From Trichosphaerium sp. ATCC 40318 (Eukaryota > Protista > Tubulinea): a stretch of 64,000 bases of DNA. A program made the position numbers and the translations under genes. The stretch spans positions 62,001-126,000 of the forward strand of contig JALMLS010000329.1 in the NCBI GenBank assembly GCA_038496445.1, in the 5' to 3' direction. How positions within the stretch are numbered: position 1 is the first letter of the stretch; each line of letters starts with the position of its first letter. Shown here piece by piece: positions 1 through 64,000 of the stretch. The notes beneath the pieces are model-generated. The model was given only the letters and a program-made list of their open reading frames with translations. It did no database searches and was not told the origin of the DNA.

Positions 1-958
1 TACAATCTCCCCTATTTTTTGTTAAAGGAAAAACAGAACAGAAAAGAAAAAAATTAATAGACGCACCTGCAGTATGGACAGACCCAATCAGTTTTCTTCA
101 GTACTTCATCAATATCCTCTCCATATCTATTACGTAAACACCTTCTACAAAAGTGATGATACGTCCCAGGATTTGAATGTTCGTTGATACAAGTATTTGT
201 TTTAACATCAATGGTTTTCTGCCTATCAAAAAAATATTACTTCCAGAGAACAGAACATTGTTTTTGAAGAATAAAACAACATTACCTGCATTGATGACAT
301 GTGACACCATTAACTGAGTCATATACACGGCCACCGCGTACTGAAGAACCGACAGTAACACGTCGTTTTCTTAAAATAGATTAATTTTAAGCCATTGTTT
401 TCAAACTACGATGACAGATTTCTTTAAAACACTGCGTACTTTTTCTTACTGGGTTTATTTGTCGTTTTAGAAGATGATGACACCCTTTTTCGTTTCTTCT
501 TCACAGGAACCTAAAAACGACCGTAAGAAGGTATTTTAGAGCGTATAGGCGCGTAATTAATGGATTTAAACCGTTTTTGGTCGTTTGGTAGAAATTGTTG
601 TGTACACTCCACCAAAAAGGTACAAAGCACTCACATCGTAGTATAACTCCTCTTCGTATACAATAACAGGCTTTATCACTTCATATTCAGGTTTATCACC
701 ACTAAGCCGTAAACTACGCCTCTACTGTCTTTAACACTATGCTATTGTATTATTACGTACTGTTGGGGGACCTGGTAGTTTTTTTGGTTTTTTCGCAACA
801 GGTTTCTTCTTCTTTTTAGTGTGGCCCTTTTTTGGACTATTTGAGTATGTTTGAAGCGTATACTATCGTACAATAGGCGTGCCCAAACCAAGATTTTGTA
901 ATAGCTCCTTGTTTCGCCTTATACGCTCTAAGCGAATCTTCTCATAGTCGTTTTGCAT
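1..958 (-). CDS. CDCA7: CDCA7-like zf-4CXXC_R1 zinc-finger protein (spliced, 3' end runs off the window)
   Basis: ATG at 958 gives MQNDYEKIRLERIRRNKELLQNLGL. Spliced exons give GGRVYDSVNGVTCHQCR/QKTIDVKTNTC...FCRRCLRNRYGEDIDEVLKKTDWVCPYCR/GDC, the 4CXXC_R1 signature. Confidence 0.85.
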
Positions 959-1324
959 TGCCGCGTTTTTTGTGATTGTTTTTTAACGCCAACTACTGAT
1001 TATCACCTCATTCAACGCCTAGTGCACTGTGGTATTGCCACTTGGATTGCTAAAGCAACGCATGCTGTTTAAACTTTGTTTGACTTTCTTTTGCGTCTTA
1101 TTCATTGAACAATGTAATGTAATTGACTCAATGTGCATAGTTTCAATCGAATAGTTGCTTTCTTGCCATGTACTATTTGTGGTCTTTCTCTGTGTCTGGC
1201 ACGTGCGAATTACATAGTGCAATGGAAAAAAATGAGAAAAGTGGCAGTTCAAGCGGGCAGACAAAATACTTACTACGTAAAACTCAGGTTTGAACAGTAA
1301 GCCCTAGTCACGTGGTTTTTGTTG

Positions 1325-1719
1325 ATGCACGCTCTTAAAGGTCACCGTATGGTATGACAAAGAAAAAGTAAGGTAATTATAAACTGGACACTGGACTGTA
1401 CAACCAATGCAAAGGTACAAACGTGGTATGCTGTCACTCAACCAAAGACCATAATAGCAAACGGGTGAGTGGAAGACAGTTCAGAGTTATGAAAATGGAC
1501 AACTTAAAGATTCAAAGTGGTACATGGAACAGGTTATGTATAATGCATATACAAAACGGTGAAATCAAACAGTGGTATGAAAATGGGCAACTTAAACTAC
1601 AGGCTATGGTGATTGATGGTAAACAAAACGGTGTACAAAAAGAGTGGTATAGAAACGGACGACTTAAGGCACAAACCTTGGGGGCTAATGATAAAGGAAT
1701 TGGCGAACGCAAAAAATGA
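1325..1719 (+). pseudogene. Degenerate MORN-variant repeat gene
   Basis: QNGEIKQWYENGQLKLQ and DGKQNGVQKEWYRNGRLK repeats; a further YENGQLK lies upstream in another frame, indicating frameshifts; no introns. Confidence 0.65.
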
Positions 1720-2082
1720 TTAAAAAATAGGAACAAAGAACAAAGCATTGTGCTGCTCCAATTAAACGAAATTGGCTTCCGCCATAAAATTCTATTTAAC
1801 TCCCAACTGTCGTTCTTTCGCACGGACCCTGTAAAGCTATGTCACCACACTGAACATAGCGAGTGCAGTTGCTACCACAGGTGCTCAAAGGAACTACAAC
1901 AAGCGGAGTGAAAAAAAGGAAAGAAATAAAAAAAGCACAAAAATTATGATCACATTTTTTACATTCGGTGGATAGCTCCGTAGTAGTCATCTACACCGTT
2001 TTCTTTAGCCCATCAATGAATTAGTTTTAAGCAAGTAGTTAAGTGAGTTATAAAAGCGAGTCAAGTAGTTTTCAGTCAAACC

Positions 2083-3906
2083 ATGATGTTTGCTCCGTCT
2101 GTAACACTATTTTTGTTATTTGTTGCCTTTGCGTATGGTAATGTAGTCGTCACGAATGCGACATCTTATGGAGAAGTGATAACTATTGATTCAACACCCT
2201 TGATATTTGGAGGAAACTCTTTGGACTTCTCACCTATCAATAATGCGTCGCTGTCTTTAATTAATGCGCCAGTCAAGGGTATTTTGTTGATTCCTTTTTA
2301 TAAATGCTTTGGCAGGTTCTCACGTGTTTTAGGCTCCGTAGTATATTTACCCCTTGAAGAAGTATCAACTGAGAACTTACTACGTGCTATGGACGCAGGA
2401 GCAATCGCTATAATTTACTCAAGGTCGCCTTTCTTTGGTAACATTGGCTGTGAAATGTATTTTAAATATGGTACGTTTTTAGCAATTTTGGCTATATATT
2501 GTTAGTTTGAGCTATCTCGGACTTTCAGTGAGCACCGGAATTTCATCCGTCTTACTTTTTGATAGCAAGAAGCTTGTACAGAGTCAGTGTACCCATTGTA
2601 GAAATATCTGATGCTGATGGAAAAGGTGTCTTGAATAATAACGTGACAGTAACAATAACATCAAGTACGAAGCGTCAATATTGTAGGGAACTAAAATTTC
2701 GAAGCACACAATGAATGTCACGCACTTTTTACGAGTGTCGGTTTTATTTTAGTTCAATGTGTTGTATCAGGGCTATGTACAATAGCGTTATGTTTATGCT
2801 TCTTTCGGTTCGTAAACTAGCGAGTGAAACCAATCCCTAAGGCTATTTCGTAGGCTGTACCAATTCTACAAACTGGACCAATTATTCACGTTATCATTGG
2901 CTGTGGTCGCAATATTTATTGAAATCATAGCGAACATAGGTACGCCCTTGTCGTTTTTAAAGTCTTTCTCAACAACTCACCTTATCTCCCGTTACAGTGA
3001 AGATTATTTACATCATCAATTTCTTGGGCACGAACTTGCTTTACAGTCCAGAGTTCGATGACTTTATACTTTACCTGTCATTTCCTCTTTCAACCATTAC
3101 CAACATCATGATAACCATGTTCTGGTATGTTATTTCGGCACAACATTTATTTCACTGACATGTGTATGGTAGGCATGAAGCACTTATTTCGAAAGGTGTC
3201 CAAATACACTTGTTTCTAAAATCAAAGAAATTCGTTATTCCATTCATTGCAATGACATCTTTTCTCATTGGACTTGAAGTATTGGTTGCCACACTCCGCT
3301 TAGTAATTAAATCTCCATCCAAGGCTATACTGCTAACTCCACAAGTACTTGGTATCATAGTCAACTTTGGTACATTGGTGTATGGTGTTGTAATTTTAAT
3401 TAGAGTATGTCGTTGTTGTACTTTTTTGAATCTTCTAATCTCAATCAGGTTTTTGACCGTGCAGGAGGTTTCAAGCGAGACAGCGGTATTTTAAGAAACG
3501 TACGCTTGCATCTTATCAAAAAAAACCAAATTTTGAAGCATGTCATGTGATTTATTTATTTTTAGATTATTTGGCGATTGACAGCAAATTCAGTCATTCT
3601 GTGTATTTTTATTATCAGTCTTATTGTTCTTACAGTACCTCCTTCGTTTAGCTTGGTCAAAGCAATCTATGCATTTGGTGCAAGCTACTCAGCTCAAAGT
3701 CTCTTGTCGATTCTACAAGTAAGCTATTTAATTTTGTTCGTGCCTTCTCGGTAACCCCAAATGTTGTCTTTTATACTATTTAGGTATATTCTTTCCAACC
3801 TAGAAGGTCGAAAAAACGCACTGGTACCTCAACTATGTCCTTTAGTGAGAGAAATAAAACAGAACAAATACAAGAGCGCAAAGAAGAGAGCACAGAAACT
3901 GTCTAA
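2083..3906 (+). CDS. Signal peptide + PA domain + 7TM receptor-like protein, copy 1
   Basis: Ten exons join in frame across GT-AG introns. PA motifs RAMDAGAIAII and VPIVEISDADG, seven hydrophobic segments, ends ESTETV-TAA at 3906. Confidence 0.8.
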
Positions 3907-4702
3907 AACAAAAAAAGCAATCTTGTGTTTTGTTTTTTCAACCACTGTGGATGTACGTTGACAAAATCAATTGAAACAAAGACAATAAATGTGAATACTT
4001 CTCAATACCAGACCAATTCCGATAGTCTGCCGGTTGTAAATAAACATTAAAAAAGCAATCTAAACCTTACGATACTACAAAAAAGAGTGTGATTCAAGTC
4101 AAAAAGTGAAGACCTTTCTGTAAGCGAAGTAAAGAGATATATTGACGTGTAACACAAGACATAAAGTGTACAAAAATGAGATTGTAAAATCTATAGTTTA
4201 GCATTGAAGTAGTCTTAAAGTGCTTTTTTCTCCCGCAACTCAACAAATTGAGTACTCCATCTAGAATGCGTGGTTGTTAATTCATAAGAAATAGGAAGAA
4301 TCTTTAAAAGGAAAATGTACTGTTCCAATATAAATTAGCTTCCGCAACACTTGTATAGAATGGAACTCTCGTTTTAACCTATCTCCGAACTTGCTGTTCT
4401 TAGACGGATCAAAAACCTGTAAAATTACATGAAATGAGCGAGTGCAAGCGATATCACAGGCGTTGGAAGCAATTGACGCAAAAAATATCGGACTGGTTCA
4501 AGTGTGAAAGAAACACAAAAAAGTGCGAAATTTTGATCTTTGCTCACGTCATATTTTTTTTCTACTTCTTTTCTTTCCGTAAAGTTTGGTATTACAGCTC
4601 TCGTTATTTATATTTATTATATTGATCCGTAGAATTCTTTGTTAAATTTGTAATTAAGTGAGTTTTGAAGCAAAGTTCAGCAGTTTTCAGTCAGTGCGGG
4701 AT

Positions 4703-6566
4703 ATGTTTCCCCTATCATCTTTCACTCTTTTTTTTTCACTTGTTGCCTTTACGTATGGTAATATAGTCGTCACGAATGGGACATCTTATGGAGAAGTGAT
4801 AACTATTGATTCAACACCCTTAATATTTGGAGGAAACTCTTTGGACTTCTCACCTATAAATAATGCGTCGCTGTCTTTAATTAATGCGCCAGTAAAGGGT
4901 ATTTTGTTCATTCCCTTTTTATAAAATGATTACCTGCTTCTCACGTGCTTTAGGCTCCGTGGTGTATATACCTCTCAAGGAAGTATCAACTGAGAATTTA
5001 CTACGTGCTATGGACGCAGGAGCAATCGCTATAATTTACTCAAGGTCACCCTTCTTTGGTAACATTGGCTGTGAAATGTATTTCAATTATGGTACGTTTT
5101 TAGTAGTTGTTGGTTTGAGCAATCTCGGACTTTCAGCGTGATGAGCACGTGCGGGAATTTTATGCAGCTCACTTTTAAATAGCAAGAAGACTTTACAGAG
5201 TTAGTGTACCAATTGTGGAAATATCTGATGCTGACGGAAAAGGCGTTTTGAATAATAACGTGACAGTAACAATAACATCAAGTACGAAGCGTCAATATTG
5301 TAGGGAACTAAAATTTCGAAGCACACAATGAATGTCACGCACTTTTTACGAGTGTCGGTTTTATTTTAGTTCAATGTGTTGTATCAGGGCTCTGTGTAGT
5401 GGCATTGTGTTTGTGCTTCTTCCGGTTCGTATTTAGGAAGCTTAAAGATATTCCTAACCCTTTTCGTAGGCTGTACCAATTCTACAAACTGGACCAATTA
5501 TTCACGTTATCATTGGCTGTGGTCGCGATATTTATTGAAATCATAGCGAACATAGGTACGCCCTTGTCGTTTTTCACCTCTTTCTCGACAACTCACCTTA
5601 TCTCCCGTTACAGTGAAGATTATTTACATCATCAATTTCTTGGGCACGAACTTGCTTTACAGTCCAGAGTTCGATGACTTTATACTTTACCTGTCATTTC
5701 CTCTTTCAACCATTACCAACATCATGATAACCATGTTTTGGTGCGTTATATACCAGCACATCACTACGGTATCACTTTTCGCTGATATACATGGTAGGCA
5801 CGAAGCACTTGTTTCAAAAGGACTCGAAATACACTTGTTTCTAAAATCAAAAAAATTCCTTATTACATTTATTGCAATGAGTGCTTTTCTCATTGGACTT
5901 GAATTATTGGTTGCTACACTCCGCTTAGTAATTAATAACCCGACCAAGGCTGTACTGTTACTTCCACAAGTACTTGGTATCATAGTCAACTTTGGTACAT
6001 TGGTGTATGGTGTTGTAATTTTAGTTAGAGTACGTCATTGTTATACTTTTTTTTAGATCTAATTTAATCTCAATCAGGTTTTCGAACGTGCAGGAGGTTT
6101 TAAATACGGAACAGAGAACAGTATTTTAAGAAACGTACGCTTGCATCTTATCCAAAAATAAACCCAAGATTTTAAAGAACACGTGATTTGTCATGTGATT
6201 TATTTATTTTTAGATTATTTGGCGGTTGACAACAAATTCAATCATTCTTGGTGTTTTCATTATAAGTCTTATCGTTCTTACAGTACCTCCTTCGTTCGAC
6301 TTGGTCAAAGCGATCTATGCATTTGGTGCAAGCTACTCAGCTCAAAGTCTCTTGTCTATTCTACAAGTAAGCTATCATAAATTTAGACCAGCGTTTTGTT
6401 ACTTCGAAGGAATTTTTTTATGTTTGACATGCTGCTTTAGGTATATTCTTTCCAGCCTAGGAGTTTGAAAATACGCACTGGTACCTCGAGCATATCTATA
6501 CACGACAAAAGTAAAACAGGGTCAATACAGATCAAAGACAAAGAAGAAAGCACAGAAACTGCCTAA
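4703..6566 (+). CDS. PA-domain 7TM receptor-like protein, copy 2 (tandem)
   Basis: Same exon structure and near-identical exons to copy 1; ends ESTETA-TAA. Confidence 0.8.
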
Positions 6567-6689
6567 AACAAAAAAAAAACCGCAATTACTCTTTTTCTTT
6601 GACTATCTCTGTGATGTGTTTTTCGACTAGCGGTGAACACATAGCATCGAAGACTATTGAGTCTTCAAATAGTCTGTTAGTTATAAGAA

Positions 6690-7110
6690 TAAAGTCGTCT
6701 GTAAATAGAATACTACCATTAATTTATCTACTTGTCGGCGGAAAACAAATAAGAGTATTTCATCATTGGCTGGTGTTTGTACCATAAATTTGAGTTGGCC
6801 ATCAGTAACAAATAAACGGGTTTAGGACTTAGTTGGTATTCATACCACTAGATTTGAGCCACACATCAGTATCAGATGAATGTATTCCAAGTTTGGCTAG
6901 TGTACACAATAGACCTCACAAGTTGTGATATCAGTGGAAAATGTATGAAGAGTCTTGCAACGTCCCATCAATAACCAATGCACCACGTGATTGTCTTGAT
7001 TGTACACAACTCTCTGGTGTAAAAGTAGTAAATCACAAGTGTTGTGAGAATGTAACAAAGACATAAGCTAGAGTTGGCTATCAATTAACTTTGACAATGT
7101 TGAAATAAAC
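6690..7110 (+). pseudogene. Decayed LRR gene remnant (GVHTI-type)
   Basis: Translates as NTTINLSTCRRKTNKSISSLAGVCTINLSWPSVTNKRV*DLVGIHT/LDLSHTSVSDECIPSLASVH/IDLTSCDIS, with stops and frameshifts. Confidence 0.75.
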
Positions 7111-7294
7111 CTCAGTTCGACTTTTGTTTCCAAGTGCTATCACGACAATAAATTAGCTTGTTACGAACACACGATAGTTTAGCACACTAGGGCTTGTAAA
7201 TTTTAGCACTTTTGGTTAAATATGCTTTGGAATTATCGCTTACGTGTTTGCTGGGCAAAATCTAAAACAACTCAAGTCAGAATAAGCGCACAAC

Positions 7295-8875
7295 ATGAGT
7301 TTTAATGGTGTTTCAGTAGAGCAAGTATTAGAATATTATCGTAGTAACCACATAGACTGTTTGAACAAAATAACAGCGAATAATAACGAAATCTTCATTA
7401 ATCAGCTTGAGACTATTCTAAACGCTTCAAATACAAGGCTGGTACAGCAACTGGACCATCTTCTCTTTAAAAACGTAGAAATCAACATAAACACATCAGA
7501 TCAACGTAAAAATGATGTCAGCTTGCAGTACGGCTAAATAGGCGCTTTCTTCGCTTTTTTAAGTTCATGCCATTTCCCTGACTTAACTATACTAGAACTA
7601 GTTGTAATGTGATTTCTAAGGAACCAAATATTCTTGACTTTCCACCTGAGATTATCTCAAGTATTATTTCATACATAGAAGATAGATTTACTGTTGCTCA
7701 AACATGTCGCTTGATGGCAGATATCATTCATGATGTGGTTGGATATGATTATGTTTATTTAAACAGTTCAAGATATATTAAAGATAAGACAGTATAAGGG
7801 TGTTATGAATAATAGCGAAATTGGGTTATGTGGCTTGAAACAAAACACTTTATATTCAATGTTATTTGGATGTAGGCATGTCATGGCCCCAATTTTAAAC
7901 GGAGATGAGTACAGAATCAGTGAACATGATCTAAAAGCACTGAAAGGTGTGCATACTATTGATGTTAGCGGTTGTTGTCAAGTGACAGATGAAGGGCTTA
8001 AGGTACTTTCTGGGGTATATTCTATCAATCTTGCTTGGTGTGACTCAATCACAGATGATGGTATTATAGCACTCAAAGGCGTTCATAAGATCTACCTTCA
8101 ATACACTTCAGTTACAGACAAAGGTCTCAAAGCGTTAGCAGGAGTACATACTATCAACCTCACTGCTTGTGATGCTATTACAGATGAAGGCATAAAAGCA
8201 CTGGAAGGCGTATACAACATTCAACTTGACTACACCCAAGTTTCAGATAAAGCTCTCATAGCCCTTAAAAATACTCATACAATAGGCCTTAAGGGTTGTG
8301 AGAACATCACAGATGAAGGTATAAAAGCTCTAAAAGATGTGCATACCATTGATATTGGTGATTGTGGTAATGTGACAGATGAGGGTATCAAAGAGCTAAA
8401 AGGTGTACATACAATTGATCTCAGAAACACTCTGGTGTCAGACGAAGGCCTCAAAGCACTCCAAAATGTTCATGATATTAACCTATTCAATTGTAGAAAC
8501 ATTACAGATGAGGGAATCAAGGCACTAAAAGGTGTACATACAATTGATCTCAGAAACACTCTGGTGTCAGATGAAGGTATAAAAGCTCTGAAAGATGTGC
8601 ATACTATTTGTCTTGCTGATTGCCATAATGTGACAGATAATGGTATACAAGCACTAAGATCTGTACATTCAATTGATGTTTCAGGTACCTCAATAACAGA
8701 TGAAGGAGTAAAAGCATTGAAAGGGGTACGTGACATTGACCTAAGTGGCTGTAAAAACATTACAGATGACGGCATCAAGGCACTTAAAAATGTTGGTGCT
8801 GTTGCTATTATTGGGTGTCATCATGTGACTTTTGAAGGCATCAAAGCCCTAAAAGGTGTTCATGTTTACAAGTGA
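7295..8875 (+). CDS. F-box + leucine-rich repeat protein; F-box and LRR parts separated by a +1 frameshift near 7790
   Basis: ORF 7295 can splice (GTACGG...ACTAG) onto the F-box ILDFPPEIISSII...AQTCRLM (7609-7797). ORF 7805-8875 has about 14 repeats of 21-22 aa (xTDEGIKALKGVHTIDL). Collinear with the intact paralog at 62499-63704. Confidence 0.75.
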
Positions 8876-8931
8876 ACTTTCAATAAAAAAACAGTTTAAT
8901 AATGTCAACTTCTGTCTTGTTGATATGAGCT

Positions 8932-11057
8932 TTATTTTACAATAGTATTTGTTGCTAAATGAGGGTCAGGCCTTATTGAGAACGGAAATACTTGCTCTGG
9001 TTTAAAATAAGCAACTAAAACAGCAATGATTACAGCTACAATCAAGATGATGCCAACAGCAACTCCAGCAATAATAGGTACAGTATTACTAGATCCACTG
9101 CTTTCTTCGCAAGAACCTATTGAGAATACAAGTACGAGACTATTTTTACCTACTTTCAGTTTATCGCAAAACGAATTGTCTGTAAGTATAAACTCAGGAG
9201 GAGTACATCCTTCCATCCATGTCACTAGTGTAATACTAACACCTTGAGAACGAGTAACATTATCCCCTATTGACACTGATATTGGGCTATTATTGTCTGA
9301 TGAAACACAGCCTGTAACAACAAGATTACCACCTTCACCAAAAGTTACACTTCCTTTGAGTACAACATCGCCTTTGGATAGTTAATAATTGTTGTTAAAA
9401 GACAAACCACTTACCTTCAATAATAACTGTGTTTATAATTGTTTCACCATCAGGTACCTCGGTGACTGTAGAACTCAGAGGAGCAAAAGGAGTTTGTGGA
9501 AGCCCATCAAGACCAGGTAATTTTGTACTACTAGACGATCTCAAAGTTACATCCTGAGTAGGTGAATTAATAAGGGGTAGCTAAGTTATAATGTACTCTG
9601 CTATCATAATCCATTGTCGCTAAAAACAAACTATCATTGTAGACGAAAATATCCCACGATTCTTCATTAATGGGAGTTAAGATTGTTTCATTCCAGGAAA
9701 TACCAGTATCATTGGATGAAAACAGAAGGATGTTACGCTTGCGTGGTGTAGATGAGGTGTTACTACAACTGTAGTTAATAAAGTCAAGATTCTTTAATGT
9801 GTCATACGTGGTGTGAGCAAGTAAGTAAATTAGTCCGTTTGGGTGCCACGCCAGTCTTGGATTGTAGGAGTATAGGCCACCTTGCATTGACTTTGTTAAT
9901 TGGAATGTAACGATTGACCCTTTGCTCGCCAAGTTGTATCGAAAAAGCCTATTTTTCAGACGTAATTAATCAGATTATCTTGTTTTTTTCCTACGTACGC
10001 AATTTCTGCTTGTTCAAAATATACAAAAGCAAACAATAGAATATCTTCACTACGCAGACCATTAACATTCCATCTACGTTTTGTTTCAATGTACCTCGCT
10101 CTAATAACGCTAAATAGTCTTGAGGAGCTCCCGTTGACAGCAGGTGTAGCAACATGTGTCCAATTTCTAGATGACTCATCTAAATAGTCAATTCTTGGTG
10201 CTGGATCTGCACTTTCAGCATAAAAAGAGTAGAACATTTCGTTGATTACTAACACCATATACCTCATCCTTAAAAAAGGTTACCACCAAAGACAAACAAA
10301 ACGTGGAGTACCTTGTAGTTTTATCTAAGTTTCGATGAATGCAACAATCACAAGATTCAACCTCGTTATGATAGCACTCTGTAAAATCTTCTGATGAAGT
10401 AGTATAGCGGACAACCATTGCCCCATTGGGAAGATAGGCAACGGGAGAAAGTACGCTTATAGCATGGTTTGAAGGCGGAACGTTGACTAGCTCCCAAGCA
10501 TGGCCATCAGTTGACCTAGCCAAAGTATTAAAAAAAGTTCAGGAAAGCAGTATTTTGTATACTAACGTTGCTACATATCCGCGAAGGTTTGGCTGGAATG
10601 GAGTATTTTCATAAAATGTTATTACCCATCTGAAAACACCCTTCGAAAATGGATAACCATTAACTGCCTCTAAATGTACTGTGTTGTTAATATCCCCGGA
10701 ATATATTACTTGCTGAGATACCCTAAGGGATAAATAAATAAGTTTCTCCGAAAACGAAAAGTGAGGTTCGCACGGACGTACAGAGAAGGACTCGAGAAAT
10801 ATAATGTCACGTTATTTCCATTACCGTTTTCTAACCATACTACACCGAAGGTACCATTTCCAGATGCAAATTTAACCTGGAACTTACTATCAGTGGTAAA
10901 TAAATCGTCCGTTGAGCTCGCATGTGTTGGGACAAGAAAAACACAAACTATCACGTGGTTAAAAATGCGAAGTTATTACGCTAGGGTAACGAAATAGCGT
11001 ACCACAAATTATAATTATCGTGGCACTAATATTGTATTTTCGCGCGTCCCTTTCCAT
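8932..11057 (-). CDS. Type I membrane protein with Asp-box (BNR/sialidase-like) ectodomain
   Basis: Spliced signal peptide MERDARKYNISATIIIICVCVFLVPTHAS; Asp-box-like ATSTDGHAW and FSSNDTGISW; C-terminal TM VPIIAGVAVGIILIVAVIIAVLVAYF with a short tail. Confidence 0.65.
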
Positions 11058-11650
11058 GCTTCTTAGAATGTAAACCTTGTGAATTACCCCGGTTGACTTT
11101 TTCGCAATATGGAAGAATTTTTGTGATTCCATACAATGCCTTACTAAGATTAAAAACTATTAAAGCCTTAACGGTGGACCATTGTATCATGACAAAACAC
11201 CGACACACCAACCACCTGGTTGCTGGTGTAGCGAACATCAATTGAAAAACTAATACAACTTTTGTATGCTTGTATCTACGAATAAACACATAGAAATGTT
11301 CCTAATCCAGGCAACCCTCTACCAAGGCAGCGCTAACGCAAAGACAAAGCATAGAATAGGTTATATTCATTGTAGCTAACAGAACATGCTATTGGCACTG
11401 TTTGAGTTGTACTGACTGCTTAGCATCTATTGGAAGGAACCTCAACGATAGCTACACGAATATGAAGGTCACAGTAAGGAGTAAGCAGTTGTAGTCACCA
11501 AAAGTGTCAAAGACGACTTGGCACTAGTTTGCGTTGATACGCCTGTAATTGGAAGTTCTACAATGGCGAAGAACGAAATGTTAAATAAAAAATAACTCTT
11601 CAAGTATTTATTCTTGCACTACAGCTTTTTGCCATAACAAGTTACGATGT

Positions 11651-12578
11651 TTATTCGTGAGGATCTTTCCACCCATTTTTTTTCTTTCCTTTGTAGTAGT
11701 AATTATGATAACCGGCACCACAAGAGTTATCAGCATTTATGAGAAATACGCCAACGAATTCTTTAGTTATTGGCGATATACCATATATAAGATAACAGTA
11801 AGTATCGTCATCACAAAACTTAAAACACGTGAGTTTCTTCAAACCCCACATTTCTTTTTCAACAACTTCCTCCAAAGCTGTCAGCACTTGAGGGTTTTCC
11901 ACATACTCTGAGAATGATGTCAAGCTTATTTCTTCGAAATATGACCATTCTAGCGCGTCTTCTCCGATACAGTTAAACTCTAGCAACAGCTCCAACAACT
12001 TGTTGTTCTTCGCTGTTTTCTTTTGCTACTGCTAGATAAAATGGTGAAAACTTTGGCACACTTGGTTCATAGTAGAAAGGAAACTCGAAGGAGTCAAGAT
12101 GTTGTGCGAGAGACATAGCTATCTGTTGGTTAACGCATCTATCCTTCCAGCATTTTACATCACCTTCCAACATCAACTTCATCGTTTCATCTTCGCCACT
12201 GTGTTCGTCAACATCCTCGTCACTATCATAAACGTCTTTGGGACAATCCGCAATCGCAATCAAACCCATTGATTTGGATGTATGTATTGTGAGCGACTCG
12301 CAGAAATACTCCCATACTTCATTGTAATAACTGTAATTTAAAAGTTCCTCGATACTCTTAGGTTGTTTTACATTGACGGCTTGAGACTTGAACTTTTCGC
12401 GCCAATAAAACACTTTCGATTTCGTTAAAAGTTCAAAACGTTTAGATAGAACTAAATGCGTAAAGAGGGACGCCTTGTCTCTGTTATGGTCTAAAATGGC
12501 TATAATGATCTCTGGAGGAAGTGGATTGTTTGCACCGGTTGATAGACTTGTGTACTTCCTCTTAGTTGCTTTGTTCAT
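11651..12578 (-). CDS. Intronless F-box-like protein split by a +1 frameshift near 12000; C-terminal part possibly NuiA-like
   Basis: N-terminal LPPEIIIAILD...LVLSKRF...YWR. Two overlapping ORFs (11973-12578, 11651-11998) with no usable intron between them. Confidence 0.55.
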
Positions 12579-12791
12579 TGGTGTGTTGATAATTTGTAAG
12601 GCAGCATTAAGTGCTGATTAACACGCGCTTCGTATCTTTTCAAGAATACTTAGAATTCGCTTACCTCACGTGCACGTGCCAACGGAAACGTCCAAGGATA
12701 TTTCAAATCATGTGAGGAGTAGAATTATAGTATTACCTTTTTATCTATTTATGTACAACTGTATACAAAAAAAAAATGGGAGAAATGGCTA

Positions 12792-14612
12792 TCATACAGA
12801 TTCTGTGCTTTCTTTGGTTTGTATCGTTTTTTTTTTAACAGCAATAGAAGTATTTGATGTACCACTGCGTTTTAATTTTCGAGGTTGGAAAGAGTAAACC
12901 TAAACACGTCAGGCCTTAACTGGTGGGCAAATAAAAAGCGCTGCAGTTATGTTATCTTACTTGTAGAATAGACAAGAGACTTTGAGCTGAGTAGCTTGCA
13001 CCAAATGCATAGATTGCTTTGACCAAGTCGAACGAAGGAGGTATCGTAAGAACAATAAGACTTATAATAAAAGCACCAAGAATGATTGAATTTGCTGTCA
13101 ATCGCCAAATAATCTACAAATAAATAAATCACATGACAAATCACGTGTACTTTAAAATTTGGCTTTATTTTTTGGATAAGATGCAAGCGTACGTTTCTTA
13201 AAATACCGTTTCCAACTCCATTCTTAAAACCTCCTGCACGTTTGAACACCTTTTACGTTTATTAAAAAAAACTGTAAACGAAAAGTCAACGTACTCTAAT
13301 TAAAATTACAACACCATACACCAATGTACCAAAGTTGACTAGGATACCAAGTACTTGCGGAAGTAACAGTACAGCCTTGGTTGGGTCTGAAATTATCGAA
13401 CGGAGTGTGGCAACCAATAATTCAAGTCCAATGAGAAAAGCACTCATTGCAATGAATGGAATAAGGAATTTTTTTGATTTTAGAAACAAGTGTATTTCGA
13501 GTCCTTTTGAAACAAGTGCTTCGTGCCTACCATGTATGTCAGCGAAAAGTGATACCGTAGTAATTTGCTGGTATGTAACGCACCAAAACATGGTTATCAT
13601 GATGTTGGTAATGGTTGAAAGAGGAAATGACAGGTAAAGTATAAAGTCATCGAACTCTGGACTGTAAAGCAAGTTCGCGCCCAAGAAATTGATGATGTAA
13701 ATAATCTTCACTGTAATGAAGATCGATGAGTTTAACAAACGTACTTGAAAAACAACAAGGGAGTACCTATATTCGCTATTATTTCAATAAATATCGCGAC
13801 CACAGCCAATGATAACGTGAATAATTGGTCTAGTTTGTAGAATTGATACAGCCTACGAAAAATGAGCTTGCGGTACTTTTTAAGGTTACTAGCGTACCTG
13901 AAGAAGCACAAACACAATGCCATCGTACAAAGCGCTGATACAATACATTGAACTAAAATAAAACCGACACTCGTAAAAAGTGCGTGACATTCATTGTGTG
14001 CTTCGAAATTTTAGTTCCCTACAATATTGACGCTTCGTACTTGGTGTAATTGTTACTGTCACGTTATTACTCAAGACACCTTTTCCATCAGCATCAGATA
14101 TTTCTACAATGGGCACACTGACTCTGTACAAGCTTCTCGCTATTAAAAAGTGAGAAATACGTAAAATCACGTGGGTTGTGTAGGAAAACAGGTATAAACA
14201 AAATAAAACTGAAAAAACATACCATAATTGAAATACATTTCACAGCCAATGTTACCAAAGAAAGGCGACCTTGAGTATATTATAGCGATTGCTCCTGCGT
14301 CCATAGCTCGGAGAATATTTTCTGTAGATACGTCCATCAACGGTAAATACACTACAGAGCCTAGGAAGTAGTTGTAGGCAAGAGTTTGTCAGAAAAAGGA
14401 GTTTGTTACAAAGTACCTCTAACTGGCCTATCAATCAAAGACAGCGACGCATTATTGATAGGTGAGAAGTCCAAAGAGTTTCCTCCGAATATTAAGGGTG
14501 TTGAATCAATAGTTATCACTTCTCCAAAAGATGTTGCATTCATGACTGCTATATTACCATACGCAATGGCAACAAGTGAAATGAAAAGGATGACAATTCG
14601 CGGAGCAAACAT
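12792..14612 (-). CDS. PA-domain 7TM receptor-like protein, copy 3 (inverted)
   Basis: ATG at 14612 (MFAPRIVILF), same exons as copies 1 and 2, ends ESTESV-TGA at 12792. Confidence 0.8.
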
Positions 14613-15066
14613 TATCCCGTACTCTTTATAAAAAGATACCCCGACTAAAACTGTTTTTTTACAGCACTTAAGTTCTTCCTTGACGTGGATGCGTACTGTA
14701 AAGAACAAATCAATCAAGAAAAATGCGCTATGTAGTATTTTGTAGCCGGTGGACTTTTTGGGATTGTGTTTTCGTTCATTGTAACGTAGAGTGTGGTAAC
14801 ACCATCAAATTTTAGGAGCTTGTGATTGTGGTAGTAAACTAGTTTACAGGTGTAGTGCTCGGCTAGGAATGGCCACGTTTCAGGTTCAACAATGGTAGTG
14901 TATTTGTTGCCACTATATCATTGTATAAGATTTTGCGAAGACGAAAAACCCCTAACTAGGAGGAACTCTAAGAAACTACCAATTTTTTAAGGCAAAGTTC
15001 TTTCATTGACTTATTCGTATTGTACATGCGGAATTTTGTTTCCTTTGCAGCAGCAGAGAAACAAGA

Positions 15067-18000
15067 TTATTCGTCTTTAGTGTTTTTTGCTATTATCTTT
15101 ACTATCTCTTCAAAGTTTGGTCTTTCTGATGGATTATACATCCAACAAGCATCAGTAAGTTCAATAATCCATGAAGGTGTCCGTTCTGGCATTAAAGGGT
15201 GACTACCTTTATCACGAATAGCAACAGCTGTATGCAAAATATTTGTGGTAGTTGAATGTGGCTCAGTACCGGACTAAAAGGTTTCTTAGTATTCTGTCAT
15301 GGTAATGACATTAAAATATACGCCCAAGATAATCAATAAGTACAACATTATCTTTTTAGAATGGATGTAGGGTTAAAAAAAACGCGTTTATTTTTGGGTC
15401 CAAGAAAAAAAATTGAATTACTGTTTTGTCATTATAAAACCCTTGGTAGGTGTTCGGTTTCGTAGGGATTTTGCGTACCATAAGTTCAAAGCAAACACAA
15501 GAAAATGACCAAGCATCTGATTGCGTTGAGTACACCTTATCACCAAGAGATTCTGGAGCCATCCACCTGAACAAGAATTAGTTTTTTTACCAGGAATTGC
15601 TTTATTGTGTACCTTAGTGGTCCTGTATTCGCGTTTGTTTTCCCTCTATTTTGTTTAACTGTTCTCGAAAGACCAAAATCTGATATTTTAGGAACAGGAT
15701 TGTCAATACTTGACAATAAAATATTCCTACAAGCCAAATCCCTAAAGAGAAATAATTCAGACAATATTTCGACAATTTGTGTCTTTCTTAAATGTTAAAG
15801 CGCATAGTGTCGTACCTGTGAACAATCTTTTCCATATGAATATGAAGAACACCACGTGCAATACCTTTTATAATCTCAATGCAAGTGTCAATTGGCAACA
15901 GAGGTTTTTTGAACGCAATAGCATCAAGACTCCCTCCAGCGACAAATTCCATTACGATTGATATTGAGTCTTCCTTCATAATAACACCATACATTTGTAC
16001 TACATTGGGATGTGGTCTTAATAAATTCATAAGCCTAACTTCTCCCATAAACTCATTCAACGCTTCAGCTTTGATATGAAGTCCAGTTTTCACAGCAACA
16101 TCTATTGCTCTCCATTTTCTGTTTGTGAAAAAATACGTTAACACGTGACAATAGTGTACGATTAAAATATTGATGATAAAACATAGGAAGGCACAACGAG
16201 AAATAAAACAACAAGAAAGGAGTGGTACAAACTTTTTGAAAGTATTAAGCTTGAACATTGTAAAAGTATTGAGTTTGACTTACCCTTTATGTACCACACC
16301 ATAGTTACCTCTTCCAAGCTCTTTTTCTAATACTACCGCATCTTCAGGTATTTCGAGTTTCTCGAAATTATCCCCATGGTTTATCGTTTCAGCTGTACTA
16401 ATAAAAGAGCTAGATCCGCCAGTATACCTTGTAGTAACTATTTCGATAAGAAAATAAGTTAAGTTTCGCTGCTTAAATTATTTGCTTTGTGTACCTTGTA
16501 CAGTCGCGACTTTAGAACGTCTGAAAAAGAATATAATGAGCAATACAACAATAATAATTAATATTATCACTACAAAAACAGTCACAATGGTGACAATCAC
16601 TAAAAAAGTCAGCATCACGTGAAAATAGATCAAAAAACAAAAGGATTTGTTCCACAACTACAATGGCTTCTCATAGGACAGACTTGAGTTATTAGAGGGT
16701 TACATACGATCAGGACTGAAGGAAGACCCAGAAGGTGTGACGTTTGATGCAACAGTAGGTGCGAGGGTGGGTGTCACTTTTGGATTGAAAGTATTAGTAA
16801 AAGGCACACGAGATAAAGGTGGATTTTAACGTACAACTCCAGTCTTGTATTTGAACACCATTAGAAATGCTAGTGCCAATAACAAGAACAATCAACATAT
16901 CGGTATCAGAAAGAAAAATACCAGCCGAATGAGCTAATATGAAAAAAAAAATCAGGTCAACAATTTTAAACTGTGGTATTAACGTACTTCCATCTTGGGT
17001 GTTATCATTAGCGGGTAATGGTGAGTCACCCCCAGTAGGGAATAGGAAAGTTATATTTCCATCTCTATATAACACTGTTACTGGTTCACGTCCACGAGTA
17101 GATCCAACTGATATATAAGAAAATCCAATGCAAAACTGATCTCCTTTGTCGTTCTTCCAAAATGGCCCAAATCCATAAGCAGTACTAAAAGAGTATGGAA
17201 GATTTGATAGACGAATACGTGATTGGATTGTGAAACTATCTACATCCAGAAAGTAGATTTGTGCTATAAACAATTAAAAGAATAAGAAAGTGATACTGTT
17301 TGAAAATTCTTTACCTTTAGGCTCGTCAAGGTTGGCTGTTGAGTTAGTGGACTCTTGTACGGGTGTAGAAACAACTATAGAGTCAATTAATTAACTCAGG
17401 AATGGAATATTTAGTTTGATAATTGAGCACGTGCCAAATACAAGCGAGGTTTCATTGTTTTGAGAAAACGGGAATAAATGTGTTAGGAACTTGTTTTCGT
17501 CATCAACACCGTCTGTAATGCTGAACGGGGTATTAATCGCTCCAAGAGGATCTTCAAGATCAAGTGGCAATATTCGTGTCATAACACGTATGCCTTCAAC
17601 CCATGAAACCAGTACACGTTGGCCAGATAACATGGCAAGTTTAGGTGATTTCATGACAACAGTACTATTGAACTGTATTCTCTTTGTCACAACACCGTCT
17701 ACCATCTTTACCACATCCAGTGATAAATAATCAAAAGAAAGCCTTGAGATTATAAAGTCCTTTACAGGACCTGTATTGAGTACAGATAAATACTGTAAGC
17801 TAAGAATTTCACTACCATCAACATGTCTTCTAAGAAAATAATTAAAAATGAACTTTAGCTTGATTTCATTGTTTGGTGGCGTTGCACGCTATCAAAAGAT
17901 GTGCACGCAATACAGTACCTAGAGTTATTCGCAAACACTGGCTCAGATACCACTTCAGTCCCATTTGAGATGTGAAAAGTCACTGGTTCGAGTACCCCTT

Positions 18001-18495
18001 CATAGAGACTAAAAGACTCTCTGAGGCAAAAAATAGAGTCTTGAGTTATAAATCCGCAGTGATATAGTGGTGTGCCGAACACAAGCGAACAAATTGGTCC
18101 AGGTATGTGTGTACAAACGAATAAACTTGCACACCACTGTTGGACCAAAGGATATTCGCCATTCGCTTGCCACGCTCGTAATTGAGTGCAAACACGTCTA
18201 TTAGCTTCTCTATCCATTACGCTAATGTAAGATATTATAAATAAATCACCAGAACCGTTTTTTATTATCTGAGGGTGCGATGAGTCCGCTGTAACTAGTT
18301 TAGACAAAAAAAGAGTTAGCGTTAGGTACACAATTATAAATAGGATAAAAAGAGCTATTTATGCCCTTTGTTTAGTACTATGTAGAACGTACTCAAAAAG
18401 CCTGGGTCTTGAAAGAATTCCGTTGTTGAGCGAGGGTGTTGTGCATAAACCGTTGTGATTGCTATTAATGCATAAAACAGCACGTATACACCCAT
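15067..18495 (-). CDS. Receptor-type tyrosine kinase / TKL kinase
   Basis: Signal peptide [18 protein letters not shown], large ectodomain, TM near 16540-16600, kinase motifs [40 protein letters not shown]. Confidence 0.85.
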
Positions 18496-18798
18496 TTTGG
18501 CTTGTTTTGATAAATATTACTCGCTCTGAGCTGTATGGCTGCTTAATAGTTTTACTTTGCGTATAAGATCGTGGTGCTACGTCTCTGATCTTTTCTTTGT
18601 AGCTAGCAACTTGACGAGAACTTGGCTCTTTTTTGACAAAAACTAGCGTTGACGCACTTAATAGTTAATGAAAAACGTTAGTATTACGCTTCATGACACT
18701 GGTTTAGTCGATACAACTTTGGTAGTGTTTTCTATCACGTGATAGTCCAAAATAATACTTAACTACCAACCAACTACTTTGCAGAATTTCGCAGTGTT

Positions 18799-19462
18799 AT
18801 GGCCTCAGCTACGCCCAAAAAGGGTAGCAAACAGAAGAAACCCGAGTTAGTTGTTTTTGATTGTGATAAAACTATATGGCCGTTTTACGTTCGATTCAGA
18901 GGTCCATTCGCTCCAAATGGTTCTTATATACGTATTTACGTGCTTCTTAAGCTGATTAGAAAATGGCAGCGCTGTAGATTGTAGAAACAACACTGTTGAC
19001 CTCTATCCTAACGTACGCGAAATATTTGAGTATACACAGGCGAAAGGGATGAAAATAGCGCTTGCCAGCCGTACACCAGACCCTGAAGCAGCTCAAAGTC
19101 TGATAAAGGCGTTAGATATATCCCGACATATTAATGTGCGTTTAACCACCGTTTTGGGGAACAGCAGTTGGCTGTTCGCTGAATACCTCTTTGCAACTTC
19201 TTTTTACTCGTTTCTATTGCTCAATACTCTGTAGTTCCATCAGTTATATCCTGGTACAAAAGTGAGTCATTTTAATGCGTTGAAGGAAGATAGTAATGTT
19301 GATTTTAAGAACATGTTATTCTTCGATGATGAAGCCAAGAATATACGTGAAGTATCAGATATGGGTGTGTTATGTGTTCACGTGCGTGGTGGTATGAGTT
19401 GGGATTATTTAAAAGAAGGATTAAACAAGTTTGCAAAGAGACAAGAGAAAGGGACTCATTGA
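18799..19462 (+). CDS. MDP1: Magnesium-dependent phosphatase 1 (HAD IIIC)
   Basis: VVFDCDKTIWPF, ALASRT, YPGTKVSHF and MLFFDDE..N motifs over three exons. Confidence 0.88.
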
Positions 19463-19825
19463 ACAAACAGCTTGCGAACATATTCTAAACAAGACAACAA
19501 TGGCAAAATACTAGATCCTATTGTCGTCTGGCTCTACAAACATAACAAACACAAGTTGGAGGACGCACCCCTTTGGCTTAACCGCTGGTCACGAGGCCTG
19601 ACTTTGTTTTATAAACTCAAAGAGGATTTACCTTGTGATGTTAGCTTGAAGGCAAAAAAAATTGTACAAAAACACCTATGTCAGAGTATACAATTGCTAT
19701 GGCAACAGCACCAAAAATAAAACTGACATTAATCGCAGGATAGCACACTTTGCTTTTAAAAGCTAACTAAGTTTCTATTCTTTTTTGTTTGTTTGTTATT
19801 CTATTGTACATGAAATTTTTGATTT

Positions 19826-22800
19826 TTACATTTTTGGCTCACGTTCATGTGAAAGAATCCATAATTGCTGCTCAGATAGTATAGGTAGAGCATATAAAAA
19901 TGTCTTCAAAGGTTCAGTAAGCTTAAGCTTATAAGGTGGCTTCTGGTGTGCAGTTAACTTGACGATTGCTTCATATGTCAAACGCCATTTTTCGAAATTA
20001 ATTAAAGTCCTTTCGTCACGTTCAACCTCATCTGGGTTACCTTTAAAAAAATCATTAATAACTTAACTAGAATAGAATACAAGTATATGTTATAAAGCAA
20101 TAAGTATTTTACAAAAAAAAATAAAATCAAGGGTACCTTCATCGATAAAAGTCAAATCAGTCAAAAGAGTTCCCATATAAGGCATGATGACAGTAGGACT
20201 TGTTTTTATAGCATCTCTAAGAGCTTTAAATGAACTCACTGGATTAAGTAATTTTTGTATTTGAGCTAAACCCTCTAGTATCTTCTTTGGGATTTGTTCA
20301 AACGTCTAGAGAACACAGTCAACCCAAACAAAAAAAAAACAAAAAAAGTTCAAAAAAAAAAAACTAACCTGCTTCAACCTGGAAACAGGTCCCATGATAA
20401 GTCCTGCGTTGATACCCATCAACGTATGAAAGTTACCCATCTCACGTAGATGCATAGAGACACTTGCTAGTTTACATATAACTCTAACGCGATCTTTGAT
20501 CTTAGCTTGAAGAAGAACATTCGAAGCAACCCAGAAAGAAACCTTATTAGCTCTTTGAATAAGAGTAACAACATTCCTTGCACATTGCTTATTTGAATTC
20601 CAAGCTTGACCCAAAAGTTCATCGCTTGATATACGCTTATATGTACCAAACTCTAGTCTTGTAAGGTGTTTTGCTATTGCTTCATCGCTGTAGTTACTCA
20701 ACAACATCTGAGAAGGAGCAGTAACAATATCAAGCTAGATTTTAAAAAAAGTTTAGTAATTATGAAGCCTCCGTAGTTATACAATACCTCTAATTCCTTT
20801 TTAAAAGGCATAGGAATATTCCCACTAGATTTGGGTTTATTCGCTTTATTCAACTAGATATTTAAAATGAGCTCAATGCCAACAACAATAATTATTGTTC
20901 TTCTTCAAAAAAAAAAAAGTTCTCAACAACGTACACTTTTTGTCGTTTCTGATAGCATCATTCTACCCAATTTAGCGTGTTTTGGTTCTTTCAAGATAGA
21001 CACAAATGCCTCGAGTTCCTTTGTTACTTTTTCATCAAAGTCTACACCACGGATTTTCGTCCATTTCTTCAACACCTACAACTACTTTAGTACAACTTTT
21101 CTGAAAGAAAAATTTTTTAAACGACGTACTCTGCACACAGATACTTGAACAACGCTCTTCTCATGAGGTGTTAAAGCTCCTTTTGGTACATTAAATCTCT
21201 CAATAAGCTTCTTTATAAGAAGTATAGGTGTCGTAAAGGACGTAAAAGTCATCAAAAACGTAGTGACAAAATCGTCTTAAAAAAAAGGTTAGCAAAAAAG
21301 AAACATATAATACAACACGTGCCAGTTTGATTTCCGTCCGTTAAACGTATTATAAGATTATTAAGTGTTCCAGGGCGATATATTTTAAGTAAATTAGGAT
21401 CAACCTCTTTAGGTTCATCCCAAATAGAGACTTCCTCTTCAGCAGTGTAAACAACTTCAACGTCTTCTAAAAGAATACAAAAGTTAGCATGTAATTTTGT
21501 TCACGATCAAGGAATCTAATACCTGGAGCTACAGCATCTTGCATGACGTATATATAACTCAACGTCTCAAAATCATTCAGCATACGCTTCAAATAAGCTA
21601 CAAATGAAGTTGCAATAGCACCAATATGCAATAAAATGCTTTCAAGAACAGTACAATCTCCTTCATTTGACATACTTCTTGCGTCAATCCACAACTGAGA
21701 AGCAAGCTGGTAAAGCTTGTTCGTACTCTCTACAATACTATTAAGCCCCATCACGGTATTAAAAGTACTGTACCTGCAATACAATGACGCAGAGAATCCT
21801 GAACTGACAGTTTTTTTCGAATGTTTGCCAAAATGGAAGGATCAGCAGCCAAGACTTTACCTCGGTGAGGTGCTCGTTTAACTTTACCAAGAGCTTCATT
21901 CAAAGCCTTAGCTACAGCTGATTGATCGCTTATTCCACTACAACTTTCTTTGGTACAGTCAAGAACTCGTGTGAGTGTCAATTGTACATTAGATGTCGCC
22001 TTATTCAAACTTGTACGCTGCAACAAAACATAAGATTTTCAAGGGCTTCTAAGGTTTATCCAAAGTCTCTTACCTTTGCTTCAAACTCTGTATCTGTATT
22101 AGCTTTTGATATACCACTAGCAACATGAAGAAAACCTACAAGAGTCAGTAACCAAGTTGAAAAAAGAAAGAAGACAGGTGATGTTCAAAGGTCATACCTA
22201 AAACTGAGTTTGAAAACTGCCTAGCTGCAGTCTTAAGCTCTTGAACAGCTTGTCCTCTCCTCGCAATAACTTGTTTCTTCTTACGCCGAAACCTTGCTGT
22301 GAGCTTACCAATACCTCGTAATGAACCGATTTCTAGATCACTTGTACTCTTCTTACTTAATGGACGTCCTTTCATTGGAGGTAGTGGTGACACGTTAGGT
22401 CCTGTTGAAGATGATATGGTCTTCGAACGAGTGGCCGCTACAGGCGTAGGCGATAGACCCCCTGGTAGATCACCAACATTGCTCGTTCTTGATCTATAAA
22501 CTCTATCACTATTCGCAGGAGGAATTACTTCTTCAGGCTGTTCTTTAGGTTGTTCAGGTAAAGATAACGTTCGTGTTAACGTTCTTTTTCTGTTTGGTTT
22601 AGGTGATGCATTAGATATTGTAGCTGGAGCTGGTGCTGGTGCATTTGACACTTTGCGTAAGGAAGCGTTTGATTGTAGTCGAAGTAGATTAATCTAAGTA
22701 AATGTAAGCCAAACAAAGGTAATGGCAATTAGAATACATGATAGAAAATTAATTGTCATTTGTTTTGCAACAACAATAAAATACCCATTCAAATAAAAGG

Positions 22801-24824
22801 GTGTACCTGAAATCGAGCAATCTCGGCCATTATAGATCTAGAACTAGCGCCAGCATCTTCCTTATTTGCATTCCATGACTTTTCAAACTCAGGGAACTTT
22901 TCTTTTAATATTGAAATAATTCTACTACAAAGTGCAGTCTTATCAGCAACAGTCCCTGTTCCTTTCACAATAGGAGATGTGAATGATGGTGTCCTCGAAA
23001 ATGGAACCTAAAAAAAACCACATTAAACAAATAATCACGTACAGACAAGAAAAGCAATCGCAAAAAAATATACCTTTCTGGGCGATGTCAAAGAACTGTT
23101 TAAAGATCGTCTGTTTCTTCTCGTCTTCTTCGGAGGAACTGGAGGTGGATAACTTGGAGGTGATGATAACTTTGCTCTAGGAGAGGAAGGAGACAGAACG
23201 AATGTAGAAGGTGGTCTCGCAAGGGTGCGTGGAGAAGATGGTGTATACGTAAGTGCACCAACAGCATCAAGTGGTGTTTTGGGTGCTGTACCCATAGCAA
23301 GAGAAGCCATTGAAACTGATTTATGCATTGCCTCCAGAGCACCACCTGCTTTCAAGTTACTCATACTAGCAGAACGTCTATATACGGGCGGAGTGGGCGG
23401 TTTTTTCTTCAAAAAGAAATCAGCATCATCAAGAAGAAAATTACATTTCATTTGAATGAAACTGTCTTAAATCATCCACTTACCGGTTTTTTAGGTTGTG
23501 GAGTAGGTCTTGTAGAAGTTGATAATAGCGTGCTCATACCAGGATGATCTTGAGCAGATACTGAGATGAAACGACTAAGTCGCTTATTACGAGTTGATGC
23601 CTTGAAAATTAAGGCTTTTATAGCGCTAGTAACTGCCAATCTGTTTATATCAAGGTATTAATAAAGAAAGAAATAGAATTAAAGTAATATAAAAGAGAAA
23701 CAATAAAAGACAGAAAAAACGAAAAAAACAAAGAAAGAAAAAAAAAACTTGCCTATTTTGGTTATACTGCGCCAAGTATACAGAATCAGTAGATTTTCTA
23801 TGTACAATCTTTCCTGACTGTAATAAAGTCGCATAACGAGCGTTTATAGATTTTGCATTCTAAATAAAGCTTAGAAGCAATATATACGCAATAAACGTTT
23901 ATACTAACCAGTCCAACAGAGCTACCACTCTTTTGAAGCGCTCTAAAGAACGCATCTTTTGTTTTAACTAAAGTCTTCGCTGCTGCGTCTATTGCACTTC
24001 CATCACTATTTTTTTTCATAACAGCATCATGGAACGCCTTTATAGCTGCCTAAAAAACCCAATTTCTTAAGAAATGCTTCTGAAAAAAATCAAAGAAAAA
24101 AAATAATATTGTACCACAGCTTGCTTCGCTACAGTCCCTAAACTTATCTCCTGTCCAGGTTCAACATCTTCTTTCTCTTTAATTACTACTTTTGGCGCTT
24201 CCTTTGGCTCTGGTGCCTTGTTTAAGTTCTAAAAAAAAAGATTTGAGTTAAATTGGGAATGTATGAAAAGAAATATTTTCTGTATTGCGTCAAAGTTACT
24301 ATATTTCAATATCCTATCGTTTGACGTTGAAATTGACTCGTTTGAATAAATTTTGCTATTTCGTACTGCTTCAATTTCCACAAAGCCTTGTGCGGCGTTA
24401 ATCACATCTTTGGCAAGGTTTTTTGCTGATTTTAAGCTGTTTGTGAGTTGTTGGACAGTCATAAAATCTAACGGATTGCTATGCACTTGCTGAGCGTGTT
24501 TTACAAGAGAAATAACCATATCTCGTAAATCCTGAGCGCATTCATAAAAATAAGCTACCACGCTGGTGAGTTTGCGTTGCTGTATTCGCGTTGAAACGTA
24601 CCTAGCTGTAACTTAAAGGCTTTCATACTGCGACGCGTTTCAACATATTTTTTCACTATCGCGCCAAGTTTAAACGTAGCCCCAGCTATTTTCTTCGCCA
24701 TTATAAGCAATTCTTCTTCTGTACAGCCTTCTTCGGAGCCAGTAACTCGGACACGCTCTATAAGTGTCGTAGCATCGCTCAGTATATTAGAGCATATATC
24801 AGACACAATGACGTGCAAAGCCAT
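19826..24824 (-). CDS. RasGEF (REM + CDC25) with N-terminal helical bundles and Pro-rich linkers
   Basis: GTLNNLIIRLT, FVTTFLMTFTSF, IAKHLTRLE, GNFHTLMGINAGL, MPYMGTLLTDLTFIDEGNPD, LINFEK; ends EREPKM-TAA. Confidence 0.88.
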
Positions 24825-25014
24825 GGTATCAATATTTAAAAATCAAACTCCTGAGCTTGTTTTAACTACTTTGAGCAGCCAATTAAACGATTTGTTAATA
24901 TTACCTTCTAAATTAATACATGTAGGCGACCGGAGGTCAACCCGTGCTTTTTAAAGTCAATAAAAACTTCTGTTGACTTTTGGTATTAACTCAATATAAG
25001 CAGCTCTGATAAGC

Positions 25015-27183
25015 ATGTCAAGGCGTCGAGGAACCATAAATCCTAATCATAGAGTGATTGCAGCAGATTTTGGCGCTTGTACATTAAAAGCACACGATTT
25101 ATTCATAAATTCTGAAAGGTACGGCGGAGAGGTCTACACTCGCACCTAATAGTACGTCAGGGTCATTCATAACTTCATTGCAACTTCGAAAAAGGAGAAG
25201 GCTCAATACATCGGCGAAGAGATAGCTAATTGTAGATTTTTCTCTGTACAGATCCTTTCAAAGCGATTACAGGCAATTTTTAATATAATCTAGCAACTGT
25301 TTCTTCGTAGACCTCACGACAAGGGTTACTTGATCAATTGGAACCTTCAAAAACAAATATGGCGCCCTGAAATGGGATACACGCGTTCTCATGGTCAATC
25401 AGTATGTAGTTAACAAATTCGCGTATTTCAACTTGAAATGCATTATAACGAGCGTAGTGGGACCCCTCAGATACTTCATTTGTATTAACGCAACCACCAT
25501 TTAATTTGCGCGTTTTAACGAAAAGAACAGCAGAAGTAGTATTCGAAGAGTACAGATTTAAAAGTGAGTGAACAAAACAACAACATTTAAAGCCATAACA
25601 GCAATTTTATGTTGACCTTTTTTGTGTTGACTTTGACGGTTAAACTAACGGCTTCCTCCTAGGTTTTTGTTATCCTCAAGCTTCAGAAATGATTGCTTAT
25701 GGATTGGCTAATAATCCAGAATATATGGGTGTTCCTCCAGATCGTCACGAATTAGTACAAAATAACCCATGTGCTCTTATTCTTGATTGCGGTTATTCGT
25801 TTACTCATGCTACACCAACATTCTTTGGTAAGCCAATGAACTTTGCAACAAAGAGGTATGATAAATTTTTTACCATGTACACGTGTGGGTTATATTAGAT
25901 GTTATTTTTAGCTCGTGATTGTGGAGCGTTTTGTTTGACTTTTTTTTTGTAGGTTAAATATTGGTGGGAAAGTGCTGACGAATTACTTGAAGGAACTCAT
26001 ATCGTATAGGTTTGTTTTTGTTTTTATTATTATTATTACTTCGTCTTATAATTCTTTAAGATATTGGAATGTGATGGAAGAGACTTATTTGATGTCAATG
26101 ATAAAACAAAGATTGTGTTATGTTTCACAAGATTTTGAAGCTGATATGAAAGTTACACGATACCGTGGTTCTTCAAATACAATTAGACAGTTCTATGTAC
26201 TACCAGATTATGTCGAAGCCACTGATAAAAGTCTTTATGGATATGTAGAAGTACGTAATAATCAGCAATCTTTAAAACAATCCTTTTTGTTTTTAATTTT
26301 TTGATTAGACTGATAGACAAATAATTCGAGAAAAAAAAGATCAAATTCTTGTACGTTGCTTATCGCTGTAAAGTCTTTTTCGCTTATTTTATTTTTTTTA
26401 TTTAGATTATGAACAATGAACGTATAAGTGTTCCAGAGATATTATTTCATCCTTCTGATGCAGGTAAAGGAAAAAAACTTGATTGGAAAAAAAAACTAGT
26501 TTTTATCTATTTCTAAGAATTACCTTCTCATCTTGTTGCACCTCACTTTATTTTGATCATATACCACCTCGAACATGATATAATTGATGCTTCATTTACA
26601 CACTAGTGTTTCCGTAGTTTCGAAGCATTTATCATCCTTTTAGGTATTGGACAAGCTGGTGTTGCTGAAATGATTTATGAGTCTGCAATGGCTTGTCCTG
26701 AGGAACTTCAAGAAGCTCTCTTATCGAATGTTATACTTGTTGGAGGAACAACACAGCTTCAAGGTTTTAAAGAGAGGGTAGAGAAGGAGCTACAAGCACT
26801 TGTACCTTCAGATTTTACCATTAATGTTACACAACCAAAAAAGTACGCCGTTTTCTTACTTTCTCTCTTTAGTTTTCTTTTTGGTTTGAAACCTGTCTTG
26901 TCTTATGCATGTCATACAGTAATCCCGAAATTGTATACATTACATTGACATCAAAATTAAAACGACCGAATCACGTGATTAGTTAAAAACTCGCAAATTG
27001 TTTTTTTTTTGTTTGGTTTTGCAATTACTTTGCTTATATGTTTTCAGTCCTGCGTTAACAGCATTGCGTGGAGCTACTGTTTTTGGACAGAAATTACAGA
27101 AAGGTGATGATGCTTTGTTTAAGCAAAATATGATCACTAGGAGGACGTATAATGATGAAGGCATTAGGAGTATTTTACGCTAA
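25015..27183 (+). CDS. ARP6: Actin-related protein 6 (SWR1 complex)
   Basis: [64 protein letters not shown]. Confidence 0.88.
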
Positions 27184-27289
27184 AACAAAGTCACAATCTT
27201 TTTTTTGAGTACACTATTCAAAAAAAAAAAAGGACTAGTACCCACAGTTCTCTGTTGTATAATATACGAGATTAAAATTACATAATTTC

Positions 27290-27540
27290 AAAGTGCATAC
27301 ACCTTTTACTCTCAACAACTATTACTTAGCGATTCTATACAAACATTCTGTGAGATTAATGGAAGACATCTCAGCATTAGTTGGTTCTCTTAATATTGTT
27401 TTGCTAAGCAAAGGTGTAACAGATGAAGGTAACCCTTATACACTGATGAAAGTGTCGTAACATTGGCTGAGGATTCTTCAAGTTGTTGTCTATATAAGGT
27501 TGTAAAAAGCTGTTTACACCCATCGGTGTAATGATGGCCA
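27290..27540 (+). pseudogene. Decayed LRR remnant
   Basis: EDISALVGSLNIVLLSKGVTDEG and TDESVVTLA in different frames. Confidence 0.55.
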
Positions 27541-27602
27541 TGGAGTGTTTAAATACTAAAAGCAGTAGGATTTAATCCAACTTTATTTGCAATTGATTTT
27601 AT

Positions 27603-30053
27603 TTACTGCACAGATAAACTATGTGATACATCCTCCTCATCTAGATCAGATCCAAGGTCACTTTCAGAGCCCGATAGTTCATCATCCAAGTTAACTGTAA
27701 GCCTTTGGTTTTCTAACTTTTCAAGTTTTAATTGCTTCTTATATGCTTTCTTTACAAGCTTTGTATGAATCAAATTGCCACAGTACTATTCAAACGGAGG
27801 TTAATACAAGAGAGTATGTAGAAAAAAACGTACCAATACTCGTGTATAAGTGACAAAGAGGTGAGGCATAATACCAGCAAAGAAAATCAGAGACGTAAGC
27901 ATGTAAAGTGGGATAATAGCATACATTTTACTCTGAATGGTATAAAAAATCCAGAGTACTATATATGCTGAGTTTGCTATTGTAAATATTAGATACATGA
28001 TTAACCAAGAGTGTACGTTGATAAATTGGTCATGTAATATGAACATAACAAAGTAGATTAAGTTCAAAGAACGGTAAACAAAAACAAAAAACAACAACGA
28101 CAAAAATGATTGTAAAAAAACCTCAGCATCACATGTTGTTGATTATGAGACACGTTTAAATACTTATTAAATAAAGCGAATAATGTACCTAATAATATAA
28201 CTTGTAGACCAAGCTTATGAAAGCTTGGAGGAAGGAGTAAAAGTCGTCGATGTAAACTGCGTGTTTTTTTCTTTTCATGTTTTAAGCTCTTCGAAGATAA
28301 ACTCCTTAGTAGAGGTTCGTCGTCGTCATTTTTATCTTCTGATATTAATGATGAACGAGCACTAGGGTTCTCCAAAACCTTTAAAATAAATAAGAAAAAA
28401 ATAGGAAAATAGAATGCTCTCTGATCCAACTTCTGCTTCAAAGTGAATGATACTGAAATTGCTGAAACAATACCTTGGACAGTACAAAAAAACAACATAC
28501 CCTGATATTGCCTTTAATCTCAGGCATGTTAAGAATCTTATTGTAAACCCAAATGCTATAAAGCCAAAGAGCTACTTCAATAAAAACCAGAATGAGGCCG
28601 CCAACAAGAACAGCCCATCCACCAGTATGTGATTCAGGATTAAAATCCCAGATCTAAACAAAGTGAGACAAACTTTATTATGGTGGTATATTTGCATTGT
28701 TGGTTACCTTGTATCGGACCCAATTTGCCCAAACAATGACCAAGCCTATTACCCATGTCCATGGTGATAATTCCATAAGGTGAATTACCAAATCCCTCAT
28801 TGAGTACTTCATATAAAGATAAAACCAGAAATTGTGAGGTACTTTTTGAGTACGCACTAAATGACTTCGAAGACTAAACAAAATTATTTAGCATTAACAC
28901 TATTCGTGTTTACAAAGGATATATAATTAAAGCTATACACGTACGTTAAGTAGCGCTTCTCGCGTATTTTAACATTGAAAATATTAATAATCGCAGACCA
29001 GAGTGAGGTACTTTTTTCAGTATTGTCCTCAAAAGTGAAAGTGCCTAGATTAAAGAGGTGAGTAAAAAAAACCGTTAGAACAAAAAATCATCGCGTCAGG
29101 AATATGTATGAATAGACTGTTCTATATTATTTTGAGTGGTACAAACAAAAAACCCATAAAAATGGTAATGGTTAGGGACGCATCCACGAAAACTTTAGGT
29201 TTTTTTTATTGGTTCCCAAATGTTTTCGTACCTCTGTTTCTCTCATGTTTGGCCCAAAAACGTGCTGTCAGTACATGAAGTAATATGATATATCCTGCCT
29301 GAGCCAAGTATACAATAGCTATACCAAAGAGAAGGTAATGAACTTGCTTTAAAAAAGTGTAAGGCGAAAATAAGTCCAAAATCTGTCAAAAAAGATTCTC
29401 AAAGCCTCAGGAATTCAATGAATCAAAGAGTTGGATGCTATTCAAAGCCTGAACGTTTTCTTTAGTTGCTAGTACCTCAAAGATTTCCTCAACTTCATGC
29501 TCACCACAAAGATGGAAGAGATTTGCAAGCGCACTGAACATAGGATCTTGAATATTGCTGATTGTTATGAAGAAAATTAAAAGCGATATAATACCAATAA
29601 TCATAAGCTCTATTGCGTTTTTAGTTGATTTGGAACGTGTTGCAAACCGAATTTTGCCTATAGGTTTCCAACGTTACCTTTGTAAATAGTTTTTAGCACT
29701 AGAAGCATGTGTTCCTTCTTGCGGTACCACTAGGACAAATATGAGTTGGCGACAATTGAAAATATACTTGCTATGCGTGATTACCTTCTCTAAGTAGTTT
29801 GTTACCGTTTCTGTTATGAGCGCAACTAGAATCAACCCTGTAACGAAAGTCGAGACCAAAGAAATGTTGTTTCGTATTCTAACGCTTGGTAAATTACACA
29901 ACACCAACATTCGACGTACCCAATGTTCTCAACGCTGCAAAATAGCTCGGTACAACTCGTTTCGTTAAAGAAAAACGTGTCCTCTGGCACTTCGCAGTGT
30001 TCAGGTACGTCGCCACCATGACCTCCTTCGTGAGAAGACACGAGCTTCAACAT
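27603..30053 (-). CDS. MLO-like multi-pass membrane protein
   Basis: LKTIYKELMIIGIISLLIFF, QVHYLLFGIA, VPHNFWFYLYMKYSMRDLVIHLMELSPWTW match MLO-type motifs; about seven TM segments and an acidic tail. Confidence 0.7.
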
Positions 30054-30234
30054 GGTAGTGTTGCACAAAATTAGGTTAAGTGCGTCTGCAATTTAATACG
30101 AGCTTGACTCAACCAACAGCACTGTAACTAAAATAAGGGCAACACTCTGGACTGTAACAAGCTACATTTGTAGCATTGCTATTGGAGATTTACTAAAATA
30201 CTTTCGAAAAGCGCTGTAATCACCATAAATAACG

Positions 30235-33200
30235 ATGAACAGTGAGAATTCGAAGGAAGAAGGTCCAAATGACCAAAAAGTGATGAGTATGGAAACATTG
30301 GCGTCTCTGGTTAGGTACGCGTTAATATAAACAGAAAGCGCTCGTTAGTACCTCTTTTGGGACGAATAATAATTTTCGATAATGAAAATCATACTTATTA
30401 ACAATCAACAGAAGCACCAGTTCGCAATATGTAGAGGATCAGGACGCCAAAAATTGTACGTGAAATTGAATTGATTTTAAAAAAATTGTAACGGGTTTAA
30501 TAATTCGACACAACGCACCAAACACGCAACAATTGCATTACAAAGCGTTTTTGTTTTGACGCGCAGTATTACTCTTCCATTCGGATGTTTATCATCAAGC
30601 AACTGCGCGTTTTAATGCTTGCTAAACATACTACTAGCAAAGGACACTAAATCATTCGGAAGCACAGTCAACAAGCTTTTGGCAATCTACAATTTATCAA
30701 ACGCTCCAAAATCTACGACACAGCCTTCTAGCATTCCTACTACGCTACAAGTGACGCGCAGCGCAACCCCTGATCCTCTTCGGTTAACAAAACCTGAACC
30801 TGCTTCCAGTGAGAAGCAAGAAGAAGATAACTCTGTTGTAGAAGTACGACAGCGTAGAGATACAGATGAGTCCGTAGATGAGTCTGTAGATCAAGTCGCA
30901 GAAGAAGCACAAGGCGCAACAGGTACTGAGAATTCTTTTATTACAAAAAAATACCACAACTCTTTTTTGTTTGTTCGCTTTTGACGTCAATTCTTAATGG
31001 CTAAAGACGTAGTAGATGATGCTTCAGAAGACGAAAACGATGAAAATAAAGTTGAGTTTATTGAAGTACCTTCAAGTCCAAGCCGTGGAGCAAGAAAGGT
31101 TCAACGTGGTATGTCATGAGCGCTCTAAAAGTTGTCTTTTTTTTTTCTTTTTCTATACCGGTTTAAGGTTTTACTGTAGCTGTAGGAGATTCAGATAGTG
31201 AAGAGATAGAAGAAACATCGTTGGATACAAATGAAGGATCTTCTGATGGCACGTGATATAAGTACATGAGCTAATACTGACATTTACTAGATAAACGAGA
31301 TTTGGGTTCAATAATGTCATTAACACGAAAATCAGCGAGTGGTGACGACCAAGAAAGTAGGGGCGGTGGTAGTATTAAACTTAAGAAAAACTCTGCAACA
31401 GAAGCATTAAAAGCGACAGGAGGGTCAATGATGAAGCGTGGATCTAGTATGAGAAATGTTTCTAAACTAAAAGTTAGAAAGACAGTTGACAAGTCAGATA
31501 TTATTTCTGGAAAGAGAACTAGAACATCTAGTATTGGCGGTTTAGAGGATAGTACTACTTCAACAAAGAGCACTAAATCTATAACTGGTATAAGAAAGTC
31601 TAATTCACATACGGATCAGATCAAACGATTAAAAAGACTTCAAAGTGCTGTTTCTGTGTAAGTCTATCAAAGAAAACTTTTCTTTTTCACTCTTACTTAT
31701 TACTATCTAGCGATCAACCAAAGACGGATGCTGTACCAGAAACAAAGACTACTGATACAAGCACCACTATGAAACAAAATCCAATGAGTAAAAGTTCAGA
31801 CAGCATAAAGCGAGTTGTACGTTTGTTTTCTACAACATAGAAATATCTCAACTAACTTGAGATTAGGGTGGGTTGAGTTCAAAGCATAAATCTGATCCAA
31901 TTGACAGAAGGCATCGTACATCTACTAATATATCAGTAGATGTAGTACCTTCAAAGCCTCAACGCCACAAGTCACCTGAATTTACACTAAAACATAAGAA
32001 AGCTTCAGCTAAACGTGAACAAGTTAAGAATGCAAGCCGACTGGATGCTTCTGTTGCTCGTGATGCAACAGTGGGGACCTCATCATCCCCTGGAAGTAGT
32101 AGTCCTATAGTACAACATGTTGAGAAGCGTAACAACAATACAAACAAGCCTGAAGAAGAAACCAAAGGACATGTTCGCTCACCGAAGTCGGAGGTTCTAA
32201 AAACCCCAAAGACTTCTGAAGAACAACCTATGGCTACTATAGAAGAACAGAACCAACAGCCAAAGGTTGAAGTATTGAACAAGCCAAAGAAACATTCACA
32301 GCCTGCTCTAAAGTCACCTAAGGTGAGACAACCACTGCTAAGTAAAGCAGGATTCGAAGGAATGCAGATAAAACCAAAAGCTACACGACAGACTGTTTTA
32401 CCTGAACAGGAGGTATTCAAGAGACCAGAACCTGTACAAGTTATTAAGAAGGATGAAAAGAAAGTCATACAAAGCAAAGAAGATAGTGAGGCACCTTTTA
32501 CAGCACAGGCTTTTAAAGAACGTGTTCAAGGTCATCAAAATCGTATTGATAACGAAGCAACTGCAGCTAAAGCTGTAGTTGGACAATCTCCTCGTACTGC
32601 TATGGCAGATACTGTTGTACCTTGTCTTAATGTATCGAACTTAGCTTGGCAGGACACTTTGGTTAAAAGTGCATCGAATGCTTCTTTAGAAGGCATGATT
32701 CAAACCTTGAAAGGGTGAGTTTTGAGTGGTTTTTTTGTTGTTCGCGGTCTTATTTCATTTAGGTTAAAAGAGAAAGATATAGATGATGTAGATACACGTA
32801 TAGCTACTATTAATGTAAGAGATTTAACAAAGAGACTTGCACAAGCTGTTAAACAAGAACGTATTGCTCTTGCTAAAGAAAAAAAAGAGTTTGAAGAAAT
32901 GAAGAGTCTGTTCGCAGATGTTGTTTCTGATTACATGGTATGTATACATCCTGTAACTTGTATTAACCATCTTATAGGATATAAGCGCCATGAGAAAGAG
33001 CTTCAACAATGAAAAAAGTGAGTTCATTGGCCTTGTACGTTCACGTTTGAGTTTCGTAAAAAAAAATCTATTGTGGTCTAACTCACACTTTTCTGCATAG
33101 CTTAAGCACATTAAGAAAAACCCTGTACCTAGTACTATAGTACAAGAAGAATCTCAAAAGGAATTAAAAGAAAGTAAGGAATTTAAAGAGCCAAAGGAGC

Positions 33201-34490
33201 CAAAAGAATCATCAAAGGGCACTAAGTCATTCAAACATAAGTCTGAAGAACGTGCACAAGAAGATCAAAAGGATAGAAAGGTAACATGCCAACCCACTTT
33301 TCAAGACTCAACTTATAATCATTAGGTTGAGAGAAAGAGGAAGAATACAAATGATAGTGCTAAAGCAAAGAAGGCAAAACGTCGCAGTGAGCGACGAAGC
33401 AAGAAGCTAGAACAATCGTATGTTAATGAATCATTCTTGTTTTTTTGGTTTGAAATTTTCTCTTGACTTACCTTCCTTGTAAATAGGAACCTTCCACCTT
33501 CTATAGAGACATTACAACAACTTGCTGATGCAGTGGACGAGGACTTCAGCTTATCTAGTTTCAACAGTACGTCCATACTTTTAAACCTTGTTTTTTTTCA
33601 AACGATCAAGAGTTGACTTGTTTCGAATAGAGATAGATGCCATTGGTGAAAATTCAGAGTATGACCATCCACCACAAACAAATCAAAAGCGTACTAGACA
33701 GAGTAAATCAAAGAACGTATTTACTGTACGTCTACCGAATAATCAAAAGAGTTCAATCAAATGGAAACCAAATATCGTTCTACAAATGGTTATTGAAAAA
33801 GTTTGCTCAACACGTGGTATTGATTTTAACCTATACATACCAAAGGTAAGTATTTCATCTACACTACCAAACAGTATTTTCGAAACAAGTTAATTATGAA
33901 CTGAACACGAAACAAATCTTTGACTTTAATTTTCCTCATTTTTTTGCTTTCGATAAAAACCTTAGATTACTGTTTTTCAATTGCTAAGGTTTTTTAAAAT
34001 TAGGATCCTAATGGCGTTGTTGCTGATGTTTATAAAATGTTGAAAGACTTGCCTTTTAAAGAAATTACTTTTTACCATCGTAAAAAAACATTGGCTGAGA
34101 TTGAGGAAGAAGAGAAGGATTCTGATATTGAGAATGTACGTGTAAAAAATCCTCTCCTGTACATTCAAATAATACCCTTACCGTACAACCTGCGCTCGGC
34201 CAAATATGTATTGACCAGAGTGTTGACAATTGCTACAGTAGCACTTTTTTTTACCTCTATTTTTTTTGTTGTTTTTTCATTTGGTGTTCTTTTTGATTTT
34301 TTGCATTGATATTTTTTAGATTCTTGGTGAATACAGAGCAAGAAAGAAACAACTTATTGCAGCAGTACAAAATAATACAGACATTGAAGGACTGATGGAT
34401 GCATTTTTACTTAATTTTGTAAAGTGGTTCCTAACCAAAGATGAATTTGCAGCTACAGAGGCTATAGAAGGATATGCACCTCAATGGTAG
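30235..34490 (+). CDS. Large low-complexity/coiled-coil protein with a C-terminal Ras-binding (RBD) domain
   Basis: Multi-exon. FTVRLPNNQKSSIKWKPNIVLQMVIEKVCSTRGID resembles a Raf-type RBD. Ends GYAPQW-TAG. Confidence 0.65.
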
Positions 34491-34699
34491 CATATTTTTT
34501 ACCTACAGCCCCTTTTTTTTTACATCTGCAATTGTACAATACTATAAAAAAATCATTTACAAATGAGCACGTGATTACAAAACATATCTTAATTTTACAT
34601 ACAGAGTGATTTCTCTTGTTGCTTTTTTCATATTTTTATTTTGTTGTGAACAAAGTCATTCTGTTGGCAATGGCACAGACAATGTGCAGTAATCTTACT

Positions 34700-35529
34700 T
34701 TATGATATAATACAACGGCTGCGCTTTGGAACAGTATTGTTATGTGTACTCCATCCAATGCGCCTACACTCATGTATGATGGCTTTGAATGATTCTAAAA
34801 CATTCTGTCTTGTTTTTGCTGATGTTTCAAAGAAAGGACACTCAAAGCAGGCAGCCATGTGCTCCCCTTCTCTCTTTTTAACTTGCCTGTCTTCTTCCAA
34901 GTCAGATTTATTACCAATAAGTACTATTGGTATATCTTCTCTATATGGTTGTGCCCTACATTGGGGTAAGTGAGCGTTTGTATTGTAGGTTGGGAGGTAA
35001 CATGTGATTTACAACAACCTAAACTCCTGATAATGAGTGTGCACTGTAGTAAAATATCACAGGCTGCACAAATTTTGTTTTAAGGCAAAAGCAAATTCCA
35101 CTTGGCCTGATGCTGAAACAATGACATTTTTTTTCAAATTAATGAGTGTTTCTACGCTATTAAGGTACCTAAACATATTATCACGCCTTTCATATGTACT
35201 TTCAAAGGATTCTTTGCTTGTTATTGAATAAACCAAATAAACACCGTCACATTGTTTAAAATATACATCTCTCAGGTAACTAGGTGTGGACACATCGTTT
35301 GATGTATCTAATACCTCTATAATGCATTTTATACCATCAACTTCAAATTGCCTGCGGTAAACATCTTCAAGTGTAGGGTCGAACCTTTTAACATTAGTTA
35401 TTTTGTTCAGAAATGTCATTTGGATACATACTCGTCTACAAAGCGGTTGTTTATCAATTGTATAGTTAGGGATGATTTACCTACACCTGCATCACCTAAT
35501 ATAGCCACTTTATACTCGATGGGATACAT
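34700..35529 (-). CDS. Divergent Ras-family GTPase
   Basis: [24 protein letters not shown] (in place of DTAGQ), GNKSD, ETSAK, CaaX CIIS. Confidence 0.9.
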
Positions 35530-35599
35530 GTGGCTATGTTTTATTCTGTTCTATTTGGTGTGGTCAAGCATATTCCCGTTTTGTTCAAGTGGCTTTCTA

Positions 35600-35960
35600 T
35601 CAAGCTTTGGGTGTTCGTAACCTCCAAGACACTGATGTTAGAGATGAAGGTATAAACGAGCATTCTGGTGTTCATACTGTCAATGTTTAAACTGTATGAT
35701 GTTAGAACTGTAAGATAAAATAGAATCTTATTTGTGTTACAGTCGACGGCAGTCAAGTTATCAATAGTAATTATTATTGACTTTGACCAGACTTTGCAAT
35801 TACACAATAATGTTCCAGTTAAGCCGTTTTGTTTAGCAAGAAAAGTGCAGCGTTGACTTTGTTTATAATAATTGTTAATTTTTAACAACTTGACTGCCGT
35901 CGACAATATTGTAAAACTTGCCAGCGTTGTAATTACTAAATTTATCTGCACAGATATTAA
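35600..35960 (+). pseudogene. Decayed LRR remnant interrupted by a MITE
   Basis: LQDTDVRDEGINEHSGVHTVNV* before the insertion; VKLASVVITKFICTDI after it. Confidence 0.65.
35740..35906. mobile_element. Putative 167-bp MITE, Tc1/mariner-pogo type
   Basis: Perfect 18-bp inverted repeat GTCGACGGCAGTCAAGTT (35742-35759) / AACTTGACTGCCGTCGAC (35887-35904); left end starts CAGT; TA on both sides (35738-35739 and 35907-35908). Confidence 0.65.
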
Positions 35961-36021
35961 GAATTTGGTTTTATTCTGTTGGTATTTATGTATGAAAACA
36001 CATTTGATTTTGTTCCTCGTA

Positions 36022-37609
36022 TTAGAAACATTTAGTGTTTACATAAGATGCACCATTTTCTTCATAGTCTTCTTTTGTGAACCAGAACTTTTCCAATTCT
36101 TGTGACCTTTTTACAGCACCAACAAAAACTGCATTTGCTCCGTGTTCAGAAAGAGACACATTTGCTTTAAAGTGACTTGGAATGCCAGAAGTCTCAATAT
36201 CTTTTTTAATCCTCTCAGAAAAGCCAGGAAACAAAGAATTACTACCAGAGACAACAATATTTCCAAATTGATCCTAGGCACCGTGAGTAAGGGTTTTTTT
36301 TGGAAAGAAAAAAGAAAAAAAGGAGAAACTCAGAGACACTCCTCCACAACATTTCTCAGGCTCACCAAGAACACATTAAAGTAATAACTATAATGTATAA
36401 TATGATTTAAGGGAGTTAAAACAGGAAGTGGTGCTAAAGTGGGAAAAGGTTCTAGAGAGCAAATCAAAAGGTTTTTGGAGTTTCTGCATAAAACCGAAAA
36501 AAAAAATACCTTTCGTGATATTTGATCTATTGTGTATACTGCTTTGATTTTACTCTCAGGAATACCCATACTATCTCTACCAATCACTTTGGGGTCGAAC
36601 ATAGGTTCAACACATTGAAATCGTTCGACATCAAGAGTAACAGTGTTGGTACCGAAGGTAATTTGTTTTTTAAATTTCTCCAAGTTGTTTTTAGCTTCTT
36701 CGATTTCCTTTTGTAATCGATTGCTACATAGCACAGCTTTTCTTTGATAGTCTCAAGACTCTCTTTACTATCTAATTTGATACCTTTTTCTTTAAGAAGT
36801 GCGGCAAGATATGAAGTAAGCCGACCATTGACAGAGGTGTTTATCTTTATCTAAAAATAACGTGTCAGGCTTTTTTCGAAAGATATTAAAATTTTCTTAC
36901 CGCATAGTCTTGGCTGCACATCTCATACACTGGTACAACATAAGTAATATCTGGACCTGCTATAACAGAAACACCAGTAATACTACCATTGGCGTATAGA
37001 GCTAATTTACCAGGTGTACTGAGGTAAACGGATGGTGCCTTAAATTTCTCAAACATTATTTCTGCCATCGCTTCTCTGAATCAAATTGTGAGACAGGGTG
37101 TTTTTAAACGGTTATCACGAAAAATATTATAAACGCTTGCCTTGCGAATTTTTTAGGTAATTCTGTTTCTGTGAGGAACACAGGGTGTTCTGTAACATCA
37201 ACTTTCATTTTTTTTTCGAACACGTGTTTCCACGCCTTCTCAAGAGCATCGAAGTTTAGCATGTTTGCTTTCACGATAGGTACTTTCATTGTTCCAAGAG
37301 ATGAAGGAAAAACGTATTGAGGGACCTTGTCCGATGAAAACCCGGCTTTTGTATATTTAGAGCCATTATCTATTATGATAACGTTTTCTACGATGAAAAT
37401 CAGTTAAATACAACTAAGCGAATTGATATCAAGCAGATTGAAGCATGTTCAAGGTATATTGGTTAGAGTAATAACTCGGCTTACAACCATTGCGCTGACG
37501 CTTGTATCAAGCTAATTTCCTGCGAAATAACAGCGTTTTGTACTGGAAATAACGCAGCTATTCTTAAACTTGTTTATTGTTGGTAATACGTACGTAGTTC
37601 ATTAGTCAT
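36022..37609 (-). CDS. Divergent actin-like protein lacking subdomain 2
   Basis: IIDNGSKYTKAGF, FPSSLG, EHPVFLTE, MAEIMFE, IKEKLCYVA, ERFQCVEPMF, FPGFSERI, TKEDYEENGASYVNTKCF. Confidence 0.85.
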
Positions 37610-37942
37610 TTGTGTTGTGATGCTTGGTAGGTTATTGTTTTATTTTTAGTTAAGTCTGCACTTTGGGAAATATTTGCCGAAAAATTTTGTTTGTTGAACA
37701 TCAGACTTTTGTCGAAATATTTGCGGCCAAAGAGTTGCGGGTATGAGTTCATAGCGTGTGTTTGATATGTGTACTGTATTAGACGACTTCTTGGGTGGTT
37801 TTAACAGTCAAACACTTCAAAGCTCGTCAAACTACTAAAATACTAAAATGCACGTGACCTTACGTTCGTAGCGTCACGGAACAGCACGTGTTTTTAAAGT
37901 TTTTTCGAAGTTCCCAGAAAAGCGTACAGAACTGTTCGACTG

Positions 37943-38461
37943 ATGGATCTTATACTACGAAAATTACCTGTTGAGCTTCATCTAAGCATCACATGTGTTG
38001 ATAAAGAGATATTCATCAAATGGCCTCTATTGTGTAAATACACTGCCACAACATCAAGGTTTAACGAAAAATTAGAGAAACACGGCAAATTCAAGTGCTG
38101 GGACGGTAGTCAGTTAATGTATTCATCTAGCTTTGAAAACGGCGCGCGACATGGCGTATACAAGCAGTGGTATGCCAATGGCGTCCTTTATATTGATTCT
38201 AAGTTTAATAACGGTAAACGAGACGGAAAGTACACTCAATGGCATTCTAATGGTGTATTATGTGCGTCGTGCTGTTATGATAAAGGTAAAATGGTTGGAG
38301 AGAACAAGGAATGGTTTGAAAACGGAAAATTACAAAAACAATGCTTTTTCATTGATGATCTTATGGATGGTAACTATTATCAATGGGATAGAAGTGGTAA
38401 GCTTGTACAGTATTTAGTTTATAAAGATGGGTGCCTTAGAGGAGCACATGTGTGGAAATAG
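37943..38461 (+). CDS. Intronless MORN-variant repeat protein with F-box-like N-terminus (giant-virus-like)
   Basis: LPVELHLSI N-terminus, then repeats NGARHGVYKQWYANG, NGKRDGKYTQWHSNG, GENKEWFENG. Confidence 0.8.
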   Translation: MDLILRKLPVELHLSITCVDKEIFIKWPLLCKYTATTSRFNEKLEKHGKFKCWDGSQLMYSSSFENGARHGVYKQWYANGVLYIDSKFNNGKRDGKYTQWHSNGVLCASCCYDKGKMVGENKEWFENGKLQKQCFFIDDLMDGNYYQWDRSGKLVQYLVYKDGCLRGAHVWK

Positions 38462-39779
38462 AAAAATAAAATATCACGTGCAACACATAGTTGTTCCTCA
38501 ACTCAATCACCTCTATTGTGGGCTCTAATGTCTCTGTACCTTCAGCTCATCAATCCTGGGCCCATTCAATAAAGGCACAAACTTAGTTCAATACAAAAAA
38601 TAATACAATGTTATTCTCTTGCGATAGGTACAACAAAAAGAGGTGGTAGCGTAGCGTGCCCCATAGTGTATTGGGCTCTACTGGAGCTGTAGCACCAGAT
38701 AGAGCGCCTATGTTACGAAGAAGCTCCAGCTCCTTCGTTGCAGTAGCAACGAAGTATGATTTTTCCCAACGCATGAATGCGATTGTATGCTTTTGCAAGG
38801 TTTACGAAGTATAAGTACAATTGCAATTGGCATCCCGAGAAATTAAACGTTTCGTTCTCGAAGTATAAAAGTATAAACTCAGGTATGCCACGTTGGGAAG
38901 TTGGAGCACATCTACTATGCATCTCTAGTGATAATTGTAAGAAGTACTGTATTTAAGTGACTGTATAGAGCAAAGAATTTACTTGTGGTATTCAAAAGCA
39001 ACGAATTTTCTAAAATACGGAATAAGATAAGATTTAGTTTATTTGGATTGCGAATGGATTCACTAAGTTCTTGAGGAACTAGCTATGCTTTAGTGCATCG
39101 CGTTATGGTTTAGCGTATCGCGTAATTGTACCAGTATAAATAAACGAGCTACTAGGGTAAGTCTTACAGCTTGTTTTGTTTGTACGGTAATTTGTTTATC
39201 TATGTTCTTCCTGTTTTCTTATCTGTTCAATACCAAGAGCACTGCACACATAGTGCGTAGCAGCAAATCGCAATTATGGTTAAAGAAGAGGAGGTTCACG
39301 TAGCTATGGGAGGCGGTGGATTAAGCGGTGGAGGCAGGAGTACGTAAGTATTCGTCTGCATACGTAGGGTGACAGGATCCAGAAAACGGCAACAACAGAA
39401 ATGTTTTGATTGCAAGCACGTTTTTTCCCTGGCTAGTATTGGATTGTAAGGATGTGAGATAAGAATAGGTTAATAAAGGATTCTACCTAACACAAGTATT
39501 GAGTACTTGAAACGTGTTAGAAAGCGCAACATTTACACTTCGACCAATACCAAATAGGTAGATACGTGGGTGAGCCTTCTGTGCTATAGGTGCAACTACC
39601 CGAGCTAAATACAATAACAAGTACCACTAAATCACGTATATAAGGTGGCAAAGAAAACGCAGGTTAAATGTTAACGGCAGGCTGACGTTCTGTGAACAAC
39701 AGTAGCAAAAAGAAAAGCTCGAAAAGTTACTAATTTTTCTGCTGCTTAATCATCTCTTACATTTCCTGAAGCTGTCCTA

Positions 39780-40709
39780 ATGAGTGCAACACCTACGCCC
39801 AAAGCTAATTTAAAGAGAAAGAACATAAATGAGGCTGCGAAACCTTGTAAAAAGCAAAAAACAACCAAAACGCTAAAGTACGCCTCCAAAACTCATATTC
39901 ATTCCATATAACGGGCTAAAAAGCGTTTTTACGTTCTTAAGTCTTCAATGAATTCTAAAACGCTTTTAGGGAATCGCTACAACTTAAAACGCTTAAAAAT
40001 AACAGCCTCATATATTGGAAACCGGATTTCTTATCTTCTAAAGAAAGTTCAAGAATTTTTAGCGAATTAAAAGAAGCGATGGATTGGAAGCAATCTCAGA
40101 TTACAATGTTTGGTAAGAAGATAAATATACCTCGCTTACAGCAATGGATGGCAGATCCAGGTACTTCACAGACAGAAATATTGAACACTTTTCCTTTTTT
40201 TTTCGTCTTTTTTTTTTCGATTGGAACAGGATTTGACGCTTGTCTATAGGTGTAAAAGCTGATTTATATATGAAAACAAAGCAATTACCATGGTCTCCTG
40301 ATGTTTTAAAAATAAGAAAAACCATTGAAGAAGCGCTAGACTTTAAATTTGACTATTGCTTGATACAACTTTACAGACACGGAAAAGATAGTATCGGATT
40401 TCATAGTGATGGCGAAGCTGATCACAAAGTATGTGATAAAGGTTTCTAAATACATATCCTATTTATAGTATATTGTGCTAATCACGTGATGTTTAGGGGA
40501 AGAATGTGATTGCATCTGTATCTATGGGAGCTACAAGACGTTTTGTTTTAAAAGATAATTCTGATAAAAAAAATAAAGTAGAGTATAAGCTTGTATCTGG
40601 TAGCTTGATTGTAATGGCAGGTGATACACAAAAATACTGGAAACATAGTATCCTTAAACAACCTAAGTTAATGGAACCACGGATAAATTTAACTTTCAGA
40701 AAGTCTTAA
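39780..40709 (+). CDS. AlkB-family 2OG-Fe(II) dioxygenase, ALKBH2/ALKBH3 type
   Basis: MFGKKINIPRLQ, LIQLYRHGKDSIGFHSD, IASVSMGATRRF, WKHSI, PRINLTFR. Confidence 0.9.
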
Positions 40710-41067
40710 AGTTGTATTGTAAAAAAAACCTAATAAATCTTGTTATTGTCGGCTAAACCATTTGGCTTTTTTAACCAACACTTTTACCTGGTGGGCTGCA
40801 TTTAGAGTGCAAACCCCATCTCCTTAGTACCTTGTTTCTGAATAACAAGACTTTTGTGTTAATGTATACAACCAACGAGAAAGAGTTTACAGTGTTTTCT
40901 TGTAGTGTATCTCCAATGTCAGGCATAGAAAATTGTTATGATAATAGTTTGTTCCTAATGTATATACGTATTAACGTTCGTTCACATAACGGGTGACTAA
41001 GTCAACTTTATTTATAACTAAAGCAACCAAAAAACAATTTAAAATAGCAACCACTTTACAATCCACA

Positions 41068-41764
41068 ATGCAAACATGGGTGAACAATACTAGTGAGTCT
41101 AAACAGGATAAGAAGACTACAGGACCATGGAGTGGCCATAAAACAGTAATAACCATTAAAACCACTTTAACCATTGATGGAAGCAAATTTACGCTTGAGC
41201 ATTATTACCGTAACCTGCAGACGGCTTCTAACCGTGGTAGTGATACTATACGCGAATACTCGTATACAGGTACGTTAACCGCGTGTAACAAACTCAACTG
41301 CGTTAAACTAGGGCGATAGAGCAACTTCTTCATTTTTAACACTCTTCCCAGGCAAAGTGGAGCAGCAGGGAGGCGAGACCATGTTTTATGCATTGGATAG
41401 GATAAAACATGTTGAAAAATACCACGAACCAATGGAAGACATGTGGACACCTGCAGTTGACGAAGAGACTAAATTAAAAAATGGTTTGTTTTTTTTTTCT
41501 TTTGTTTTCGTTCGAAAAACTCATAATTCTGCTCTTTTGTTTGACGTTTTTCGATGTTATAGGAAAGATTTCATCTGGTACAGTAATCCTGCGCGCTAGT
41601 AAAAACAGTACGTTACTATTAAGAAGACCACGTGCTTTTAAAAGGGCTTTTTTTTTCAAATTATTAAATTCAACTTAGGTGAAGGCCTTCTTGTGCTGAA
41701 CGCTCGTGAAGATTCCCAAGACTTACTAAAATTGGTTGATATACCATTAACTCTTTCAGAGTAA
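41068..41764 (+). CDS. Hypothetical small beta-rich protein (4 exons, including a 15-nt micro-exon)
   Basis: Exons join in frame over GT-AG introns from MQTWVNN to PLTLSE-TAA. Confidence 0.55.
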
Positions 41765-42090
41765 ACAAAATAACATCTATACTAAGTGCAATTCTCCGGC
41801 AGAGTGTGCCAATAACGAGATTCACAAAAACTCACAAAAATTAGTTGTGCAATAATCAGCCAATAATAAGGTCGTATTGATTATTATAGATAACTGTTTC
41901 TCTGTAACACAATTTCTTGATTTATCTATTGCATTAACAACCAGGCCCAAGGCCATGCGCGGAATGTAGTGTATACACTAGCGCACCTGTACAGATACTA
42001 CAACAAGAGAATCTGTGATACCTTTGAACAAATTAAACAAAAGTCAATTTATTGTGTACAAATTTATATTATACAATGTTGTTTACAGAT

Positions 42091-43616
42091 CTAGGCGTCA
42101 ATAACACTTCTACTGTCTCCTTCTTGGACATCAGGATTATATACATATGGTTTAGATAACCTATAGTGTGTTTCAAAGTATGGGAATGTTGTATCTATCT
42201 TGTAGTAGTCCAACCCTTTACGTGCATAAAATACATTTTCGATTGCCAGCTCGTATACAATATTGGACAATCCACTAACTGGTCCCTTCTCTATTTTGTC
42301 ATGTAATTGCGTAAAGAATTTGTTTACGCGATACATTTCGTTTTTATCAGATTGATCAACCTAGCAACGATAAATGGGGAGAAGCAACCAAAAAAAGAAC
42401 AAGACCAAAAAAAATATCACATTTCTGTTCTATTTTCTTTGCACTTGACGTGTAAGGTCCCTGTAGGCTCTAGTGGATAACACATGGTATTAATGCTTAC
42501 CTTCTTTGGAGGTTCTTTGGAATACAAAGATAGATACGAAGTCTTAAAGTTCTCAGACAACAAAGTTCCTTTTATATCTTTTTTTTGTAAAATAATTAGT
42601 ACACGTGTCATGTGACATTTATACGTTTTTACTTACCTCTAATGTGACCTAAAATATGCATACCAAAAGTGAAACAGTCTTGATTATCAAACAACCTACA
42701 CAAAGACATAAGACGCGAAGAACCAGAAAAAACAAGATTTTTTGTCTCAAAAAAAAAAAAACCAAATATCTCTCATACTTGACACTTTTTCCATCATCGT
42801 TAGGACCCCAAACTTGGAATAATTCATAAAATGGATGAGTAGCATTGTAATCAACCATCCAGTCAAGTAATTGATTAAACTCGTTACCAGTAAGCAAAGC
42901 AGCGAGTTCATTTTGTCCATCCCAAAACGTATAATTTACACCTTGGTAAATCATTACACCAGCTAAACATAAACAGTCAGAACAACAGCACAAACAACAC
43001 TACATCTAGATGACGTTGGCAGAAGAGCCAAGGACAATCTTCCAAATCAAACCATTTTCATTCCAGACTAAAATGGGCGTATTTGTTCTTACCTTTATTG
43101 CTCCACTGTAGTGTTCCGTTTCGAAGTATGTTTGGATACAGGGCCCCAGTGAATGTCGGGTAAGCATCATAATTTATAGTATAGCTCTCTAGAGTGCGTC
43201 TAGGTATTTTTGTGAGTTGTTTTTACGAACGATTCACATACGTGTTCGTCAAGCCTATACCTGCGTGGTAGCCGTTCAATAGAGACAATCTAGAGCGTGT
43301 TAGAGAAACTAAGGTTTAACCGACGTTAAAAAAGCGTACTCGTGCCCAAACGCGCACTGCAGTAACGGTACTGTTAAGTACATTACTTCTATAGTATCCC
43401 CTTTGTAAAATATGAGCGCAATGTGTAAAAAAGAGAATTCTGCATACCTGGTAAAGCCCGAGGTATTGTATCTATATCCATCGGTATCCAAGGGCCGCAA
43501 CCATAAGGTCCGACAAAATAAGATTTAACATACAACGATGCAGCCAAAAAGAACAGAAACACGCTGATAGCGCAACATATACTCGCCCAGGAGCACTTAC
43601 ACTCACTGCGTGCCAT
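42091..43616 (-). CDS. CLN5: CLN5-like lysosomal protein
   Basis: N-terminal TM; YHAGIG, TGNEFNQLLDWMVDYN...YELFQVW, FDNQDCFTF (putative catalytic Cys) and LSLYSKEP match CLN5 motifs. Confidence 0.75.
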
Positions 43617-43675
43617 TTTGATTAGTTTGTTTTTTTTTGATTTTACGAGACCACATTATTTCACTGTTTTGAACT

Positions 43676-45562
43676 ATGGAACGGTTAGCATTAGCTTTAG
43701 GATTACTAGTTTTCGCATTAGCCGTTGCTAACGCTCAAGACTTAACGATTTTCGCTCATTGCGAGCAAATTCCGTTTGGAACACTCTGTATTAATGCCAC
43801 ACGCCATGGTTGTAGCACAGCCGTACGTTTAGGGCCTTTTTGTTATTATGTCATTTTAGACATTTAACTAACCTATAAAAAAAGGACGTACGGCTATTCT
43901 ACAATAACAAACAGCTTTCATTCCAAAAGAGCGATGTGAAGCCTCTTTTAGAAGCTATCGCTTTAAACAGAGACCCAAAACAGCCGCTAAAATCAAATGG
44001 GTGCTTCAAAATGTCCTTCGGCGAGTTTGTAATCCCTGGGGTTGGGTACGTACTTTTTTTATTATTTGGTTTTCAAAGTAATGTCATTTTGTACTAATCG
44101 TGCGTTTATTCACTTTGCTCTAGTTCTGAAATAAATATATGTATGACATTATCTAAATTCAAAGTAACATCAACAATGACATCTGGATGCCTAATGCTTT
44201 CACTTGGAAGCATCACACAACGGGTATGAAATATCACGTGAATTACCAAAAATACGCGAGTCCAAAAAAAAAAGGTTTTATGCTTACTTTACGACACGTA
44301 GGACATTGATCTTGGTTGCTTCTCTTTACCAAACTGTCCTGTCGGTGGTACGTCTTAGAATCAAGGAGTGATCACATGCATAACCCAAGAGCAGTGGGAA
44401 AACACAAATTCAATTTTTTCTTTTTTTTTTTGTTCTAAATCAGGAACACGTGCTTTTAAAACGCAACAATACTTTTTCAAAACAATGTTGCAGTCTATTG
44501 CAAGTAACTCTCGTGTCGCTTTGCAGTTTTATCATGATAAAAATAAGCTTTTCTTTACAAGTGGTTTTGGACTACTTATATTGATTGTTTTATGCCTTAG
44601 ATTGTACAACAGATACAGACTGTAATAACGCGGGTACTTGTAACGAAATTGGCATGTGCCTGTGCAATATTGGCGCATACGGATTGAATTGTGGTATATC
44701 ACAAAAGGGATCATGCATTACAGCTCCTTCCTTTGATAGTGCCTCAAAACTTTGTTACAAGGGATGCGCATCCGATTCAAAGGTACCCTAAAATTTCTAA
44801 TCCGTTATTGGTTGTGCACGTGCGAACAGTGTTAGGTTGAAGTCACAGCAAAACTTGGAGATTCAACTGTTGCCACCAAAGAATACGCTATAGCTGCACT
44901 AGAGGATACTAAAATGGAGTTATATTGCTCTAGCAATGCTTGGCAAAGTTGTGATTACTGTTATGCATACAGTAACTTTGCTGTTACAGATGACAAGGTT
45001 TTTCTTTTAGTTGTCAAGCAATTTTTGTTGATATCTTATTTTTTTAAGATCGAAGGGTGTTCGTTGTTCCAAGTGCGATGTAATAAAGCTATAATCGCTT
45101 CACATGAGATGACATGTAGTACTCTACTTTTACGTGATGATGATCATCTGTGTCCTAAAGTAGATGAACCTGTACGTCACGTTGTGTTTATTGGTTATAA
45201 ACAAGAAGAAACCGAGTTGTATTTTCGAACTAACACGTTTTTCTTTATAGAGCACAAAAGAGCACAGCACATCGCTTATAAGTCAAGATATTGTAATGAT
45301 AATTATAGCTATTGTGGTTGTACGTTTTTTCAAAATTTAACAGAAAACCACATTGCACGTGGCTTTGAAAACGTGGTTGATAGTATTGTTAATTTTCTTT
45401 TTTTTTTTTCAGATGCTTGTTCTTGCCGGAGCTGCTGGTGGTTACTTTATCTACAAACATCACTCGAATAAAAAACAAGAGCTTAATTTCGAGCCTCTTT
45501 CTTTGGGCGGTGTAGATGACGATGATAACGTTGCTCTGGACGACGACGATAGCGGTTTATAG
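43676..45562 (+). CDS. Cys-rich type I membrane protein (DUF4773-like + EGF-like), acidic tail
   Basis: Signal peptide MERLALALGLLVFALAVANA; IDLGCF; EGF-like CNNAGTCNEIGMCLCNIGAYGLNC; TM followed by FEPLSLGGVDDDD. Confidence 0.6.
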
Positions 45563-46241
45563 AAAACCAAAAAAAAAACCTCAAAAAAATTATTGTAAAC
45601 AAAAATACAACACAACTGAATTATTAACAGTGTCTTTTTTTGTTGTTTATCACTGTAAGGATTCTTACCAAGCTATTGGAGGAGACAAAGCTATTTTTAG
45701 ATAGTTTGTTATGTAGTGTTATGGTCCGCAATTTTTTCACTAAAACATTTGCCTAAAAAAACAAATGTCACAATACGCTATCACATAACACCAAAGAGTG
45801 AGCTAAACACGTGATTGAAAATGCCGGAGATGGCCGATTTTTGAAAGTGAAAAGTGCACTTGTGTAGTAAAAGTCAACACTTTACGCAAAAAACCTCGTA
45901 AGATCTCGTAATTGAGCCCCATTACATTCTAAATACGATCTTACGCGAAAACAGCACTATTTATGGTACTTTCGCCTGAATAGCGTTAGGTTTAGCGCGA
46001 ATAAGCGAATACAACACTTTGTTTTCTGAGTCGTGCGCTGTACAATACTTTAGCGTGTTAAAGGCGTTCAGCATTATCCAAACTTGGTAATAAAAAATAT
46101 GAGCTTGAGCAACCACTAGTTTGTTAGTTTTTCTCTAAAGAGTCCCTTTTCGATCAATATGATCAACAATGAACCACGTTGACTCTCTAAAAACTTCTTT
46201 TTTGATAGAAGTCTAAGAATTAGTTTCTCACCGAGTGTGAC

Positions 46242-48096
46242 ATGTTATCTCGATTTACGCTTTTACTCTCACTTATTGCTATCGCATACGGGAATATATT
46301 GGTTCTAAATGAAACGTATGGAGAATTCAATCGTATTAACTCGACGCCCTTAATTTTTGGTGGCAACTCTTTGGACTTCCCACCTATCAATAACTCATCA
46401 GTGTCATTGATTGATTCGCCAATAAAAGGTATTTTCTCTCGAACAAAAAATACGCCATACGAAGTATTCGAACAACAAGTAATCACGTGTTCTAGGGTCT
46501 GTCGTGTATCTGCCTCTAGAAGATGTATCTACTGAAAATGTACTTCGCGCTGTGGACGCAGGCGCAATTGCTATAATATGGTCAAGGTCGCCCTTTTTTA
46601 ATAATGTTGGATGCGGAATGTATTTTCAGTATGGTACGATTTTAGTGTTTGTGTGATAGACCTTCGGACTTTTTGACGTGTCATCACGAGCGAACCAATT
46701 TTTCTCAAGTATACAATAGCAAGAAGCCTGCATAGGGTTACTATACCAATTGTAGAGGTGGCAGAAGCCGACGGAAAGGCCGTTCTAGACTCCACAGTGA
46801 AAGTCTCAATAACATCAAGTACGAGAGGCTAATAATGATGTTATCTTACAAGTCAAAGCGCACAATGAATGCCACGCACTTTTTACGAGTTTTGGATTTA
46901 TTTTTGTCCAATGTATTGTATCGATACTTTGTATTGTGGTACTATGTTTGTGCTTCTTTAGGTACGCTTGTAACATCAATTCGAGGTTAATAGATTTGTC
47001 TGTAGGTTGTACCAGTTCTACAAGTTGGATCAATTGTTCACATTGTCATTAGCCGTTGTCGCTATATTTATAGAAATAGTATCAAACACACGTGCGTGTC
47101 TCATACAAGTTTATGAAATTTAATCAGTGTATCAGTGAAGTTTATTTACATCATCAATTTCTTGGGTGTGAACTTGCTCTACAGTCCAGACTTCGATGAC
47201 TACATGTACTACTTATCGTTCCCTTTTTCCACAGTTACCAATATCATGATAACAATGTATTGGTAAGACCTACTTTCTAGAAATATTCCGATAATAACGT
47301 ATTAACCTCTAGGCATGAAGCTCTTATTTCGAAAGGACTTCAAATACATGCTTTTCTAAAATCAAAAAAGTTCCTCATTACCTTTATTGTACTGAGCGTT
47401 TTTCTTATTGGATTGGAACTTTTGGTTGCCACCCTTCGCTTGACGATTGAGTCACCAGCAAGGGTTATAGAACTAATGCCTCAAGTACTTGGTATTGTAG
47501 TTAACTTTGCTACATTGGTGTACGGAATAATCATTCTAGTAAAAGTACGTAATAACAAACGTGGAAATCTCAAGCTTTTCTCATCTATTTATAGATTCTC
47601 CAACGTGCAGGAGGGTTTACAAATACAACAGGAAACAGTCTTTTGAGAAAGGTAAGCTCAAAAACGGTGCTAAAATGAACACGTGCTCTAAACGATTTAG
47701 TAACTTATTTTTAGATCATTTGGAGAATGTTGACGAACTCAATTCTTCTTGCTGTTTTTATCATCAGCCTCATTGTTCTTGTTTCGCCTCCTTCGTTTAA
47801 TTTGGTCAAAGGAATCTATGCTTTTGGCGCAAGTTACTCAGCTCAAAGTCTGTTGTCAATTCTACAGGCAAGATGAAAGAAATAGCTTTCAACTTGAGTT
47901 TTTTTGTTTCAAAAAATGTTGTGTTTTATGAACGTAGCTTGCTTAAGTTATTATTTAGGTGTACTCTTTCCAACCCAGGACAGTGAAAAAACCGAATATA
48001 AAATCTACCAGCTCTGGTAGCAAAATAAAAAAGAAGCCCAACACAATTAAAATGCAATTTGAAGATGAAGGAGAAGAAGAAATTGAAACTGTTTAA
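46242..48096 (+). CDS. PA-domain 7TM receptor-like protein, copy 4 (more diverged)
   Basis: Same exon layout; the last intron uses a GC donor at 47868; ends EIETV-TAA. Confidence 0.8.
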
Positions 48097-48604
48097 CTCG
48101 CAAAATGACACTGTACAATTAAACGCCACAATATATTCTAAGAAATTATGAAGCTTCTGTATGAAAATCGAATATCTTCTGAGAGCACTGCCTGTAAAAG
48201 GTAGAAACTTTTGAGAATACTATTCTCGAAAAACACTCTCACGGTCATGTGTATTATTGAGAGAACCTAGTGATAGAATCTCAGTACTATGTTGTATTGA
48301 CGCTTCGAATTGGGATAAGTAATGTGTTGTTAACAACTTTAAGTGAATGAGATTAGGACCTACCCGCAGTTTGTTGTTTTTGCTATAAGTTTCATGTTAT
48401 TGAATCTGATGTGACTTGTCGACTCATTTGAGTGACTGAGTATGTAGTCAACAATATCTATTAAAGTGGTTTCTCCAGCTAGTTTGAAAAAACAAACGTG
48501 CAGCGGAAAAAACAAGAGCGAACTTGAAAGATGATCTGTTTGCTGTAAGACAACAAATTTTACAATTTAGATGGATTTTGGTTCATTGTTTGATCAGTGG
48601 TTCT

Positions 48605-51535
48605 TTAGGTTCTCGTAAAGGTAGGTTTAAAAGTTAATGGCTTCATAGTCATTTTATCCACATTATTCATACATTTACCAAGTACACTTTTGATTGCAGG
48701 ACCTTCAACATCAAAAGGTAACAATGGACTGACACCTAAAGGTGCCTCAAGTCCAATATCAGGACAATAATATAAGATTGTAGCTACAATACTTGGTGTA
48801 TCACCATTCCAAGTGTATGGAATAGGTACTAACTGTATACCTAGAGATTATATAAGGTATCAACATACTCGTGAACCAATACAATTTTCAGTTTTCTTCT
48901 TCGAAAGCAAAAAAAAAAAAAAAGAAAAAGGGTACCTGCTGCTTCGCATTGACTTGCTTTTTCGTAATCTCTTCTTTTTTGGATTGAAGCATAATGCCCT
49001 TGAAACATCCAATCGCCATAATGTTGTTCACCTGATCTCGTTAGAGTGTTTATTGAAAAACTTTAAAAAAAATTGATGTGCTGGATTCAGTCAATTCTTC
49101 ATGAGTATGTTGCCGCCCGACAAACGAACACATGTGTCCGAAAAGTGATAATTTATGCAATAGGACTCATGCTAACATTTAACAATCCTAATTGACAAAC
49201 AAAACAGCGGTGGCTTTCATATACAACATGAAAAAATGACTGCCAAAATATTTTACAATCATTTTCACTAATTCACTCGCAACAAAATAAAATGTCACTA
49301 ATACTATAATATTACCTTGATACTCAATACCGAGATTATACTCTGAAACGTATATATCAACACTCATAAATTGCTCTTTGTTACTACCAACTAAACCAAT
49401 GTGATGCTCCTCAAGAACAGTGCTATTCGGGAATATAGACTGAACAATCTTAACCAGTTCCCTGAACAAATAACAACTTTAGAACACTCAAAAGTTGATG
49501 AAGGGGGCTTGACGAGAGCCACACTTACCGTTGATTTGATGCTTTTCTTACATGAGAAAACCTCGACCAATCCCATTTGAAATTAGGTTCAGCAATTGCT
49601 AAAATATGAGGCCAATATCGTTCGATTCCACCACCACCTAGTCTTCTCACTTGCTTGGTGGATATCCTGTACCTGAATGAAAAAGAAGTGTTAGGTATTG
49701 ACACAACAAAAAATAACCAAATGAGGTATAAGGGAAGAAGGGAGGTACCATAATTCGGGTCTAGTTATATCAAACTTTTTTTTTACACGAGCCAAAAAAG
49801 TTTCTTGATTTCTTCTAGTTTGCCAAAATCTTGCTGATCTGCATACAAAGAGTCTTGTTTCCCATTTATATTTGGGATATATATCTCTTAAAATTTTCGA
49901 AATTGATCCACTTGAACAAAAGTTAATTGCGGAACAACATCGCTGAATAAAAAGATAAAAAATTATGAGCCAAAAAAAAGAATCAACTCGAGTCTCAACT
50001 TTAGTTAATTTTAGATCTTCTACTCGTCATCATGCGTACAATTCTGAGGCTCTACGATCTACGTCTGTTATTTGAAACTTTTTGATAGCATACCAGTCAT
50101 CTAAAGTCTTTAATCCGAAATGTTTTTCTAATTTCTGAAACTCTTTTTTCCTATCTTCATCTTCGTTCCAGTAATTCCTGTAATCACAAAAGTAAATAAC
50201 CCACAGTTAAATAAAATAGAAATGTGCTATACACACAAATATACCAATCGCTCAAGCTAATAAGCTGGCGCTTCGAGAGCAACAAGAAATTCGGAAATTC
50301 TGAAAATGCAAGATGGACGATAAATTGTTAACGTACTTGAAATGCCAAGGGTACCAAGAGAAATTTGGATATACAACTTCTAGAAGATCCCAAAGTGCAG
50401 TAGCTTCCTTACTAATCTTTGACTTAGTATATGTATAAGGGTCTTGATGACACACCTTACTAACCCAGCACCGCCATTTTCGATTACATCCTTACTGGAT
50501 ACTTTGTGCCACTGAGACAAGTCTTTGATGCCTAATCGTTGACCAACTTTACCAAGAGCAGTAGAAGGTGATTGATCGCTTTGCCACTTTTCCATAGGAA
50601 CATCTCTTAAAAAGAACAATTAGGGTACGTAATTCAAAAACTGCTAAACAAATGTCCACAAAAGAACATACCGAAGGCGATGTGTTATTGTTTCAAACTC
50701 CCAAGGATTCCAACTGAATTCAGGGTATACTCTAGATAGACAAGCCAACAGAGAGACTCCATGAGTAACCCTTGACAACAACAAGTTAGCAGTGAATACC
50801 ACCAGAAAAACAGAAGATGAAGTGCTCACATTACAGTAGTTCCACCAGCAAGAATAAAATCATTTGTTGTAACTTTAGGCCACTCTCCTAAGGACTTGAC
50901 ATCCATAATCTCTGCAATTTCATTTATTTTAACCTTTTGGTTTTCGCGGTCCCACCAATAGAAAGAAGGAGCACGCCTTGAGTTATCAAGTCAGTAAGAA
51001 AAGAAAAACTTCAAAATTAGAAAAAAATTGCAATGTCTGTCATTCAAACACGTGTATCGTACTTGAACTTTCCTGGCATCCAGTTGTGACTTGGGTATAA
51101 CGTCTGTAGGCACAGAAAGAGCGATCCATTAAAGTAATGTCTACATAGGAGCACGTATAAGCGTACATCATTAACGGGGTTTTTTTGAAACTCAGGTCGA
51201 AGTAAACAACGTCCACGTACGATATTGCGCCACCACAATGGGTTGACGCTTGGCTTGTATTGATGTGATACCAATCATCCAATTCTTTTACGTTAAAGTG
51301 TTCTGCTATACCATTGAATGTACTTTTAAGCCTATCTATAGTATATTGCGACGCTGCACGCGCTTTAGGTGCCTCCCATTTTTCTAACGTTCGCTGTGGC
51401 TGCAAAGATGCTGCACGCGTACTGGTAACCGCTTCTAATCATTATTAATGATCAGTTAGCTCTCGAGGCCTTATTTTGATTCGTAAACGGCCAGTTACAA
51501 TACCAACACGCACTCCACAACGATGCAGCAGCCAT
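48605..51535 (-). CDS. Trp-rich helical-repeat protein with C-terminal PD-(D/E)XK (RAP-like) nuclease domain, probably organelle-targeted
   Basis: N-terminus MAAASLWKAVTSTRAASLQPQR; about five repeats of the form F..IAEHFNVKELDDWY...GG...GSL..CL..YP...W.PW.F; C-terminal SVDIYVSEYNLGIEYQGEQHY...GIQLVPIPYTW. Confidence 0.7.
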
Positions 51536-51943
51536 ACTCGAAGATCATTGTTTTGGTATACGCTTGGTACCAGCAAGAGTGCGCTGTTATCTAGGAGCGC
51601 ACACGCACGTCAACTTGTCACTACAACAAGTGTCAGAACAAGTCACGCATAATGTTTTGACATGTGACACCCAAAAAGACTCTAAGTTCTACGCTAACTT
51701 GAGGCCTTACAACGCATAGAGCCCTACAACAATCATGCAACTTTTTTACCGAAGCATGTTTTCAAAGGAAAGAAAGACTTTGTAGTCCACATAGCGCTGT
51801 CGATTACATTATCAGTCTCAGAGGGGCTGTGGGGTTAAAGTAAAAGAAAAGTCAACGCAGAGAAAAAGTTTATGAAATCGAGTGCTAAAATTCCACCGAA
51901 ATCTTCACAGAGCAAACCATTACGCTTGTGTATGTAATATAGC

Positions 51944-53391
51944 ATGTGGAAAAATACAACAACACTACTCTTGGTTCTTTTAGCCGCTTTGGTGGCGTCA
52001 CAACAGTTTGATGTTCCAGTTCTCGTCTGGAGCGGACAACAGTACGAATTAGTTCGTGTAACAAACACCCACGCTAACTATCAAAAGATACTCGCCTTTT
52101 AACCACGACAAAGCGCCAGTCTCACAAGCAACCTACACTAATTACTTTGATAATTTATTGGAGGTATTTAGTCACGCCCAGACCGCCAAATAGACTAATT
52201 TTGTTATTAGACATCGCGTCTTACTACCTTGGCCTCTAAATCCGCTTCGGCGCCTGAAGTTATTGTCATTTACATGCATGAAGAGGTACAATAGTATTTT
52301 CACTTGTCGTTGGCATTTTCTCATCTAGACCAGCTTCGTACCGATCAAGTGACAAACTACTTCGCAAATGGTGTATACTCTAACTTACAGGTACATTTTC
52401 ATCCAATTAATCAAAAGACGCCTCAGCACGAACCTCTACGGCTTATAAACTCCTCTCTAGACAGCCATTAAGAACGGTGCTTCATCTACCAGCGCGTCAG
52501 GACCTTCTGGCCCTTCCCTACTTCGTCTCATCCCTAAAATTGATGGCACAATCATTTACGCCGGACGAGGTACTTTCAAACCCCAAAAATGTTGAAGCAT
52601 TTTGTTGATTGCTTGAAATGGTTTTTTTCGCTTATACGACGCTCAGGTGATCCTTTTGGTGCTGCTGTAGAAACTTCAATTACTATTGATGAGCTAGAGG
52701 TAAGTAACCGTATATTTATTGTACCGACAAGCCGTTATTAACGTTATACAAGGCCCATCTCATTGACAACTCTGGCATCTTTGCGGACGGTAGTACTGAT
52801 TTGATCATTATCAGGTTTAAAACCAAATACGATCAACTAAGTTCGGGTATGTACAAGCACATGAGCTGTAAAGTAGAAAAACCCTTTTGAATACTTTGTA
52901 TTGGTCACTAAATCAATCGTTAGATGAGATCGTTGGTAAAGTCAACACCTTGATCAGCAAGGAAACGAGCCAATATGTATCTGTTTTTACTGCTGAACTT
53001 GCTACTGCACCTGATTGCCTATTCGTGCGTTACTTTTCTTAATTTGTCCTTGTTATTAATAGCATTCTCGCAGACTGTTCCAGGTCAATCCAAGCGCTCT
53101 ATTGAACAAAACCCAACCGGCCCTACTGGCCCAACAGTCGCTCCAACTGAAGCACCATCAAGTAACACAACAGAGCAGAACTGGTTCGAAAAATACTTCC
53201 CTGGATGGTTCTGGACTTCATTCCTCGTTAACTTTTTTATTGTACGTCGACTATTTTTTGACACCGTTGCTCTTCTTGTGTTGACTGGATTGTAGTTTAT
53301 TGTTTTAATGATTGGTCTATGCGCTTTAGCTGATATTCAAGTGCACGATAAGTTTGAGACACCAAAAGTAAGGAGAGGTGGTGAAGAATAA
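51944..53391 (+). CDS. ATP6AP1: V-ATPase accessory subunit S1 (Ac45/Voa1-like)
   Basis: Signal peptide then VPVLVWS; C-terminal YFPGWFW...TM...GLCALADIQVHDKFE resembles the Ac45 TM domain. Confidence 0.7.
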
Positions 53392-53650
53392 GGATGCACT
53401 ATAGTTCTTTAGTGCACTCTTTTTTTCAAAATTTCAAAAAAAAAAAAGAACAAACCTTTTTAGTTCATTGTAACAATGCTCTGATGATTAACAGAGCTTG
53501 CGAGATAATGTAAAATTCTACCTGTTTGATCGCCATTTGGTTGTTTTTGTTCGTCCAAAACGAGTTGGGAAGATTAGTGCTGACTTTTTTTTCTTGTTCA
53601 CTTAAGTGTAGACTTTTTAAGTCAAACCAATTTAACACACAACCAGCACA

Positions 53651-55340
<1,690 letters not shown>

Positions 55341-55831
55341 AAATCTTGGTGTGGGTATAAATTATTATAAAAACCCACTGCCCCTTTCAATTCTATGTAC
55401 TGTTTTTGTTTTAAAGTAATTTTTTTGTGTTGATGTTGCTGTGAGAGACCTTTTTGTGAAAAATGAAAAAAAAAAAAAGGATCTTCTCTCACGAACTTCA
55501 ATGCAAAAGTTATTTTAGACTTAACTGTTCAAGAGTTGTTTTAAAAAAACTGTAAACAGGCCAAGGTCGTTTGTATCTTATAAATATTCTAAGGATATTG
55601 TTTGAACGTCGTTTTTGTTCTTTTTTGGTATTTTTTTGTCATTTTTTTACCAATTTCGGAAGTGAAAGTGTTGGTTTACTCAAGACAACTTTGAAGAGTT
55701 TATTCACCGCACTCATTGGAATCCGCGCCAAGCTAGTTAAGATCTACTGCTTCAGGTAAATTGACAGAACCGACAATCTTGAAAAATAAAGTATAAGTTC
55801 TTTATCATTTTGTAAACACATTGTCCAACAC

Positions 55832-56355
55832 ATGACACAACATTACTTACTAACGACTGGTTTTTGGTTTTATACCTCGTTGTGCTACACATTGCGCAAC
55901 AGACAGGAGTACGGTATTACTCTACATAAACATTAAGGGCACTTAGCGTTCTTTGTAGAGTTGCAGATGCGATTGTAAAAATGATGTGACGTTCATCAAG
56001 TGTACGCTTTGATCAAGTATAGCTGTTGTCCAGCAGGACAGCATTCTTTTTTGGTGTCTGTTTGTACCTTTTTGCTGAACATGTTACAATATAGGTACAG
56101 CGCCAAAGGAGTGTACAATAGAAAACTGCGAGCGTTTTAACGACTGTGATTGCAATGGTTTTTGGTGCTTGTATATCGGATGATATCCAGGTGCTTGCCG
56201 GAGAACCGTCCGGAGGAAAAGGAGGAAAGGGAAGTAGCACGGCGGCTATAGTTGGCGGGTACATAGATGGACTTATCGTTTTTGGGAGCTATTATTGCGG
56301 GAGTTGTGATTATAGTGTTTACATGAGAAAGAAACACAGCTACAGTGAAATATAA
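55832..56355 (+). pseudogene. Possible disrupted small Cys-rich type I membrane protein gene
   Basis: Fragments CRCDCKND, ECTIENCERFNDC, SSTAAIVGG, GAIIAGVVII and RKKHSYSEI lie in different frames. Confidence 0.35.
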
Positions 56356-56965
56356 CGTGAGTGGATTGTCCATCAACAGAAATTTACTTTTTTTTGACTT
56401 GTAAGTGAACTTGCTTGTGTCTTTACGCAGTTGAATGGCTGTAATAATTAATTCGAGCGTTTTGACAGAAGTTGACGTACTTTCTTTTCACGTACGCCCA
56501 ACTTTCTTCTGCATACGATCTACACGTAGCAGAGTCCAGCAGATGACGAAAAAAGGATTTTTTAGTGAGATGTTTCTTTATTTGTAGGGTTGACTTGTCA
56601 TTTGTTATACTGCGTTAAACCGCGCTATGTGGCACTAACTAGATTTTCAAAGGCATACAAACTAAAATCAAACAAAGAAACCTCTAAATAAGGGACAGTC
56701 TTTTCTTCATCGTTTCTTTATGGAAAAATAGACGTGATCCTTTGTCTTCGTCACCCAAATAAAGTTATAAAGCGCGAAACACAACCTCTACCGCGAGGTC
56801 AATGAAAACACGTGAAACTTTGTTTGTTTGTGACTACTGTGAGTCTTTGTAAGCTTTTTAGTGTGTATAATACTACAGAGAGTGATTAGTACACATTCCG
56901 TTGTTATTCTTGTGGTTTTTTGCACCGTTTTGTTTTACAGTCAAAATTTACGGTTAATTAACAAC

Positions 56966-59950
56966 ATGAGCAACACGTCAGCCCGCTATAAGGCGCGTGG
57001 TAACAAAGCATTCAAAGCCAGCAAATTCAACACTGCCCTTACGTTGTATTCGAAAGCTATTGATGCTTCGCCTAGAAATCACGTATTATATAGGTATGGC
57101 ACCTTTATGGTCCGCTTTTAACGCTAACTTGTTCGTTTTTATAAAAAACCTCACAAAAAAGCCTTCTAACTCCTTCATAATAGTAACCGATCCATCTGCT
57201 ACTTAAAACTAAACAAGAACGGCGCTGCTAAACGCGACGCACTCCAATCCATTGAACTAGACCCTAAATGGGCCAAGGTAAGCGCTTGTCACCTCTCGGT
57301 GTGGACTTAGACCTTATTGTGTTAGGGATACTTCCGCGCTGGCGTTGCCTGTGTGGCTGAGAAAGACTACGCGGAGGCTTTCTACTTCTTGAAAAAAGGC
57401 CAGAGCGTCTCCCCTACCGAAACCTCCTTCAAAGAGCTACTTGAAGTGTCAGAAGCAGCTGTACGATACATTTTATATTAATAAACGCTCACACTTGCTT
57501 ATAGTTAGGACCAGACGGTATAAGGAAAGTTATAGATAGATTGGAGGTATGTATTTTGAAACAAAACGTCAAATCTCTAACTTCTCGCTTTTAGAAAGAA
57601 GGCATTGAAGTAATAGGCGATTACGGGAAGAAAGAGGAGACCCCTACCGCGGATGCTGAAAAACCAACTGAAACTCCAGAACCTGCAAAAGTTGAAGAGC
57701 CAAAGGCTGCACCAGTAGCAGAACCAGTAAAAGAAGCTCCAAAAGACGACGTACCAAAAGCGGAGCAAAAAGTTACCGAACCTGCAGTTGCAGCAACACC
57801 AGAACCAGCAAAGGAGGTAGCGCCAGAACCAGCAAAGGAACCTACAGCAGAGCCAGTGAAACAGGCCGAACCTGAACCAGCGAAGGAACCAGAGCCTGAA
57901 CCAGCTAAGGAGCCAGAAGCAGAGCCAGCAAAAGAACCTGAACCTGAACCAGCCAAGGAGCCAGAACCTGAGCCAGTCAAAGAAGCCGAACCAGAACCTG
58001 TTAAAGAGCCAGAACCTGAGCCTGTCAAAGAACCTGAACCAGAACCTGCTAAAGAGCCAGAACCTGAACCAGTGAAGGAACCTGAACCAGAGCCAGCGAA
58101 GGAGCCAGAACCAGAACCAGCAAAAGAACCTGAACCTGAGCCAGCAAAGGAGCCAGAACCAGAACCAGTGAAGGAAGCTGAACCAGAGCCAGCGAAGGAG
58201 CCAGAACCTGAGCCAGCAAAAGAACCTGAACCAGAGCCAGCGAAGGAGCCAGAACCTGAGCCTGTCAAAGAACCAGAGCCAGAACCTGCCAAAGAACCCG
58301 AACCAGAGCCAGCGAAGGAGCCAGAGCCAGAACCTGTCAAAGAACCTGAACCAGAACCTGTTAAAGAACCAGAGCCAGAACCAGCGAAGGAACCAGAACC
58401 AGAACCTGCAAAAGAACCAGAACCTGAACCAGTGAAGGAACCTGAACCAGAACCTGTCAAGGAGCCAGAGCCAGAGCCTGTCAAAGAAGCCGAACCAGAA
58501 CCAGCGAAGAAACCTGAACCTGAGCCAGTGAAAGAACCTGAACCTGTTAAAGAACCAGAGCCAGAACCAGCGAAGGAGCCAGAGCCAGAACCAGCGAAGG
58601 AGCCAGAACCAGAACCAGCAAAGGAGCCAGAAGCTGAGCCTGCCAAAGCACCAGAACCAGAAAAGATAGAAAAACCACAAGAACCTGAACAACTTCTTGA
58701 TGACAACGGTGAAACTATTGAACTTGAAGAAGCCGACAAACAACAGACTATAAGGGTACGTGCTTTTTTTTTTTTTTCATTTACAAATCATTTCTTTTTT
58801 CTGACATTAATGGCGTAGGAATACCCAGCACCAGCACGTACGAAAGGTGGTAGATCAGTAGAACTGCATAAGTCGATTGGAGAAGCCTATATTGGTACGT
58901 GACGGACGTGACGAACGTGTTGGCAAGGTTAAAAATTATTTGTTTTGACATAAAAATCTTTAATTTTTCAGGCCAAGCTCAGTTGTAAATCCGTTTATTC
59001 TTTTTGCACGTGTTTTTTGTAAAAATTTCAACAGACCCTCACACTTTCTAGACATCAGAGATAATACAAGCAACACAGATTGGGCATTTGTAGAGTATTC
59101 TGGTACGTATTAGACGGCGTACAAGTTAACAGTGAAGTAATTTATCTAACTTGCAAAAAAAAATAGATAAGAAAGTTTTATACGTTTCAAAGACTGGTAC
59201 TAAAGCTAGTGGATACAAGGAGCTCTTAAACAACTTCTCTGCTGATAACAGGTATACATAGTTTGTAACTTTTCTTTTTTTTTTTCTTTCGAAAATAAGG
59301 TTCTTTCCTGACAAGTAATTTCTCTTTTAGAGCTTTCGCTTATGCGCGCGTTTGGTTACATGATGTATTACCAAAGTTTGTTTTCATCACATGGTGTGGT
59401 GATAACGTATCATCTTTTAAACGTGCCTTGATGTCTGGCGCAAAAGTGAGTGCAATTTCTTATTTTTTTTTTTTTGTTTTTACAAATTCTAACTGTCGTC
59501 TTCTTCTAGTCTCACATGATCGAAATTTGCCATCAAACGTCGATCTCTATTCAAGTACGTATATTTTTCTTTTCACTAGTAGAGTATCAGCAATTCTGTT
59601 GCTCCCCTTTGAAAGCGATAAATTGTGACAATTTTTTGATTTGTTTTTTTTGAGAATTATTTTGTGCCATTGTGGCGTACAAATGACTTTTTGTTTCATT
59701 TTATTGGGTTGTGTTTTATTGATAATATTTGTATTTTATTAAAACGTGACTCGTGCAATTCTTCAGAGAGTTGAACTGGTTGTTAATTTTTTCGTTTTAT
59801 TTCCTTTCTTTTGTTCTCCAACTTGTTGTGTTTGCTTGTTTCTAACATTACTTCTACCAGGCTACAACCCTTGACGAAATCTCAGAAGAGAGGGTTATGA
59901 AAGATATCCAAGGCGCTAGCGCTGGATCAGGATATGCAGGCGTGAACTAG
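56966..59950 (+). CDS. TPR + Glu/Pro-rich repeat + ADF-H (coactosin/drebrin-like) protein
   Basis: [12 protein letters not shown]...LYSKAI...NRSICY...WAKGYFRAG; KEPEPEPA repeats; C-terminal DWAFVEY...FAYARV...[16 protein letters not shown]. Confidence 0.8.
57850..58660 (+). repeat. Coding 24-bp minisatellite, about 33 units of KEPEPEP[A/V]
   Basis: AARGARCCNGARCCNGARCCNGYN units with synonymous variation. Confidence 0.95.
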
Positions 59951-60519
59951 TAAGCTAACTTAGTACATATATATTATTATGCTTATCTTATATGTATCCC
60001 CTTATTATTGTATGTATTGTGTTTGTTTTTACTTAGTTTCCTTCTTTTCTTTGGTGCTAAGGTTATCAAGACAGTATTCTTCTTTTACCTTTTATTGTGG
60101 TGTTTTATACGTCACTTGAAAGGCGTTCGAAAGAGAAACTTGTCTTGTAATATCTTTGGATACGAAAAAGTTTTTTCTTTTTCTTTGAATTCCAGGTGTT
60201 CTGTAGATGTTTGTTCTTATTACACCTGTTTCTTGGAAGCTGTATATATCTATAGGCTATGTATTACGTTTGTTAACCGTTTAATCGGTGGCTATATCCG
60301 ATAGTCAATCGATTTTTGTGTTAGAATATTCTGTTCACGCTTTTTTTTGTGCTCCTGTCAAATATTGATTTGTTTTCTAGTTGTTAGTAATGTATTGATT
60401 TGATAGGCTAGCATGCAAGTGTTTAATATTTATTAATAAACGAACGCACACACGTGTGTACTTTTTGAGCTCAAAACAAGTTCTTTCTATCTTCTTCACT
60501 GTAATTTTTTTCATATGTT

Positions 60520-60810
60520 GCAGATGAAGGAATCAAAGGTGTACATACTATCAACCTTTCAAAATGTCCAAGCAGTACAAATGACGGCGTCAAAGCTCTC
60601 CAAGGTGTTCATGAGATTAACCTTAGTCGAAATCTCTAACTGATGATGGTGTCAAATCACTTTCAGGTTCATATCATTGACCTTACAGATGAAGGTATAA
60701 AAGCTTTAAATGTGTCCGTGACATAAACGTTGGTATGACTAAAGTAACAGATGATAGCGTTAAAGCACTAGAAGGTCTACACTCATTGGCACTTGGTTAC
60801 AAATGTTTGC
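60520..60810 (+). pseudogene. Decayed LRR gene remnant
   Basis: DEGIKGVHTINLSKC..NDGVKALQGVHEINLS, TDEGIKAL, TKVTDDSVKALEGLH, with frameshifts and deletions. Confidence 0.85.
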
Positions 60811-61019
60811 AAGGTTGAATTGAAGTCAAACGGAGTTGAAATTAAAGACTAAGTCATGCCACTTCCAAAGAAAGAGTTAAAGTGTTAGGGTTAAAGAACT
60901 CTTTCAAGCATTTTGATAAAAGAAAACTTATCTCAAAGTCACTTTTTAACTAACCACGTGATGACTGGGTAGTATCTTACTTACCTTGTGCAATAAAGTA
61001 GTTGGAGTATTTATTCGTT

Positions 61020-61484
61020 TTATTTCAGAATTATTCTTTCAAAGGCCACGAGATCATTGTCTTTAAGTTTTTTTGGGATATTAAAATTGTTGTTATTAAC
61101 AGAAATAATAGAGTTTTTTACATCATCAGCTAATGTTGGATAGCGTTCAATTAGTATGTCGATGAATCGTTCAATTGTTGTCTAATCATGTAGTCAAACA
61201 CACATGTGTTTAAATGCAAACAAGTTCAAGGTCTTACTTTGTGTGGAACTTCAAGGCGTAATTCTTCTACAACCTCAGCGCGGTGATGCCGGAATAAATA
61301 GCGTACTGTTATCTTCTAAAACTCACCGTTAATCATTAATATTTAAAACCATAGGGACCTACCCCGTGAGGTTTATGCGCTTTTTTTGACCCTTGCAGCT
61401 TTGCTCCGGCCTTTCCAGATGTAAAATGCATCATAAGCTATCAACGGTTAGTATATTACACTTGTAGTCACAGCAACACACCAT
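61020..61484 (-). CDS. MoaD/ThiS-like ubiquitin-fold protein without C-terminal GG
   Basis: Spliced KITVRYLF...LEVPHKTTIERFIDILIERYPTL...IISVNN...LKDNDLVAFERIILK-TAA. Confidence 0.6.
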
Positions 61485-61559
61485 GTTTGTATTCACCGCG
61501 TTGTATACAATCAAACACAAAACGGCCTTAATGTAGAGTCAAAGTCAGTGTCTTGACAT

Positions 61560-62123
61560 GCGAAGCCCGTGTCACATTCAATCAGGCGAAATAACCTTAC
61601 ACGGAACAATAGGAAGCGGTTTTGGCGCAGTTTCAAGTACGTTCATAAGGGGCAGCACAGTTTTTGTGTAATTTGCACAATTTGGCGAATTGCCTAAAAT
61701 TAGAGAATTTGTGAAAATACCTTGTGAAATTACAAGGTAGAAAATAAATTGGCAGCACTGGCAATACCTTTTCTCACCACTGAATTAACGAAATAATTTC
61801 TCACTACTTCACAGTACTTTATAGTATATTGTATACTATGAGGCACAATCAAAAGTACAACAATGATTGCAGTGATGAGAAACAGCATTGTAAAGATTCC
61901 ATAAAATGCAGTAAAAGTAGCAAATTGCCAGAAATTGTAGCAATTCGCAAAATGCAATTGCTACAATTTTGACAAATTGTAAGCTTTGTGCAAAAACTGT
62001 GCTGGCCCTAAGATGATAAAAATAAGATCTATCGTTACCACGCAACACAAGACGCGTATTAATACGCAAAAGGGGTATATGGCGTGGCAGAAAAGTAGCT
62101 ATAAAGAAAATAATGTCAAACAT
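61560..62123 (-). pseudogene. Disrupted membrane-protein gene fragment
   Basis: Hydrophobic exons (FYGIFTMLFLITAIIVVLLIV) with intron-like gaps; in-frame TAG near 61960. Confidence 0.35.
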
Positions 62124-62498
62124 TCAGGCAGCTATCAGCGGTATATCTAGTCGGTAAAGAGATAATGATATGGTCTATACTTGACATGCTAGCAACAATA
62201 GTAAACTCATCGCTCTTGTTTTCTAGCTACAAATACTTGACATCAAAAGAATGAAACAATCCTTTACAGACACGCTGTGTGGTGAAGGAATATCAAGAGT
62301 GATGAAGTATTAGTATTTTATTGTAATCAGAGCCTTGGACTCAATTGATTTCCTTGGATGAGAGTTGTCGAGGTTTACAAGAACTCATTTCATATTGAAG
62401 CACAAACTAGTAGCTACTCTATGGTTAACAGAAAATGTATTACTACACCTGTACTGTAATTAAGATGTATTTTATTACTATTTCAAGAATCAAACAAT

Positions 62499-63704
62499 TT
62501 AACGTCTTATTATATTCACTGCACCTGTCAATGACTTGATTTGTTCATCATTTAGTTTGCAATTTTTTGTCAAGTACATAGTATGTACACCTGAAAGTCC
62601 TTTCAACAATTCTTCTGTTAAATTCCAATGCTGCAAACCAATTGTGTGTACGCCCGCCAATGCTTTGATATCCGATATCTTGTAACATCTTGCCAACTGA
62701 ATAGTATGCACACCTGCCAGTGCCTTGATGCCCTCATTTGTTATCTTTGTATCAGCTAGACCAATCAAATGTACACCTGATAATGCCTTTACACCTTCAT
62801 CTGTTACTTTTGTACCTTGTAGATTAATGAAGTGTACACCTGACAATGCCTTTATACCGTCATCTGTTATATTTGTTCCTGCTAAATAAATGCTATGTAT
62901 GCCTGCCAATGCCTTTATGCTCTCATCTGTTATTAATTTGCAATAGTTCAAGCCAATGGTGTGTACACCAGCTAACATTTTAACACTCTCATCTGTTACA
63001 TTAGTAGATCCTAAGTTAATCCAATGTGCACCTGCCAATGCCTTTACACCTTCATCTGTTATTGATTTGCAATAGTTCAAGCCAATTGTGTGTACACCAG
63101 CTAACATTTTAACACTCTCATCTGTTACATTAGTAGATCCTAAGTTAATCCAGTGTGCACCTGCCAGTGCCTTTACACCTTCATCTGTTATATCTGTATA
63201 TGTTAGATGAATTGTATGTACACCCGACAATGCCTTTACACCTTCATCTGTTACTTTTGTGTATGCCAAGTTAATTGTATGTACGCCAGCCAACGTTGAA
63301 ACACCCTTGTCTGTAATATGTGTACAATGAGACAAGTTTATATTGTGTACACCAGCCAACGCCTTAAGACTCTCATCTGTTACGAATTTACACTTGAACA
63401 GGTCGATAGTGTGTACACCCGCAAGTAAAGGCAAGCAACTGTTGTCTATTGTACAGCCACGCAAAGAAATTACTGTATTCTTCAATAAAGGGCTTCCTGC
63501 CAGGGTCTCTATTTTTTTTTCGCTATCAATAGTGATTTTGCCATATCCCACATGGTTGTGGACAACATCTCGCAAAAGGCGGCAAGTTTGTGCTGAATGC
63601 AGTGTGTGTGTCCCTTGCTTAAGTATATGTACTATTAGTTCAATTGGCAGCAAAGCAAGGTCAGATATGTGCGCATTTGTTTGGTCTGTGGCTTTTTCCT
63701 CCAT
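62499..63704 (-). CDS. Intact intronless F-box + LRR protein (giant-virus-like GVHTI repeats)
   Basis: LALLPIELIVHIL...AQTCRLLRD F-box followed by about 15 repeats of xTDEGVKALAGVHTINL. Confidence 0.9.
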   Translation of the reverse strand: MEEKATDQTNAHISDLALLPIELIVHILKQGTHTLHSAQTCRLLRDVVHNHVGYGKITIDSEKKIETLAGSPLLKNTVISLRGCTIDNSCLPLLAGVHTIDLFKCKFVTDESLKALAGVHNINLSHCTHITDKGVSTLAGVHTINLAYTKVTDEGVKALSGVHTIHLTYTDITDEGVKALAGAHWINLGSTNVTDESVKMLAGVHTIGLNYCKSITDEGVKALAGAHWINLGSTNVTDESVKMLAGVHTIGLNYCKLITDESIKALAGIHSIYLAGTNITDDGIKALSGVHFINLQGTKVTDEGVKALSGVHLIGLADTKITNEGIKALAGVHTIQLARCYKISDIKALAGVHTIGLQHWNLTEELLKGLSGVHTMYLTKNCKLNDEQIKSLTGAVNIIRR

Positions 63705-64000
63705 TTTATCGTACAATGCTAGCTATCTTCGAAGGTTAAAGGGTTTTCAAGCGGAAACTTAGTACTACTTTTTGTGTCTGATTTTGATTGTTCTGAAATA
63801 TTCTTTCACGTCAACTTAGTCAACTAAGTTAAACATAAAACCATTGATATTTTATTTTAACGTGCAGGTTAAGTGTTTGACACGTGATTTATTTACCACA
63901 AAGAATTTTTGGAGGTTATTGGGCACCATCGCGACAAGCTCAACTGATGGACTCTGTCTTTATGCTGGGTGCAAGATGGAAGCTTACACTTTTCTTGTAT

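Follow-up and report, generated by a model that had tools for sequence, protein, structure and literature searches.

The window, that is the whole stretch of 64,000 nucleotides analysed here, contains two genes encoding an F-box followed by an array of leucine-rich repeats (LRR), together with truncated, decayed copies of the same repeat. The features are listed below in genome order, with the basis of each identification in brackets.

6714 to 6968, + strand: remnant A, a truncated decayed LRR array of ~4 units (tblastn, profiles, blastn, nhmmer)
7295 to 8875, + strand: gene 1, a type I F-box/LRR gene (ORFs, Pfam, alignment with transcript P0001)
7295 to 7480, + strand: N-terminal domain of gene 1, ~60 aa (ORF and transcript matches)
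7636 to 7734, + strand: F-box of gene 1 (Pfam and identity to transcripts P0001 and P0002)
7946 to 8854, + strand: LRR array of gene 1, ~13-14 units of 21 or 22 residues (unit profile, Pfam LRR_6)
27407 to 27430, + strand: candidate part-unit vestige downstream of an actin-family gene (nhmmer; weaker than the next)
35619 to 35681, + strand: candidate one-unit vestige between Ras-like and actin-related genes (nhmmer, blastn; borderline)
60512 to 60815, + strand: remnant B, a truncated decayed LRR array of ~5 units (tblastn, profiles, blastn, nhmmer)
62499 to 63704, - strand: gene 2, an intact type II F-box/LRR gene with a single 401-aa ORF (ORF, Pfam, structural model)
62592 to 63419, - strand: LRR array of gene 2, 13-14 units spaced 21 or 22 residues (unit profile)
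62902 to 63191, - strand: duplication within gene 2 of a two-unit (129-nt) block, 95% identical (Tandem Repeats Finder)
63552 to 63656, - strand: gene 2, F-box-like region with a conserved linker after it (Pfam, alignment with transcripts P0004 and P0010)

Gene 2 consists of one exon encoding 401 uninterrupted residues, on which the Pfam LRR_6 model scores 110.8 bits, and the first-pass annotation had rightly described an intact F-box-LRR gene without introns at 62499-63704. Its F-box-like match is weak (15.7 bits, under the Pfam cut-off). Related transcripts were found in one transcriptome (JGI sample 3300016894, the source of P0001 to P0004 and P0010), all sharing the F-box/LRR architecture of the window genes. 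Among them P0010, which aligns with gene 2, reaches 40.9 bits on the Pfam F-box model and passes; the N-terminus of P0004 is 47% identical to that of gene 2, and the gene 2 linker is conserved and common to P0004 and P0010. The duplication of the two-unit block inside the array is recent, the longest exact self-match in the gene being 65 nt. The AlphaFold2 model of the protein (pLDDT 84.8) shows helices at the N-terminus, which give way to a regular strand-helix solenoid. The PDB entry that matches it best is FBXL2 complexed with SKP1 (6o60_C, E = 6e-15); FBXL17, COI1 and TIR1 are also among the matches, and FBXL17 was recovered by sequence among solved structures.

Gene 1 is organised in the order N-terminal domain, F-box, linker and LRR array. 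It is broken by one frame change, without any other internal stop; the F-box and the LRR array occupy different frames, and residues 1-386 of P0001 can be aligned to the gene using the two frames. The frameshifted F-box-LRR gene had been recognised previously at 7609-8875, with a start placed too far downstream: the gene starts at 7295, and the ORF 7295-7537 corresponds to the N-terminal domain placed ahead of the F-box and LRR in P0001 and P0002. This domain matched no family in a Pfam search, and no relative of it was found in viral contigs. The gap between the ORF of the N-terminal domain and that of the F-box may be one short intron. The F-box passes the Pfam thresholds with both the F-box-like model (24.8 bits for a cut-off of 24.3, E = 1.8e-5) and the F-box model (21.6 bits for a cut-off of 20.5), and P0001 and P0002 are 61-64% identical to it. 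LRR_6 scores 106 bits on the array, which displays tandem periods of 129 and 258 nt. The earlier assignment of the genes to the SCF-adaptor kind stands. It is possible, at somewhat under an even chance, that gene 1 is intact in the organism and that the one frame change was introduced by sequencing or assembly: the similarity to P0001 and P0002 is unbroken on either side and no further stop occurs across ~1.3 kb of coding sequence, although a very young pseudogene would be indistinguishable from an error in the window alone.

The LRR arrays of the two genes are 46-48% identical and are built of units whose spacing alternates between 21 and 22 residues, the extra residue at column 11 being present in only about half of them. 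Columns 1-3, 5, 7, 14, 15, 19 and 21 form an almost fixed scaffold, and columns 4, 6, 8, 9, 11, 12 and 22 are variable (entropy 2.1-3.1 bits). Canonical FBXL repeats are about 26 residues long. Because the window units are spaced 21/22 and not ~26 residues, and do not conform to the cysteine-containing FBXL repeat, they represent a variant LRR subtype in an FBXL-like build. Their length is closer to the internalin type, and the matches also include internalin A and designed 22-residue LRRs. Like the FBXL proteins, which are SCF substrate receptors (Skp2, FBXL2, FBXL17, and TIR1 and COI1 in plants), the window genes encode an N-terminal F-box and then an LRR solenoid, and the likeness extends from the structural and sequence matches to the Pfam families, LRR_6 in the genes and LRR_FBXL15 recorded for relatives. 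Besides the unit length, the extra N-terminal domain of type I distinguishes the window family from them.

The G+C content of genes 1 and 2 (0.37-0.39, and 0.28-0.32 at third positions) equals that of the kinase, RasGEF, Ras and MORN exons of the window, in which G+C is uniform (0.33-0.43). No viral, transposon or reverse-transcriptase domain was found in the 40 window ORFs, and no repeat families were found flanking the F-box/LRR genes. Neighbouring genes appear as chains of ORFs of 90-200 aa each, and the Ras-like gene has one readable 47-nt GT..AG intron; no other non-repetitive ORF of the window is as long as gene 2 and the F-box-LRR part of gene 1. The earlier observation of intron-free F-box-LRR coding parts amid intron-rich neighbours holds for both. 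The same region also carries an unrelated membrane-protein gene in four copies, in tandem and inverted order.

The non-repetitive N-terminal parts of both genes match only transcripts of the one eukaryote transcriptome, with 47-64% identity; no significant match was obtained among the viral and bacterial proteins compared. Two subfamilies are present in this transcriptome, one pairing with gene 1 and the other with gene 2. The transcript relatives have a G+C content of 0.35-0.38, and one ends in poly-A. Scored per unit with the profile of the window's units, P0001, P0002, P0004, P0007 and P0008, the best transcripts, reach 28-45 bits, and the more distant P0003, P0005 and P0010 reach 12-20 bits. 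The first-pass annotation had opposed its reading of repeated insertion to a nesting of the family among eukaryotic genes, and the family does group with eukaryote transcripts.

Remnants were searched for with tblastn, a protein unit profile compared with 10 shuffles, sensitive blastn and an nhmmer DNA unit profile controlled with 20, then 300 Markov shuffles. Four regions had been proposed as clear remnants, of which two, now placed at 6714-6968 and 60512-60815, are solid and stand above the shuffled controls, whereas the other two yielded weak vestiges. The units of remnant A score 13.3, 8.7, 5.9 and 2.8 bits, and tblastn detects the array with E = 5e-8. It lacks an F-box, changes frame twice and contains at least 1 in-frame stop; gene 1 begins ~330 nt downstream of it, on this same strand. 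Remnant B has five units at 10-30 bits, 1 frame change, 1 in-frame stop and no F-box; it is on the strand opposite to gene 2, ~1.7 kb past that gene's 3' end. Between remnants and genes, DNA identity is 62-70% over 108-166 nt, with a longest exact match of 21 nt. Within 35600-35960, ~60 nt of the 360 have borderline support, at 35619-35681 (nhmmer 11.1 bits at 35619-35656, E = 0.018, a score reached by the best match in 2% of 300 shuffles; blastn E = 9e-4), where the protein profile gives only 7.9 bits, the level of shuffles; the remainder is unsupported. Similarly, within the 250 nt of 27290-27540, weak support is confined to ~25 nt at 27407-27430 (nhmmer 8.9 bits, E = 0.085), a score reached as best in 6.7% and as second-best in 0.7% of the 300 shuffles. 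The five fainter candidates (11140-11560, 19500-19750, 40800-40950, 41830-42030 and 62200-62460) are at noise level, with at most 2.5 bits in every test, within the shuffle range. Since decayed copies exist, the family both gains and loses copies.

Judging by the named transcriptomes that match best, the window is part of a protist nuclear genome, most likely amoebozoan. The genes probably belong to a family of FBXL-like SCF adaptors that is specific to this lineage and turns over by birth-and-death, with local duplication as the source of new copies. Birth-and-death with pseudogenes is the documented mode of F-box families (PMC3030570, PMC4209131), and the diverged paralogues, the subfamilies in a second organism and the two solid pseudogene fragments correspond to it. 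The window family looks like ordinary duplication and decay, rather than any new system of a mobile, viral or cassette kind. In its proteins a conserved linker would join the F-box to an array of short LRRs that alternate between 21 and 22 residues, and there would be two old subfamilies, type I with the extra N-terminal domain (gene 1) and type II opening with the F-box (gene 2). As judged from homology and fold, the F-box would dock each protein onto Skp1 in the SCF ubiquitin ligase, and substrates would be recruited and presented on the variable concave face of the solenoid. Genes would be copied locally, arrays would grow by unequal exchange between units, and surplus copies would decay in place, leaving a truncated dead array beside each live gene and, after longer decay, single-unit vestiges. 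Local duplication as the probable source of the remnants is supported by the position of each solid remnant, 0.3-1.7 kb from a gene and with stops and frame changes, by the four-copy membrane-protein gene nearby and by the 95% identical two-unit duplication in gene 2. The birth-and-death model alone leaves the absence of introns in the F-box-LRR parts unexplained.

This behaviour resembles that of the drifting F-box superfamilies of plants (PMC3030570) and mammals (PMC3984280), with lineage-specific expansion, local duplicates and pseudogenes beside live genes and a variable recognition domain, seen here in one 64-kb window. The locus puts on record SCF substrate receptors of a protist subfamily whose 21/22-residue LRR unit is unusual and one branch of which bears an N-terminal domain not described before, and it displays the ordinary turnover route of such families.

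Giant viruses had been said to carry expanded F-box and LRR families, and related paralogues were indeed found in giant-virus contigs (PMC5753266; L004 and L012-L015). They share the general build with the window genes, and some the 'VHT' unit start and a mid-unit motif; they differ by an N-terminal motif of their own or a generic F-box, a unit spacing of 20/24 or ~24 residues against 21/22, a much lower per-unit profile score and a lower G+C content (0.18-0.28). Recurrent viral endogenisation, one mechanism proposed in the first-pass annotation, is not supported: the N-terminal parts match eukaryote transcripts and, significantly, none of the viral proteins compared, G+C is host-like, and the 40 ORFs lack any viral domain.

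An old exchange with a giant virus, in either direction, involving the entire family or no more than the LRR array and followed by a shift to host composition, is rather unlikely. It would agree with the intron-free coding parts of the window genes and with several viral loci: L004 combines an F-box (25.9 bits, Pfam) with LRR, L012-L014 are LRR paralogues with the 'VHT' motif, several of them in tandem, and L012 reaches 188-191 bits with gene 1 and gene 2 (177-193 bits for P0001 over the whole LRR array). The closest arrays are those of L016 and L018, unassigned metagenome contigs that are AT-rich, tightly packed and intron-free. Their units reach 40 bits with the unit profile of the window, at 54-56% identity to gene 2; with near-uniform repeat units, however, a high identity overstates kinship. 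Against the exchange also stand the N-terminal parts with their exclusively eukaryotic matches, the presence of both subfamilies in a second eukaryote, the 11-19 bits per unit of the giant-virus proteins of IMG/VR, the G+C of viral loci (0.21-0.28 against 0.37-0.39), the 40 ORFs without viral domain and the nine-residue unit-junction motif, matched once in IMG/VR on an unrelated phage-like contig. Because L016 and L018 carry the window's unit type, a viral link is conceivable for the repeat array. More speculatively, a 'GVHT'-type short LRR array might pass as a module back and forth between amoebae and giant-virus-like genomes of high AT content, L016 and L018 being viral, with host and viral copies competing for SCF machinery and substrates and the dead host copies recording turnover under conflict; we regard this scenario as unlikely, though not negligible. 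The occurrence of this unit type in giant-virus-like contigs offers a modest, testable hint of mimicry between host and virus in ubiquitin-ligase adaptors, a theme already known for amoeba symbionts and viruses.

Retroposition, in which a reverse transcriptase would have generated the intron-free genes and the fragments from the spliced transcript of a parent gene, could account for the single exon of gene 2 amid intron-rich neighbours and for the truncation of the fragments. Yet a search of the flanks in the window for the shared termini, target-site duplications and poly-A suggested earlier found none: apart from ordinary AATAAA-like signals there is no poly-A tract, no target-site duplication of at least 10 nt and no flanking repeat family, the best flank direct repeat being a 9-nt AT-rich word at chance level. 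The window holds no reverse-transcriptase or transposon domain, and one intron may have been kept in gene 1. The remnants are LRR units alone, without F-box or recognisable 3' end, which the decay of a local copy fits equally well as a truncated processed copy. We judge retroposition or mobility, as the first-pass annotation had it, very improbable.

Known cassette systems (lamprey VLR, Borrelia vlsE, Neisseria pilS) hold many well-preserved donors with junction homology. A pool of silent fragments diversifying expressed LRR adaptors by gene conversion, as a variable-recognition ubiquitin ligase, had also been proposed, and the variable unit positions on the presumed binding face, the fragments near genes and the internal recombination of the arrays might evoke it, but the solid fragments number just two, one per gene, carry stops and frame changes, share 62-70% identity and at most 21 exact bases with the genes and have no flanking homology blocks, so that this reading can practically be discarded. 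Lamprey VLR shares LRR units as the variable module, and the window differs from it in having no preserved donor cassette array, shared junction homology or mosaic tracts.

To return to the preferred birth-and-death reading, a parallel comes from NEX1a of Neochlamydia, amoeba symbionts (PMC4209131), in which an F-box, a ~50-residue conserved linker and an LRR array follow in the same order and the family likewise evolves by birth-and-death with pseudogenes; NEX1a differs in being bacterial. Our bacterial genome scan gave no match in Chlamydiae; its matches, restricted to the LRR and with 24-32% identity, were located in Planctomycetota and Melainabacteria-like MAGs.

The window is eukaryote-like in sequence, with a G+C content of about 0.37 over its whole length. 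The two LRR genes account for its two longest ORFs once a low-complexity repeat is set aside. Frames and exons were kept unjoined and every ORF was searched separately.
7295-8875, plus strand: gene 1 (type I), three ORFs corresponding to an N-terminal domain, an F-box and an LRR array
62499-63704, minus strand: gene 2 (type II), a single ORF of 401 aa that matches LRR_6 strongly and F-box-like weakly

The F-box of gene 1 scores above the Pfam cut-offs and its N-terminal domain matches no Pfam family. Two related transcript proteins, P0001 and P0002, carry the three parts of gene 1 in a single frame, and the alignment of P0001 to the window begins at 7295. The start of gene 1 was therefore placed at 7295, correcting the position 7609 proposed in the first-pass annotation. 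The gap between the N-terminal and F-box ORFs sits in a linker that is variable among the relatives. Removing a canonical GT..AG stretch of some 70 nt within it would preserve the frame, and readable introns nearby are of similar size (for instance 47 nt in a Ras-like gene). Gene 1 also contains one frame change; the homology to the relatives runs past both sides of it without space for an intron, and the gene has no further internal stop. For gene 1 the choice lies between a pseudogene of very recent origin and an assembly error. No record of the exact gene 2 product was found in the assembly collection.

The LRR unit is 21 or 22 residues long, the two lengths nearly alternating. Its scaffold columns are almost invariant (top residue share of 1.00 at columns 5 and 21, and of 0.88-0.92 at columns 2, 3, 7, 14, 15 and 19) and columns 4, 6, 8, 9, 11, 12 and 22 are highly variable, which is the usual pattern for LRR proteins with a variable binding face. 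In an AlphaFold2 model (pLDDT 84.8), helices at the N-terminus lead into a regular solenoid, and the PDB structure that it matches best is FBXL2 bound to SKP1. We infer that the F-box/LRR proteins of the window act as SCF substrate receptors.

Decayed copies were searched for using four tests: tblastn, a protein unit profile run on overlapping six-frame pieces and compared to 10 shuffles, sensitive blastn, and an nhmmer DNA unit profile controlled with 20, later 300, Markov shuffles. The following sites were retained.
6714-6968, plus strand: remnant A, upstream of gene 1; four units, top 13.3 bits, tblastn E = 5e-8; solid
60512-60815, plus strand: remnant B, beyond the 3' end of gene 2; five units at 10-30 bits; solid
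35619-35656 (site extending to 35681), plus strand: vestige, 11.1 bits, equalled by 2% of shuffles; borderline
27407-27430, plus strand: vestige, 8.9 bits, equalled by the best match in 6.7% of shuffles and by the second-best in 0.7%; borderline

Remnant A is broken by at least one stop and two frame changes, remnant B by one stop and one frame change, and both consist of LRR alone, without an F-box. Searching with a family-specific profile of the F-box and linker recovered no further F-box remnant, the next match scoring 11.2 bits against 15.1 in shuffles. The two borderline sites, taken jointly, are probably real single-unit vestiges. The first-pass annotation had listed four clear remnants and five fainter candidates. 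Its F-box/LRR genes and two solid decayed arrays stand; of its other two clear remnants there remain the borderline vestiges, each spanning a small fraction of the interval proposed, and the five fainter candidates were at noise level in all tests and are not confirmed. That the remnants might be exons of a live gene was ruled out, the frame changes between adjacent units leaving introns no room. All four remnants and vestiges lie on the plus strand, which may be due to chance with so few sites.

The five top matches of the word search are proteins of one transcriptome (JGI sample 3300016894, also in MMETSP), and the next matches bearing names belong to the amoebozoans Clydonella and Stygamoeba. 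The five transcript proteins split into the same two architectures as genes 1 and 2. In the non-repetitive N-terminal part, the F-box of gene 1 shares 61-64% identity with P0001 and P0002, and the N-terminus of gene 2 is 47% identical to the transcript protein P0004. Since the transcripts show both architectures with N-terminal matches, both subfamilies are older than the split of the two eukaryotes. The transcripts have the same G+C content as the window, and one of them has a poly-A end. A word search with the 175 N-terminal residues of P0001 returned P0001 itself as sole match. A bacterial genome scan with a single protein gave nothing beyond LRR-only matches at 24-32% identity.

The first-pass annotation had envisaged recurrent viral endogenisation as one possible origin of the copies. 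Giant viruses do encode related proteins. Among IMG/VR giant-virus contigs, L004 carries an F-box and LRR, and L012-L014 carry LRR paralogues, often in tandem, with the same 'VHT' motif at the start of their units. The whole-array score of L012 is about that of the best transcript.
L012, 1809-3416: giant-virus-like LRR paralogue
L013, 1773-3176 and 3232-4119: giant-virus-like LRR paralogues
L015, 3788-5005: giant-virus-like LRR paralogue
L016, 215-877, and L018, 70-501: LRR units closest to those of the window, on short AT-rich metagenome contigs (G+C 0.28-0.30)

In the metagenome scan, the L016 and L018 units reach 40 bits and 54-56% identity to gene 2; the L016 array is preceded by a short F-box-like N-terminus, and the tight, intron-free packing of both contigs looks virus-like. 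On the window profile, units score 11-19 bits in viral proteins, 28-45 in the closest transcripts and 12-20 in the distant P0003, P0005 and P0010. We weighted the N-terminal evidence above the repeats because identity between near-uniform units overstates kinship. The N-terminal parts of genes 1 and 2 match the eukaryote transcripts but had no significant match among the viral, bacterial and metagenome ORFs compared. The viral proteins have an N-terminal motif of their own, and their loci a G+C content of 0.21-0.28. Viral scans with the gene 1 N-terminal domain, the L016 neighbour ORF and the L016 LRR protein gave no matches, and a back-translated nine-residue motif gave a single one, on an unrelated phage-like contig. 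An own N-terminal motif ahead of 'VHT'-type units is common to the LRR paralogues on giant-virus-like contigs, and one giant-virus MAG contig has at least two such paralogues arranged head to tail.

A pool of cassettes diversifying the intact genes had also been proposed. The remnants are 62-70% identical to the genes and share exact matches of at most 21 bases, the reverse of what preserved donor cassettes would show. Retroposition or mobility is not supported: no poly-A tract, target-site duplication or flanking repeat family was found at the copies within the window. The 40 window ORFs gave no domains other than common cellular ones (kinase, RasGEF, Ras, Raf-like RBD, actin, MORN and CLN5-like), and no tRNA or Rfam family was detected in the window. 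The reading of the family as an undescribed system is unsupported.

Birth and death, the evolutionary mode documented for F-box families (PMC3030570, PMC4209131), probably drives this one. Local gene duplication would be the source of copies, array length would shift through exchange between LRR units, as suggested by a two-unit block duplicated inside gene 2 with 95% identity, and surplus copies would decay in place. The duplication step can be set beside its regional context, where an unrelated multi-exon membrane-protein gene of about 1.9 kb, without Pfam family, occurs four times.
2035-3872, plus strand: membrane-protein gene copy
4650-6529, plus strand: membrane-protein gene copy
12947-14612, minus strand: membrane-protein gene copy
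46317-47881, plus strand: membrane-protein gene copy

Two of the copies form a tandem pair, a third is inverted (88-98% identity), and the remaining one has diverged further (67-82%). The interval between the second and the inverted copies contains gene 1 and remnant A, which makes this a region of active segmental duplication. A transposon was considered for this four-copy repeat and rejected, since it reads as a multi-exon gene.

Several other features were observed in the window. A divergent Ras-like GTPase gene lies at 35057-35529 (minus strand), its 47-nt GT..AG intron being readable by eye; a word search with its exon found no relatives. MORN_2-repeat exons occur at 37943-38461 and 1423-1719 (both plus strand) in ordinary-looking host genes, and no link between them and the LRR family was seen. 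At 57798-58662, a 24-nt repeat of about 36 copies, open in several frames, would encode a proline/glutamate-rich low-complexity protein. Finally, the N-terminus of a 201-aa ORF at 11973-12578 (minus strand) weakly resembles an F-box (Pfam E = 0.058); this ORF has no LRR and may be a third F-box gene, of another type.
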